The translations under genes were made by a program, and so were the position numbers. A stretch of 64,000 nucleotides of DNA, taken from NCBI GenBank assembly GCA_907165135.1, contig OU015568.1, forward strand, positions 4,960,001 to 5,024,000. Reading direction: 5' to 3'. The notes beneath the pieces are model-generated. The model was not told where the DNA came from, searched no databases, and saw nothing but the letters and a program-made list of their open reading frames with translations. Positions 1 to 64,000 of the stretch are shown one piece after another. This stretch comes from Oikopleura dioica (taxonomy: Eukaryota > Animalia > Chordata). Position 1 is the stretch's first letter, and the number at the start of each line of letters is the position of its first letter.

Positions 1-2
1 GA

Positions 3-636
3 CTAACGGACGAGGAAATTCTAGAGGTGCGATACAACGGCCTCATCCTCAAAATGGATGAGATGCTTGGCGGCTCAAAGCCAGCAACAACACTCCCTCT
101 TAAAAACCGCGACCCATTCGAGGCAATCGTTGCTGCTCTTCCGCGGGTTTTTACCGAGAATAAAGACGTCTGGCCCCAAAAAATCTTCATCAAAACGCTC
201 ATTTATGCCAACTCTTGCCAAAAATTCACCGAAAATCCTGCGATGATGCAGCTTGTAAGTAAAATAATTATTTTTCATTTTTAAAATAATTGTTTTGTAG
301 TTTGGCGTTGGCGAAATTTTGCCCGCACCAGTTGTCGCTTGGCAACAGTGGCTCAACTATCCGCTGCTCGACATCAACATGAGCACTGGGGAGGCGAAGC
401 GAGCTCAAGTCGAATTGGAAAAATTTGTCGCCAATTACAAGCCGATGCCGGCTTCCAACGCCGTTCCCACCACCTCCTCCTCCTCCGCCGCCGCCGGAGA
501 CGAAGTCTCAAGCAAGAAAAAGAGCCGACGACTCACCCTTGAACAGATGGAAGATGCAGCAACATCGTACGGGCTTCATGATTCTGATGATGAACAAATT
601 TCTTCTGTTCCTCGTGCAAACATGCCCCAGAATTAG
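3..636 (+). CDS. Orphan viral protein, 5'-partial, two exons (..254 / 301..636)
   Basis: Frame is open from base 3. A GTAAGT...TTGTAG 46-nt intron (255-300) joins ORF 27..284 in frame to ORF 319..636. Confidence 0.55.
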
Positions 637-681
637 AAACGTTATTTTTTGCTTTTATTTAGATAGTTGAAAAGGGGGATC

Positions 682-1804
682 ATGAGTCGCCGCCGCCGCC
701 GCTGCTACCAACCACCAATAAGTCGCTTGTTCATCATTATCATAATGTGCATGTATGCACCAGTGGTGCGCAAAAAATATCTTGCCAATGCATCGATGAT
801 CTTGATAACATCGTCTGATAATTGGTACCCCTTCCGATCATGCTTTGATTCGCACCCGTACGTTGCCCATGACGATTTTTGCAAGTTTGAACATGATCAT
901 TGTGCCGCGGTCTTGTCGCCAACTTCGACGACTACTTCGACCACTTCGACTAGTTTGACCACGACGAGTTCGACCACGACTAGTTCGACCACGACTAGGT
1001 CGACGACTAGTTCGACTACGACGACAAGTTCGACTACGACGACAAGTTCAATGGAATCCACCGCCGCCGCTGCTGACGACGATCTCATAACTTGTCGGCA
1101 AGAAAACGCAACAAAATCTGAAAACAACGACGACGGCGCAAAAGTTCTTCGACCACCAACAGCCAGTCAGCCAGTTATGCCACAAGTGACAACAGTAAAG
1201 ACAATGCCCAGGATTCGCAAAAAGAAGAAAGATGAAGAAATAAAATCGAAAAAAAAATTTTCGTCGACCAGGTAACACTCGAAACAAGGGTGCGTTTTGG
1301 AGTTATGTGGTATTTGGATGCATGGTGGCAGTTGGTTTCATGGTATCAAAAACTTACATGTGGTGTTTTTTGTTAAAAAAACGCGAGTTTTGCCACCCCG
1401 CGTTTCATACCACCCCGCATTTCAAAGCACACCTAGTTTCAAAACACACGTTGAATTACAAAATTTTTTTTTTGAATTTTTTTTTTAGCATTTTCTTCAT
1501 CATTCTGGCGTCGCTTATTGGAACAATTTTGGCTTGTTGTGGAATAGCTGCGGCTGTGCTGAAATGCAAACACCGAGACGAATCTTGCTGCTCGATTTGG
1601 CGACACGTGTTCTATACTCTACAACATTGGATCGAGGCATTTTTCAACGCTCTATTTGATCTTGTTCGATGTCGAAATCCGGTGCAAGAATACAGAAGAC
1701 GTCAAGAATATTTTGACAATCTTCTTTATCAAAATAATCGTCGTCGTCGAAGCTCATTTTTTCGTAAGTTTTTTGCAAAAAAAAGGGAATTATATGATTG
1801 TTAG
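682..1804 (+). CDS. Predicted type I membrane glycoprotein (hydrophobic N-terminus, Cys segment, Thr/Ser mucin stalk, TM helix, Cys-rich tail); exons 682..1271 and 1489..1804
   Basis: Phase-2 intron 1272-1488 (AG|GTAAC...TTTTAG|C) joins ORF 667..1275 to the TM segment IFFIILASLIGTILACCGIAAAVL of ORF 1307..1804. Confidence 0.6.
925..1050 (+). repeat. Coding minisatellite (ACGACTAGTTCGACC-like units) encoding the TTTSS mucin stalk
   Basis: About 7 imperfect 15-18 nt units are visible directly in the sequence. Confidence 0.8.
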
Positions 1805-2700
1805 GTCGAAGGCAGCATTATGAGCGTCAACATTTGTTACCGCCTCACTTGGAAGCCGCCTTTCAAGCTCAACATGCGTATCACCAAGAAATGCGAGACT
1901 TGGCTGAAGAAGGCGACGCCGCTCCCGCCGCTGCTCCTCCGAGACGCTCTTTTTTTCGACGCATTTTTAATCGGCTAAGACCAAGACAAAGAGACAACGA
2001 GCAGTTTGGTGATATTGTAAGTTTGGCTGGAAGGCGACGACCAACTCCTTCTGCTACTCAAATCAATCAGGCTACTGAACGATACGCTTGGTATAGAAAT
2101 CGCAGCAGCAATGGTCAGCAGCCACAGCAGCAGCATGACTTGCCACCTTCTTATAATACAGCGGTTTTCGGCCGCAGAAACCAACAACACGCCGATACCG
2201 CCGATGCCAATGACGAAAACAGCGACTCTTCTTCTTCTGCCACCGACGATTCGTCTTCGTCGTCGTCGTCCTCGTCGTCAATTTCATCAATGTCTTCTGG
2301 AGATGAGGGCGAGGATGAAGCGAGTGGTAGCAGTGACCGATCAGCAGCGGGCGAAATCACAAGCGACAGCGAAAACGGCCGAGACCAGATTTCGCCAGAT
2401 GCTTATCATGATATGGCTTTTAATTCTCTTGTGGATGTACTTGTGTCAAAAGTTGCTTACAACACGGTCGAATCTGTTTTTGAAGAGCTGCTTAATTCAA
2501 CTTGCAAGAAGACAACACTCGCCGATTTGGATATTTTTCCAGCGGATTCATCCGACAACAACAGTTACGATTCAATTGAGCCACTTAGTTCGCCAGCGAT
2601 GAGCCCAATCGTTAAATTCCAGCACAAACCAAGCTACCAAACGCCTCAACATAAAAATCGCTATTCGGTAAGTTTAGTGCACCGCACGCAGCGCTGTTAG
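1798..2700 (+). CDS. Orphan acidic/Ser-rich protein, 300 aa
   Basis: Long ORF abutting the upstream gene; no recognisable domain. Confidence 0.55.
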   Translation: MLGRRQHYERQHLLPPHLEAAFQAQHAYHQEMRDLAEEGDAAPAAAPPRRSFFRRIFNRLRPRQRDNEQFGDIVSLAGRRRPTPSATQINQATERYAWYRNRSSNGQQPQQQHDLPPSYNTAVFGRRNQQHADTADANDENSDSSSSATDDSSSSSSSSSSISSMSSGDEGEDEASGSSDRSAAGEITSDSENGRDQISPDAYHDMAFNSLVDVLVSKVAYNTVESVFEELLNSTCKKTTLADLDIFPADSSDNNSYDSIEPLSSPAMSPIVKFQHKPSYQTPQHKNRYSVSLVHRTQRC

Positions 2701-3029
2701 AAAATAGAATGTCGCCGCGTGGAGCGCTGCTTTCTTTTTAATTGAGTTTTCGCACCGTTTGTGGCGCTGTTTAAGCATCCAAAGCGCACGCCATAATTAC
2801 ATAATTTCAAAAATTACTCAACAATTTTATCAATTAACAACAAAATTGGCAATCAATTGAACCTTCTTGCGCCCATTAAAAATCGCAAAATTACTTAGAA
2901 ATCATATAACTCTTAATTGAACAATCTCCAAGTATTAAAGTCAATTCTTTAAAATTGACTTTTCCTAATAATTTTTCGCGCGATTTTAGCAAGCATAACT
3001 ACCGACAAAGATCAAAACAAACCTCCAAA

Positions 3030-3362
3030 TAGACCGGCGAAAGCACCCCGGCGCAGCCGTAACGGACCAGCCACACAACGGGCCATTCCAAAGACGGCCC
3101 CGTTCCAGCGCCGGCAAAGCCGGCGCTTACACTCATCCCTGACGGGCCCCTTTTCCATGGCCGGCGGTGCCGTACGGCGTCGCCGGCCATTCCAAAGTCC
3201 CCTGACGGGCCCAAAGGGCCCGTCCGCGAGGCGTAGAACCTGCGCATGCGCAGGTTCAAGCGAGCCAAGTACGCGCGAAGCGCCCGGGCGCGCGGGGCCG
3301 CGGAGCGGCCCTGGCTCAAATTTTCGCTCGCGAGCTTCGCTCGCTCGGCTCAAATTTTTCGC
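3030..3362. other. Non-coding GC-rich cluster of perfect hairpins/palindromes (candidate structured RNA or replication origin)
   Basis: AGCGCCGGC-AAA-GCCGGCGCT 3107-3127; TGGCCGGCG/CGCCGGCCA 3158-3189; GACGGGCCC-AAA-GGGCCCGTC 3204-3224; 22-bp palindrome 3236-3257. Confidence 0.75.
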
Positions 3363-3517
3363 AACCTTGTGCGCTTGAAAAATTTTTTGAAAAATAAATG
3401 TAGAAAAATTTTTTTCAGATTTACGGCGACGACGATCAACAAGAACCCGAGTTCTTATCAGCTATCATTTCCTCCACAACTACAGCCACAGACAATGTTA
3501 TTGTCTTTGACACACCG

Positions 3518-3883
3518 TTGAGCAAGGAGCAAGACGAAAAATTTGCTCAATCACCGCTGCGAATGGTTGAACTAGTGGCTCAACACTGCGCCGACAATTC
3601 AGAGCACATGAAGATGATGATTTCGGCCGCCACTTCTCCCCTACCATATAGTACCAGCGATGAAACTTTTGGCGCCGCCGATGCAACTGTTTTTCTGTCT
3701 GCATGTGACGCTACAGTTGTTGCCGACGACGACGACGCCGACGACCAAATTGCCGCCGCCGGTGAAGAAGGCGCCGCCGCCGCCGATTCTTCTGCTTGGA
3801 GTTGGATGACAAAAACTCCACCACCAAACACTCCGCCAGCTACACCACCGCCAACGCCCGCCACGCCAGAGAACGAATGGTGA
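3518..3883 (+). CDS. Orphan acidic/Pro-rich protein
   Basis: ORF with the A/C-rich coding bias typical of this element; start uncertain. Confidence 0.4.
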   Translation: MSKEQDEKFAQSPLRMVELVAQHCADNSEHMKMMISAATSPLPYSTSDETFGAADATVFLSACDATVVADDDDADDQIAAAGEEGAAAADSSAWSWMTKTPPPNTPPATPPPTPATPENEW

Positions 3884-4420
3884 GCTTTGTTTATATCTTT
3901 GTTTGTTTACATCTTTGTAGCAAAAAGGAAGTAAAGAAAGAAAGTGAAGATGAGGAAAAGGAAAATCAAGATCCAGAAGCAGCAGCAGCTCAGCCCGCGC
4001 AAGTACCAAGGTGAGAACAAGAAAGTGAATAAAAAGAAATTTTATCAATTTTGTAGCAAGAAAAAAGAAAGAAACGAATGGGGGCTGATCAATTGATTGC
4101 AAATCAATTTGGAACTAGCACGCCGATTCTCCAACGTCACGAACGAAGACGAAAGAAGAAAAATAATTAAAAGAAAAATATTTTCTTACCAAAACATGCA
4201 CACACACTCACATATGATGCCGCTGCACGGCGCTGGTCACTTGCGCCGTGCCACAACGGCGGCGCCCCACTACTATTTTTTCATTCTAAAACTGTCAATC
4301 AACTTATTGAATAGCTCATTCTAAAATTTTTTAAAAATTCTTGAATAAAAAACACACACACACTTACACACAAACACGCTTGGTCTTTCTAAATTAAAAC
4401 GCTCTTCTCTTGTAAGCATT

Positions 4421-4801
4421 TTGTGCATGCTTTTTGCTGAAGTAGCGGGCAGGAAAGAGCAAAAAAATGAACAACGAAGCAGACGATCAAAAGCAACACC
4501 AATTCGAAGTATTTCACCACCACCACCAACATCCCCTGGGGTAAGATATTTAGCAATTAAAAGTATGTGCTATTTTATGTGTAGAAGGAAAAAGGAGGAG
4601 GAGGAGCAGCACGAGTTGACATATGTTTTGACGTCAGTAGAGGAAGAAGAATCAGCCCAGTCCAGACCACCACTAGAGCAGAGCGATCGTCTTCTCAAAC
4701 CATTCAGGACTCGTCGTACTTACTCGATCCGCAGCTCGTCTCCGCAAACAATCGACCAACGCCGCCGCCGCCGCCGCCGCAACGGAATCAAAAACCTCTG
4801 A
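4421..4801 (+). CDS. Orphan basic protein
   Basis: ORF track only; no motif. Confidence 0.3.
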   Translation: MCMLFAEVAGRKEQKNEQRSRRSKATPIRSISPPPPTSPGVRYLAIKSMCYFMCRRKKEEEEQHELTYVLTSVEEEESAQSRPPLEQSDRLLKPFRTRRTYSIRSSSPQTIDQRRRRRRRNGIKNL

Positions 4802-4829
4802 GCGGCTTGGTTGTGAGTCGAGCAAATCT

Positions 4830-5579
4830 ATGGAAACGGAGATATCTACGCCGGCGGAGAATATTGGCTCGCCAAGAGCAAGAGAGAATGGAACAAGAGA
4901 GACTGGAGCGGGAGAGATTGGAAACGCTAAAAAGAATCGAGCCTCGTTCCAATCACCAATTCCGCTACCGCCGCCGCCACTCCAACCATTACTGTCTTTC
5001 CGCAGCAACGATCAACAAATGAACGACGACGACAGAGCGCTGACAACGACGCTTCCCGATCTGCGAGTGATAACTCGACCACCACCACCACCCCCTTCGC
5101 CGTCGATGGAAAGTTCAGTGACCCCTGTCACCATCATCAACAACAACAACAATCGTCAAGAAGAGGAGGAGGAGGAGTGCCAGAGCACGCGCCGCAGCAG
5201 CCGCCGACGACCACGACGACGACGACGACGACGATGCACCGATTGCAACAACTTTCTAATGAGACATCTGGCGCTTTGTTTCACCCTTATGCTTTGCGTA
5301 ATATGGCTAGTCGCAGGTCTGAGCGTATTAGCAGTAAAAACAGCGCAGAAAAAGACAACAACAGCGGAGACAACGCTAATGGCGCGCAAAATTGCCAACC
5401 AGATGATCGAAAATCACACTCGACACAAAAACCACCACCGTCATCATCAGCACCATCGTCAGCGAAAACCAGCAACAACAACGACGACGACGACGACGAT
5501 GACGACGACAACAACTGTGGCGATTCACGAAAAAGCCCAATTTTTGGAGAGACGACAACCGCAATTCCCGTGCACTTGA
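4830..5579 (+). CDS. Predicted single-pass (type II-like) membrane protein with poly-Arg/CxxC before the TM and a His/Thr-rich distal part
   Basis: Hydrophobic segment LALCFTLMLCVIWLVAGLSVLAV preceded by RRRRRRRCTDC. Confidence 0.55.
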   Translation: METEISTPAENIGSPRARENGTRETGAGEIGNAKKNRASFQSPIPLPPPPLQPLLSFRSNDQQMNDDDRALTTTLPDLRVITRPPPPPPSPSMESSVTPVTIINNNNNRQEEEEEECQSTRRSSRRRPRRRRRRRCTDCNNFLMRHLALCFTLMLCVIWLVAGLSVLAVKTAQKKTTTAETTLMARKIANQMIENHTRHKNHHRHHQHHRQRKPATTTTTTTTMTTTTTVAIHEKAQFLERRQPQFPCT

Positions 5580-5778
5580 GTACAACAAGACAACAACAAG
5601 AAGAAGAGAAGGAAGGCAGCGGTATGAAGAGTACAAATCAATAAGTAGCCGGCGAAATTATCCTCACAAGTTATTACCACCACAACAACAACAACCACCA
5701 ACAACAACACAACACAACAACAAAAATCAGCGGCGGCAAAAACAAAAAAAGTACCAAGCCAACTATTCCGTCTATCAG

Positions 5779-7560
5779 TTGTGTGGCAGGAGAGCGCCCA
5801 AATACACGAAAAAGTATCGAGATAGCTTATTAAAATCTCTTACTGATAAATCGGGAATATTTGAAAGCTCGCCTGCAAATTTTTACATTCGAGGAAAGCA
5901 TACTCCACGCTGGTCAAAAACCCTCACTCATGACGACTGGTGTAAATTACGAGATTACTTTTTCAATTCTGACGATGGCCAAGTGTTGATGCCATTCGAG
6001 TTTTACAATAATGATGAGCGCCGCGGTCGCCGCCGCAGCCGCCGCCGCCGCCGCCGCCGCCGTCCAACGTCCAAAAAAGCTCGTTTTGACGACTATGAAG
6101 AGCACGACCATGATGATGACGACGACGACGATTGCGACTACAACTATTACGAAGAAGATGAAGACACTTATGATGACAGTTTTGAGGATGGTCGATTTAA
6201 ACTCATTGATCACGATTCCATATTTTCAATGATCTCGATGGAAAACAAGTCGGCAATTTTAGCTGTACTTGAATTTTTCTGGGTAATGCTTGAGATAGAT
6301 TTCCAATCGCCCCCGCTGGAAACTGTTCATCATTGGAAAAGCGAGCCAAATTTGGACAAAACTGACATGAGAATAGTCGCCAACGCAATTCGATTAATCA
6401 ACCCAAATTTACCCAGCAATTTTTTCCAAGAAAAATACTCAACCGCTAGAGAATTCGAGCAAATAGATTCCGCCGATTGCTATACAAATGGACTCGATGT
6501 AACAAGAGAAATTCTTCACCTCCTTTCAAATTGCATCACTTTCTCCTATATTTCGGCAAAAATGGATGGCGATAACTCGGCGGCGGCGCCAGCTTATCAA
6601 CAAAATGGCAATATTCTTGAGAAACCAATACACATGAGTGATATGTACATGTACTTGGTTTATCTCGAGTTGACAATCAGAGAATGCGCGCCGTTTTATG
6701 AATTTACGACTTTTTTATCGGACAGTAATGAAACAACTAGGAAAATGCCGGCAAGCATTGTAGCCGACTGGCGCTCAGATCGACCACGTCAATTTCGCGA
6801 AAATTATATACCCACTGCTGGCGCCTCTACACTCAACCCTAACCCTAACGAGTGTAATGAAAAGAAGAAGGGACTGTGGAGAACTTTTTGCTCGCAGGGG
6901 CCTCAGTCAATTGCCGATGTAAAAACATTGTCAAGAAAGCGATCAATATGCAGCACGTATAGTGAAGCGGTTGACACAGAAACCCTCAACAAAACACTTT
7001 TTCGCCTCAGCATCCTAAAACCAGTAACCAATCACCCACAAATCGCCTATTTGATGACGCTGAAGCGCTTCTTCAGCGGTTTCTGCTTTCTTGAGCAAAG
7101 AAAAATTGAAAAAATTTTGAAAATAACTTCGTATGAGCAAGAAATTCTCGACACGCGACTTCTTGGCAACATGGAGAGTGAAGAACAACGTGAACGCCGT
7201 TTTTCACTTCAGCATTTGATGGTCAAAGCGCGAAAACACATTTACTATCAACATCGAGCGCGAATCAAAAATTTGCTAAAACGGATGCTCGAAAATTATG
7301 TGAATTTTATTGCAACTTGTGGATCTGCTCCAAGTCTATCAAAATGCCAACTTCGCCGAGTGCAAACTCCACCTTCAAACCCAATTGCCTTTTTTGACGA
7401 TCACTACAACTCGTGGGAGATACGCTGCTCAACTTGTATTTCAACTTATAATAACGATTACAATCGAATAGAAGGTTTCATAAACCAGCTTGGCCATAAT
7501 CAAGATTTTGATCTCAAATCTGAGTTTATGTCAATGCGACGAGCTCAGCTGCATCGGTAA
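5779..7560 (+). CDS. Orphan 593-aa protein (Arg-rich NLS-like run, acidic patch, globular C-terminal two-thirds with CxxC)
   Basis: Long, high-complexity ORF; no family recognised. Confidence 0.7.
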   Translation: MCGRRAPKYTKKYRDSLLKSLTDKSGIFESSPANFYIRGKHTPRWSKTLTHDDWCKLRDYFFNSDDGQVLMPFEFYNNDERRGRRRSRRRRRRRRPTSKKARFDDYEEHDHDDDDDDDCDYNYYEEDEDTYDDSFEDGRFKLIDHDSIFSMISMENKSAILAVLEFFWVMLEIDFQSPPLETVHHWKSEPNLDKTDMRIVANAIRLINPNLPSNFFQEKYSTAREFEQIDSADCYTNGLDVTREILHLLSNCITFSYISAKMDGDNSAAAPAYQQNGNILEKPIHMSDMYMYLVYLELTIRECAPFYEFTTFLSDSNETTRKMPASIVADWRSDRPRQFRENYIPTAGASTLNPNPNECNEKKKGLWRTFCSQGPQSIADVKTLSRKRSICSTYSEAVDTETLNKTLFRLSILKPVTNHPQIAYLMTLKRFFSGFCFLEQRKIEKILKITSYEQEILDTRLLGNMESEEQRERRFSLQHLMVKARKHIYYQHRARIKNLLKRMLENYVNFIATCGSAPSLSKCQLRRVQTPPSNPIAFFDDHYNSWEIRCSTCISTYNNDYNRIEGFINQLGHNQDFDLKSEFMSMRRAQLHR

Positions 7561-8185
7561 GTGCGCATTATGCAATTTCCGCGTTCAATTTTTGTTAGTG
7601 TTATGGAAAATCACAGATCCATTTTCGACTTTTTTACTCATCATAAATTCAATTTTGGTCTACTCAATGTGCAAAACAGCAGCATTCTTGCAGCGGCTGC
7701 TGAAATTGCAGAAATTGAGAATCGCCATCATTGTGACACGCCGATGATGATGACCCCAACTCCGGCGGCGGCGGCGGGAGACATTGCATCAAAAGAAACT
7801 CAATCTGCTGCATTTGAAGTCAGCAACCCTAACAATGCAGACAATGATGATGATAAATTGATAGGTAACAACAAATTGAGTTCATAGCTCCTGTCTTCTA
7901 ACACAAATTGTCAAGAGCCGAAAGATAGCGCCGCCGCCGCCGTTGACGCCCCTGCCGACACTGGGTCAATCATTGAGATATCAAGCCAGTCTTCAGATGA
8001 TGATGACGACGACGAGGACGACGATCCGGTAAGCGCCACCCTGCGCCCACGAGCGCCGCTGCAGGCGCTCTAATTTTTTTTTCAATATAAAACCAATCAT
8101 CAAAACATTATTCAGTCATACAACTACGAGCCAAACAAAACTTTTACAGCAGAGCGCAAAAAACTGCTAAAAAAGCAGCGGCGTA

Positions 8186-10126
8186 ATGTCTCCACTCAAG
8201 CTGCTATTCAAGCATCGTTGCAAGAAGAACGATTTAAGCCTATCCGACTCGGAAATCGAGGAGGGTCGACTAGTGATCGTCGAGTCGTCGGATTCGGAGC
8301 AGGAGGAGGAAAACAAGCGCGAGAAGAATCTCAAAAGACCAGCATCGACACCATCAAACTCGTCCACAGATCTACAACAACAACCACCTCCAGCCAAGAG
8401 AGCAGCAGCAGCAGCAAACAGCAGCAGCCAAGTGCAACAACCAATAAAGCTACGACTAAAAGCTTTGAAGGGTGCAGCGAATCCGTGCCAATATTTGATG
8501 CACACTTCCGACGAATCGGCCTCAAGAAACTTCTCCCAAAACCACCAGCCAAATCAAAAAAAGATGATGATGAATGGTATTTGCCAAATGGAATATATCT
8601 CAACCCAAACTACAACGGCGAGCGGCGACGGAACAACACACAGCGACAAACCAAAGGAGGAGGAGGAGGTAATTTATCTTTTCTTAAATCAAAAAAGACA
8701 CAATCTAGAATCTTCCCCCGCCACCGATTCCACCACCAGTCGCAGAGTCAACTCCAACCAAATTCACAACAACGCCAGAGATGAAAACAGTGACGCCGTC
8801 ATCAAAAATCTACAACTGCAAGAGAAATCTCACACAAACACTATTTGGCAAAAGGTAATTTACAAATGCGACTGTGTGTGTGTGTGTTATTATGTGCTTT
8901 TTAGAAAATCGCCCCCAAAACAACCAGATGTGCAGAAAATAGCCACCAGCGAACCGTCGCCAATCAAGACAACAGTGACACGAGAAACTCAAACGGATCC
9001 GCTGCTGCCACCACCACCGTTTCAGCGGCCACAGCATGCACCAACAATCTCCAGCAACAACAACAACACTCAGCTCATCATAACAATGACAAATTACGGT
9101 CTTCTCATGACGCCAGTCAACAATTCCAATGTTCAAGTGAGCATCAACGAACTCAACCTCCCCAAAGCGTTCCATCCCATCCCTGGAACAATGCCACAAA
9201 ACATTGGAGCCAAGCGTCTCTTCATGAATGTGAGCAACCCAGCAGTAGCACCGGTGAAACCACCTCGACGAAAGAAGCAACAAAAATCCACAATCAACTC
9301 ACCGAAACAACAACAACCACCACCACCACCACACATTGGGCATCACAACCAGCACAACACCTCCATTGGCAGCAACAAAACCACTTCTTCTGGCAGCAAC
9401 AGTACAATCCCTGCATCTGGAATCATGATGGATCACACGCAGACCATCAGCCATTCAACAACGCCAACTACTCCTCAACTCAATACAACTATCCAGAGTT
9501 TCAACAGCGAATCCAACAGCAGCAGCATTTTGAGCAACAACGATTTCACAGCGGCCGACCAATGTTTTCTTCTTTCGGAGGAGAGGCAACACGTGGACAA
9601 AGCTATTCTGGAGCAAATTTACACCGACCAATTTATCAACAGAGCAACATCGGCAACAACTGGCCAACTTGGCCAGCAGACAGTCATTCCACCACCGCCA
9701 CCGCCGCCTACCAACAACCACCACCTGACTTCGCTGCCAGCGCAAACCAACACTACTACAGCTCACATTTCCAACCAAACAACGTTAACCAACAGCAGAG
9801 ACAAGAAAGCAGCGCCTCCGGCTTACAATCAAATCTTCCCACCGAAAAAGAATTCAATTATGACAAAGGATCAGCTTGCTCTCTATTTTCAACAACAGCA
9901 GCAGCAGCGGAATCAACAACTCTTTGCAGTAGCGGCGGCGGCGGCGGCGCAACAGCGTCAACCACAACGACAATTTCTTTACCGACAGCAATTATTACAC
10001 CAACAAACATACAACAGTTACGTCCCTCATCATCATCATCCAAGCAACAGCACAACAATTCAACAAACGACAAACAATTCGTACCCACATCACCAGAAAA
10101 CTACCGCCCAATTTCAACCCCGATGA
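8186..10126 (+). CDS. Orphan 646-aa Q/P/N/T-rich low-complexity protein (transactivator-like composition)
   Basis: Long ORF with basic NLS-like patches; may contain introns. Confidence 0.55.
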   Translation: MSPLKLLFKHRCKKNDLSLSDSEIEEGRLVIVESSDSEQEEENKREKNLKRPASTPSNSSTDLQQQPPPAKRAAAAANSSSQVQQPIKLRLKALKGAANPCQYLMHTSDESASRNFSQNHQPNQKKMMMNGICQMEYISTQTTTASGDGTTHSDKPKEEEEVIYLFLNQKRHNLESSPATDSTTSRRVNSNQIHNNARDENSDAVIKNLQLQEKSHTNTIWQKVIYKCDCVCVCYYVLFRKSPPKQPDVQKIATSEPSPIKTTVTRETQTDPLLPPPPFQRPQHAPTISSNNNNTQLIITMTNYGLLMTPVNNSNVQVSINELNLPKAFHPIPGTMPQNIGAKRLFMNVSNPAVAPVKPPRRKKQQKSTINSPKQQQPPPPPHIGHHNQHNTSIGSNKTTSSGSNSTIPASGIMMDHTQTISHSTTPTTPQLNTTIQSFNSESNSSSILSNNDFTAADQCFLLSEERQHVDKAILEQIYTDQFINRATSATTGQLGQQTVIPPPPPPPTNNHHLTSLPAQTNTTTAHISNQTTLTNSRDKKAAPPAYNQIFPPKKNSIMTKDQLALYFQQQQQQRNQQLFAVAAAAAAQQRQPQRQFLYRQQLLHQQTYNSYVPHHHHPSNSTTIQQTTNNSYPHHQKTTAQFQPR

Positions 10127-10321
10127 TTTTTAAAGAAATTGATACAGGTAATACAAATTTAAAAACCTTTTTATTTATGCTCTTATTCAGAAGACATAAC
10201 CTGCGACAACGACGGAACCATTGATTCAATTCTTGGACTTTGACTAACTCACTTTCTTTCAATTTTTCTTTTCTTACTAATGCGGTGTTTTAATAAAAAA
10301 CAAAAAATAATTTTAACTGAT

Positions 10322-11311
10322 TTATTTATACATCCAGGTCAGGGGATAACTTAAAATAGCAATTTGATAAGCAAGTATCCGATGAACACGAACATTTGAT
10401 TCTTTAAAAACATTGCGCCGATGAAAGGTGTTTCGCAGAATTCCATCTCTAAAGACTTGTGGTTCAATCTCACTTAGCAGCTGTTTTGCATCTTCAGGAG
10501 TTCGAATGTATTCTGTATCGTTGACTGAGCCCCATCCGTTGGCGTAGATTATTTCAGTTCTTGTTTTTGATTCTTTTTCGCCAGTCAAGTGATTATACAC
10601 AACACTTGTTGACTTTGTGCTGTAAAATGCGTCGACACTTATTCTCAAAAAACCAGAAAGATTCTTCATTAAAAGCTTAGTAGCTTTGACAACGTCGCGA
10701 TCGTTTAAAATTGTAATGACGAATCTATCGCACATTTTGCCCCCACGACCTTGTAGATCAGCTCCAGCAAGAAATTTATTGTGTTGCCATCTTTGTTCTA
10801 AATTTTGAAATAATTATTTTCAAACAAAAAAAACAAAAAACAAACGAATATAATGTTTGATTGGAAATCGAAAGGAGCTATTTCCTCCTGCAAGCGCTTC
10901 AATTTCTTCCTCTTCGAAATACGAATCATCTGGCACAATGACAGGAAAGGCGCTGTCCAAAAAGTTCTTTTCTCGAATAAGGATTTCATCATCAGATGCA
11001 ATGTTGTTATCTTTGGCGGCGGCGGCGGCGGCGGCGGTGCTTGAGCGTGGTGGAAAAAACCATTGAATTTGCAATGGCGTCAAATTAAAATCTCTTACAT
11101 TGTTTGTATAATAATCAAGAAATTTTTTTGGAATGTTTTTCGGCAGCCCATCCTGTCGCGCTCGAAGTCTTGTTAATTTTCGAATTCTCTTAATTTCGGC
11201 AAATTGCCGGTTGGCAGTCTCGCGTATTAAATCGGCTTGAGTTTGCGGCGGCGGCGGCGGCGGCAGCGGCGACAATGGTGGTGAGGATGATGGTAGTGAC
11301 ATTCTTAACAA
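10322..11311 (-). CDS. Spliced ~310-aa protein; C-terminal part resembles the terminal-protein-like N-terminal region of Polinton pPolBs
   Basis: 48-nt intron 10798-10845 fuses ORF 10820..11311 in frame to ORF 10322..10735. The ending ...ESNVRVHRILAYQIAILSYPL resembles the xSGW..I..L.I.I..Y.PL pattern. Confidence 0.55.
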
Positions 11312-11352
11312 CTCCCCTTTTTTATACTTGTTTATCGAATTTATTGTTAGAG

Positions 11353-14078
11353 TTAAATAAGCGTGCCGTCCGCTCTACACAGTGGGTAAGTTCTAATCTT
11401 GTCACAGTCGATTATTCTTTTTTTTAAAGTTGAATTTATGACGCGTTTTTTCATTATCCAAGTTTTCATTTTCTTGTTCTTTTGATCGTAATTGATAGTC
11501 GGTATGCTCTTCTCGATTCGCTCTTCCATATTATCAGAAAACAGCGCGGCCAAATATTCGTAATGACTAAACAAGTCAATAAAAACCTACACTAACGTTC
11601 TTACTTTAATTTTATCATATGAGCAACGCCTTTGGCTGAGCGCTTTTTCGCAACTGTGTTTTGATCATTTCCACCGCCTCCTCCTTCGCTGGCAATGGTG
11701 TTGTTATACTCGTCAAGTAATTTGTAAATGTGGGCTCGATTTGCAGGATCCAATAATTTTTTTTCGAAATCGCTCGTATAACATTCACTCATAATATAGC
11801 ATTTTGGCGAAAGAGCAATAAACCAACCACGAGTGATTTGCTCCTCGATTTTCAATAATCCGGGCTCCTTTTGAGATTCCGGCTCATCAGTTGCAAACCA
11901 TTTTTTAACAATTATATTGTCCCATTCTTGACGCAGCTCATCCCGCACATGCTCCTCCAGTGTTGGTCTTGTCAATGCGAGTAAAAACGAATCAGTGTCG
12001 CAATAACAGAATCGATAGGAACCCTCGCGCATATACTTGCGTAAAACATCGAGAAATTTGAAAAAGAGAAGCTTACTATTTTGATAAACAAAAATCTGAA
12101 TGTGTATGGCCAAATCTTCAATTATTCGCTTCTTTTTAAAGCTAACTTCGTGGAGAGGATCAACTCGATGGCCATCGGATTTTAGCGTTTCCATTTGCTT
12201 CAAAAGAGGATTTCTCAAAGCTCGATACAGACCATCGGCAGCGACGATTTTCGTATCTGTAAATCGACTTCGATTGACTGCAAAATTGCCAACACAAGAG
12301 TTTTGTAAAAATTTGGCGAGATTCGAGAGACTGGCATCTTTGTCGCGCACAGCTTGAACTCGATCGGCAACCATTGATCTGATAAACTTGTGAAATGGTT
12401 TTCGGCGCGTGTATTGTACAAAGTACTTTAACTTGAAAGTGATGCCCTTTTTCGCATAGTAGAGAAGAGTGTCAGATGTTGCCAAATAATTCTCAGCATG
12501 ATAGCAAAATACATTCTCATCACACGGAAAAAGATTCTTCTTTTGCTGCTCAGAGAGAGTATTCAGCAAATCACCTTGAAGATCTTCAGCGCAGAGTGTT
12601 TTCTTTACAAAAATCGGCGGAATTTCTGGATGATCGGCAATTACTTGTTCAGTTGAAAAAAGATCAACCATGGCAAAGCCAAAGAAGCGGCTTTCTCCGT
12701 CGGCATTTGTCTCTAGCAAAAGTTCTCGAAATTCATCCTCGGTGACACCCTCATCGCCAAGCGCATAACCAGTATAATTTTTAGGTGCGCCTTTAAAAAT
12801 AAATGGCATACTGATTGAAGTTGGTGGTGCGCCATCCATTACAAGCTGTCGCCACTCTTTTAGCCATTCGCAAGAATATTTTATTAATATAACTGGTGGT
12901 GAGTATGAATCGCCATCCTCATTTTTTATCAGCTCACGAATGGCGATTATTCGTTGAGCATCACGCTCGGCGAGTTCTTGCGCAGAGTAATAAACTGTTT
13001 TGGGATTTTTGGCGTCTTTTTTGATCTTGATTACTCGAGGATTGCGCTTACACTTGAAACAAGCGTGAAAAGAGCAACCCCTAAATTCGAATATGAAGCG
13101 TTTCTTTAAGCCAGTCACGTCATCAATAATTTCAGCATATCCATCTACAAAATAATCACCAATTTGCTTCTCCTTGAAATTGTAAGAATGTTGAATTCGA
13201 CCATGCCAAATTTTTTCGCTTTGAGAGTTGAGATGTTCGAGCCATTGAATTGATTGAATTGAAGAATTTTCGCGCTGTTTAAATAAACCTCTACAGAAAA
13301 ATCTTTTTTCATCGGCTGCGGTGGCGGCGGAACTCGTTATATTTATCGACACTGGCTCGAAAATCATGCCTGGACCGCTGGGTAAAAAGTGTTGAAAAAC
13401 AAACGGGTAGAGAGCGTTAAAATCCAACAGCAAACACGCAACAAACAAATCGCCATTCGGTGCGCGATAGGCCGACTCTGGAACGTGTGGCTGGGCTCCA
13501 TTTAAATATATGGCGCGATGAAGCACTTGCGTAATGCCTCCGGTGAGACTCTTACGGCAATCGCGATAAAAGTACGCAAATTCGGGCGGAATTGAGTAAA
13601 TTGGCGGCGAATTTTTATCGTAAAGTGTGAAAGCCAATCGATGAGCAATTTTTGTAATACTAATTTCCGAATGTATGCCAAGATTATACTTGGTCAAATA
13701 CTTTTCAGCATATGCCGAAATCGAACCTTCCAACAATAAAACATCATTGTAATTGTAATTGATCAAGTATTTCATCATACATGGTCTTGGTGGCGGGGGC
13801 AGCGATTGTTGCTCCATCGCGCTCTTTTCTTGTTGATACTCATCTTGCATTTCATCCCACATCTTGACGCATTCTTGATAAACACGTGGCGAAAATTTGA
13901 AAAAATCGAGAGAAGCGGCATCACACTCATCAATCACCGGATAAGGTTGATCATCCAACAGTTTAATACACTTTTCAAGAATCAAATACAAGTGAACCGA
14001 ATAGTCAAAACCATCTTCGACAAGCTTTAGCAGTAGTTTTGAAATGTTTTTTTCTAGAACAGCCATTGTCAACAACAA
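11353..14078 (-). CDS. polB: Protein-primed family B DNA polymerase, C-terminal part (ExoIII + polymerase domain + VSR/DUF559-like insertion); two exons
   Basis: YNYNDVLLL (ExoIII), LLDFNALYP (motif A), KFLQNSCVG (motif B), YCDTDS (motif C), KCY, SAKGV. A 38-nt intron 11567-11604 adds the final 70 aa (NHYEYL...KKR...TYPL). Confidence 0.92.
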
Positions 14079-14185
14079 ACCATAACAAAATGTTTTTTGA
14101 TAATTTTATACTTTTTAAAATCGAAAAAGAGATGAAGCAAAGCTAAAACTCTAAAAGGAATCTAGACACAAAGAAATTGCTCTAA

Positions 14186-16825
14186 TCATAATTTTTCAAA
14201 ACTACTCTCAATTGGACACTCGCGTCTTTCAAAGTACTCCTTAAGTGCATAATCATCCCTCAAATTGCTCAATTTCAAAAAGTTAAACACATGATCAACA
14301 ATTGTTTCACGTTTCCATCTTTTTTCGTCAATCTTTTCCTTGATAATTTCATTCATTTCAACAATGAATTTTTTGTCCTTCATCGTCAGCGTTGAATAGA
14401 AGCACGTGTAAGCAGAAAACTTGAATGTTTTGTACAATTGATCAATACTGCTAAACCATTCATAAGGAAATGAGCCTTTTGAGTAAACATCCGGATTGAG
14501 ACCGCATGATCGAGCCAAACTTTCCAATTTCATGGGGCATGTGTAGTTTTTAAAATCGCGAAAGCTAAGATTTATAGCATCAACCATCATATATCCAGAA
14601 GATCGTTTGATGATACTTATTTGAGACGCATCGCGACCACAAAACTCAAAGAGCGCAGAAATCAACGCCGGAAAGAGAACCACTAAGTCGTAACGTTCGC
14701 CAACCCAACTGTAAATTTTCAATTTCAAAAAGTCTTTCAAATAATTGAGCTTCTTTTTCATCATTCCCAAATCATGAAATGCCAATGTTGGATTCTTTTT
14801 TTCTTCTTCAATCTTCATCGAGTAATGCTCGATTCCGCTCTTTATACATGCTGGAAGATTACTTTCAAGTTGTTTTTGCAAGTGAATCAAATAATTTATA
14901 AACTCGGCGCACATAACTAACGCTGATTCAAACTCGTTGGTCCTTCTAACAAAGCACATTTTTTCCTTTTCGCTCGTATAAGTGGCAATTGTGGCGAGAT
15001 TGTGGTACTTTGATTGTGTTGAAAATGGTCCATTATTCATTAAACATTCTATATCATAAACGGCGAAAAATTTTTGCACATATGAAGATGAAGGCAAAAA
15101 CTTTTCTTCGACAAGTTCGTGAATATGCCGATTGATAGTTTGACCATCCTCAACACTTTGACGAATTATTGATATTGGCTCATCAGTGCAGACCGCTTCA
15201 TGCTTTCTCATGCGATGCGCTCTAGATGTCGTAAAAAGACAATTCTTTGTTTTGCACTTTGGCAAAACTCTGACTGCGCTATCGGGTAGTATTCTAACGC
15301 GCGTATTATCATCAAAAACATTTGGAGCCAAACAAAAAACATTGCGAATCGGGCAATACTCATCATCATCAGCATCATGATGGTTGTCACCACCACCACC
15401 ACCACCATCAATAATTGTCGTTTCAGGAGGTGGTAATGATGTTTGCGACGACAATGTTGATCGATCTTCGTGTTCGCATTCTTCATCCAAAAAAGGATTG
15501 TTTATAAATGATTTTTCAGAATCGGCGTTGTTTGTCAAATTATCAAAATCAACAACGTCATCATCGTCCTCGTCATCGGCGGCGGCGGCGGCGGCGGCGG
15601 CGGTTGGGCTGGTCTGCTCTTCATCATCATCATCATCTTGATCTGCCGCACGATGATATCGATGACCAGCGGTATTACACCAATTACGAATTTTATTCAT
15701 TTTAGAATCGCTCATGTTCAAGCATTTGGCTCTTCTTCGATTGAAATCCAAGTCCTCCGAGAAAAGAGCCAAAAGACCAGGATTATTATGAAATTGACGA
15801 TAAGAAACCGAAGTTAATTTTTTAAATTCTTTTTCAAACTCATCTTCTTTATATGAAGCAACCAATAAATTTAATTGTTTCATCTGAGAACTTCCAATAA
15901 CCTTGTAAACACAAGACTTTAAATTAACATTATCATTTAAAATTTTTCCAACAAATAGAGCAATATTTATTCCAAATCGTGATCTGATGCGCTTAAAAAC
16001 ATCATCGCCAATCGTGAAAACATTAAAGGATTTTTCACCAATAATTGTGTTTTTAACAAAAAGCGCTTTCTCATCCAAACGCTCTCCGCCAAGATTTGGC
16101 CATTTTGTTTTGGCAACTGCTCTCCAAATCGAAACCCATTCAGAATCACAACGGTTTGCTGATTCTCGATTTGGCAAAACATGAAAAACTCCGAGACGGT
16201 GAAAGAATGGTCGAGCAGATTGCAGAACAACACGTGCTCGATCACTGCTGATGTCAACATTGAATAGCTCGCCAACATTTGTTGTAACTAACTCATCCCT
16301 TTGCGCGCGATATGACACGCCAAGAGGTGCATACTTTCCACCATAGAGTACGTAAATATCCACGTTTAAATATCGCTCCACTTGAGATATTGTTGCTCTT
16401 GTTGGAAATTCGCCAAATTTTTCAATTAATTCAGTCGGATCTACACATGATAATTCCTCGCGGAGAGCTCTAGTTATTTTCGTTGGCACAGATGGATATG
16501 ATCTCTTATAGAAATTCGACCATTTGATACCCATTAAAACGGCGGCATAGAAATTTGAATAATTTTCCAAAGTGCAACTGTCGTCAACTGGTGTATACTC
16601 TTTACTGCTGCTGCTACTACTGCTGCAGTGACGACGACGAGAAGTAGCTGATGTTGTAGGCTGATCATCGTCATTATTTGAGAGTCGCTCCTCAGATAAT
16701 ATTTGTATGTTTCGACTTTTTGTTAAAAAACGCCTGCGTCTCTTTTTAGCGGCATTGTCCAAACCGCCAGGATGTTTCTTTGGTAGAAACCTTTTCATAC
16801 TCTTGAACTTCAAACAAAAACACAC
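14186..16825 (-). CDS. polB: Protein-primed PolB, N-terminal part (OTU-like repeats, Zn-finger-like CxxxxC..H..C, ExoI/ExoII)
   Basis: AVYDIECL (ExoI), ERYDLVVL (ExoII), FRDFKNY, KGSFPYEWF. Ends at its own stop codon, in a different frame from the polymerase ORF. Confidence 0.85.
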   Translation of the reverse strand: MCFCLKFKSMKRFLPKKHPGGLDNAAKKRRRRFLTKSRNIQILSEERLSNNDDDQPTTSATSRRRHCSSSSSSSKEYTPVDDSCTLENYSNFYAAVLMGIKWSNFYKRSYPSVPTKITRALREELSCVDPTELIEKFGEFPTRATISQVERYLNVDIYVLYGGKYAPLGVSYRAQRDELVTTNVGELFNVDISSDRARVVLQSARPFFHRLGVFHVLPNRESANRCDSEWVSIWRAVAKTKWPNLGGERLDEKALFVKNTIIGEKSFNVFTIGDDVFKRIRSRFGINIALFVGKILNDNVNLKSCVYKVIGSSQMKQLNLLVASYKEDEFEKEFKKLTSVSYRQFHNNPGLLALFSEDLDFNRRRAKCLNMSDSKMNKIRNWCNTAGHRYHRAADQDDDDDEEQTSPTAAAAAAAADDEDDDDVVDFDNLTNNADSEKSFINNPFLDEECEHEDRSTLSSQTSLPPPETTIIDGGGGGGDNHHDADDDEYCPIRNVFCLAPNVFDDNTRVRILPDSAVRVLPKCKTKNCLFTTSRAHRMRKHEAVCTDEPISIIRQSVEDGQTINRHIHELVEEKFLPSSSYVQKFFAVYDIECLMNNGPFSTQSKYHNLATIATYTSEKEKMCFVRRTNEFESALVMCAEFINYLIHLQKQLESNLPACIKSGIEHYSMKIEEEKKNPTLAFHDLGMMKKKLNYLKDFLKLKIYSWVGERYDLVVLFPALISALFEFCGRDASQISIIKRSSGYMMVDAINLSFRDFKNYTCPMKLESLARSCGLNPDVYSKGSFPYEWFSSIDQLYKTFKFSAYTCFYSTLTMKDKKFIVEMNEIIKEKIDEKRWKRETIVDHVFNFLKLSNLRDDYALKEYFERRECPIESSFEKL

Positions 16826-16907
16826 ATGTTTTTATACTCGATAATATTTTTTATTTCACCACGGCGCTGTTACTTCTTTACAGCTCAACAGCGCCTCCAA
16901 TATATAA

Positions 16908-18726
16908 TTATGAGCCGGCTTTTCTTTTCCCTGAATTCATTTTGCTTCTGTCAGCCATCGTTGACAAAATTGTCGCCTCTAAAAATTGTTTTTTTCTCAA
17001 AAAAATAAAAGTGAAACAAACCTTTTCGATTCCCATCAAGCATAATCGCATCAATGGGTATCTTCATCACAAGAACATCCCAATTTTCTTCAAGAATCTT
17101 TTCAAACGTAATTCTTGCAGTTATCGTGGCACTCTCTCCTTGTCTATCATCAAAAAGCAACGGAACCATCCAAGATTGATTTTGAAATTGAAAGAAATCC
17201 AATCCTCCTCCAATTGATTTGTTTTCATAACGTCCATTATGCATCAAGAAATTCTGATAGTGTTCCAGAGGATCAGTCCAAGGCGTCAAAAAAGCATTGT
17301 AATTGTCAACCAAAACTTCAAATTCCCTTATTTTAAAACCATCCTCATGCATCGTCGTTTTTGTTATACATCGTTGATAATCCGGTCTTTGACGTTTTTT
17401 GTTGGACATACCAGTCAACACTATCATATAAGGCACTGGTCCAGAGCTCAACTCCACCTCATAACTTGCAAGCCCTTTTGACAAAACGTGTATTTTTAAT
17501 CGAGGATAAAAAAAGGGAATCTTGAGCATTTTATCACTGTTACCAACTTTGATTGGTTTTTCACATTCTCTTGCTTTGCAGAAAACACTCTTTAGCCAAA
17601 AATTATGAAGATTTGGCTCTTGACCCTCTATGACGACATCTTCAGCTGTTGGAATTGAAGCTCTTTGTAGCCAAAAGCAGGCATAACTTTTGTTGTCAAT
17701 CTTTTTAACTCGAATTTTTGGAACTTTTTTGGTGATTTTATGCGCTTTGAAGGTCGATGAATTACAAATAGAAGTTTTATCTGTAACAGGTGCTTCATTG
17801 ACATTTAAGATTTGTTCAAGTGTTGAAACATCATATTCACCGCTCGTGATCTTGTCTTTGTAAGAAGCAGGATCGTCTTCTCCTTTTGGAATTGCACAAT
17901 CGCACTTATTCACAGTATCATGAATAAGGGTTTTTGTTTCAAATTCAACTCCAGATTCTTCATTAAACGGAAATTTTAGCTCATCTGAAAAAAAATCCGT
18001 ATCTTCTGATCGACATTCAATATAATCACTATGCCTCATGATATAATTTTTTGTTGGAGCAAGAGTGGTATTAAACCAGAGGCGAGAGGCTGGAGGTAAA
18101 ACTCGAGCTTGGCGAGCCAATCCGTGCGAAATTGGCGCTTTAATCTTATAAATATGATGCTTGAACTCATATTTTACTTTTCGTTGGTCTTTTCCAATTT
18201 TTATATATCGAGCCGATTCAAGGTTTTCCTCTCGCCATATGGACGTCGCATGCAACAACCGATTCTCAAGAGCAGTCAAATTATTACTCTTCAATCTGTA
18301 ATCATTCAACTCATTCGCATCCAGATCATAAGCATCAAAATGACCTTCAGGAAAAAGCTCAATTTCTTGCGCTGATGGTGAGTAATTTAACTTTTTTATA
18401 AAATGATTGAAAAAAGCATACTCTAAACCTTCTGTGTACGACGAGAATATCGTGCTGTCCATAATGTTTATGTCCATTTTTGAAAATATTTTTGACCCGA
18501 TTTCATTATCAGGAACGCAATTTGATGGGATCTCGATATCAAACTCAAATTGCATTTTGTCCAACTTGATGGGAAGTTTGTCTTTTGGAGTTTCAAACCG
18601 CCAAGTGTATGGCAAATCTTTAACCCCCAAACGTCTGACCGTTTTTAATCCATTGAATGGATCCATAGGGCGCTTGGAATCTTTATAAAATAAAAGATTT
18701 CCATAATCGCTTGTTGATTCTGGCAT
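16908..18726 (-). CDS. Polinton-type double jelly-roll major capsid protein
   Basis: YAFFNHFIKKLNY...KIKAPISHGLARQARVLP...GPVPYMIVL...IDAIMLDGNR matches the Polinton MCP layout. A possible terminal 43-nt intron (16979-17021) moves the stop from 16951 to 16908. Confidence 0.75.
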
Positions 18727-19041
18727 CGTTATTTTTCTTCCTAAATTAACAGGTTAAAAAGAAAATACTTGCTGCTGCTGCTGCTGCTGCTGATGTTTAT
18801 CGTTTGTCGATGTTCTTGTTGTTGTTTTTGTTGATTAATTGTGACGATGGAGAGAAGTTGTGATTGCTAAAAAGAGAATTTATTTAAGAGAATTAAAAAA
18901 AGAATTGAGTGAAAATTTCTCTCTTATTTTCAAAAGAGAATATAAGATAAGACTAATAATAGTCAATTGGATAACAAAGCAAAAAATCAGGGACGCGTAT
19001 TTGTAGTTTCTGTAGAATCCATCGATAAATCCAGGTGAACA

Positions 19042-19284
19042 CTAAAAATTTTTTGAAAAAACATCATAAACATGTTGCCACACCTCTATTGAGTTTACCA
19101 GCGTCGTCTTCGAGAGTACGCGTTGCTTCGTCTCCGCTTTGGGGCCTTTCTTGTCGACTTTTTTCGTTTGGTTGTTTTCCGGCGACTTGAGCGTCTTTTT
19201 CTTACAAGAGGTCCCACTGAATAAACTCGTGGAAACCTCGAAATTCGAGCCATTGGAACACACTTTTACAATCTTAATAAACAA
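19042..19284 (-). CDS. Small Lys-rich orphan ORF
   Basis: ORF track only. Confidence 0.25.
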   Translation of the reverse strand: MFIKIVKVCSNGSNFEVSTSLFSGTSCKKKTLKSPENNQTKKVDKKGPKAETKQRVLSKTTLVNSIEVWQHVYDVFSKNF

Positions 19285-19313
19285 AAATTGATTTTTTTAA
19301 AAACATTGTATTT

Positions 19314-21415
19314 TTACTTCATTTCAGAAATAGGAATAACAACATTCAATTCATTTTCATAATATCGTCTAGATTGAGGATGACCAAATGAATTCACCAA
19401 AGAAAATGTTGGAACTTTTGACCCCTGATGTATTTGAATAACTTGAAACAAATCTCTCGACCATTTTTCTTTAAAACCTTTTACAAAATTCTTTTTAGAA
19501 TTCGAAGATTTTGCTATTCTTACAACATCGCCTAATCCAACTAGCGATTTTCGCTTTCTATTATATAGAGATCTTTTTTGTTCAAGATAATCAAATAAAA
19601 CACGAGCGTTTTTACGTGTTATAGCAGAAGGAGCGACTCCAATAGTCGAATGCACAGAGTTATTAATAGCTGTGTTGACTTCTTGAAGTATGTGGATCCA
19701 GCGTTGAACACCGCCAGAAGCAGTAAAATAACGACCCAATCGAGCTTCTAACGTTCCACTGAATTTCGTTTAATAAAAAAATTTTTATTTTTAAATACTC
19801 ACTTGAATCGCTCGACGAGAGCGGCCTTGTGTCTACCCTGAAGATGAACAGGTGTCATCGACCATCGGGCAAGCAAGTCATAAGTGTCTTTTTCAAATTC
19901 AACGCCTTGATCAGAGCAGAAAAAAGTGTGTCCAGGAAGATCTTCACCTATTTTCACAAAAATTGATTCCAATTCCTTGGCTATTTCAGCAGATTTAAGA
20001 GACATTAAAGGAGCAACAAAACTTCTGCGCGAAAGTCCATCAATAACAGTAAGAATATATTTATAGCCATTGTTTAAATGAGCATAATTTTTAAATGCAG
20101 CGATTGTGTCGGAAAACAAACATGTAAACAAACCAGTCGCAATAATTGGATTACGCTCAAAATTAGATTTAAACGGCTTATGTAAGGAAATCGCATTGTT
20201 CATGCGTTTAAAACGAGACAAATTCATACCACTATAAAAAGAAGGATTTTTACTATTATAAAACAAATCAAGAGCTGAGCTTGGACGTTGAGAAAAAAGA
20301 GGCGCATCAAATGTTGTTGTATTATTAACCCCAGAAGTTGTCGATGTCTGCTCCGCCGCCGCCGCCGCCGCCGCCGCCGCCCCGTCCGACGTGCGATTCA
20401 TTCTCTTCGTCGCCGTCGTCAATGTAGAGTCGATCCTCATCGGACTCCTCATCGGATCGAGATTCGATCCCGTCTGGGTCATAATAGTGGGATTTTTTAA
20501 TGGCGCTTGAAGTTGGAGAGACGGCATTCTTACTTGACGATTGAGATTTTGGTTTAGCGAGTTTACGCTGTTTTGTGGCTCGTACGGTAGTGACACGTCC
20601 AGCGGCTCGCTTTGATCGCTTTGGTCGTTTTGAAAGTTGCTCGTCTTCGTCACGGTCGACGTCGGCGTCGTCATAAGCGTTGTTGTAAAAGGGAGTTTGT
20701 TCTCTGATACGTCGTCTGCCATTGATTCGGGCAACTCTTGAATTCGATTTGACGCTATTGGCAATAGATTCCGTCTCGGAGGTGTCTTCATCACTTGCAG
20801 TTGAATTGGAAAACTCAATTGCCCTTTTGCGTTTCGAGTCCCGATTACTTGCGTTAGAAATTGCACTCCTCCATTTTCGGTAATCATTGCTGGTGATAGG
20901 ATACTCTTTGAGGCGACTTGGGCGAAGGAGTGGTTTTCGGGGATGTTTTGTAACTGGTTCAGGTTCCGCGAAATTTGATTTTTCCAAACGGTTAGATCGC
21001 TTTGATTTGACGACTGGACTTGCTGATCCAGAATCGGACCGTCGTTTGCGAATATTGCCACGTCGCGATTCTCTTCGGGCGCTCGTTGCTCGAGTGACGG
21101 GTTTTCTTGAAAGCTGACTACGCTTGATACGGGCTTGAAGTTTTTGTCGTCGAGTTTTTGCCTCTTGCTCGAGCTTTTTGATGTGGAATTCCTCTTCGTC
21201 TTCCGAGTTTGAGAACTCGACTGATTCGCTTTCTCTTTCGCTTTCGCTTTCGCTTTCGCTTTCCGATACGCTTCTTTTTCTGCTCTTTCTCGTTGCTCGA
21301 TCACTTCCGTAAGGAATTTCTCTGTTGCATATACCGGCGATAGTGCGGGCGCTCGTGTCCTCCTCGGTCTCATAATCAGGATATGGCTCTGCTTTGGTCT
21401 TTGGCGCAATAACAC
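19314..21415 (-). CDS. int: Retroviral-like (rve, c-integrase) integrase; two exons; true start uncertain
   Basis: YILTVIDGLSR, FCSDQGVEF and LVERF|NGTLEARLGRYF after removal of the 44-nt intron 19759-19802; HSTIGVAP; GDVVRI; KGFKEKWS. Confidence 0.92.
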
Positions 21416-21515
21416 GGATACGATTTGTCTTTGGATTCAGTTCCCAAAATGAAGCAATATTATCCAAGATTGATAATCGAACGAAACAACCACCGTTTAC
21501 CAGTGCGTTATTCAT
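20325..21515 (-). CDS. 396-aa Arg/Ser/Lys-rich protein overlapping the integrase ORF (candidate DNA-condensing core protein)
   Basis: Long ORF in a different frame from the integrase ORF. A 41-nt GT-AG intron (21517-21557) lies just before the ATG. Confidence 0.6.
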   Translation of the reverse strand: MNNALVNGGCFVRLSILDNIASFWELNPKTNRIRVIAPKTKAEPYPDYETEEDTSARTIAGICNREIPYGSDRATRKSRKRSVSESESESESERESESVEFSNSEDEEEFHIKKLEQEAKTRRQKLQARIKRSQLSRKPVTRATSARRESRRGNIRKRRSDSGSASPVVKSKRSNRLEKSNFAEPEPVTKHPRKPLLRPSRLKEYPITSNDYRKWRSAISNASNRDSKRKRAIEFSNSTASDEDTSETESIANSVKSNSRVARINGRRRIREQTPFYNNAYDDADVDRDEDEQLSKRPKRSKRAAGRVTTVRATKQRKLAKPKSQSSSKNAVSPTSSAIKKSHYYDPDGIESRSDEESDEDRLYIDDGDEENESHVGRGGGGGGGGGGADIDNFWG

Positions 21516-21753
21516 CCTGATTAAAAAAATAACTACTAAAAAATTTTTACGACTTACCTTGAGTGAAAATTGTAATTTTTACCGTTTGCGGCTTCTTATT
21601 CAGAAGAATAATTATTTATGAATAAACATGCTTGTAAACTCTATTATATAATTATGAAAAAGAGTAGAGACAGCAATCACGCCGCCTAGCGGATTTTTTA
21701 AAATACCTAGTATAAATACCATAGGTATAACCTAATTATATCACAACTCAAAA

Positions 21754-22161
21754 ATGTTTCAACATCTTAACTTTGATCAACTTCAACAAATTGGCAGCAA
21801 GTCCAAGCGAGCTAGAATTTTAAAAACAAACTTCAACCACCACGTCATCAAAGGAAAGGAACAGTATTACATCAAAGCGAGCGTTGCAGAACTTGTTGAC
21901 GCGGAAGGAGAGGAAAAGTTTGGGATTGAAAAATTGGAGATCAACAAAACAGCCACTTTTGCACTGATTGAGAATAATTTCAATCTTGACTGTCCGAAAA
22001 CACGCAACTGGTTTAAAAGGAAGTGCCAGAAGCTCTTCGAAGAGAAAACACCCTCATCGTCTCAATCTACGAATACCAGCCTCAAGCCGAAGAGTACAAG
22101 GGAAAATACATCACCGATCCTGAATCTCAGATCGACGGGCGATTCGTCATCTGTGGATTGA
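21754..22161 (+). CDS. Orphan 135-aa protein immediately upstream of the ATPase
   Basis: ATG downstream of TATAAA motifs (21711, 21726); stop 1 nt before the ATPase ATG. Confidence 0.55.
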   Translation: MFQHLNFDQLQQIGSKSKRARILKTNFNHHVIKGKEQYYIKASVAELVDAEGEEKFGIEKLEINKTATFALIENNFNLDCPKTRNWFKRKCQKLFEEKTPSSSQSTNTSLKPKSTRENTSPILNLRSTGDSSSVD

Positions 22162-22162
22162 A

Positions 22163-22891
22163 ATGCCCCAGCATATAATCAAATGGGTCCCCGATCCGCG
22201 CTTTCAACATCCTAGCGCGCTTCTTATATCGGGAACCACTGGTGCAGGTAAAAGTTATTTCGTAAAAAATATAATTGAGAAAGAGGGAATAGTAGGAGAC
22301 ATTAAACATATTTATTATTTTATGCCTAGACTAGAAAATTTGGATATTCAACCGTTACCCCATCAACAATTATACTTGATGGAAGGTTTGCCAACTAAAA
22401 ACTGGGTTGACGACACATTTAAAAGTGAAAATAAAAATTGTATGATAATTGTCGATGACATGTGGTCTAAATGCGTTGAAGACCCAGTTATTGAATATCT
22501 TCTAACATATGGTCGTAGGCACTTCAATGTCTCGCTAATCTTCATTGCTCAAAACTTTTACGAAAAGAGTCGAAAGGCGATCACTCTCAGGTATGAACAC
22601 ATTTTTACCATTTTTTAAAAAGCTTTATTTAGAAACTGTATGACTGCATATATTTTATTCAAAAATAATACTGACACTGGTATGAATAAAACTATTGCCA
22701 CGAAGACAGGAGAAGTGGACGCCTACAATTCAGCCATGAAACTCTTTAAAGAAAGAAGAATTCCTGCCTACTCGTACGTTATATTTAATCGAGATACCAT
22801 CAACATGGACCAAGCAACTGTACTCACTAATTATTTTGGTGAAATACCGGGGCTTGGACCTTGGTTGTGGATTTTCGGGTATAATGACTGA
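22163..22891 (+). CDS. A32/FtsK-family genome packaging ATPase; exons 22163..22590 and 22633..22891
   Basis: Walker A GTTGAGKS, Walker B IIVDD, GRRH, IFIAQN. A 42-nt intron restores ITLRNCMTAYILFKN. Confidence 0.92.
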
Positions 22892-23085
22892 TTCGGAAAA
22901 TAAAAATAAAATGGGCATGTAAATTTTGTTTTGTCTGTTTTGTATTTATTTTTAGTAGATGAAATTTTTTGACAATATGTCGCTTATAGAACTTGGGCAA
23001 AAAGATGTGACTATTTTATCGAATTAGAGAAAAGTAGTGAAAAAGAAAGAACATTCAAAGAGAATCATGCTTTATGGTTTTTAGA

Positions 23086-23511
23086 TTAGAGCAATCGCAA
23101 TTGAGTATACTTGAATCGTACAGAGTAGCTCCGACGAATGGTCGCATATTTCAAAGTATCTTCGTCAAAAATAGATGGTAAGCAGGCGGGTTCCTCCTTG
23201 GAGATGCGCTTCACAGATGCAACGGAAGCAGCTGTAATTGCTCCAACAGGTTTGATTTCTTCTGCATCGCAAAAACATTCTTCAATTTCGCCAATTGGGT
23301 ATCGAAGAGTGGTTACGATTGGATTTACTTTTTTGAAGAATTTTGCAATTCTTTTGGAAAGAGTCTTTTTCTCTGGCTGGATTTTTTCAATCTTGACAAT
23401 CATAGTAGTGGTAGTGGTTGTTGTTTGTTTTGACGATTGGTGATGATATGAAATTGACAGTAAGCAGTGAGTATTTATACGCCCTGGCGCTAGAGTTTCT
23501 ATCAATTTCAA
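23086..23511 (-). CDS. Small orphan protein
   Basis: ORF track; the likely start is an internal ATG. Confidence 0.35.
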   Translation of the reverse strand: MKLIETLAPGRINTHCLLSISYHHQSSKQTTTTTTTMIVKIEKIQPEKKTLSKRIAKFFKKVNPIVTTLRYPIGEIEECFCDAEEIKPVGAITAASVASVKRISKEEPACLPSIFDEDTLKYATIRRSYSVRFKYTQLRLL

Positions 23512-24129
23512 AAAAAAGAGTTTGTTTTGATCTTTGTCATGTTTTCTAATCGCCGATCGATAGGTGCATAATTACTGCTACGCCGCCGCCGATCGCAATA
23601 TACAATTCACAGCTACTAAAAATCGGCACTTCCGCTCGCCAAAGACCAAAACAAATAACAAACTCTCTAGAACATGCTGCCAACATATAATGCGAGTTTT
23701 GTAAACAACCCTTGCCCCTTTCTTAGCTAAAGGGTGAGAGTGTTAAACTACAATGAGAATAACTCGAGTTCGAATCTCGACATGAACATGCATACTTATC
23801 AGCTATCAATTCCTCACAATCAAAAAATTTTTTTCCTAACTCAAAAACCATTAATAACAAACGAAAATGAAACACTGCTTTTAAAAACTACTCCAAAAAA
23901 CAACACTCTAATGAAAACAGAATATGAATAACTATTCGTGATAACAGATCTACACACTCTTTGACTACACAAAAGAACCGCACAAACATCAAAACAAAGA
24001 CACTTTTTTCTAGAAAAATAAATGTTTTTATTTACAGCTCAACTTTGGAACAGATTGGAAAGATTTTTGCGCGCACTTGGTGGTGGTGGTCTTGAATCTG
24101 GACACTTGGAACTTGGTGGTGGTGGTGGA

Positions 24130-24683
24130 GATTTACTCGCGTCGAATCACACTCGCGCCGTCGATGGCGAAAGTGCGGCCCGCGCGAGTAGTGATGACAA
24201 CGCGGGCGGCGCCAGATCGAAGATCCGACCACAAATTGTGAAACGCCTTTTCATAGGCCTCTTCCAATCGTTGGAGCTCGACCTTGAGTCGGTCTCGACC
24301 AACAGCGTCCAGATTTTCGGCGAGCGAATCGTAGATCGCCTTCCAGCTGGGTTCGCGTGGGAGATCTCCTGATCGACGGGAGATTCACCAGGCAAAATGA
24401 TGGCTGGGGGTCCTAAATAAAACGTTTTTATCTATGAACAAAATCAAAAAAATAAACTTACGTCGAGAGCCAATGGTGCTGGTGAGTCGTTTGCCAAATT
24501 CTTTGGCTTTTTAGCAAAAGTGGGGAGGGGCGCTTGATCCCGATCGCGGTTGCCACCAGCGCGAGCAGTTTCGGCGCTCTCAGCTTCCATATGGGCGACG
24601 CTGGGATCGTCGTGGATGGTGGTTGACGAGGTGGACGGGGTGTCGAGCATTTCGACAGCGTTGGCCAGGTTCGCTTGAGCCAA
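24130..24683 (-). CDS. Probable spliced orphan gene (exon structure unresolved)
   Basis: GTAAGT donor at 24461. A protein-like downstream frame reads ...PSWKAIYDSLAENLDAVGRDRLKVELQRLEEAYEKAF... Confidence 0.3.
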
Positions 24684-25510
24684 ACCAAGGCTTCTTCGAA
24701 GCTTATTCTTCGAAGCTCTAGTCTTGGCGGAAGTGGACGCTCGCTTAATTATTTTTATTTAATTGTTTGGCGTAAAAAATTTGAGGATGATGGACATGTG
24801 ATTTTAGTTTCAATTATTTTAAGTTGATAAAGTCTATAAAAATTCTAAGTTTTCAATTGTTATGGTTTTTGATTGTTTGTATGTTTGTGTGTTAGAGTTT
24901 GACGAAGTGAATTTCTGACTGATGATAAATATTAAGTTTCAAATAATTTTAAGTTTTTTAAGTTGATAAAAATAAAATTTTGTTTACTTTTATGATTATT
25001 AATCCTAACCCCATTAATATTCCAAGAGATGAGTGATTATGTTTCCCATTCTTTTTGTTTATTGATTTATAATTAAAGAAAACAAATTTATTGATTTTAT
25101 GGTGTTTAGATTGAGTACTTACGACCATGGTGGTGGTGGGTGGGTGGGTGGGTAGGTGGACGGACGGAGTCAAGTGACACGCAAGAACTGGTGATGAGAA
25201 AAATCGAAAAACGACTTTTCTCTTTGCTGTTCCAAAGCAAACTGACGTGTTTTCATTTTTAGCCCTGAAGTAAGCAGCTGTTCTAGAGAAAATTTTGCAT
25301 GTTTTTCTTGGAATTTGAGAATTTTACTGAGAATTTGAAAAACAATAACAACCGATTCTAGAAGCATGGTGGTGTCGAATTCTGGTGGTGGGGCCCGGCC
25401 CGAGGCGATAATTATCTTTGACAGAGAAGCAACAACTCAGCCGCATCCGATCAGTCTACAAAAATACAAGATAGAGAAAAGACGCTTTTTATTTTTTCGA
25501 TTTTTGAAAA

Positions 25511-25736
25511 ATGGACGACGCAGAAGATCTTTATTTCGATAGAGAAGGTTGATTATTTTATTGAATTGTTTATAACTTTATTTTCAGATATGAAACGATT
25601 ATTTGAACTTGATACAAGAGTGTTTCCACCAATTTGGTTTATCAACAAAGAAGATACAACTGAAAATCGAAAAGAATATTATGAGTTTATGAAACGATTA
25701 TGGAAAACAACGAAAAGACTTTACCCAGAAAAATGA
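25511..25736 (+). CDS. 61-aa spliced micro-ORF (MDDAEDLYFDREDMKRLFELD...)
   Basis: ATG at 25511, 40-nt GT-AG intron 25548-25587 in correct phase, stop at 25734-25736. Confidence 0.45.
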
Positions 25737-26239
25737 TCAATTATTCTACTGTACTGTACAAAAAAATACATGTCAATTTACTACACTTTTTGGTCTGATA
25801 TGCCCAGAGGGCGATTTGCAGGGAGTTGAAAGCAGGTAATTTTCAAACTGCGCGCCAAACGGAATTAGCCATTCAGCGACAGCCTGCAACACCAGATACC
25901 CTACCATATATATAACTACTCGCGCGCTGCATTCAAAATATCGGCAAAATTTACAGTTTTTGTAAATTTCGGACAGATGCATGCTCTGTTCAAACTTTTT
26001 AAAACGGATTTGAAATCAGCTTGTCCCGCCGGTTATCCCAGTATCATTAATTTTTCTGAACTCGGAATGCAACCTGGTGAACACAAAAATCACCATTTTT
26101 GACCCTTTATATTTCTTCATCCCTTTTATTTTAGAGAAAGTTAAAAAACAAAAATACTTATTTGAGCTATCTTAAAAACATATTAAAGAATAAAAAGATC
26201 GGACAAGTATTTCGGGTACTTAATTTTTGTGTACGGACC

Positions 26240-27483
26240 CTAGCAATAGAAAAGGTCATCTGGTTGATACTGTTTATCGGTAAGTACAGAAGCAAGGGCG
26301 TTTTGACAGTAGAATAAGAATGGAGGAAGATAGCTGGGTAGAAGATGCAAAACTGCCAAATCCAATAGCAAAACCGTCCGTTCTTGTGATAAACAATCGA
26401 ATTATCTGCGTTGGAGGAATCATAAGTACGACATTTCTCATTCTTTTCCTCATCAAAAATTGAAGATTCGCACGATCCATCGGATAGAGTCGAAGTCTTC
26501 GATGGAGAAAAATGGACGACTCAAAGTTTGCTGCCAGAAGGTCTTATGGGAATCGCAGCTGTGAATATTTCTGAAAATGAGGGGATCATTATGGGTGGGA
26601 TGGCTTCAGGTAGATTTTTAACAAGGCTTGTTTGATAAATTATGGAGATACCTGCGCGCGAGATACAGTCAGAAAGATCACTTGGAACAAAGATGCAAAA
26701 ATGCCACGATGGGTTAATCTCATTCCTATGCCAACTTCTAGGTAAAACTAAAAGAATCTCGATGAATAGTTCAAGATATGACTTGCACGTGACTTTGTAC
26801 GGACAAAATGTCTTCGCCGTCGGAGGCAGGTGCGGAAAACAACCAGTAGCGGCAGTCGAGTCTTTCGATATTGAATTGAATCAATGGACTTCTTGGATGA
26901 ATCTGCCAAGTCCAACTGCTCTTTCAAGCTTTGGTTGTTCGAGAGGAATGATGGTCATTGCTGGTGGTCTTAAAGTTTCTCAAGTAAGGATAAAAAATGG
27001 ACTCATTGTCATTCTCAAAGGCGAATCACGATGGCTTTTGCAAGAAAGTTTCATTCCTTGACATCACGAAAAAGGCCTCAATCTCTGACTGGACCGGGCA
27101 ACGACGATGGAGCCTTCTTCAACCAAGAGGTTCTTGCCAAACTTGCTCCATCGATGGCTGGTTTATCAATCTTGGCGGAATCAACAACGGTAATAAAAGC
27201 AACCTTCAGTCTTTCACGCTTCTTTCTAGAAGGAAAGCCAGCGGATCAAGTCGAGACAATCAACCTCCGAGAGCCTGCAAATCGTTTTCAGCCCCTCCCA
27301 AACCTTCCCTATCCGATCGCCTGTGCAACTACCCTTTTGACCAAAGACGCTTTCTACTTTCTCGGCGGTATCAGTTCCTTTGGACCGACAACATCTTGTT
27401 TGAAAGTCTATTTCGAGCGTGATCCAAACTGCATCCTTTTCGATGATCTTGCAAATAAAACACCAACAGGCGTCGATGCCTGA
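26240..27483 (+). CDS. Kelch-repeat protein (multi-exon, start uncertain)
   Basis: Repeated GG..W motifs: IICVGG, VFAVGGRCG...ESFDIELNQWTSWMNLP, FYFLGG. Confidence 0.7.
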
Positions 27484-27807
27484 AATCAACAAAGAGAATC
27501 GGTTTTTCAAGCAATAAGTACCTTCCATAGAAGGTGGCAAATAATTAGTTGCAATTAGACATACAAAAAAAGATAAATTCATTAGAAACATAAAATTTAT
27601 TTCTTCGTTCATTCTTTATTTTTTATGGTTACAATAAACACACTCTTATAAATTCTTTTCTAGACCTTTTGAAGAGTCCCTTCTACCTTACTTATCAACG
27701 AATTAAAACTGTTTATAAAAAGAACCTTTCTTAAAAGTTAATAATTCAACCCGAGTGGTAAATGAGTAGCAACTAAAGTCCTTAGCCTTAGAAAAAGATT
27801 CAGTAAA

Positions 27808-28044
27808 ATGAAACTCTTTAAATTTTTTCTCCCAGTTCTTGCGGAGTATGAGGGAAACTACCAGCCACGAAAAGCCTTAGAGCTTCGAATCAAGTAAGAA
27901 AATCAGCTTTTATCGAGTTCTTAAGAAATTTTCAGAGAGAAGATTCATCATCGAAAACATGCAGCAATCAGTGCCCTCAGCCACAAATTCAGCGGGAGAA
28001 TGTACGATTATGTAAAAGACAACTATTTATTGCAAGAAAAATAA
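27808..28044 (+). CDS. Small two-exon ORF (~64 aa)
   Basis: In-frame GT-AG intron 27894-27935. Confidence 0.3.
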
Positions 28045-28048
28045 TTAT

Positions 28049-29804
28049 TCAAAACTCGTGAAAGTCTGTATTTTTCTCAAATCTTTCGTTATCAGTGAAT
28101 GGTATGCATGAAATAGCAAGAAAAATAATGGCGGCGAGGATATTCATTCCAGGAATAAGGATGAACAGCGCCCAAAAATAGTCGATGGAGCTTTTTAGCG
28201 GGCCAATAAGAAGACTTGGAAGATTTCCACCAATAAGACGGAGGAGGAAAACTGAATGGGTAGTCAAAAATCCTATTGGAAAAGGTACCTGTGTAGCCAA
28301 TCGCCTGGCCTCTAGAATTTTCAGGAAAAAGCTCTGCCACAGCAACGAGATATGGCCCGTACCACATTTCAGTAATAAAATATCCTGTCGAAAATCCTTT
28401 CAAAAGAAGCATAAAGCTTTATCTTACCAATAAAAAGTGGCGCGAAGAGAATAGGGAGCTCCATATAAAATCCAGCTGTCAAAAGCGGCGAGGAAAGAAG
28501 AAGCGCCCCAGCGACGAATCTCAGGGATCTTTTTAGTCTGATAAAGCCAGTGGACGAGGCCTTTATCTTGTCGTTTATGTATCCGCCGAGCATGCCTCCT
28601 GGAATGCCACAGAGGATGGTGCAGGTCATCAGCCACAGGTCAATATTATAATCTTCGGAACTCTCCTTCTCGGAAAGAAAGAGAACTTGATTGTAACCCC
28701 AGGCATATCCGGCCGAGTTTCTCAAAGTCCCGCCGATGATGAGGAATAAAATGGACGGCTGGATGCATTTTGAAAAGAAATATTTAGAAGTTTCTGCTGA
28801 TTCTTGGCAATAATTTGATGACTTTGACTTATCTGAAGGATCTTTTATCAGAAAAAAGACTGAGGGAATCAGGACGACTCCGAGAGCGGTAGAGAGCCAA
28901 AACGCCCAGCGCCACGAGTCTTCTACTCCAAGCCATTTCACTTGGAGAAGAAGGGTTTTAAGACCGTAAGACATTCCATAGCCAAGCTGAAAAATAATCA
29001 AAGGAAGACTGAAAAGTTTGCTTACATAGATTCCCCAATTGACGATCGACATTCCGAAAGCCCTGTTTTCCGGATCCAAAGAATCAGTAATTAGCGACAC
29101 ATTGATCGGATCATACGCGGCTGAAAATCCAACAATAACCCTGAAGACAACCAAAGCCCAGTAGTTGCTTGTAAATCCAGTCAAAACATGACCAGCTGTG
29201 AGGAAAACCAGCCATATTGACAAGATCTTCGATCGGTCAAAGATATCTTCTGAATAATAAAAGCTCAATTGAGAAAATTTTTACCTGATAAGTAGCCATT
29301 CAAAAGAATACTAATCGACAACGGGATCAAAAAAGCCAAGCTGAAATACGCCTGAGCCTCTGTTCCTCCCCCAGTCCATTCTTTTTCACAACTGGAATGA
29401 TCGTTATTACAATCACATTCAATAGAGCTGCTCTTGTTGACACAAATGAAATCGCCAAAATGCACTGAATTTGCCATTTCTTTGGACATAATTACCGGCA
29501 ACCAATGCGAAAACTCCGCAAATAGATTGCAACCAAACAGTAAAATGCAAAGCAAAAAGTCTTTCCTCTTCATCTCTTTTTCTCGTGAGCCTTTTTCTAT
29601 CGCCTTCAGGACATGGAATCATTGCATGATTTTGTGTAACAAGGGAGACTTTGTGTTTTTTAATGTGTATTCTAGCTTGTCATCTATTTGTGTTGGCTGT
29701 CGATATAGCTGTTGCTTTTCGCAGATCCGGCATCTTTGTTTTGTCTGGGAAAAGTCTTCATTTTCTTCATAAAACTTGACATCTTCAACCGGTGAAAAAT
29801 GCAA
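28049..29804 (-). CDS. Major facilitator superfamily transporter (Spinster-like), multi-exon
   Basis: Multiple TM helices; FRVIVGFS...SLITDSLDPENRAFGMSIVNWG; SWRWAFW; GGMLGGYIND. Confidence 0.75.
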
Positions 29805-29923
29805 ATTTTGATATGATTTGCTAAAGTGTTATTACGGCGCAAATACTAAGGCCCGCCAAAGGCTTTATTTGAGAATAAATGAGGACGGTAAATTTAAAGT
29901 CACGCCGAAATTTTCAATACACC

Positions 29924-31495
29924 ATGAGAGGAGATGAGAGAAACCAGAAACAGCTTGCAAATATTTTGCTTTTTCTCGTTTTCGTCACCGTAAGAAATTT
30001 TTTAACAAAAAATTAAACCTAATTTATTTCAAGGTGATTCTTATACAACGATTTTTGTACGAAGAAGCGATCAAGGATTATTCAACAAAAATAATCAGCG
30101 ATGAAGTCAATTTCTTTGGGAGCTTCATTCGAAAGAGAATCGAGGAAGATATGGAAGAAAGAATTGAATCTATTGAAGAAAATCAAGCTGAAATCAAGGA
30201 AGAGAAAGACATTTGGAAGTCGGTAGAGGGAAAATACATTGAAAAATGCACTTACGACAGATGCAAATCGTATGAAACACTTGAAGAAGCAAAGGAAAGC
30301 TGCCTGAAAAACGATGATTGTTTCGGAATAACTGGAATCAACGATGAATTTACATTGAGAAGAGGCCCCAAACTTGTTGAGAGCCCTCTTGGTGAAAACT
30401 CCTGGGTTTATGAAGGAGATCTTGAATGCTCAGACAAAGAAGATGATATATTTCTAGATCTTCAGAAGCTTGAGGAAAATTATCCACCTCTCAAAGGAAT
30501 CAAAAGAAAAAATAGAGTCACGAATAAATGTTTCTATCCAGGTAATAAAAGCTATTTTCCACATTCAATAATATATTTTAGGCTATCGGACCGTTAATTC
30601 GATCATCCGCTTCAATCAAAACCTCAAACCAAAAATCCTCACCAAGCCTGACAACTGTCACTTTTCAAGCTCCGAGAAAACTTCGGTCGTTTTTGGGATC
30701 AAAACAATGCCTCAATCAACTCTCGCTAGAGCGACGATCCGAAAAACTTGGCTGAAAAAAGACATCTGGGAATGGCTAGGAGTCGAGATTAAAATTGTAT
30801 TCCTCATCGGGAGACCGTCAGAAGAAAATGCTCTTCAGCAAGAAATTGAGGAGAATAACGATATCCTGATATTGGACATGAAAGAAAGTCATCACGGACT
30901 GCCTTTCAAAGACATTGCTTATCTAAATTTCATCAAGGAATCCTGCTCTTCCGTCCAATTCGTGTTCAAGGGCGATGATGACATTCTCCTTATCCCTCAA
31001 AATCTCAAGAAAGAAATCGACAAGCTCAAAAACAGGGACGATTTCGAAGCTCTAGGATGTCTGAAAAATAAACCTACACCAATAAGAGTACTCAAAAGCA
31101 AGTAGTTTACCCCAAAACAACTCTTCCAAGGAGATATTTATCCTGCTTTCTTTTCTGGCGCAGGTTATTTGACAACTGGCAACTTTTCCATCAACTTGGC
31201 GAAAGCCATTCCCGATGTCCCTGTTTTGCCGTTGGATGATGTTTACATTGGGTCCCTTATCGTCTCCTCTGGAATGCGCGAAACAGCACAAAGATCGAAT
31301 GAAATCTGTAAAGGAATCGTGGCCACAAATGCTGCCATCCGAAAGAATGATTTTTGCGCTCTACGTCAAGTACCAGTCGCGCACAAAGTCACCAATTATA
31401 CAGCACTAGAATCGATGTTTGAGAAGGTTGTTTCTGGAAATTTGGACTGCGAAAGAAAGAGAGAAGAGGATTTTTTATTATTTGATGATCTTTAA
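29924..31495 (+). pseudogene. GT31 (beta-1,3-galactosyl/GlcNAc-transferase) copy 1 with premature TAG
   Basis: RATIRKTW, VFLIG, FVFKGDDD, FSGAGY, LDDVYIG. TAG at 31103-31105 stands where copy 2 has TAT (Tyr). Confidence 0.8.
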
Positions 31496-31729
31496 AATTG
31501 TGCATTTTTTTTATTAACAATATAAAAAATAATAAATATGAATATCTGTTTGCGAAATATCGTCAAGTGGCAAGAGAACACAGAATTGAAAGATTCTGTC
31601 AAAGCGACATGTACAGGCAAGGACCAAAGGAAGTTCATTTTTATCCGTTTCCGAGAAGTTCTTGCAGGGGTATTCTTTCTTCGTATTTTAGGTCAACTGT
31701 GATGTTTCTGTAGAAAACTTCGCTGTTTC

Positions 31730-32397
31730 GCTCGATTAGCTCGTAGTTCAAGCTCTAGAAAGCAGGTTTAATAATGAAGAAATGGTTGCATGTTACATTT
31801 AACCCGTCGAATTGGTTGTGTTTGTTCCAAGCTTTGAGGAGCTTGACTCGATTGGGGTTGGGTTTGTTCGACGTCTCGTGGTCGTGTTTGATCATTTTGT
31901 AGCGCGTGATTTGCGGTGATGGTCGAACAAGCTTGTATTTGGCACCACCGATTGTTCTTCTTTCCAAATCGTCGTCTTCTCCTCCCCAGCCCCAGTACTC
32001 ATTGCTAGAATTGACAGTTAGGCTTTCAAGTTTTCATAGTAAAAGAACCTGTATCCATTGATTTTCTCAAATGCTTCAGTAGTAAAAGCAGTAATTCCCC
32101 GAAAATCGTGTTGTACGGCAGTTTGTAATTGAACTTATCGATGTATCCGGAGTAATGTCTCGGTGTGTCGAGGCACTCGTAAATATTCTTGTCGTTTTCG
32201 GGGACAAGATCGACATCATGGAAGAAAAAGCAATCGAATCCATCTAGAAAAGGGTGAATGGAGGGTGAAAAGAATGGTTGGTACCATCTTTTGCAACGTC
32301 GAAGCCAATGTTGAGAAGTTTAGCGCGGTTGAAAGGAGATCCATCATTGGCTTGATTGACCGAGTAAACCGCGAAATGATTGTTTTGGCGATGGAGA
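31730..32397 (-). pseudogene. 5'-truncated GT7 (beta-1,4-galactosyltransferase-like) duplicate
   Basis: WGWGGEDDD..RYKMIKH present; the gene is cut at the duplication junction. Confidence 0.75.
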
Positions 32398-34096
32398 CTG
32401 AATTGAATCATTCAATTTGAATGCACTGAATTTGCCATTTCTTTGGACATAATTACCGGCAACTAATGCAAAAACTCCGCAATAAATTGCAACGAAACAG
32501 TAAAATGCAAAGCAAAAAGTCTTTCCTATTCATCGTTTTTTTCTCGTGAGCCCTTTTTCTACGGCTCAGAGCCTATGATCCATAGAGGCTATGGATTTAT
32601 TGCATGAACTTGCGTTATAATTGGTACTATGTATTTTTTGATGATAGCTTGTCGTATATTTGTGTTGGCTGTCGATATTGCTGTTGTCTTTCGCAGATCC
32701 GGCCAGGGCTCCGAATCGCGCGTGATCCGGCATCTTTGTTTTGTCTGGGAAAAGTCTTCATTTTCCAGATGTGATTTGACATCTTCAACCTGTGCAAGAT
32801 ATAAATTTTGGATATGATTTGCTAAATTGTTTTTACGGCGCAAATACTTAAGCCCGCCAGAGACTAAATAATTAAGTCTATATTTGAGAATTTGTGTGGA
32901 CGGTAAACGCCGAGTCACGCCGAGACTTTCAATTCACGATGAGAAGAGAGGAGAGAAACGAAAAGCAGCTTGCGAATATATTGCTTTTTCTCGTTTTCGT
33001 CACCGTAAGAAATCTATCATTCAAAAAATTAATTCTAATTTATTTCAAGGTGATTCTTATACAACGATTTCTGTACGAAGAAGCGATCAAGGATTTTTCA
33101 ACGAGAATTATTAGTGATGAAGTCAACATATTTGAAAGCTTCATTCGCAAGAGAATCGAGAACGATATTGAAGAAGGAATCGACTCCATTGTTGAAAATC
33201 AAGCTGAAATCAAGGAAGAGAAAACCATTTGGAAGAAAGTAGAAGGAAAGTACATTCAAAAATGCACTACTGACAGATGCAAATTGTTCGAAACATTGGA
33301 AGACGCAAAAGAAAATTGCTTGAAAAACGACGATTGCTTCGGAATAACTGGAATAAACGATGAATTTATATTGAGAAGAGGCCCTAAACTTGTTGAAAGC
33401 CCTCTTGGTGAAAACTCCTGGGTCTATGTGGCCGACCTTGAATGCTCAGAGATAGAACATGACATATTCCTTGATCTTCAGAAGCTTGAAGAAAATTATC
33501 CAGCTCTCAAAGGAATCAAAAGAAGAAATAGAGTCACGAATAAATGCTTTTATCCAGGTTGGTAAAGCTCTATCCGGGATAGACTATCCCACGATCATCA
33601 TTAAATTTAAGGTTATCAAATCGTTAACTCGATCATCCGTTTCAATCCAAACCTCAAGCCAAAGATCCTAACGCAACCTGACAACTGCCACTTTTCATGT
33701 TCTGAGAAAATTTCGCTGATTTTTGGGATCAAAACAATGCCTCAATCAGCTCTCGCCAGAGAGAAGATCCGAAAAACCTGGCTAAGGAAAGATATCTGGG
33801 AATGGCTAGGAGTCCAGATCAAAATTGTATTTCTCATCGGGAGACCATCAAAAGAAAATGCTCTTCAGGAAGAAATCGAGAAGCATAAAGATATCCTGAT
33901 GTTGGACATGGAAGAAAGCCATCACGGACTGCCTTTCAAAGGCATTGCCTTCCTAAATTTCATCAAGCAATCCTGCTCTTCCGTCGAATTCGTGTTCAAG
34001 GGCGATGATGACATTCTCCTCATCCCTCAAAATCTCAAAAAAGAAATCGACAAGCTCAAGGACTCAAAAGTTTTCGAAGCTCTTGGTTGTCTGAAT

Positions 34097-34916
34097 CAGG
34101 GCTGGCAAATTAGGGTCCTAACAGCCGCACTACCGAAAAATTGTTAGGGTTCTAACTCAAAATTAGTGCGAATTAGTGCGGCATCCCCGTCCTACCCGTC
34201 CTATTTTTTTCCTTGATATTTTTTCGTCTATTAGGACTGAATCGCCGCCCTAACCGTACTAATTATGAGGCTCTTTTTCATCATCCAATCGGCGCGCGCT
34301 TACCACCAGGCGCGGAGGGCAAATTGGTGGAAGATTGAAAAAAGAATGGAGCTGATTGGATGAGAAAAACGAATGACCCGCCATGATTGGCGCACCAATA
34401 AGCGCGCGCCTCTTTTAGACGATTTTAGTGCGGCTTTTTCCAACTCGTACTAATCGCACTAAAAAGTTATAAAATGAGAGTTAGGGTTCTAACAATAGGG
34501 TTCTAACTCAAATTAGTGCGGCTGGGTAGGCTTCACTTTGACAAGAGCTTCATTTCGACAGAGCTTCACTTGGACAAGAGCTTCACTTGGACAACTTTTG
34601 AAAAACGATTATTTATTAATAACGTGATTAATAATGACTAATTATGGCCAAATTTTAAGAATAATAGACACTATCAGATGTTTTCTTTGATCTAAAAGTA
34701 AACAAAGACAAATAAAATTTTATGTAAAAAACTTGTCAATTTTATGAAAACTGTTGCTTTCTTTTTGAGAATTATTTATCAAATTCATAAAAATGACCCT
34801 TTTAAAATGTTGTCAAAATGACGCTTTTGTCCAAGTGAAGCTCTGTCGAAATGAAGCTCTTGTCAAAGTGAAGCCTACCCTAGTGCGGCTGGCGGGACCC
34901 TAATTTGCCAGCCCTG
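34097..34916. mobile_element. Non-autonomous hAT-type element (MITE)
   Basis: 22-bp TIR CAGGGCTGGCAAATTAGGGTCC; 8-bp TSD GTCTGAAT (34089-34096 / 34917-34924); subterminal repeats AATTAGTGCG and GTTAGGGTTCTAAC. Confidence 0.9.
34524..34880. mobile_element. Mutator-like MITE nested inside the hAT element
   Basis: 54-bp TIR GGGTAGGCTTCACTTTGACAAGAGC...; 10-bp TSD TAGTGCGGCT (34514-34523 / 34881-34890). Confidence 0.88.
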
Positions 34917-35498
34917 GTCTGAATCATAAATATCGTCCAATGAGAGCACTAAAGAGCAAGTATTTCACCCCAAAACAACTGTTCAAAGGAGATATTTATC
35001 CTGATTTTTTCTGGCGCTGGTTATTTGACTACTGGTAACTTTTCCATCAATTTGGCAAAAGCAATCCCCGGTTTCCCTGTTTTTCCGTTGGACGATGTTT
35101 ACATCGGGTCCCTTATGGTCGCTTCTGGAATGCGCGAAAAAGCGCAAAGATCGAATGAGACCTGCAATGGAATTCTTGCGACAAATGCTGCCATCCAAAA
35201 GAATGATTTTTGTGCTCTACGTCAAGTACCAGTCGCGCACAAAGTTACCAACTATACAGCGCTACAATCGATGTTTCAAAAAGTTGTTTCTGTAAATTTG
35301 GACTGCGAAAAGAACAAAGAAGATTTTTTATTATTTGATGATCTTTAAAATTGTGCACTTTTTTTATTTACAATATAAAAAATAATAAATATGAATATCT
35401 GTTTGCGAAATATCGTCAAGTGGCAAGAGAAGAGAACAGCGAATTGAAAGATTCTATCAAAGCGACATGTACAGGCAAATACCGGAGCAAATTCATTT

Positions 35499-36853
35499 CT
35501 ATCCGTTTCCTAGGAGTTCTTGCAAGGGTATTCTTTCTTCGTATTTTAGGTCAACTGTGATGTTTTTGTAGAAAACTTCGTTGTTTCGCTCGATCAGCTC
35601 GTAGTTCAAGCTCTAGAAAGACAGATCAAATGATGAAGAAAGGGTTGCTTGTTACATTTAACCCGTCGAACTGGTTGTGTTTGTTCCAAGCTTTGAGGAG
35701 CTTGACTCGATTGGGGTTGGGTTTGTTCGACGTCTCGTGGTCGTGTTTGATCATTTTGTAGCGCGTGATTTGTGGTGATGGTCGAACGAGCTTGTATTTG
35801 GCACCACCGATTGTTCTTCTTTCCAAATCGTCGTCTTCTCCTCCCCAGCCCCAGTATTCATTGCTAGAATTCACAGTAAGGTCTTTAAGCATTGATTGTA
35901 AGAGTACCTGTATCCATTGATTTTCTCAAATGCTTCAGCAGTAAAAGCAGTAATTCCTCCGAAAATCGTGTTGTACGGCAGTTTGTAATTGAACTTATCA
36001 ATGTATCCGGAGTAATGTCTTGGTGTGTCGAGGCACTCGTAAATATTCTTGTCGTTTTCGGGGACAAGATCGACATCATGGAAGAAAAAGCAATCAAAGC
36101 CATCTAGAATAGGGTGAATGGAGGGTAAGAGGGGTGATTGGTACCGTCTTTTGCAACGTCAAATCCGATGTTGAGAAGTTTAGCGCGGTTGAAGGGGGAT
36201 CCATCATTGGCTTGGTTGACCAAGTAAACGGCGAAATGATTGTTTTGGCGATGGAGAATCGGGACGATGTAGTAGAGAAAATACTAGAAAATAGGTTCAT
36301 TTTCCTTCATAATTGTTATTTTCTTACATGAAATTGCTTGGTTCTGAACAAATCGGCCGTCATATCTCTGAAAGGAATGATGATAGCGATGTTTTTCTTC
36401 GGTGCAACTTCGCAATCTTTCGGCAAGTGTTCCCCATTTTCGAAATATTCTTGATTCTCGACCGCCATTTCTTTGTAACGCTCCTCGACTTTTGACATGT
36501 CAAAGTTGATCGCTAAAGCGCCCACTAAATCTTTGGGCGTGCAGATTTTTTCTTCAGTTTCTTCGGTTTCTTCTTTTATCCAACTTGGTTCAGCGGGTAT
36601 TTGGGGGACAGTATCGCTTTGGTAGCCATAAGCAGGAGCAACAATGGAGAGGGTGTACTGGCAGCTCGATGTATTCGCGACTTGGAGGTATAAAAGTCCT
36701 CCGAGAAGAAGCAATGTTCCTACAAATCAAGTTGAATATCATATTCCCTTGATATCGCGCCTTACCGAATATTAAATTTTTATAACTGCAGGAAAGAAAT
36801 TCATCATCTTCTGTCTTTCTACCACTTGTCTTCGGCAGCAACGCCTGTATCAT
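35499..36853 (-). CDS. GT7 beta-1,4-galactosyltransferase family protein, multi-exon
   Basis: IAIIIPFRD, FHDVD-like segment, YWGWGGEDDDL, YKMIKH; N-terminal TM. Confidence 0.85.
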
Positions 36854-38099
36854 CTGAAATTTATCTTTACTCTCTATTCGTTGTTCTTCTTTTAAATTTT
36901 CTCAAAAATCAATTTTTGAATCAAATTTCAAAATTTCTCATCTCTTAAATCTGTCCTTTTTTTCCTAAAAGAAGGAGTCAAGTCTCAGCTTTTCTACTTC
37001 AAAAATGACAAATAGCGGAGACAGAAGTACTAGTACCTCTTCACTTTCTTGAGCCATTCAATTTACAGTAATTTTTTTTTTCAAATCGATTTTTCTCTAG
37101 GAAAAAAGAATCATTTTCCATGCGGGAAAATTCGCATGCAAAAATTGTTTGACGTTGCCATTTAAATAAAATAATAAGGATTGAGTCATCCATTCAAACA
37201 TTCAAACATTGTCAATGTCAACTTTTTAACGCTTTCCTCGAATCGTCAAAATCTTTTCTTTCTTTTTACTTACAGCTGCTTGAAAAATAATTTTGCTCTT
37301 GTTTTTGAAAAATAAGTCATTGAGCCGAATAGTTTTATGATCTTCAAGGTAGTTTTATCGTTAAAAGTCATGAAATTCTGTCGGTTTTTATTGTTAACTT
37401 GACCATGGCAACGATTTTTTCGAAGAGAAATTTGCTAATTACAGTCAGGGCTGACGATTTGAATGTCATTTTTTATCAGAAAATGGCATAACTACCTACC
37501 TTCTCCCGTATTTCTTTATTTCTATTTTCATCCATGTTAAAAAAATGACGAAAAAATCGAAATTTTTTCTCTCGCCCTTTGAAAATGGGAAATGATCCTT
37601 CAAATATTTTTTCGCAGGTGCGACGGATACGAAAACAAGGAGCAAAAAAATGAAAAATTTCCGTTTACGAAAATTTTATTGCTGGATCAAAAATGCACGG
37701 CTTATCACATGCAGATCCGATTTCAATGATAAAGTGCTTCCCTGACAGTAATAAAAGCGGCGATTCCGATTAATGGAGGGACAAAAAAAGCGTGTGAAGC
37801 TCGTTTTCTCAAAAAATAAGGGTGACACTTCCTTAACTTTAAAAAAACTTGCTCTGGAATTTAAAATTATACCTGTTTCCTTTTTATCATTTTTTCCGAA
37901 ACTCAGAAAGATCGACTATCACAATCTCTATCTTTTTTCTATTTTTTTTCATCAAAGAAATTGATCCATTTATCTCTCGTGCATAAAAATGCAGCTTGAG
38001 ATGCAGCCCGTTGCGTAATTTTTTGATCAACTCACCGCTTCCTTGTCTTCATTTTCCTTCATTTCTCTTTTATTTTCCTTCAAAAGTGCGCTTTCCCGG

Positions 38100-40329
38100 C
38101 GTTGAGAAATAATTACGAATCTAGAAATAAAGCCATCGTAAAATCAATAAAAACATCCGAAGATGATGAGTTGACCCTGGTAAAAACTCTTCAAAAACCA
38201 TCAAAAGGATCAATTTTTTTCAACAAAAATTCTCTTTTTTGATCAAAATAAGGGATAATTATCTCGTCTCATAAACTGAAATAAAAATAAACTGTTGGCA
38301 AAAAGCTGACACAAAGTCTGAGAGTCAATCAGCCACTTACATTCACGCAATTACTGTTGATCCTCGCGCATTCCTCTATTAAAAACGAATCAATCTCTTT
38401 ATCTTATTCGAGGAATTATTTTTTCAAAATCTTGTTCTTTAAACTTTTTCTTGAAAAACTTCTTCAAAATTCAATTGCTGCTGCTAGTATTGATGCCAAA
38501 GATGATTGTCTTAGATGTCATAGAAAACTTGCGGCTGTTTATTCACAGGGTTATTGATATGAACAATAGGGACGAATTCTCTTTTCAGTAAAAAAAATGC
38601 TTGCGCGTTTTTTCTCTACTTTTTTGCTTCTTTGCCTTTTGTGGCGATCTTTTTGCGGACCGCGCGCAGCTCGTCCTGGTGCACTCCTAAAAAGAGATAA
38701 TAAAACAAATTCTATTGAAAAATAGGGACTGGCCTTGTTCACCCCTTATTTACTGCATGTGTTGCCTTGTTCATTTTTTGAGCCACGTAGCCTTAATTCA
38801 GAATGGCGCCTGAAAGTAAGGCTACGTGGCCCAAAGGATGAACAAGGGCAGGCATGCAGCAATCATGATGATGAACAAGGCCACTTCCTATTTTACCTGC
38901 TAGAGGAACGAGTCGAATCGGTCGCATATTTTCCTTCTCCACTTCTTTCCTGACTTTGTCTAAATGATCTTCATAACTCTTTCTTTCACAAATTTCCCTC
39001 ATGCAAGCACTGCCAAACCCCGCAAGTCTTGTTATTTGGTCTGTCGCAGCTTCTAGCTTCGAACTTGGCCGCTAGAATAGAAAATTGTAGAACTGAATAT
39101 TTACAGAATTGAATTTTACCTGAACACAATCAGAAAGATGCTGAGAGGCTGCAAGTGGCTCGCTGAGGCGTACAATATCGTTGCGATGAAGTGGCACTCG
39201 TCTCCTACAGCACGTTAGTTTTAAAAATGCAGTTGATTCAGAGCATTGCTTTCAATATTAACTAAGCCAGCTGGCCAACAACTTATCGAAATAAAAAGGA
39301 GCCTCAACACGTGAGCCCTTTTCATCTTCAATAACTCGAGGTTAAGAAAAAATAACAATTGAGGTTAATACAGTATTAATAATACTACCTAGCGCGGTAG
39401 ATTTCAAACTCAGAATCGGAGCCTTCTGAAATGTCGGATTCGTATTCGGTGGAGCACTGGTACCAGGACTTTTTCTTTTGGAGGATGGCGATTTGATTCG
39501 TTATCTGAACAAAAAATAAGGGTTTCACCACGAAAACATCGTCCAGATCATCAATGGTTTCCCTAAATCAATCCGAAAGCTTCTTACCGGAATGGGTTGA
39601 ATTGTGCATCGTTTAACAGGGTTGATAACTTGATGAATTCCAACGCCTTTTTTGTTTATTTTGAATTTGATTTCATGCATAAATCTTTATTCAGTTGAAT
39701 GCACTGATGATTTTTGCAGGGATAAATAAGCGATTCGATTTTCGATTCCAATAAAGAAAAAAATACAAAATGAATCAGTTTTCATTCTTTGCTGATGTTC
39801 GAAAGAGCGCTTCATAAGAGAATTCTCAAAAGAATATAATCCTCTTATATTTTGACATTTAAAATGTTGCGACAACAAAAAGTTTGCTGTTAGTGAAGGA
39901 TACCGCAAGAATAACAAAATGAACCGAGTTTTTATATGGAGTACTCCAGGATAACTTATCCTTACTAAGTCGCTTAAACTGAGAAAGTTATGAACATCTT
40001 CCTTTATTTTATATAAGAATAGATACAGTATCTACCGCGAATGCACCTGCATAATTTTGCGATTCTTTACTGTCAGATAAAATAAACGTTCCTGAATTCT
40101 GTTGAAGCATAATTCTTTTCCCCGACGTTGAAAAACTCTTCGACGACCCCGTCGAGCTCCCATATCCCGAAGAACCAGGACTGATATTCAAATTAAAATT
40201 GCTCATTTTGCTCCTCTCCTGAAGCAGGAGATTGTTTCCATTCTTGAGGCTTCTATTCGTCGACTTTGAAATGCTCTCTAGTGTTTTCGAAAAAAGCTGC
40301 GAGATGCTGCTGGTCCTGCGGTCTCTCAT
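38100..40329 (-). CDS. Unidentified multi-exon host gene(s)
   Basis: Exon-like fragments bounded by GT/AG; no family recognised. Confidence 0.3.
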
Positions 40330-40676
40330 CTCAGAATGCTCTCTCCGCGCTAGAATATTTTAGGAGAAAGGACGATGAATAAGAAATAAGCGAAACATGC
40401 GACATGTCCCAGAACTGGAGAGAAAATGAGCAAGGGTGCTTGTTTCATCAGCTGAGATCTAATAAAACCAGGAAATGTGAATATTGCAAAGAACACAATC
40501 CAAAAAATTAGAGTCAGCCGGGCTTGTTTTTTCGACCGAAAATGGATTTTTGAATTTTTTGTGTTTAAATGTTTTATTTCAATCAGGAACAGGGAAATTT
40601 TAAGGGCAGGCAGGACTTTATAGTGATTAAGTGCAGGAAAAAAAAAACGCTAGAATTGCAGATCTCTTTTTGGATT

Positions 40677-43421
40677 TCAGAGATTTGCCATCGTTTCGAA
40701 GATCCAGTCGACATAATAGGAGACCTTGGCGAAGACTCCTGGTGCATTCCGTCCAGCACATTCCTCGCCCCAGGAAACAACTCCATAAACAACTGGCTTT
40801 CCGTAAGCTTCACAGACTAGGGGTCCACCAGAATCACCGTAGCAAGGGCCTTTGCCAGGATCTGTCTTTCCGTCGTCGTCAAAATCGGGGGTTCCAGCGC
40901 AGAACTTTGAAATAATATGTTTTTTTTTTCTTTTTTAGGAAATAATAGATACCTGAGTCTCCCACTCTCCCGCTTGGAAATCGACCATTTTTGTCGCGTT
41001 ACAGTACTCGTTTGAAAAAGTATGAAGACCGACCTCATTCAAGAGGTTGGAAGGCTCGTTTCCAACGCCATATCCAGCAACTTTGCAGTAAGAACCGTCA
41101 GCTACGTGATCAGCAGGGAGGCAAGCTGGTGCGATCTTAGAAGCACATGTTTCTGGACCGTCAGCGCCGAGTTTGTTTTCTAGAGCCTGTTTGACGTTTG
41201 GGATCTTGAGGAGGCAGACGTCGTGAGGAATTCCCGGTTCAGTTCTTTTAAGGTTTTATAATACATAGTCTTTCATAAAACAAGGTAAAAGAAAACCTTG
41301 CCCATTGTAATCGTAATTCCAATGGTCATAACTATTGTGAATCTTGAAATCTTCAATATCAAGTGATAAATTGCAATCGCCTGAAGTGTCTGCTTCATTT
41401 GACATTCCAAGGTGTACTTGAGGATCACTCGATTCACCATAATTGTAGTAGCTGTAGTAGGCGTAATTGTCATCGTAGTAGAAACAGCAATGCGCAGCGC
41501 TCAGAACGTAATCACTAGAACCATCATCGAAGTTGGTGATCAATGTTCCTCCGCAGCTGAAGTCAAAGTTCACATAGTAAGGATGAGCTTCGATCGGAAC
41601 ATGTCTTCCTCCGATGATTCTTGCAAGAGGCTCGCTCTCAATCGGCTCTAAAGGCGTCTCACATGTCATGTTTTTCCAGGACGGCTCCTCAAAAGTCGCA
41701 TTTGGAAGAGGCCCAGGGAGTGTTCCTTCAAATGGTGGTGGATTCTGAATAAAATCCTCGATTTCACTTGCGTCGACCGAACTCAAAATCTGATCATCAA
41801 GTTCATAGCAAGAACCGCCATTATATTCGAGAACGCCAGTTAGAATAGGGTAGTCATCAATGAGACAAATCAGCGCTCCGCCTGCATCACCAAGACAAGC
41901 TTTTGCTTGATCATTTTCGTTGAGAGATCGAAGTTCGCCATCCAAAACGATGAGAGGAGCGTCGCGGAGAATTTTAGCTTGCTCTGGCCATTCATATCCA
42001 TAGTAGTAGTAATCAGTGAAGTTATTATAGCCGTAGTTATAATCAGCGTCTTTTTGTCCGCCGAATCCGGCAATGTAACAGCTAGTTCCGCTAAAAATGG
42101 TTGAAATAAGTGCTCTAGAAACACAAATAGAACTTACTCTTCCAGTTCTTCGTCAGACAAGCATGCGGGTTCAAAGCACGATCCCCCGGAGCACGATTGA
42201 GGCGCACTGTCGATCAAATTCGGAACTCTTACTATGCAGTGGTTTCCGTTGGGGAATTGTCCTTGTTTGTATTCAATAGGATTGATGATGAATTCATCGT
42301 CGTTTGGATATTCCAAATTATGAGCGCCAACGTGAATATCCCAATCACTCGGATGGAAGTAGCAGCACCACGAGTCTGTCAAAAGCCAGTCATCACTTCC
42401 GTCCTCGTTTTTGGTCAAAATTGTCAAGCCGCAGTTTTCATCCTCTGCTTTGCCAAATTTTTCGCTCCACGCGAACCAAGGATATCGTCCTTTTTTCGTC
42501 TCTTGGCCACCTGCGATCCTTGGAGAGATTCGCGGATCTGAACATGATTTCGTTTTTGGCATGGAAAGAGGCGGGAGTTGAAAGGTTTCTTCCCAGTCGA
42601 TTTTTTCTTTGTAGAGAGTGTGGAGCATGCATTTTGTGTAATCTTCGTTGTGGCTTTCCGAGGTGTCCTTGAATTCAAAAGATTAGAAGAATATCTGATA
42701 GACACTCACTGATAGACTCTAGGTATTTATAGATCCTTACCTCTGTCATAAAGTAATAACTGGCTTTTGTGACGCATTGTTCAACATCATCAAAACTGTG
42801 CGCATCTTCATCGAAGTTAACCTCCATCAGGAAAGAGTCACCTTTCTCGTCCTTCAGCTCTTTCTTTTGATATCGTCGAGAAAACTGAATAAGAGTGGCT
42901 TCTTTGTGCTCCATCCAATCCTTTTTCGGAGCTTGGTGTCCGATGAACTGATTTTCGTAGACGTCGAGCTGTCGATCGGAGAAGGAGACGTGCAAATCTT
43001 GCATATGAAGATGGTGTTTTGTAACGAAGGCCCCACAGTTGGACTTCTTGAAGCGAATCATTCCAGTGTAATCTTCCTCAGCTGGTGGCTGGACTTTTCC
43101 TTTGAAATCGACGGAGAAAAGAACGGAGCCATATTTACGATTGATGACCCTGGTTTTTGTTTTCGAAGCTTGCTTTTTGACTGGAATTTTAAAGGGTTCA
43201 ATGACGAAAAGATAAAAAAAAAACAAAAATTTGTCAAAAAATCTCAAATTCCGTTCCTTGAAATAAGAGCACTGATTCATGCACTTCACCGACGATCCGA
43301 AAACCGGTCCGTTTACCTTGTGACATCCTTTTCTCACTCTCGGTAAATCACAGCCAGGATATGAACTGGATGAGTTCTTAGTTGCCTCAGCGGCGAGTAC
43401 AACGGAAGAAAGTAACTTCAT
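40677..43421 (-). CDS. Secreted trypsin-family protein with two protease domains (first inactive, second catalytically intact)
   Basis: Domain 1: RIAGG, TDSWCC, GDAGGAL. Domain 2: RIIGG, SAAHC, GDSGGP, VVSWG. Confidence 0.85.
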
Positions 43422-44159
43422 CTTTCTTAGAGAAGCTCTCTGACTGCCTAATCCAGCCTGTCAACGTCGTATTTATGTGAATTATCGTTTTTACGACAAG
43501 AACTAGGATAATTAATCTTTGCGCGGTTCAAGCGGGTCATGAACGTCGATTTTGAAATTATGTTTTTATCCTTTTTCTTCAATAAAATCTGCTTTTATTT
43601 TATGTTGTGCACCTGAGAAACCGAAGAAACTGCCTGACTTGACATTTTTGTGCTGACTTTTTCGTAAGTTCATGGTCTTTTCCGGAAGGTCAGAACCACA
43701 ACCATAAGATTTATTAACAAAAAAGCCGGTGTATGCGATAAATGTGAATTGCTTTGTCGAAATATTCAAAACATTATTGCGAAATTAATGATATTGTAAT
43801 CGGGCAAGGGAGTTCTTAGTTTGCCGGTCTTTGACGATTTTAACTGTTTCCTTCCGCGGTTTCTGATACTTATCCTGCGGAAGATCGCTACCAAACCGCA
43901 GAGGTATGATAAAAAGAAAGTTTATAGAGCTAAAAAGCATCGATTTATTTTTGTGCGTGTCTTCTATTTTTTGAGAATCCTGTTGAAGACAACGAAGAGA
44001 TCGAGGAAAATTCTGATTCTTTTCTGATCAAAGGATCGACTCCAAAAGAATCTGCTTTTGTAAATTCATTGTTTGTCTTTTATTATATAAATCAAAGTTC
44101 ACAGAAAAAGAAGAATCAAGAATTGCACAAAATGTGAGGTCGTAGTCTGAGAGTCGTTT

Positions 44160-45035
44160 TCATACCATTCTGCCGCCCTGAAGAACTGAGATGACGATGT
44201 AGACGAACATTTCGCCTGGGTAGATGAGTTCGTGAATGATTGGTTCTCTTCGTTGGGTCAGGCCTTCAGGGACCATTCCAAATCTACAGAAAAAGGTAAG
44301 TAAATGAAATAGGGGGAGGATGAAACCTGAAAGCGAGGAAAGAATAAAGATATCCAACGACCATTCCAAAGAGCATGTGAGGCACTGGAGAGATAGGAGC
44401 GATCGAAAGAGGATAGTCGATGAAGGAGAAGAATGCGAGCCAGACGAGAGGAAGCTTCGTAGCGTTGAATCTCGTCAGGTCCAGACCAGCAACGACCGAG
44501 AACTTGTCCTAAAACGCGGGGTTGGTCATTTGAAAAGATCCCTTTGTTCCGAACCTGATAGTAGATCTGTGACCACGCGGTTATAATCGCCATTCTCACA
44601 ACATCTCCATAAAAACCAGCGACTTCGTTGAAAGAAGCAAAAGCATTCGCAGCGCCAAAGAAGAGAAAAATCATCGTCAGGAATTGGAACTTTCGCTGGA
44701 AGAAGAAATAGTTTTCCATGTAGTAAAAGTATCGTAGAAAATTCATGCCGACGATGATGTACCGGACGATGGCGCCAGGACGAGCCTGATGCATGCCGAA
44801 AAAGAGGTGGGCGGTCAGGTAGCGCCACCACTCGCCCGAGGCGATTTCTGTTTCGTCATAAATCAGACTGTTCTATAGAAAAACTGTAAGAGGGGAATGG
44901 CGACTCTTTCGACTGATTTACCGGTGAGACTTTTCCAAAGACAAAACCACACGTGACCAAAAAGGAGTAAGTAGCAGCTATTCTCGTTAAAAACGGAAAA
45001 CTCGTGTATTCATTTTGAACTCTGTAGCCATGCAT
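44160..45035 (-). CDS. Derlin-like (rhomboid pseudoprotease) membrane protein
   Basis: GEWWRYLTAHLFFG; FNATKLPLVWLAFF; GMVVGYLYSFL. Confidence 0.6.
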
Positions 45036-45173
45036 CTTCTACTATCTTCTCTCTTTTGTTTCACCAATTTCCAAGTCCGAATTCAAGCCGGAGCTAACGC
45101 CACGTGTCCTAAAACAAGAAAATTCATTAGGATGACGTAACACATTCTATTTTATTCCAGTTTTTTCAGGTTT

Positions 45174-45506
45174 TCAGAAATGAAGAATCTTTGTCTCAGT
45201 TGGCGGTGAATGGACGATATCTCGGACGATTTCGTTGACCATTCCTTTTTCATAATTTCCTTTTTCTTCCGATTTCAACTTCGTCATCGCTTCATAGCAT
45301 TTGTTGAGCTTTGAATCTCGCATTTCTTCAAGCTTTGTTTTGACAAGATCGAGGGCTTTTACGCGGCCAGCCATTTTCATAAATGTTTCATCAGAGGGGT
45401 TTTTGAGAGAGGCGTTTGTAGACTCAGGTGCGAGGTTGATATCAAGGAGGAGTTTCGCCAAGGCAGTGAATTTTTGAAAGTGGGAGGATTGAGGCTGATT
45501 TGCCAC
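45174..45506 (-). CDS. Small coiled-coil protein or exon, unknown
   Basis: ORF track. Confidence 0.35.
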   Translation of the reverse strand: MANQPQSSHFQKFTALAKLLLDINLAPESTNASLKNPSDETFMKMAGRVKALDLVKTKLEEMRDSKLNKCYEAMTKLKSEEKGNYEKGMVNEIVRDIVHSPPTETKILHF

Positions 45507-45810
45507 TAGATAGCCGAGGACTTCAACGTCTTGGAGTGACTACGACAAGGTTTTCATTAGTTCAAATGAATTATAATAATTATTAATAATAATTTATTAT
45601 TTTTTCAACAATGAATATTGATGATTAAAGAACTTTTAACTAAAGTCTCTAGCCGAGAAGTCACAAACTACAAGAAATTTCATACCTACATGAGGACTTC
45701 ATGATGAAGTTTACTTTCAGTGAGAGTCTCACTGTGAGACTGAGTTTTAACTCTGGTTTCTCAATAATATGAATCGTTTTCGATACCGTTTAAGCTCTCC
45801 CTAATAAAAA

Positions 45811-46545
45811 TTATGGGCCACAATTTATGGTCTTTTGAAAACCCATTTCCTTTGGATCGAAGAAATGTAGATTTTTGCATGCACTGACAGCAACAGCAGA
45901 ATGTGACATGATTTTCTTCCTGCTTTTCGAAGTCATGAAGGTTTTGATGCCGTGTTTAATCACCAATTCTTCGCCTATTTTCTCCATATCGATGATGAAA
46001 ACAGGCTCGAATTTCTTAGATTTGAAGCAGACGTATTTGATACTTTTTGCTTCAGCGATTTCGCCACTTGCTGATGGCTTGGAAACGGTTTTATTGTTGA
46101 TAAAAACAGCTTTGGTTACCTCAAAAGAGACAGAAAGCTGCGAGGAAGATTTCAACTTCACGAGCGTCGAGGTCAAATCCACTCGATTGTCGACAATTTC
46201 ATATTTTCCAAGGAAGAACTTTTTCTCCTTCCTTCCAATCGCTTTTGACCAACCCGCGATTTCTGGTGGAAAGTTGGTATTTCCCGGATCGGTAATCCAA
46301 TGAGCAGTTTTTGGAGCAGGAAGATCTTCAGCGTTCCGAACTTTTGTCAGAGTCTTCAAGTCGGTGATTTGGCTTTTCTTGAATCGCTGGGCTCTGATTG
46401 TGCGGCCAGATTCTGTCTTGACATCTTTCAGCTTGATTTCGTAGTCGTTCGTTTCTTTGTTTTTGTTAAAGTAGAGAACGGTGCCAGTGTGTTTGCCATT
46501 TCTAGTAGTGAGTTCTACCAGATCGTTTCGAGTTACATCGACCAT
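45811..46545 (-). CDS. Protein with Lsm/SH3-like N-terminus and degenerate 3'-5' exonuclease-like region (EXD1-like)
   Basis: beta-rich N-terminus (VELTTRNGKHTGTV...EIKLKDV); VFIIDM...IKTFMTSKSRKKIMSH. Confidence 0.4.
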   Translation of the reverse strand: MVDVTRNDLVELTTRNGKHTGTVLYFNKNKETNDYEIKLKDVKTESGRTIRAQRFKKSQITDLKTLTKVRNAEDLPAPKTAHWITDPGNTNFPPEIAGWSKAIGRKEKKFFLGKYEIVDNRVDLTSTLVKLKSSSQLSVSFEVTKAVFINNKTVSKPSASGEIAEAKSIKYVCFKSKKFEPVFIIDMEKIGEELVIKHGIKTFMTSKSRKKIMSHSAVAVSACKNLHFFDPKEMGFQKTINCGP

Positions 46546-46581
46546 TCTTACTAGGGAGAAGAAAATGAGAAGTTTTCCGAT

Positions 46582-46703
46582 CCTGGGCTCACATCATGCA
46601 AAGACACCTGAGTCAGGGTCCTCGGAGATCTTTAATTTGAGTTCTTTCAAGACCCTCACTCAAGTTTCTGCCTTTGGTTCCGCGAACTAGGCTGTGGGCC
46701 AAG
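46582..46703 (+). ncRNA. Structured hairpin family, copy A
   Basis: GGCTCACA/TGTGGGCC outer stem; CCTGAGTCAGGGTC/GACCCTCACTCA inner stem. Confidence 0.5.
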
Positions 46704-46778
46704 GTATTTGTGGTCTAAATAGCAGTTTCTATTGATGTATTTCTATTCTAGCAGAAGGAAGGAAGGAAAAAGCTCAAA

Positions 46779-46862
46779 GACCTAGCTTGAGAAAAAAGAT
46801 CAGCATTTTTGGACCCAGCTTTTTGTGGTTTCGCCAAAAAACTTCATACGCTCGAGAAGATC
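46779..46862 (-). promoter_or_regulatory. Candidate type II SECIS element in the SPS2 3' UTR
   Basis: Minus strand reads ATGAA-GTTTTTTGGC-GAAA-CCA/TGG mini-stem-CCAAAAATGC-TGAT, about 200 nt after the SPS2 stop. Confidence 0.7.
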
Positions 46863-47055
46863 AAAAAGCAAAGAAACAGATCAGGGATTGAAAGGTGCTC
46901 AATCTTTCAAAAACCGAGATCCACGAAAAGAAAGAAAGAAAAAGTAGAAAAATCTCAGGATGGAGGTTTGTTGAAGACAAAAAGGCAAAAAAGCAACTGA
47001 CTAGTACTAGTAGCGCGAAAAATTGGTATAAGAGGATTGAAACTATAAAATTGGA

Positions 47056-48616
47056 CTAGAGAGAGATGATTTTTTCATTTTCATCAAGTGCGACGTCGAT
47101 AATTTTGACTTCGGGGATGATCGTGGCTTTTCGGCTTCCAGAAGTGACCTTTCCGATTATCCAGATATCGTGACCGTTGGCCGCTTTCAACTCAGCGACG
47201 TATTTATCCGCCTCATTCGGGTCGATGGCGAGGAGAAGTCCGCCAGATGTCTCGGCAGAATAACCCTGAAAATCAAGTCTTTCTGTGTCAAAATCACGAT
47301 CACAACCTTGACAAGTTGGAACATTCTTCCCATGCCATCATCAGCTTTGGCGATTTTATTTAGAATCGGCAGTTTTTCAATGATAAAATCAAGCTCTTCT
47401 TCTTGACATTCGACTAAATTCTGAGCATGACCCAGAATTCCAAATCCAGTAACATCTGTCGCCGCATGCGCCTAGAAACTTTACAAAAAGATCAACATAA
47501 AACCTTCACCTTATATTTTCGCATAAGACTCGATGCTTTTCGATTGAGGGTCATCATTGAAACGGTCGCCGCATCGTATCCCTTTCGTACATCTTCATCA
47601 TTCATTCCTGTCGGCTTCAATTTGTCAGTGTCTTCATCGTCGAGCCACTGGTTCAAGTTGACAGCGATTTGGGTTCCAAGGGGCTTGGTGAGGATCAGAA
47701 GATCGCCGGGTTTAGCACCGTTTGGCAGGACGAAATTATCTTTTGAGAGAACTTTCAAGCGTTTTGAAAATAGGAAATATTTTTAAGAAAAAGACAACCA
47801 ATAAAATGTTTTCTAAGACTTAAAAGAGCTCTGATTGTGAAGGCTTGCCACAAGAGGGTCGGTACAAAGATAATGCCACATTTCTACAGAATGGAAACCT
47901 TCAGAAATTAAATGATTACGTCCAATAATGAATAGAATTATGGTTTCTCAAAACACGAGCCTGAAGTAGCACAACCTCCAAGAAGCACCCAGGGATTTCT
48001 GGTCGTTTGCCCTCCTCTAACTTGAGTTCCAGCGGCGAAACAGCAGTCCCTGAAGCCCGACATAATCTGTGGCAGAACTGCGTCCTCCTGTTTCGTAGTG
48101 AATTTGGTGGAAGTTGACAGGAGCATCAATACATTATCTGAGAGCAAAATTAAAAGAGAAAGCGTGATATCATCATCTTTACCGATTCGAGAGACGCCCA
48201 TCGCATACAAATCAGAAATAACATTGTTGCAGGCGATCCAGCCCATTTTGTACGGGTCGTTAATCAACGGATAAAAGTAGTCAGTAGTTTGGACGAGGAA
48301 TAAATCGGATTCTGGAATCGGCTGGACGCAACAATCCAGTCCGATTCCTATCTCTTCAGTTTTTATTGGCGCGTTTTTGTGACTACAGCCGTTTTCTTTT
48401 TCTGGCTTCGATGGTGCATTCGCGGGGGCGGAAAGGTTCGACAGGAGTTTGAGCAGTTTCTCCTGTGGAACCTTGCATCCTATTCAAAGAAATTTTCATC
48501 CTGCTTTTAATGGGCTTTTACGTACCTCACCCTTTTAACCCGGTGAAATTGATCAATCTGAAATCTTTCTCCAACCCGTTTTCCTCCGGCTTCCAAACAT
48601 CCTTTACGCTTCCCAT
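47056..48616 (-). CDS. SEPHS2: Selenophosphate synthetase 2 (selenoprotein, Sec at residue 30)
   Basis: DFRLINFTGLKG-TGA-GCKVPQ (TGA 48529-48527; 46-nt intron 48480-48525); QTTDYFYP, NVISDLYAMG, GGQT, LILTKPLGTQ. Confidence 0.93.
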
Positions 48617-48660
48617 TTTCTACAAATCCCTTTTTTACAAGTTTTCTACATGAGCTAGTG

Positions 48661-48763
48661 GCTCGGCAACCTGTGCAGAAACCTGAGTCAGGGTTATGAA
48701 AAAAGCCGCGCAATGAAAAGGCCTCTGACATCCCGACTCAGGATTCTACACAGGTTTTTGAGC
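48661..48763 (+). ncRNA. Structured hairpin family, copy B
   Basis: GCTCGGCAACCTGTGCAGAAACCTGAGTCAGGG pairs with CCCGACTCAGGATTCTACACAGGTTTTTGAGC. Confidence 0.55.
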
Positions 48764-48962
48764 ATAGCAACGCTTAGAATTCTAGTTTTAATTCAGTATT
48801 TGAAGGTGAAGAAAAATGGACAATTCGTAGATATGAGTCGAGAGAGAATAAAAACATGAGTGAAAGAGGATTTTTGTTTTTTTGAATGTTTGTTTAATAA
48901 AATAAGTTAAGGAATATTCAAATACAGGATGAAGAAAAATGTCGAAAATGAATAATTTTCAA

Positions 48963-51703
48963 TTACAGTTCTTCGTTTTTGAAATTTGAACTGCTGGGAA
49001 TGTTTGAAGAAGAAAGATCGCTCCGAAGATGACGCACTTCTTCGATAAGCTTCAGTAGAAGCTCTTCAACTCTGTTTTCGCTAAAAGAAGGATGAAAGGA
49101 GGCGGAGAGGTTGATTCTCTTACTTTTGCTGAGCAGAAACTGGTGGAGGAACAATCGTCCTCGTTTCCAACTGATTGAGCCGCGCGTTGAAGCTCCAGGA
49201 TGTGTACAAGAGGATTCCGATGACAAAGAAGAAGAGAAAGATGGCCCAGTGTTGGATCGCCCCAGAATGGTCGATTCCACGCGGGTAGGAGAGGTTCGGC
49301 ACATGGGGAGGCGTAGTCACGGCTTCGGGCAGCGGCTCTGGCTCGTCTGGATTTGGGGTTGCTTTTTTAACTAGAAAACTGTAGGGAAAAGAAGATAAAG
49401 GGCCGTTTTTACCTGAGATCTTTGTTCCATTTCGTTCTCGTTGCGTTTCATCAGTCAAATCATCCAGCGTCGGACTGGGATGAACCGACCCAGATTCGAT
49501 GAAACGATTAAGCTCGTCTCTGAAGCCCTCCATGAACTCTTGATTCCCTTCGTACGCATTTTTGTCGATGAATGTTTTCACCACCTGCCAGCAGGCTTTA
49601 TCATATCTACAAAGAAATATGAGTGGGAGAAATTTAAAGAGGCTTTCTTACACAATTTGCGTGGCAACACGAACTCGGCATCGATTATTTTCCGCTTTTA
49701 GGAATTGCCAGCGATTCAGGACGTGGAAATTCGGTCCATACGGTACCTAGAAGCATTGTTTCCTGGGATAAATAAAGGAAGACCTACCTCTCGTATATAA
49801 GTTCTAGCATCAATAACTATCTTTCTCCCGCTTTCATTCACAATCATCGTATGATTATCGACTTGTGGAACATCTTTTGCGCCCATTGGCAATTGAACAT
49901 GCTAAGAAAACTGCTCAATTCACGCTTTTTTGCTCTCCTTTACCTGTAGACATCTGCATTCTCGCTGATATTCGCCATCCTTTTCACTCCATTCTTCTGC
50001 GTACCAATTTTTCGTCTTTCTTACTGTCATGAATTTCTTCCAAAATGGCGAGTCCGTCAACCAAACGAGCGAGAATAGTGTATCGATGGGGATCGGGAAG
50101 ACGACGTCGAGGAAACATTTCGAGAGCTTGTCCTCATGATGCAGCGATGGAGGCTCCAGATTTTCTGAAAGACAATTGATGATTTGCAGATAAAAAAACC
50201 ATTATAACAAGGCAACGTAGCAAACCATTATAAGATCCTTCAGGGTCACCGCGAGCCATGGAATTTTTAAATTGTTCATATCTATTTTTTAACTCTTGCC
50301 TCCTCTTCATCTCTTTTTCTATTCTAATCTAGCTGTAAGTGATCAAAATTTGAATTGAAAATAAATGCTCTAGAAAAGTGAAAAGTCATACCTTCTGAAT
50401 TGTTGCTCGCCTGCGAGATGCGATCTCCATCATCGTCATCGTGCTGTGGTGGCAGTTCTTCGTTCTCTTGGCTCGCCATTTCGATGTTCTTGTTCTCTCG
50501 GTTTTGCTTTGATTCAATTAATTATTGATTTTCGGAACGGCCGAGAAAGTAAGATTGGTGCATATAAACCCCGCTCAGAATATTTTATTTAGATAGATTT
50601 CTTTATATTCATCAGAGATACTCGCTAATGGGCTTTTAACCCAGAAAAAGGATTCACTATCCAGACTCAATGTTAACTTTATTATCAACCCAACGCGTTC
50701 GAGTCTATTTTTACGACAAAAAGGCTTACCTTGAACCTCCAGAATTTCGTGAAAATGTGAAGCGCACGATCTCTGGCAGTAAATGACGTAAAGATGTATT
50801 TGTTCTGATGACAAACAACTTTTTCTAAGGATCCAAAATTGCCCTTCAAGTTGTGATTTAAGAAATTTGATTTTTTAATCTCAGTTGTGAAAATATAAAA
50901 CGAGATTTGCTCACTGAGCAGGGCGGAAATACGTTTGATTGGCCGTTTTAAGATAATTATTTGAAGAGCGATGAAAATTAAGGATCCGGGCCTGAGATGG
51001 CGTTTGGGATGATTTTGATGGTCTTCTCTTTTGAAATGCTGGTGATATCAGTGAAAGGTATCACGGCGCTTGTTTCCCAGCGGAGGATATTGGAATGGAA
51101 ACAGCAGTAATTCGGGGTGAGGAAAAGACGGCCTTGGACCAGGATGTCTCGGACAAGAGCGCAGCTAAAAAATGAAATCAAGGAGAAAAATAAGGCTCGA
51201 ATCTCACCTGAAGTCGGCAATAAGAGGCTCGTTTTCGGGGATCTCTTCTTTGAAAAATTTCAAAAACTCGCTCTGTCGTTTTCCAACTGTTCGCGGCGCG
51301 AGGACCTTTAGGAGACCTTTTTTCGACGATGACTTGTCGGGACGTCGGGTAAGCTCAGGCGTCTCAGCGCGCGCGTTCGACCCGCTGCCTCGTGAAACGC
51401 CGCCACCTGATTGTCCTCCCTCCGGTACTGTCAAGTTTGAACCTTGTTCCCTAAAAGAAGAGAGGTAATTTTGTTTTGGCGAGACTTTGGGGAGCTTTGG
51501 GGTTTATGAAGGGGGTCAAACCTTTGTTCATCTTTCTCATCATCACTTCCATCGGACGGATTAGAGGATAAGTCCACATAGACATTATTTTCAAAACGCA
51601 AGAGATCAAAAATTTGGTCTGAATTGGGCATAATTCGTTCTCTTTTTTTTTCGTTCTTTGCGGTCAAAAGCCCATTAGAAGCGCGAAAAAAGAAAAGAGT
51701 CAA
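48963..51703 (-). CDS. GRAM domain / VASt (Aster, GRAMD1-like) lipid transfer protein, multi-exon
   Basis: FSCALVRDILVQGRLFLTPNYCCFHSNILRWET...KEKT..IPNAI; KTFIDKNAYEG; C-terminal TM plus coiled coil. Confidence 0.85.
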
Positions 51704-52998
51704 CTTTCAATGTCAGAATAATGTACTCAGGGGAGACGTTTTTGGGATTGTTTCGCCTCTCTCTTTCTCTCTATCCCAACTGTTCTGGGGAAATATCGAT
51801 CTCTAGTCGTTCATTATACATTTGGGCTGACTCTTTCTCTTAGATTAAACGCCACCCCGCATAATGAAGATTATGAGATAGATTCTTTTTTCAGAAGAGT
51901 CTTTTTGTCAGAAGGATTAATTTTTGATTGATGAAAGATATTTTTTGAGCTCTAGCCTGCGTTGAGTTGGGATAGGATCTTTATTTGAAGTTACCAAGGG
52001 ATTAGTTAGTTTTTATAAATTTCTAAAGTATAAGTTTTAGAAGTATTTACTTCCACAAATAGAAATTCTACTACTTTGAGTGACCAAGTAGAACGACTTT
52101 ATCAAAATACACCAGTCTAATCGAATGTAAGTCATGAAATAAATACATTAAGTTAAGGTAAAAAGTAGATTTATGGTTGAGAAACCCTTACTTCGTTATA
52201 CAGCTTATCAATCTTAGATTTACAACTGTCACTTGTCAATCTGAAATTAGGAGTCTTTATTTCTAATTGGACAAAAACGGTAGACTTTCAAGGGTAAATT
52301 TAATTTTTTAAAAAAATATTTCCAACCTTTCGGAAGTTCAACTAAAACAGTAAGATATCATTTCTCTGTTTTCATTAATTCTTAAGCCTCTGTAACTCTC
52401 CTTTTTTGTAGACATTACACCCTCTTTGTATCAGTACTGGGCCTATTAGTAGTACTGGCCGATTGATTAACAATGTGCGAAACGAGCATCGAAAAAAATC
52501 GAACTTCACAGACCGGGCGAAGGCTTGTTTGTAAAATTACGAAACGAGCTAGGTAAATATCATATTGTCTCTTTCTCTCTTTCTTAAATATTTAGGAACC
52601 GTCTGGAACGATAGGGGAACACCCTGGAACACGCCTTAGTTTATTTTAGGAATTGCCTTTTGAGTATTTTTTCATTATTCTGATATGGTCATGATGATGA
52701 TGAGAAAGGGTCTATTCAGAAGGACAATAAATGAACGGGAAATAACTGTATATTTAAACAATAGATAAGGTAACTTTCAGAGAAGCGAAAGTGACTTACG
52801 AGTTGATGAATTCTCCTTCAGCCATTCGTCTTCAAAAGAACCTCTTTCAACTCTTTTTTTCTTTTCAATTTTTTGGAATAACGAGTTTTTACATCCTCTC
52901 TTCGTTGATTTCAAAATCGATTGGGTCTGAACAGTTTTTCTAAGAGAAAAGTTGTTTTATTTTGATAATTGGCAGGAAGTATCTATTAAAAATGATGT

Positions 52999-53740
52999 TC
53001 AGTCGAGAGAAACGGAAGCTTTATCTTTGAAGACATTTTTGCGGTAATGCTTGAGCTCCTCTATCGACTCGTAAATATCGTATTTCGCCGTGTGAGCTCC
53101 TCCAACTCCAGTCTGAAGGTAACAGTATTTGACCTTTTCAGCGGCTTATGGTTAAGACCTTTCTGTCTTTGTTGCGTTCCGGGAGGCCAGGATACCATCG
53201 TTTTGCGAGCTCTTTGATGCTCGAAACATCAATGATTCTGTAATGAAGTTCCTTGACCGATTTTGGCAGCTCTTTGCACATAAATTGGCGATCCGCGTGG
53301 ACAGAGTTTCCGGCAAGCGGCGCTTTCGGACAATTTTTTCGAATGAAATCGGCGAGGATTTCGTCTCCTTCTTCGTGCGTCAAATCGCTATCCCTACAAA
53401 TCAATTTTCAATTGTGCTTATTTCTATCTCCATCTTACTTGCACTTTTGCGTTAATCCACTCTCGCCATGCGTTTTTCTGCACCACGGCCCCATTTTCTT
53501 CAGCTGCTTATTCGTCATTGCAAACACCAGCTCTGGCCCTTCTGCTACTACGTTCAACTCTCCATCAGTAACGACACAGGCTATTTCCATGATTGAATCT
53601 TTTCCGAGAACATCGAGACCGGTCATTTCGGCATCCAGCCAGAAGATCCGGTCGGGAAAAGGCCGACCTTCTGTCATTCTACGGATACATATGCTTGAAG
53701 CTCGAAACGATTGTAAAAAGGGAAAAAATGCACGCAGCAT
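52999..53740 (-). CDS. REXO2: Oligoribonuclease (DEDDh)
   Basis: WLDAEMTGLD, PLAGNSVHADR, LHYRIIDVSSIKELAKRWYP, HTAKYDIYESIEEL. Confidence 0.92.
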
Positions 53741-53781
53741 TCTACAATAAAAACCAAGCAAATTTCAGCATTTTTGGTTGT

Positions 53782-54636
53782 TTATTCGTTGGACAGTAAA
53801 AATCTCACTTTTCCTTCGTTTCTTATTCCATAATCTATCGAATACTCGTCGCCTATCGACTTCATGTCGATATAAATTTCATACAAATATCCAGCCTGCG
53901 CATCCAAGAACGCGTCCATCATTCTGTTCGTCGACGGTGGCAGGATCTTTCGGAATGTGGCGGGTGATAGAATCTCTCCCGTGAGAGAGGCTCTTTGTTT
54001 GATGATTTCAGCTCTTTCGACGAAAGTTAATCGCCAGGAAGGGGATTTTTTCGGACGACAGTTTTGCAAAAATCGACCCTAGAACATTCAACAGTCGAAA
54101 CAATGCCCGGTTCTACCTTTCGTCGAGCAATAACGGACGAGAATTCATATTCTAGCGATGCGTCTCCCTCGTCATAATCGTCCATAACAGTCGCCATATT
54201 TCGTTGATACTTGATCATATTTGACACTTTCGGATCCGCGAGAAAGTCGTCTTGAATCTGCTTTGCAAGCCTAAAAGCTCGTTACCGAAAAATGAAGTGA
54301 AGAAGACTTACTGGAGAGAAATCGTATGCGCTGGTGAACCAATTTCGAGTGAAAATTGACGAGATGTTTTGTCCTTTTCTCGATCATTTCCTGAAAAAAT
54401 CCACTAACAAAAACAATTAAAATTGTAAGGGTACCTTTGAAAAACGTAGGAGGTTTGCGAGCCCAGGCATTTTGCCTCAACTCGTGAATTAAATCGTAGA
54501 AAATACTGTCCAGCGCTGAATAGCCCGACTCTCCTGGCTGCAAGTTTCGAAGCTCGTCCAAAACGGTTAATTTCGCCTTCTGCTCTGCCAGCAATCCCGT
54601 CGATTTCTTCAGCTCAAGAGGGTTCTTTCTTACCAT
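53782..54636 (-). CDS. Unknown multi-exon protein (possibly a continuation of the thioredoxin-like gene)
   Basis: Exon fragments with GT/AG boundaries. Confidence 0.35.
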
Positions 54637-54690
54637 CGTTCTTTCTGTATGACTAGATGTGAGTTTTATGTTGAGGATTTAGGTCGTTTC

Positions 54691-55137
54691 CTACCTTATT
54701 CCAGCTCCGATATTATGCGCGATTGTCCGTAAAAGTTGTGTCTTTCGGTCCAAGTCCCAATTTTCGACGACTCCATACGGCTCAACCGGAAAAAACTTGA
54801 AATCGTTCATTCCGCTATCTTTTTTCTCAACTTTATCGAGTGGAAATTGGGCGTAAGTATTCAACGCTTCGAAGAGCGACTGAATTCCAGCAGTGTTCAT
54901 TCTTCCCGTTATTCTGAAGACTTCTTTTCGATTGACGAAGATGCAGTAGGTCGGGACAGCGTCGATCTTTAGATCGTCGACGATGTATGGATGATCCTCG
55001 ATGTCGACTGTCAAGTAGCGGACTTTGGGCTGCGCGCGCGAGAGGACTCCCATTTCCGAAGAGGCAAAGGAACATTGATTGCAGTACTTTGACACGCAGG
55101 TCAGGACGAGAGGCGATTCTGTTTGGAGAGTCATCAT
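54691..55137 (-). CDS. Thioredoxin-like domain protein
   Basis: CNQC motif; TVDI; IDAVPTYCIF (cis-Pro VPT). Confidence 0.7.
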   Translation of the reverse strand: MMTLQTESPLVLTCVSKYCNQCSFASSEMGVLSRAQPKVRYLTVDIEDHPYIVDDLKIDAVPTYCIFVNRKEVFRITGRMNTAGIQSLFEALNTYAQFPLDKVEKKDSGMNDFKFFPVEPYGVVENWDLDRKTQLLRTIAHNIGAGIR

Positions 55138-55352
55138 GAGATATTCCTCTTCTATTTGTGTTCGTTGATGATATGATCTGAAAAGTCAATTAACAATTGT
55201 ATCTGTACGTTTACAGTGATGTGACTAATTTTAACCATTTCGCATCATTTTGTAGGGCGACAAATAGGAACTCATATATTAATGAGGATTAATAACTTAT
55301 AACGAATTTATGGCGTTTCAAATAGCGGCAAGGGCCGCAGGTTCTTACTTAC

Positions 55353-55512
55353 AGTGGCGTTTGCGGTTGCCTCCCTATCCAAACGCGTCTAGAGAGGGAG
55401 GCAACGCGGGACGATTTCTGGTTCGATTTAATGCGCCCTTCTAGAAAAAGAGCGTCTGGATAGGGAGGCAACGAGGGACGCTCCAACAGGGAGGCAACCG
55501 CAAACGCCACTG
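55353..55512. mobile_element. Tc1/mariner-type MITE (160 bp)
   Basis: 25-bp perfect TIR CAGTGGCGTTTGCGGTTGCCTCCCT; TA target duplication; internal AGGGAGGCAAC repeats. Confidence 0.9.
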
Positions 55513-56381
55513 TACATTGTACTGTTTCCTTTTGTGACTTCGCTCAAATTATACGGCTTGTCCGAGAAGATCGCTTTATTCAACAAAACTGGCTTCCAAG
55601 TATCAGCTGTAAAAAGCCTTGTTTCAATTCTTTTTCTTACAAATCGACTTGTTTTTAACATTTTTCTTGTTTCCCGATTTCTGAAGAAAGCTTTGATTGA
55701 AAACATTTTGAAGCAGGTAGAAGTATTGAAGAATAAGAAAGGACAGTGAATGAACTCACGGAAAAAAAATGAGAGACATGCTACTGAAAAATACAGACAA
55801 GAATGTTGGCAGACATTTCTTTTAAAAAATAAATTGTACACAAGGAAAGAAACGGCATTTTTATGGCATCAAACTTCAGTTCCGGCAGACAAGAGCTTTT
55901 CAGTTTTTTCGATGATTGTCGCTAGAAATGAAATGAAGAGAGTCTTTCTTTGGGAGACTTACAGATAGCTTCAGGGTCAATGCATTCCTTGGTCAGCTCT
56001 TCGGGGCCTTTTTGGGTCAGATAAGTTCCAGATTTGATTGTCGAATCGCCACAAGCGGTGAGTCCAGGTCGAGCACCAGATTCTGGAGAATGCAGAATGA
56101 GTCGGCCTGTAAATGATTTATTCATGCCAATAAAAGCGTTTTCCCTTCCGCCGGTTACCAATTGTTGTTTGATGATGGTCATAAAAAACGTTTTGTTAGT
56201 AAAGTTAAGTGCCCTCCTGCAAAGTCAAAAAGTGCTGAGATTTTTCGAGAGAAGAAAAAGTTATTCAATCTGAAGGATGGAGTTTCTCCGCTCATTTTTT
56301 ACGCAGATGCTACAGGAATTTCGAGAATATGTTTATGATATTATTAAGAATCTTATAATTCAATAATCCTCGAAAAAGAGC

Positions 56382-56987
56382 ATGCTGACAAGCTTTTTCC
56401 CGGATATGACGACGTTGATAATTATTCTTCTAGGGATTTACTGCTTTTACAGTCGATTTCAAAATAGAAAAATGGAAGAGCAAATGAAGTTACTGAAAAC
56501 TGTCGAAAGTGAAGTGACAAAAGAGGAGATAAGGGGAAAGGAGAAAATAAAGAATCAAAATCTAATGCTTGCTGACAGTATATTTGCGCTGGTAAGTTGC
56601 AAATTTTCAAACAGATGTGAATACTACAATTTGTGTCAATACCTATTCAGATAAAATTCCTTGCATTGGTTTATCTGAGTATTGTTCTTTATGATTTCAA
56701 TAACAATTTGGTAAGTATTATTCTGAAAGACTGAGCTAGGTAAAAGACAAAAAACTTTAAATAATATATTAAAGGGATATGTTATTGTGGGCGCTCTTGT
56801 ATTCGTTATCGTAAAAGACAGTTGTGATAGACAAGAAATAAGGCGACGAGAAATTACCAGCCGAGTACAACTGGAGGCTTATAAGAAATTACTTGATCAT
56901 CAGCGAAAAATGGGTGAAATTGAGCATGAAAAACGATTGGCCATTGAAGAACGAAAGAAAGCGAAGAAAAAGTGTTGCATTCTATGA
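56382..56987 (+). CDS. Small membrane protein(s), multi-exon, unknown
   Basis: Hydrophobic segments followed by charged coiled-coil segments. Confidence 0.35.
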
Positions 56988-56989
56988 AT

Positions 56990-57856
56990 AATCTTTTTTC
57001 TTGAATAAACCATTCCTATTCCATGCCAAAAAGTGTTGACCATAACTTTGTGAAACCCACTCTTTCCAGCCATATGCCTCGCTAGGTCTGTTCTTACAAC
57101 ACCAGGAGATGTCAGGACGAAAGTAATATCAGGCATGGCAGCAGTCAGAGCAATCGCGCATTGATTCATCGCCATTTTCGACTGAGAATAAGCACTTACT
57201 CCACCTGATTTTTCGTAGTCAGGAGTTTTCTCAGGACTGTGGGAGAGATAGGGCAGGCTGTAATTGATGATAAACGTCTGTAAATGACAGTAAATCGCTC
57301 TTTCTTACCTTGGATCAGCATTTTTATACAAAGAAGACGTCGTAAAGACGACTTTTCCACCCTTCAAAACTTCCTGTAGCTCTTTGATGAGTACATAATG
57401 CGACAAGTAGTTGACTTGCATGTGCGTTTCAAATCCATCCTTTGTCAGTTGAAAGGGATGATGCATAACGCCGGCATTACACACAAGCACGCCGATTTTA
57501 TCGTTGTTCAGGGAGAGTTCATTTTTAATTTTGTCAGCCCAGTGGCGAACGCTTTCTTTACCGGATTTACTTATCGAAAGAAGGAAGCGACTTATCGACT
57601 CGTAAAGAACGAAATAAAAGACAGCTTGATTTTCTAGCATCTAAAATCCAGTTCCTAAGTCCGAAAGCTCGAGTCCATCTCTGACAGTTATTTTCGACGA
57701 AGGATCCGATCTGTGAATCTCCTTCAGAGCTGCCTCTCCTTTGACCTTGCTCCTGCAACCAAGAAAAACATAATGCTGCGCCTTCGCCAAGCCTCGCGCG
57801 ATTTCAAGCCCGATTCCAGACGATGCTCCAGTAATAAGAGCGATTTTGGAGGCCAT
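56990..57856 (-). CDS. Short-chain dehydrogenase/reductase (RDH11-14/WWOX-like)
   Basis: ITGASSGIG, LVCNAGVM, FETHMQVNYLSHY, AYSQSK. Confidence 0.88.
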
Positions 57857-58096
57857 GAAGGACTTACAGCAACAATTTATCTGTAATTTATTCAGTGACG
57901 ATTTTGAGCAGATTTTCTTTCAAAAGAAAGTTTTTTTAGAACATTGAAGGAGGGGATTTCCAAATAAAGAATTATCAAGGCAAATTGATTTAGACAAGGG
58001 AAAGATTCAATTTTCGAATTTTTAAATAGGAGCATCTTAGTATCGAATTTTCTGTCAAGTTTTGCACGAAAAATGAATAAGAAAGGTTGAAGTCCG

Positions 58097-58191
58097 GGCT
58101 CGGCAGCCTGTGAAGAAACCTGACACAGGGTCTTCCTTAAGCGTTGACGAGTTCAGGCCCTGACTCAGGTTTCTAGGCAGGTTGTTGGGCC
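58097..58191 (+). ncRNA. Structured hairpin family, copy C
   Basis: GGCTCGGCAGCCTG/CAGGTTGTTGGGCC (14 bp, 4 G-U); AGAAACCTGA/TCAGGTTTCT; CAGGG/CCCTG. Confidence 0.55.
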
Positions 58192-58949
58192 AAGATTGAA
58201 GGTTTTTAACGTCAAAAGAAACAAAAATTTTGTAGAGCATCAATTTCGGAAAAGGAAAAAGCAGTTACGGAACATGAAATAACTGAAAAGAAAATCAAAG
58301 AGCAATAATAAAGTAGGTTAAAGTATTGAGAGCGTGCATGTTTCAATCGGAGAAAAAAAGAGTTGAAATTTGAATTAGGATTCGGGCGTGAGCGGCGTAG
58401 GAACGACTGGTGCGGGACCACGAGGGACGGCGACGATTTCGTCCATGTTGATGTCTTTTTTGCGGCTCAATACTCCATATAATAAGAACTAGAATTATGA
58501 TAAAAAGGGGGTCAATTATTGAATCTTTTGGAGAAAAAAATCAATTGATTTTTTATCCCAAGTTTTTAGATGAATCGGATTTCGCGATATTCTTTTCATG
58601 GTTTAGCTTCTTTTTCTAGCGTTTTATCTTGTGTGCATAATCAAGGATGGCATGAATCACCGGTGAAGAAAAGAATTTAACCTGTCGTCGACTGAGATTT
58701 CTGGCTGAGGATCAAGAGGGTCAGGGTTGAAACCGTGTTGATATTCTGACGCATTGTAACCTTCACTTCCGAAAAAGAACTCAACAGGGTCAAAATGCCA
58801 CGAATCCTCGTCTTGAACTTCTTGTACTCGAAAAGAACCAGTATAAGAATCAAGGTCTGTATCGGAAAAGGGATCTGTTGGCTGAAAAGCCGCTCCTGGA
58901 GTCTCGCTAGAGGTGTAATCAACATCGCTGGTGGCGTATATTTTTGGAT

Positions 58950-59433
58950 TCATCGTTCCGTCCATGCCGTTTGTCCCGTAGTCCAGACCCTTAAGCACCT
59001 TCTAGTTACGAAATTAAACGACAGAAATGAACGTACGAAGTTGTATCGTCGGAAATAATCGACAAAGATCATGAAGCAGCCGATCATGATAGCCATTGAA
59101 GCGACGTGACGAGCGCGCTGCGAGATGATTCTAGCGTGCAGGTAGTCGCCTCGTTGGAACAGGATCCCAACCTAGAAGGAGCTGAAAGGGGATTGAGGGA
59201 GACGAGTTTCAAACCTGGCAAGAAAGGAGCGTGGCGAGAACACCAAGAGGAAAGCAGCAGAAAATCATGGAGCAGATCGAAAGAAGGAGATAGTTTTCGA
59301 TTTTTTCTGGTTGCTCAGGGCTTGCCTCGGTAGAAAGCTGAAAGAGTGATAAAAAGGAGGAAGAATGAGGGGTCATTTGAGGAAGACTTTGGAAACGACG
59401 AGCCTCTTTATAGTACCTGAACGCGGGTAGCAT
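58950..59433 (-). CDS. CD225/dispanin family membrane protein
   Basis: NYLLLSICSMIFCCFPLGVLATLLSCQV ... GDYLHARIISQRARHVASMAIMIG. Confidence 0.7.
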
Positions 59434-60329
59434 CAGGAGAAATGGTTATTGGAGTGCTTAGGCCAGCGATGAAGATCTGTGGACGGGTTGGTTCGGCACC
59501 GGGGACAGCTAGAATTCATTACTCAAGTTGAATGAAGAAGTTAAAGAACCTGAGTAAGGAGGTGGGGGCGGCAACTTGGAGTTATCAAATGGCTCTTCTG
59601 TCTGTGTCTTGCTCGTTTCGGAGCCATCAGCTGGAGTGTCTTCTGCTTTCTTTGGCCCCGGGTATGGTGGTGGAGCTTCGTCGGACATTTTCTCGCCTCT
59701 GTGTTTTCTTCTTTTATGCTTTGTGTTCGATTAGGTCTGAAAAGAAGCCGGTCGTAAAGAGACAAATGCTTATTGATGTCTGAACTGGGGCAACTGGTCA
59801 TAAAGAATGAGGCACAAATGAAGGCGGGTTTTAAGGAAAAAGAATTTCCTATTATATTTATTCATGCTTGTGAAGTTTAATTATTCGTTTAGCAGATAAA
59901 AAACATTGTAAGAAAAGTATATGATCTCTTGTGTTGACGTTGTAGAATTTTCGATTTTTGTTTTATTGCGAGCTTTCGGAGGGAATGCCCTCCTTCATCA
60001 GGCTAGTACAGTTGTTAAGAGAAGCTACAGTAAAATAGGACTCACCGTGACTTGCGAAACTCGCGAGTGATCGGTAAGTGAGGAATTTATGAGAGCGGAG
60101 AGAAAGTCTAGAAAAGAAATGGAAATAGAAGTCTAGAAAAGAGTTTAATTGCGTATCTGGGGAATTTGATCTAAGGCTCCAGATACGCAATTAAACTCTT
60201 TTCTAGACTTCTATTTCCATTTCTTTTCTAGACTTTCTCTCCGCTCTCATAAATTCCTCACTTACCGATCACTCGCGAGTTTCGCAAGTCACGGTGAGTC
60301 CTATTTTACTGTAGCTTCTCTTAACAACT

Positions 60330-60375
60330 GTACTAGCCTGATGAAGGAGGGCATTCCCTCCGAAAGCTCGCAATA
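60330..60375 (+). ncRNA. Minimal hammerhead ribozyme-like motif in the pseudo-LTR (second copy 63085-63130; inverted copy ~59964-60009)
   Basis: CTGATGA-A-GGAGGG-CATT-CCCTCC-GAA-AGCT-C: core, 6-bp stem II, palindromic stem III; stem I is weak. Confidence 0.6.
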
Positions 60376-60422
60376 AAACAAAAATCGAAAATTCTACAAC
60401 GTCAACACAAGAGATATTATAA

Positions 60423-62887
60423 ATGGATAATCGACGTAAAACTCACACCAGAGAAGCTACTAAAATTGGAAAAAAATTACATCGTAACCGCCAACACCTC
60501 ATTTTTCTACAAAAATGCCACGATGCTAAAACTCCACCACCATATACGTATGTATCAACTGACTTTCTGAACCACTCGCATTGGTCACCTGATCAATTGC
60601 GTAACCATCGCCTACAACGTACCCTACACGACATAAAAGCCACCGAAGACAAAATTAACTCCCTAGTCACACTCTACGACCTCGAAATGTCTAAACTAAA
60701 ACAAATTCTACCGCACCCCGAATTTACGAAGACAAAGCAAATCATCTGTTCAACTATTATTAACCGTCAAGCTAAATCCGATTTCCACCGTAACCGTAAA
60801 CTACAATCTATTTTACCGCCTTCCTCCCCTCAAAAATGTTCTATCAAAATTCACAATCTTACTGATACCGTGATTCCACCTGACCTCCTTTCCATCTTAG
60901 AATTTGGGTGTGAACTCCCAGTTGGAGGCACACCGAACCCGTACAAAATTTTAACATCTATGGAGAAATTGATACAAAACTGGACCAAATATGCCCGTGA
61001 AATTAAGATAGACCCTATGACTATTGACGAAGTTTTAAGTTTCCTAAAAATAAACTTCCACTCCTTACGTAAGTGCTACGAACCCGCTAAAAAACAAAAA
61101 TCACTCATCACCTTCCTCAATAATCACCCTGACCTACGATTCGTCCGAGTTGATAAATGCAAGGATATTGCGCTAATCTCCTTAGATGAATATAATCGTA
61201 AACTAAATGCCCAATTTAACACACCCCAATTCTTTAAACTCAACCGCGACCCCTAAACCAAGACATCCAACTTTTCTACAAAACCATCCGTAAACTAGAA
61301 CCCTATCTAGGCAAGGACACATTCAATTCCATTCGACCTAATTACGCGATTAAATCGAGCTATGGAATATTGAAGCGCCACAAAACAGGGCACCCGATGA
61401 GACCAATAGTGTCTAGTAAAAACTCAATCACCAGCGGCATCGAAAGATACTTTTCAAAAATTTTGACCAAATTCCTGCCAGAACTTAAATACAGTATTAA
61501 ATCTACCCAAAATTTCAAGAAGAATTTTCTTCGAGCAAGAGACACATTCGATACAAAAAAACACTGGCTAGTCTCATTTGATGTACAGAGTATGTACACA
61601 AACGTTAATTTACAACGCATAATTCCTAGAATAGTAGATCGCATTTATTCCGACCCTCAAAGATTTTTCGATACTGAAATCAACGATGGGGAAGAACTCC
61701 AAATTATTCCGCGAAATATTTTTGAGGACGTTTTTACTAAAACACTGACCTATTTTACGGCATTCAGTACTCAGGACTCATATTATCGCCAACGCCGAGG
61801 GGTAGCAATGGGTGCACAAGCATCTGGTATTTTAGCGAATATCATGATGCACTACCTTGAAAGCGACATTATAGACCATGAACTAGCAAGTGGTACCATC
61901 AAATTTTACAATAGATATGTCGATGACATTGCGTGCGTACTTGAAAAAAACGAGCTCCCCCGAATCAACCACCTACTCAACAATTGGGACAAAGACCTGA
62001 ATTTCACCATAGAACACGCTCAAAATAATAGTCTATCCTTTTTAGATACTACCATTTACCTTGACCCGAAAACCCACAAATATGAACTTAAATTCTACCA
62101 GAAACCTACATCTAGTGACACCCTTAATAATTTTAATGAATCAGTTAGCCCGATCTCCCAAAAGCTTGGACTTCTTTCAGGCGAAATATTTCGAGTAAAT
62201 AACACCTGTTCCACTCCTGCTAACCTTAATAACGCTCTATCTAAACTTACTGACAAATTCGTTAAAAATAACTACCCCGTAAAACTTGTCAAATCTAAAA
62301 TCAAATCTATTAAAGATTCTAACTTCACTCCTCTCGAGAAAGACCCCAATATTACCCACCGCTTCTACTTAACCCTAGATTTCACTTCACACCGAGTCAA
62401 TAAAATAGGTAAAAAGATTGTTAATTTCATCCGTAAAATCACGCCAGCATATAAAGTATGTCTTGCTTTCAAAACTTTGCGCCTAGGACAAATTATCACA
62501 TCTCGTCTAAAAAGAAAGCTCGATATCAACAAAAAATCCGGGATTTGCTATCAATTCGACTGTAAATGTCAGCTCACTTACATCGGTGAGACCATGCGTA
62601 CCTTTCACCTTCGTAAGCGAGACCACACATTTCCAACTAGTCAAACTGCAATTAAACAACACCTTCGAAATTGCCCTGACTTTCAAAACGCATACCAAGA
62701 CCATGTGAACTCTCCAGAAGTTACTTCCTTTATCTCACCTGGCGATTTCGCCAAATCTTTTTTCTCCATTCTACAAACAAACCTTCCAAATTATAATGAC
62801 CGCAAACTTACCGAATCATTTCTCATAAAGTTAAACCGACCTCAACTTAACGAGCAAGGTGACTTCCGTTTCGTCCACTTTATTTGA
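60423..62887 (+). pseudogene. PLE reverse transcriptase / GIY-YIG endonuclease ORF with a single -1 frameshift near 61250
   Basis: KRHKTGHPMRPIVS, SFDVQSMYTNV, GVAMGA, YNRYVDD, GICYQFDC..TYIGET. The ORF1 end CCC-TA-AAC-CAA continues in the ORF2 frame. Confidence 0.88.
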
Positions 62888-64000
62888 TCTAAGGCATTGT
62901 TAATTGCGTATCTGGAGCCTTAGATCAAATTCCCCAGATACGCAATTAAACTCTTTTCTAGACTTCTATTTCCATTTCTTTTCTAGACTTTCTCTCCGCT
63001 CTCATAAATTCCTCACTTACCGATCACTCGCGAGTTTCGCAAGTCACGGTGAGTCCTATTTTACTGTAGCTTCTCTTAACAACTGTACTAGCCTGATGAA
63101 GGAGGGCATTCCCTCCGAAAGCTCGCAATAAAACAAAAATCGAAAAAGTATATGACTTCAATGAAGATGAATATGCTTTCATTTGATCAAGGAGATTTTA
63201 TAGAATAATAATAATCAGTTCATTTAACAGAAAAGGAAACCAATAACATGCAATTCCAGCATTTGCAAAAGTTGCTTATGTTTTGTTCACTTTATAAAAT
63301 AAAGTTGTACCCACTACTGTATTATTTTCAATAAATTTTTATAGTCAGAGATAAATGGCTTTTTCAAACCGATATTGTGACTATCCTTATTTTCAGTTGT
63401 AGTTCTGTCATTCATTTCATATTCTTCTCAAATAATCTCTACAACAAACGCGGTGCGCAAATTGATTCATCTTTCCCAGATTCTGGCATTTTCTCTGTAT
63501 CTCCGCAAAGTGGTTCGATTTCGCCGCGCTCCTCCGGCCTCTGAGAAAAAGGAGAGTCCTCCACTGCGATGGAAGACCTTGTGAAAAGAAGAAGAAAGAG
63601 ACTTTTCTATTTTGAAATAATTTTATGTAATTTATTAAATAATAGAGCAAGATTTCGATACAAAAATATATAAGAAGATGAAAAGAAGAAAAGTAATGAA
63701 AATTATTGGGCTGGTTCTTCGGGCTCTTCTTCAGGTTCGGCTGGGTTCTCCTCGTTGTCTTCAGGTTCGTCTTCGATTCCTTCCTGTTTTCGGACGATTG
63801 CTTCTGCTGTCTCTGCCCGGATCTTCAGGTCTACAATTGGGTAGGGATGAGAAGGAAATAAGGAGGTTTACCTGCGACTTGCGCTTGGAGAGCATCAAGT
63901 TCTGCTCGCAGCTCGTGAGTTTCTTTCAGCGAAACCTGGTCTCCGTGGATGTATTGCGCCAAAAACGCTTTTGCATCATTTGGCTGAGATTTTGATTGAA

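Follow-up and report, generated by a model that had tools for sequence, protein, structure and literature searches.

Old, inherited intron-like segments in the core genes of an Oikopleura dioica Polinton/Maverick, likely spliced by the host

We describe an integrated Polinton/Maverick with an old, inherited intron-like segment in each of five genes, those for DNA polymerase, integrase, packaging ATPase and a predicted capsid protein and one more conserved gene; host splicing likely removes these segments. Based on sequence comparison, we give this reading a probability of about 80%. As distant relatives carry the segments of the core genes at matching sites, the lineage likely depends on the host splicing machinery. 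The particular copy analysed could be either functional or dead, given an extra break in its polymerase gene (see below).

The stretch analysed (the window) comprises 64,000 nt of the Oikopleura dioica assembly GCA_907165135.1 (contig OU015568.1, positions 4,960,001-5,024,000 of the forward strand). The right part of the element occupies 1..25920 and its left end lies beyond the window, so that its length is at least 25,920 nt, in agreement with the >25.9 kb of the initial annotation; we infer that positions 1-5500 also belong to it. The right terminus, ACTACT (25915..25920, plus strand), stands between the element and host DNA, in which genes begin at ~26.3 kb, and corresponds to the (ACT)2 motif described at Polinton/Maverick termini (PMC8097293). 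The (AGT)2...(ACT)2 signature is thus seen at the right end only, a scan of the window showing no AGTAGT upstream of 14032.

The assignment to Polintons/Mavericks (eupolintoviruses), proposed from the first reading of the sequence, is supported by this end motif together with the core gene set. The protein-primed DNA polymerase B gene (pPolB; 11353..16798, minus strand) consists of three open frames (14186-16831, of 881 codons, 11601-14105 and 11353-11566), matches PF03175 above the curated cut-off (E 3.5e-13) and is aligned across its frames by proteins P0010, P0014 and P0016. The retroviral-type integrase gene (19314..21373, minus strand), with a long low-complexity N-terminal part, matches rve under the curated cut-off both here (E 0.003) and in the relative L004 (E 2e-4); both of its exons align (E 4e-14 and 6e-13) to the intronless protein P0009, itself an rve integrase (E 2.5e-11). 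The A32-like packaging ATPase gene (22163..22891, plus strand) matches PF04665 above the cut-off (E 3e-9). The gene at 16908..18726 (minus strand) is predicted, from comparison of structure models, to encode a double-jelly-roll major capsid protein. A first model (pLDDT 39) was of insufficient quality on its own; with a second one, of low confidence (pLDDT 50.8), the top eight VIA-align rows are all double-jelly-roll capsid or scaffold proteins (best row Z 10.0, rmsd 3.6, 153 residues aligned), and Foldseek places the mavirus and Sputnik capsids first, at TM-scores below 0.25. Atlas scores of 0.81-0.88 served as leads only, and a sequence search of the PDB gave no match.

Seven GT-AG segments of 38-48 nt had been proposed as introns, and all seven were found again at the same positions, AT-rich, starting with GT and ending with AG on the coding strand. 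In coordinate order (255-300, 10798-10845, 11567-11604, 16979-17021, 19759-19802, 22591-22632 and 25548-25587) they measure 46, 48, 38, 43, 44, 42 and 40 nt, with a GC fraction of 0.13-0.32 versus 0.33-0.50 in the flanks. Each of them, if retained in the message, would lead to a stop within 1-23 codons, and past the acceptors the frames stay open for 111, 157, 70, 22, 147, 85 and 48 codons, respectively. The suggested likeness in size to host introns holds as well, the introns of an SPS2-like host gene being 46, 45 and 38 nt long. A mechanical intron scan considered as a chance test recovered 3 of the 7 segments and was discarded as too strict for that purpose. Two of the candidate introns, both on the plus strand, lie in accessory genes with no relative to compare: 255..300 (46 nt, phase 0) and 25548..25587 (40 nt, phase 1), the latter in a short gene with just 12 codons from the first ATG to the donor and the weakest of the seven.

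The remaining five were compared with the DNA of five distant relatives (L001-L005, all with one record prefix), whose polymerases are 42-52% identical to the one described here. Of 13 site-by-locus comparisons, 12 place donor and acceptor at the same codon and in the same phase: 4/5 for the polymerase, 4/4 for the neighbouring gene, 2/2 for the capsid gene, and 1/1 for both integrase and ATPase, each of the last two resting on one DNA locus (L004). This relative holds the entire module in the same gene order with all five introns. Intron lengths differ across the relatives (38-93 nt, with all three remainders modulo 3), and in 11 of 12 pairs the intron bodies resemble each other no better than shuffled sequences do, the remaining pair standing at 3% of shuffles; such unrelated bodies indicate the age of the introns, not their origin. 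The comparative check recommended by the initial annotation thus gave conserved positions with freely diverging bodies, and its attribution of the introns to a lineage rather than to one copy is upheld. On this comparative evidence the five segments are old, inherited introns, beyond chance and not copy-specific, and putatively of the U2 type of the host, given a GT (or host GC/GA) donor, an AG acceptor, host-like size, kept position and free body.

Ribosomal frameshifting or stop read-through, both familiar from other viruses, could in principle bridge the segments in place of splicing, but the change of remainder modulo 3 between relatives at one and the same site, with only the donor and acceptor dinucleotides kept, makes this extremely improbable. 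The same holds for an origin of the segments in a fossil element, as assembly errors or as insertions specific to one copy: erosion affects most vertebrate Maverick loci, where Genewise reads insertions as introns (PMC8097293), but the shared positions and phases in distant relatives refute this explanation for the five tested sites, and contigs of DNA agree with the window over the sites (for example record 11 of run X3, at 10409-11470, without a difference), leaving it only a minute chance. GC..AG and GA..AG forms also occur among the relatives, and L003 carries a 342-nt GA..AG insert. The GC and GA donors fit the splicing habits of O. dioica, where 11-12% of introns are reported as non-canonical and the median intron is 48-51 nt (PMC8008620, PMC7072748).

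The polymerase intron (11567..11604, minus strand, 38 nt, phase 2) recurs at the same site in L002, L003, L004 and L005. L001 is collinear with the polymerase described here but precisely lacks the segment, which fixes the intron boundaries; it is absent there and, judged by protein, in P0040, so that the intron is dispensable. P0020, a database protein identical to the present frame of the polymerase, already stops at the donor. Downstream of the polymerase lies a conserved gene (10322..11302, minus strand; 39-54% identity in four loci) with an intron of 48 nt in phase 1 (10798..10845, minus strand) at the same site in L001, L002, L004 and L005, the donor being GC in L001 and L004; the alignment against the gene model P0024 has a 16-residue gap at this intron. 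The segment itself stands as first annotated; the gene start, earlier set at 11311, does not, the first ATG being at 11302. No family was found for this gene in Pfam, PDB sequences or the Atlas, and its candidacy as a stand-alone terminal protein was unsupported among the proteins compared.

For the capsid gene, an intron near the C-terminus had been called probable, and this call is strengthened: the donor site of the 43-nt, phase 1 segment (16979..17021, minus strand) is also present in L001 (93 nt) and L004 (85 nt), with acceptors chosen there by eye, and the similarity of proteins P0003-P0005 to the capsid stops at the same glycine. The integrase intron (19759..19802, minus strand, 44 nt, phase 2), found at the same site in L004, lies two codons past the glutamate of the ER motif; of the four integrase matches, P0006, P0007 and P0008 stop at the donor codon, and the remaining one is the canonical intronless integrase. 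The ATPase exons are 65% and 52% identical to those of L004, which has a 41-nt intron at the same site as the 42-nt, phase 2 intron here (22591..22632, plus strand). Left unspliced, the integrase would be cut two codons past its likely catalytic glutamate, the ATPase would lack its last 85 codons, and the polymerase and capsid protein would miss their C-terminal tails.

The polymerase has a second break (14106-14185) that the initial annotation does not mention. Its statement that no other inactivating lesions are visible in the capsid, integrase or ATPase genes is correct, their frames being open apart from one intron each. The break lies inside a 175-nt segment (14032..14206) that is bounded by a perfect 13-nt inverted repeat with ends AGTAGT...ACTACT and may be an intron or an inactivating insertion. 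If it were the latter, the introns would be real and inherited and the copy dead, a reading that we rate at not quite an even chance. All three relatives covering the polymerase there (L001, L003 and L004) read through without a break, as do P0014, P0016 and other long relatives with a single frame, which suggests that the present copy may be dead; its polymerase is ~150-240 nt longer than theirs at this point, the segment is unlike the other introns in size, and the repeat was reached in 3 of 1000 shuffles. On the other hand, such a repeat is present in 7 of 152 real tiles, neither a flanking 6-bp duplication nor, within the window, a further copy of the segment was found, the other core genes are open, and a contig of a related family in run X3 matches part of the segment (joint 14029-14132), so that it may be shared and tolerated. 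In either case, the question concerns the copy and not the lineage, and a dead copy is compatible with inherited, host-spliced introns.

In run X3, an identical copy was found beside a divergent family (~88% identical) with deeper coverage. Among the indels listed for this family (12 of 199), 11 lie within the element, 4 of them in intron sequence (215 nt) and 1 in coding sequence (11,116 nt), and three lie in the ATPase intron; among the substitutions listed (40 of 1331), 21 of the 30 scored are at third codon positions. Both counts favour the main reading. Under domestication, an ancient insertion would have become fixed, gained introns as host-resident genes typically do, and since been inherited vertically as an immobile locus. 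We consider this improbable in view of the second family in X3, the named O. dioica gene models of the polymerase family on four differently named chromosomes, the existence of three subclades (in a quick tree), and the joint retention, in order, of integrase, capsid, ATPase and end motif.

To our knowledge, little is known about how and where Polinton genes are expressed. The retention of introns in four core genes across 35-65% protein identity implies nuclear, host-spliced expression under long selection. The element would be transcribed in the nucleus by host machinery; an ancestor would have gained the introns while resident in a genome with very short introns, and purifying selection would have maintained the splice dinucleotides and the joins between exons as the bodies of the introns turned over. 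Copies would still multiply via the integrase, with introns occasionally lost precisely (as in L001) or gained (as in L003). Four RNA runs gave 3, 3, 35 and 38 reads on 10000-29900, nearly all partial and none with a joint; host genes in this interval differ from the runs at every third base, so that the runs come from a divergent population and speak neither for nor against splicing. The exact junctions are now available for RNA testing.

Adenoviruses, like other nucleus-replicating DNA viruses, provide a precedent for a pPolB-encoding virus with a double-jelly-roll capsid that relies on the spliceosome of its host. However, these viruses are not known to integrate via a retroviral-type integrase, and their splicing serves mainly alternative messages rather than removing host-like micro-introns inside enzyme cores. 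Dinoflagellate eupolintoviral elements, integrated Polinton-like viruses, are reported to be invaded by spliceosomal-type introns (PMC12166617). According to that report, those introns belong to repeated introner families and are in most cases no older than the host's, with ~25% in coding regions. The introns described here are, in contrast, short, sequence-unrelated and fixed in core-gene positions across 35-65% protein identity; our repeat scan for introner copies covered the window. With animal Polintons/Mavericks (eupolintoviruses, adintoviruses) the element shares pPolB, retroviral-type integrase, A32-like ATPase, predicted double-jelly-roll capsid, (ACT)2 and integration in an animal genome. 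It differs in length (>25.9 kb versus 15-20 kb in PMC5718144), in having no recognised protease or minor capsid gene, and in carrying a conserved intron in all four core genes, where the vertebrate (PMC8097293) and nematode (bioRxiv 10.1101/2022.07.12.499685) accounts describe the core genes of intact Mavericks as intronless, although nematode cargo genes, according to the latter, do carry introns. The uninterrupted core ORFs of the vertebrate/nematode type are thus absent here.

The warning that ORF-based screens would see only fragments applies to the integrase and ATPase, which are cut in their cores. It holds less well for the capsid, of which 568 of ~590 codons are recoverable, and for the polymerase of relatives with single frames of 1806 (L004) and 1853 codons (L001). 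Copies like the present one would be counted as fossils in surveys whose described criteria for an intact element are intronless ORFs (PMC8097293) or a polymerase ORF of 900 aa or more (PMC10748475).

In this family, introns that are present in some members and absent from others, non-canonical donors included, form a natural series. A further-reaching proposal, which we find rather doubtful, is that the unusual larvacean spliceosome and a still-mobile Polinton lineage have evolved together: all core genes of the lineage would need splicing, some members would use GA..AG or GC..AG introns that few animals process, and introns would keep arising from hairpin-rich or inverted-repeat-bounded inserts, such as the 342-nt insert of L003 and perhaps the 175-nt segment with its Polinton-like ends. 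If so, the host splicing code would naturally limit the hosts open to these viruses, which would document intron gain and loss as they happen.

Pfam scans of 33 and 67 element frames gave no match to an adenovirus-like cysteine protease, which could be split, divergent or outside the window, and no recognisable minor capsid protein; neither result argues that the gene is truly missing. Scans of viral_contigs with alignments A1, A2, A4 and A5, and a first metagenome scan with the capsid alignment, returned no relative. Upstream of the ATPase, a small gene (21754..22161, plus strand) has a 136-codon counterpart frame at the same place in L004, the match not being significant. The left arm contains a gene (5503..7560, plus strand) in common with L005, at 23% identity (E 8e-16).

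The integrated Polinton/Maverick element (window 1-25920, its left end outside the window) encodes a protein-primed polymerase B and an A32-like ATPase, both with Pfam matches (E 3.5e-13 and 3e-9, respectively), and an integrase whose two exons match, in collinear order, the database protein P0009, an intronless rve integrase. The integrase break falls within the P0009 motif ERFNRTLK, represented in the window by VERF-X-GTLE (X being the junction). The predicted major capsid protein is a frame of 600 codons (16951-18753) that had no match in Pfam or PDB sequence searches; in structure comparisons with the model built from seven sequences (pLDDT 50.8), the eight top-ranking matches are all capsid or scaffold proteins of the double-jelly-roll type (highest Z 10.0, with 153 residues aligned at rmsd 3.6). 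Scans of 33 and 67 frames identified neither a protease nor a minor capsid gene. A short arginine- and lysine-rich frame between the capsid and integrase genes (19095-19265, minus strand) is one we take to resemble a DNA-packaging core protein. The closest named polymerases are gene models of O. dioica, making that larvacean the likely host. The right end of the element is ACTACT (25915-25920), with host genes beyond; passages of PMC8097293 give this as the Maverick end motif. The metagenome locus L005 carries a relative of the left-arm frame 5503-7560, and we infer that window 1-5500 also belongs to the element; a GC-rich stretch of the left arm (3000-3400), with no clear gene, is possibly regulatory.

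All seven segments proposed as introns in the initial annotation have the ends, sizes and positions claimed for them: GT..AG on the coding strand and 38-48 nt, at 11567-11604 (polymerase), 10798-10845 (the conserved gene 10322..11302, minus strand, next to it, hereafter the downstream gene), 16979-17021 (capsid), 19759-19802 (integrase), 22591-22632 (ATPase) and, as candidate introns of accessory genes, 255-300 and 25548-25587. They are AT-rich relative to their flanks, if retained, each would run into a stop codon after 1-23 codons, and the window contains no N. The likeness in size to host introns also held, an SPS2-like host gene in the window having introns of 46, 45 and 38 nt; for O. dioica, the sections available of PMC8008620 report a median intron of 48-51 nt and 11-12% non-canonical introns, and those of PMC7072748 many GA..AG introns. 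Further GT..AG candidates of 41-50 nt lie between open frames of accessory genes (1764-1804, 3369-3418, 19042-19083 and 24413-24461), and similar ones were judged by eye at 8855-8904 and 10148-10190.

The comparison with related copies was made on five loci (L001-L005) from one metagenome scan, which have 42-52% polymerase identity and a single shared record prefix; in L004, the genes for ATPase, integrase, capsid and polymerase and the downstream gene follow the same order as in the window. At five testable sites, an intron occupies the same codon and phase in 12 of 13 site-by-locus DNA comparisons: polymerase (L002, L003, L004, L005), downstream gene (L001, L002, L004, L005), integrase and ATPase (both L004), and capsid (L001, L004; both acceptors were assigned by eye, in a tail of low conservation). 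These introns measure 39-93 nt, with GC donors in the downstream-gene introns of L001 and L004, and in 11 of 12 pairs their bodies resemble those of the window no better than shuffled sequence does. The L001 polymerase is collinear through the site and has no intron there. Among related proteins, three of four integrase matches stop at the donor codon, and all three capsid matches lose similarity at one shared glycine; ten proteins carry the motif preceding the polymerase intron, four stopping there and six reading through (two of the six are gene models, in which introns are not visible). In a quick tree (22 rows, five less than half filled), each of the family's three subclades has members with the polymerase intron, so it is likely ancestral and was probably lost at least once.

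The L003 polymerase contains a further 342-nt GA..AG insert (L003:3127-3468; 59% GC) with four short hairpins (loops of 3 nt), which the window lacks at that site. Five protein clusters (P0001, P0012, P0013, P0017 and P0036) end after the same residues, with E or D at the break, as a GA donor would give. The insert and these breaks together suggest that a sister clade gained a host-type non-canonical intron.

Within the species, the DNA sequencing run X3 contains one copy identical to the window, together with a family ∼88% identical that has deeper coverage. Of 12 indels counted (from 199), 11 lie inside the element, namely four in introns (215 nt), one in coding sequence (11,116 nt), adjoining a masked repeat, and six between genes. 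Among 40 of 1331 substitutions, the 30 in the polymerase and integrase frames were scored (10 elsewhere were left out), and 21 of the 30 fall at third codon positions (P 4e-5). The indel distribution and this excess point to purifying selection on exons, as predicted.

The initial account of the polymerase, with one intron only, missed a second break (14106-14185) accompanied by extra DNA; the gene begins in frame 14186-16831. Two flanking motifs are 158-188 residues apart in relatives versus ∼237 codon-equivalents in the window, and L001, L003 and L004 are uninterrupted there. The extra DNA (14032-14206) has the two arms of a perfect 13-nt inverted repeat at its ends (14032-14044/14194-14206), a kind of repeat found in 3 of 1000 shuffles, yet in 7 of 152 real tiles. 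Its AGTAGT...ACTACT ends are Polinton-like; no target duplication was found at them, nor a second copy within the window. As this DNA could be either an inactivating lesion or a longer intron, the window copy may be dead; the odds that it is functional are about even.

For the lineage as a whole, we consider inherited, host-spliced introns the probable reading (roughly 80%). The element would be transcribed in the nucleus, have its introns removed by the host spliceosome and move through its integrase, and would have resided long in a host with short introns. Core genes are described as intronless in the accessible text on intact vertebrate Mavericks (PMC8097293) and on nematode ones (bioRxiv 10.1101/2022.07.12.499685), whereas the window element has introns at conserved core-gene sites; excerpts of PMC12166617 report introners in dinoflagellate eupolintoviruses. 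Term look-ups in the searchable portions of PMC10748475, PMC8502044, PMC12220804, PMC3671162, PMC6431247 and bioRxiv 10.64898/2026.07.28.741278 turned up nothing about spliceosomal introns of core genes. Literature searches returned no account of conserved Polinton core-gene introns and none of this larvacean family; Repbase, subscription papers and supplementary files lay outside these searches and may bear on the point.

The expectation that ORF-based screens would see only fragments applies less to capsid and polymerase, of which little is lost because their introns are located near the C-termini. Current annotation does misread this polymerase family, as the named gene models P0012, P0015 and P0024 join the polymerase to the capsid or to the gene next to it, and P0020 ends at the polymerase intron donor.

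In the host part of the window, the selenophosphate synthetase-like gene (47300-48620, minus strand) has an in-frame TGA just upstream of its first intron, fitting a selenocysteine codon. At 59918-63146, a reverse transcriptase frame (61238-62887), presumably Penelope-like, is flanked by 247-nt repeats, both direct and inverted. At 29400-36300, a tandem duplication of ∼3-3.9 kb contains two galactosyltransferase genes.

What the first reader, a model, noticed from the sequence alone, without database searches (positions are those of the whole stretch)
14054..14205. pPolB is split into two ORFs between ExoII and ExoIII
Seen: ORF 14186..16825 (ExoI/II) stops at ...SSFEKL*. ORF 11601..14078 (ExoIII + polymerase) begins about 110 nt later in another frame, with its own ATG (14066) and a TATAAAA at 14110-14104 upstream. 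Alternatively, a 152-nt phase-1 intron (14205 to 14054, GTAGTT...TTCTAG) would fuse them in frame into a polypeptide of about 1,750 aa. Known: protein-primed PolBs are normally single chains. Inference: this is either a heterodimeric split polymerase whose proofreading site is shared between two chains, or a very large spliced polymerase.
Basis: partly seen in the sequence, partly recalled or inferred. Interest (0 to 1): 0.8.

Follow-up and report, generated by a model that had tools for sequence, protein, structure and literature searches.

The report
Virus-like polymerase gene in two pieces
In a virus-like element in the genome of the tunicate Oikopleura, relatives encode the giant DNA polymerase as one chain of about 1,800 residues, but here a short spacer resembling the element's own promoters interrupts it, so this copy probably makes the enzyme in two pieces, or not at all.

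Summary
Two long open frames on the minus strand carry ExoI/II and ExoIII plus the polymerase motifs, in different frames, about 110 nt apart.

- **Context.** The window is Oikopleura dioica-like DNA. It holds a Polinton/Maverick-like element with a protein-primed PolB, an A32-type ATPase and an rve-like integrase.
- **Family norm.** More than 15 relatives run through this point as one chain. The closest are 1,807-1,849 aa, and three of them come from short metagenome contigs. A very large single polymerase is therefore normal here, and the interruption is peculiar to this copy.
- **Splicing.** The gene is certainly spliced elsewhere. A 38-nt intron and a 70-codon third exon follow the second ORF, and I found 8 tiny canonical introns in the element.
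- **The proposed intron is weak.** Its GT scores like a random GT. At 152 nt it is three times the local norm of 36-57 nt. Nine in-frame GT-AG pairs occur there by chance.
- **Promoter-like spacer.** The spacer carries AGTATAAAA, which occurs four times in 64 kb, each time 24-44 nt upstream of an ATG of an element ORF. It also resembles two intergenic promoter/leader regions of the element.

Best reading (about 0.45): two separately expressed cistrons. Rivals: dead lesion (0.3), atypical intron (0.2).

The parts
11353..16798 (-). [quoted passage not shown] It comprises an N-terminal extension, the exonuclease part, the polymerase part and a short last exon. It is interrupted once by a non-coding-looking spacer with a change of frame.
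   Evidence: All catalytic motifs can be read intact, and there are no internal stops in the 879-, 825- and 70-codon frames.
14054..14205 (-). The interval of the finding (bounds as given to me). It is an AT-rich spacer (GC 0.27, T 0.45) with stops in all frames.
14104..14112 (-). AGTATAAAA, a promoter-like 9-mer, sense, 44 nt upstream of the first ATG of the downstream ORF.
16830..16838 (-). AGTATAAAA, 38 nt upstream of the polymerase start codon. It follows the AATAAA of the upstream gene (16850-16855).
11320..11328 (-). AGTATAAAA, 24 nt upstream of the ATG of the next minus-strand ORF. It follows the polymerase poly(A) signal AATAAA (11340-11345).
21709..21717 (+). AGTATAAAT, 43 nt upstream of the ATG of ORF 21754..22161.
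15236..16798 (-). Conserved N-terminal extension of the polymerase, about 520 aa, of no known family. It ends in a Cys/His zinc-finger-like motif.
12180..12494 (-). Best Pfam DNA_pol_B_2 stretch (profile positions 315-419).
11567..11604 (-). 38-nt canonical intron (GTAAGA...TTTAG) at the end of the second ORF. Relative P0001's ORF ends at the same residue.
11353..11566 (-). Last exon of the polymerase (70 codons plus stop), homologous to the C-termini of relatives P0005 and P0006.
22163..22891 (+). A32-type packaging ATPase gene, two exons, with a 42-nt canonical intron at 22591-22632. No breaks seen.
19314..21415 (-). rve-like integrase gene with a 44-nt canonical intron at 19759-19802. No breaks seen.
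1..22891 (.). Visible part of the Polinton/Maverick-like element. It runs off the left edge of the window, the right end is not defined, and no terminal inverted repeats were found.

Best explanation
In this copy of an Oikopleura Polinton/Maverick-like element, the polymerase gene has been cut into two cistrons. Relatives encode it as one chain of about 1,800 aa. The cut is a spacer of about 110 nt that is built like the element's own intergenic regions: a promoter-like AGTATAAAA module, a short T/G-rich leader, and an ATG in strong context.

Inferred mechanism:
1. A long transcript starts at the polymerase promoter and is translated into the first protein (N-terminal extension plus ExoI/ExoII).
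2. A shorter transcript starts at the spacer's promoter, about 30 nt downstream of the TATA motif. It is translated from the first ATG of the second ORF into ExoIII plus the polymerase.
3. Both transcripts lose the 38-nt 3' intron and end at the same AATAAA.

Shown: the two intact ORFs, the promoter-like module and its likeness to the other gene starts, the single-chain state of all relatives, and the splicing signals elsewhere in the gene. Inferred: that the module is used, and that the two chains associate so that the proofreading site is built from both.
For: - **Motif specificity.** AGTATAAAW occurs 4 times in 64 kb on both strands (1.18 expected). All four are in the element and in sense orientation, 24-44 nt upstream of an ATG. 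Three are at other gene starts and the fourth is in the spacer.
- **Likeness to real intergenic regions.** The spacer aligns to the upstream regions of the polymerase and of the next gene better than 99.8% of shuffles. It also beats all but 20 and 39 of 5,030 real windows of the same size.
- **Start codon.** The ATG lies within the first 6 codons of the open frame, with A at -3 and G at +4. Only 14 of 111 long open frames have such an ATG, and only 2 of 111 have that context.
- **Intact coding.** Both ORFs and the third exon are fully open, and ExoI, ExoII, ExoIII, motifs A, B, C and KxY are all readable. The ATPase and integrase are also intact.
- **Weak splice model.** The donor scores -3.6 bits, against at least 5.9 in 21 local introns. 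The best GT anywhere in the zone scores 1.5 bits. The length is 152 nt against 36-57 nt.
- **Precedent.** Oikopleura Tor retroelements express a downstream gene from an internal promoter (PMC4402516).
Against: - No relative shares the split. All that reach this point, more than 15 at 40-54% identity, are continuous.
- There is no AATAAA for the first cistron in the spacer, unlike the two true intergenic regions.
- A 4-codon upstream ATG lies just before the proposed start.
- On an AlphaFold model of relative P0003, the equivalent point is a short turn between two confident helices (pLDDT about 91), inside an ordered subdomain between ExoII and ExoIII. It is not a floppy linker.
- Promoter use is inferred from sequence alone. 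I defined the 9-mer after seeing all four sites, so its significance is somewhat inflated.
- A non-functional copy could persist by using polymerase supplied by other copies.
Confidence: 0.45

Rival explanations
1. Dead lesion. The spacer is an insertion that inactivated the polymerase of this copy recently. The promoter-like module is either incidental or came along with a piece of the element's own intergenic DNA. Neither product works, and the copy persists passively or uses polymerase from other copies.
For: - Most endogenous Mavericks are degraded: 96% of vertebrate loci (PMC8097293).
- All relatives are continuous at this point.
- The spacer is extra sequence relative to the relatives. 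The end of the first ORF and the head of the second align to overlapping columns of relatives. The spacer is bracketed by a perfect 13-nt inverted repeat and a short imperfect direct repeat, as insertions often are.
- The equivalent point in a relative's model lies in an ordered helical region.
Against: - There are no further lesions. Frames of 879, 825 and 70 codons are open, all catalytic motifs are present, and the ATPase and integrase are intact.
- A random insertion would rarely bring the element's own promoter-like module, in the right orientation and at the right distance, with an in-frame ATG in strong context.
- The spacer is not a repeat found elsewhere in the window.
Confidence: 0.3
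2. Atypical spliceosomal intron. The spacer is removed from the pre-mRNA and one chain of about 1,765 aa is made, as in relatives. The intron is either the 152-nt GT-AG interval of the finding or a 170-nt GC-AG alternative.
For: - The gene and the element are certainly spliced. I found eight tiny canonical introns in element genes, including one at the 3' end of this gene at the residue where the ORF of a 48%-identical relative also ends.
- The spacer has intron-like composition (GC 0.27, T 0.45) and a fair acceptor (4.2 bits, 92nd percentile).
- An in-frame GC-AG candidate has an otherwise consensus donor.
- O. dioica has 11-12% non-GT/AG introns (PMC8008620).
- Interruption sites seem to differ among relatives: P0002, P0003 and P0004 all depart from the family after the same residue, where the window is continuous.
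Against: - The named GT scores -3.6 bits, the 68th percentile of all 6,072 GTs in the window. All 21 confident local introns score at least 5.9 bits (at least 3.4 leave-one-out).
- No GT in the zone exceeds 1.5 bits.
- The length is three times the local norm of 36-57 nt, and O. dioica's median is 48-51 nt.
- An in-frame pair is expected by chance.
- Two-intron micro-exon models hit a stop (hand check).
- Single-ORF relatives have no intron here.
- This model does not explain the promoter-like module.
Confidence: 0.2
3. Operon-type expression. One primary transcript is made, and the second ORF is released as its own mRNA by spliced-leader trans-splicing at the strong acceptor inside the spacer. 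This again gives two chains.
For: - The best acceptor of the zone (10.0 bits) lies inside the spacer and fits no in-frame cis pair.
- Other element genes abut closely: ORF 21754..22161 ends 1 nt before the ATPase ATG.
- From my own knowledge, O. dioica uses spliced-leader trans-splicing and operons.
Against: - I did not test for trans-splicing here.
- The leader after that acceptor would hold the short upstream ATG.
- The TATA-type module makes a separate transcription start the simpler reading.
Confidence: 0.05

Closest known systems
Protein-primed PolB of Polintons/Mavericks and adintoviruses
   Same: - Pfam DNA_pol_B_2 match.
- Exo and polymerase motifs can be read.
- The model of a relative is closest in fold to adintovirus, bidnavirus-type, adenovirus and tectivirus polymerases (E down to 3e-11).
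- The gene is linked to an A32-type ATPase and an rve-like integrase.
   Different: - The protein is about 1,800 aa instead of about 1,000-1,400.
- It has a conserved N-terminal extension of about 520 aa with no known family.
- The gene carries spliceosomal introns, whereas intact vertebrate Mavericks are intron-less (PMC8097293).
- In this copy the chain is interrupted between ExoII and ExoIII.
Internal promoter of Oikopleura Tor retroelements (env expression)
   Same: A mobile element of the same host expresses a downstream reading frame from a promoter inside the element rather than by splicing (PMC4402516).
   Different: - Tor is a retroelement, and its promoter serves a separate gene rather than half of an enzyme.
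- Use of the promoter was shown there by 5' RACE. Here it is inferred from sequence.
Naturally split family B polymerases of some archaea (two genes, two subunits; from my own knowledge, not tested here)
   Same: One family B polymerase is made from two polypeptides that must associate.
   Different: - Those are RNA/DNA-primed archaeal enzymes, and their split is conserved across related genomes.
- Here the split lies inside the exonuclease domain of a protein-primed enzyme and is seen in one copy only.
Terminal-protein/polymerase fusions of fungal and yeast linear plasmids (from my own knowledge)
   Same: A long N-terminal extension sits in front of a protein-primed PolB.
   Different: No sequence or family match was found for the extension here. 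A terminal-protein role is a guess only.

Membership tests
[quoted passage not shown] | Significant match to the family profile | tested here: met
   E 3.2e-13 and 49.8 bits against a cut-off of 25.8, for the downstream ORF. Relatives P0018 and P0019 also match. The upstream ORF alone has no match.
[quoted passage not shown] | ExoI, ExoII, ExoIII and polymerase motifs A, B, C and KxY present | tested here: met
   Read directly in the translations. The first 260 aa of the downstream ORF match profile positions 123-221. The Asn of ExoII is not conserved in this lineage.
[quoted passage not shown] | Fold closest to known protein-primed polymerases | tested here: met
   The model of relative P0003 (pLDDT 72.7) hits adintovirus, adenovirus, bidnavirus-type and tectivirus polymerases (26 hits at E<=1e-3). 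PDB hits are all family B polymerases but weak (E>=2e-3).
[quoted passage not shown] | Priming from a terminal protein | not testable with these tools
   This is a biochemical property.
Polinton/Maverick | pPolB together with a retroviral-type (rve) integrase | tested here: inconclusive
   The pPolB feature is met. The rve match is only E 0.003 and 18.2 bits, below the cut-off of 32.6. A D..D..E pattern and the usual residues after the catalytic Glu can be read across a canonical intron.
Polinton/Maverick | A32/FtsK-type packaging ATPase | tested here: met
   Pox_A32 E 2.5e-9 and 37.4 bits, against a cut-off of 22.8.
Polinton/Maverick | Double and single jelly-roll capsid proteins and an adenain-type protease | tested here: inconclusive
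   Pfam and PHROGs gave no family hit for the other long ORFs. I did not fold them.
Polinton/Maverick | Terminal inverted repeats and a 6-bp target-site duplication | tested here: not met
   No inverted repeat brackets the element within the window. The element runs off the left edge, so the ends may simply be out of view.
Spliceosomal intron of this genome (as the identity of the spacer) | Consensus donor (GTAAGT, GTAAGA, GTGAG or GTATGA) | tested here: not met
   -3.6 bits, against at least 5.9 in 21 local introns. The best GT in the zone scores 1.5 bits. A GC donor with otherwise consensus positions exists.
Spliceosomal intron of this genome (as the identity of the spacer) | Length in the local range | tested here: not met
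   152 nt (or 170 nt), against 36-57 nt locally and a median of 48-51 nt in O. dioica (PMC8008620).
Spliceosomal intron of this genome (as the identity of the spacer) | T-rich tract plus YAG acceptor, and an in-frame junction | tested here: met
   The acceptor scores 4.2 bits, the 92nd percentile. An in-frame junction is expected by chance, since 9 GT-AG pairs fit.
Spliceosomal intron of this genome (as the identity of the spacer) | Shared by relatives or seen in transcripts | tested here: not met
   The proteins of all relatives are continuous here. P0003, P0018, P0020 and P0161 come from short metagenome contigs and are most simply single ORFs. No transcripts were available.
Naturally split (two-subunit) polymerase | Each part has its own expression signals | tested here: inconclusive
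   The second part has a promoter-like module, a leader and an ATG in strong context. There is no poly(A) signal after the first part.
Naturally split (two-subunit) polymerase | Split conserved in related genomes | tested here: not met
   None of the relatives found is split at this point.
Naturally split (two-subunit) polymerase | The two chains associate and are active | not testable with these tools

The most novel reading that the evidence does not exclude
A functional two-chain protein-primed PolB. The proofreading domain would be assembled from two polypeptides: ExoI/II on one, ExoIII plus the polymerase on the other. They would be expressed from nested transcripts that share one 3' end, through a promoter that the element copied into its own polymerase gene. 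All this would occur in a lineage of Maverick-like elements that, unlike those of vertebrates, carries spliceosomal introns.
Probability: 0.22. Interest if true: 0.75.

Novelty: new variant of a known kind. Interest (0 to 1): 0.5.

Why it matters
Protein-primed PolBs are known as single chains. A natural copy that makes the enzyme from two cistrons would show where the exonuclease domain tolerates a cut. It would also show how a virus-like element can rewire one of its genes with a copy of its own promoter.

Two further points hold whichever way the split is resolved:
- This lineage encodes unusually large polymerases of about 1,800 aa, with a conserved N-terminal domain that matches no known family.
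- Its genes carry tiny host-type introns, at least one of which appears shared with a 48%-identical relative. Intact vertebrate Mavericks are reported to be intron-less. This bears on how long such elements have lived under the host's nuclear gene-expression rules.

If the spacer is only a lesion, the finding is ordinary.

Tried and rejected
- **Simple frameshift or assembly error: rejected.** The ORFs are separated by about 110 nt of AT-rich sequence with stops in all frames. Relatives have no counterpart for it.
- **Two tiny introns around a micro-exon (55 + 58 nt): rejected.** I checked this by hand and it hits a stop.
- **Spacer as a repeated mobile element: no support.** No second copy exists in the window beyond 15-nt matches.
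- **The 15-mer shared with 29568-29582 and 50305-50319: left as probable chance.** It is the start-codon context of two host genes read on the other strand. In the spacer it lies antisense and opens a 4-codon frame.
- **Stable RNA structure across the spacer: no support.** The z-score is -0.01, although the minimum-energy fold uses the 13-nt inverted repeat.
- **Family scans with no useful result.** Pfam and PHROGs found nothing for the upstream ORF or for the other long element ORFs. Pfam and PDB sequence searches of the N-terminal extension gave only low-complexity noise. Pfam found nothing for the Cys/His-rich insert of the downstream ORF, which by eye recalled a Vsr-type nuclease motif, so that likeness stays an untested lead.
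- **PDB fold search.** Only weak hits came back, all to family B polymerases.
Full report
**1. What is there**

The two open frames, the stop, the ATG, the TATAAAA and the GT/AG strings named in the finding are all present. The phase arithmetic is right.

- The downstream ORF (825 codons) matches Pfam DNA_pol_B_2 at E 3e-13. Its first 260 residues match profile positions 123-221.
- The upstream ORF (879 codons) has no family hit. Its last 340 residues are 49-54% identical to the exonuclease part of relatives.
- ExoI, ExoII, ExoIII, motifs A, B, C and KxY can all be read intact.

**2. Context**

A host gene in the window, an MFS transporter exon, is 94% identical to a gene model of Oikopleura dioica OKI2018_I69. 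All named relatives of the polymerase are O. dioica models as well. The window is therefore O. dioica-like DNA.

The first 23 kb or so hold a Polinton/Maverick-like element:
- the polymerase;
- an A32-type packaging ATPase (Pox_A32, E 2.5e-9);
- an rve-like integrase (E 0.003, below the cut-off, but with a readable D..D..E pattern).

Capsid and protease genes were not recognised. No terminal inverted repeats lie in the window, and the element runs off its left edge. Host genes (Kelch, MFS, galactosyltransferase, trypsin-like) follow from about 26.6 kb.

A fold search with a model of a relative likens the polymerase to those of adintoviruses, adenoviruses and bidnavirus-type viruses. I therefore worked under the bars for virus-like elements of animals.

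**3. The family norm is one very large chain**

- Relative P0003 is a 1,022-aa protein from a 4.2-kb metagenome contig. It aligns to the end of the upstream ORF and to the downstream ORF in one chain, with about 19 residues between the two blocks.
- In an alignment with the window's two pieces kept apart, 12 relatives all run through this point.
- The exhaustive search with the exonuclease part found 240 relatives. The best are P0018 (1,842 aa, contig 5,990 nt), P0019 (1,825 aa, an O. dioica gene model), P0020 (1,807 aa) and P0161 (1,849 aa).
- The window's pieces add up to about 1,765 aa from the true start, which fits this family.
- P0012 aligns to the upstream ORF from its tenth codon on at 46% identity. 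So the N-terminal extension of about 520 aa is real coding sequence. It is conserved in 8 proteins and matches nothing known.

**4. The gene is spliced, but not convincingly here**

I scanned for short GT..AG intervals that bridge long open frames, then filtered for consensus donors. This gave 21 confident introns, 8 in element genes and 13 in host genes. All are 36-57 nt, with GTAAGT, GTAAGA, GTGAG or GTATGA donors and T-rich YAG acceptors.

- One lies in the ATPase. It is 42 nt and holds an in-frame stop, and the conserved motif continues after it.
- One lies in the integrase, just after the catalytic Glu.
- One lies at the very end of the downstream polymerase ORF. It is 38 nt and is followed by a 70-codon exon that matches the C-termini of P0005 and P0006. 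An AATAAA lies 10 nt after the stop.
- The ORF of P0001, which is 48% identical, ends at the same residue. That intron therefore appears to be shared with a diverged relative.

Intact vertebrate Mavericks are reported to be intron-less (PMC8097293), so these introns are notable in themselves.

Scored with a weight matrix built from the 21 introns:
- The GT named in the finding scores -3.6 bits. That is the 68th percentile of all 6,072 GTs in the window, against a training minimum of 5.9 and a leave-one-out minimum of 3.4.
- The AG scores 4.2 bits, the 92nd percentile.
- The interval is three times the local length norm.
- Around the junction there are 37 in-frame open donor/acceptor pairs, 9 of them GT-AG. 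No GT there exceeds 1.5 bits.
- The top pair is a 170-nt GC-AG candidate.

O. dioica has 11-12% non-GT/AG introns and a median intron of 48-51 nt (PMC8008620). An atypical intron is therefore possible, but not favoured.

**5. The spacer looks like one of the element's intergenic regions**

- The TATAAAA is part of the 9-mer AGTATAAAW. This occurs four times in the window (1.18 expected), always in the element and always in sense orientation. It lies 38, 24 and 43 nt upstream of the ATGs of the polymerase, the next gene and ORF 21754, and 44 nt upstream of the ATG of the downstream polymerase ORF.
- At two of the true gene starts the motif follows the AATAAA of the preceding gene by 12-13 nt. 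The spacer has no AATAAA.
- The spacer aligns to the upstream regions of the polymerase and of the next gene better than 99.8% of shuffles. It also beats all but 20 and 39 of 5,030 real windows of equal length.
- The ATG lies within the first six codons of its open frame, with A at -3 and G at +4. Of 111 long open frames, 14 have such an ATG and 2 have that context.
- Internal promoters are documented in another Oikopleura mobile element, Tor (PMC4402516).

**6. Other features of the spacer**

- It has GC 0.27 and T 0.45, and it is not repeated elsewhere in the window.
- A perfect 13-nt inverted repeat brackets it. About 0.57 such repeats are expected per 64 kb, so roughly 0.003 at this particular spot. 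A short imperfect direct repeat also flanks it.
- The RNA fold is no more stable than shuffles.
- The tail of the upstream ORF and the head of the downstream ORF align to overlapping columns of relatives. This fits an insertion-type origin.
- On an AlphaFold model of P0003 (pLDDT 72.7), the equivalent point is a short turn between two confident helices in the long insert between ExoII and ExoIII.

**7. Weighing**

- The intron reading must accept a random-looking donor, an unusual length and a chance promoter module.
- The lesion reading must accept the promoter module and an in-frame strong ATG by chance, in a copy with no other lesion.
- The two-cistron reading explains these features. Against it, it is unique to this copy, it has no poly(A) signal for the first cistron, and it has no functional evidence.

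I put two cistrons at 0.45, lesion at 0.30, intron at 0.20 and the trans-splicing variant at 0.05.

Count of breaks: the polymerase has one interruption, an inserted spacer with a change of frame. The ATPase has none and the integrase has none. I did not assess the other genes.

Noticed in passing
window 255-300, 1764-1804, 2668-2707, 4541-4584, 7557-7598, 22591-22632 (+); 19759-19802, 11567-11604 (-): Eight tiny (38-46 nt) canonical introns lie in genes of the Maverick-like element. Intact vertebrate Mavericks are reported to be intron-less. One intron, at the polymerase 3' end, appears to be shared with a 48%-identical metagenome relative.
   Followed up: partly
window 15236-16798 (-): The polymerase has an N-terminal extension of about 520 aa, conserved in 8 relatives, with no Pfam or PDB sequence match. 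It ends in a Cys/His zinc-finger-like motif just before ExoI. A terminal-protein role is only a guess.
   Followed up: partly
window 12819-13286 (-): The polymerase carries a Cys/His-rich insert that is conserved in relatives. By eye it recalls a Vsr-type nuclease motif, but Pfam found nothing.
   Followed up: partly
window 16850-16855 with 16830-16838, and 11340-11345 with 11320-11328 (-): Intergenic modules are compact: the AATAAA of one gene is followed 12-13 nt later by the AGTATAAAA of the next. The transcription units are packed as in a virus.
   Followed up: partly
window 22159-22165 (+): ORF 21754..22161 (135 aa, no family) ends one base before the ATG of the ATPase gene. The arrangement is operon-like.
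   Followed up: no
relatives P0002, P0003, P0004 (proteins): All three depart from the family right after the same conserved residue in the palm region, where the window's gene is continuous. P0002 resumes about 100 residues later. These copies probably carry an intron or insert there.
   Followed up: no
window 29563-29582 and 50305-50324: Two unrelated host genes share 20 identical bases around their start codons (AGAAAAAGAGATGAAGAGGA on the coding strand). A 15-nt part recurs antisense inside the polymerase spacer.
   Followed up: partly
window 59918-63146: A retroelement with a reverse-transcriptase ORF (RVT_1, E 8e-11). It is flanked by 247-252-nt repeats in both inverted and direct arrangement, which is DIRS-like.
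   Followed up: partly
window 34524-34880, 38750-38862, 55350-55515: Foldback (MITE-like) inverted repeats, with arms of 49-81 nt or more.
   Followed up: no
window 29459-32482 and 32420-36257: A tandem duplication of about 3-3.9 kb, 81-97% identical, that carries a galactosyltransferase gene.
   Followed up: no
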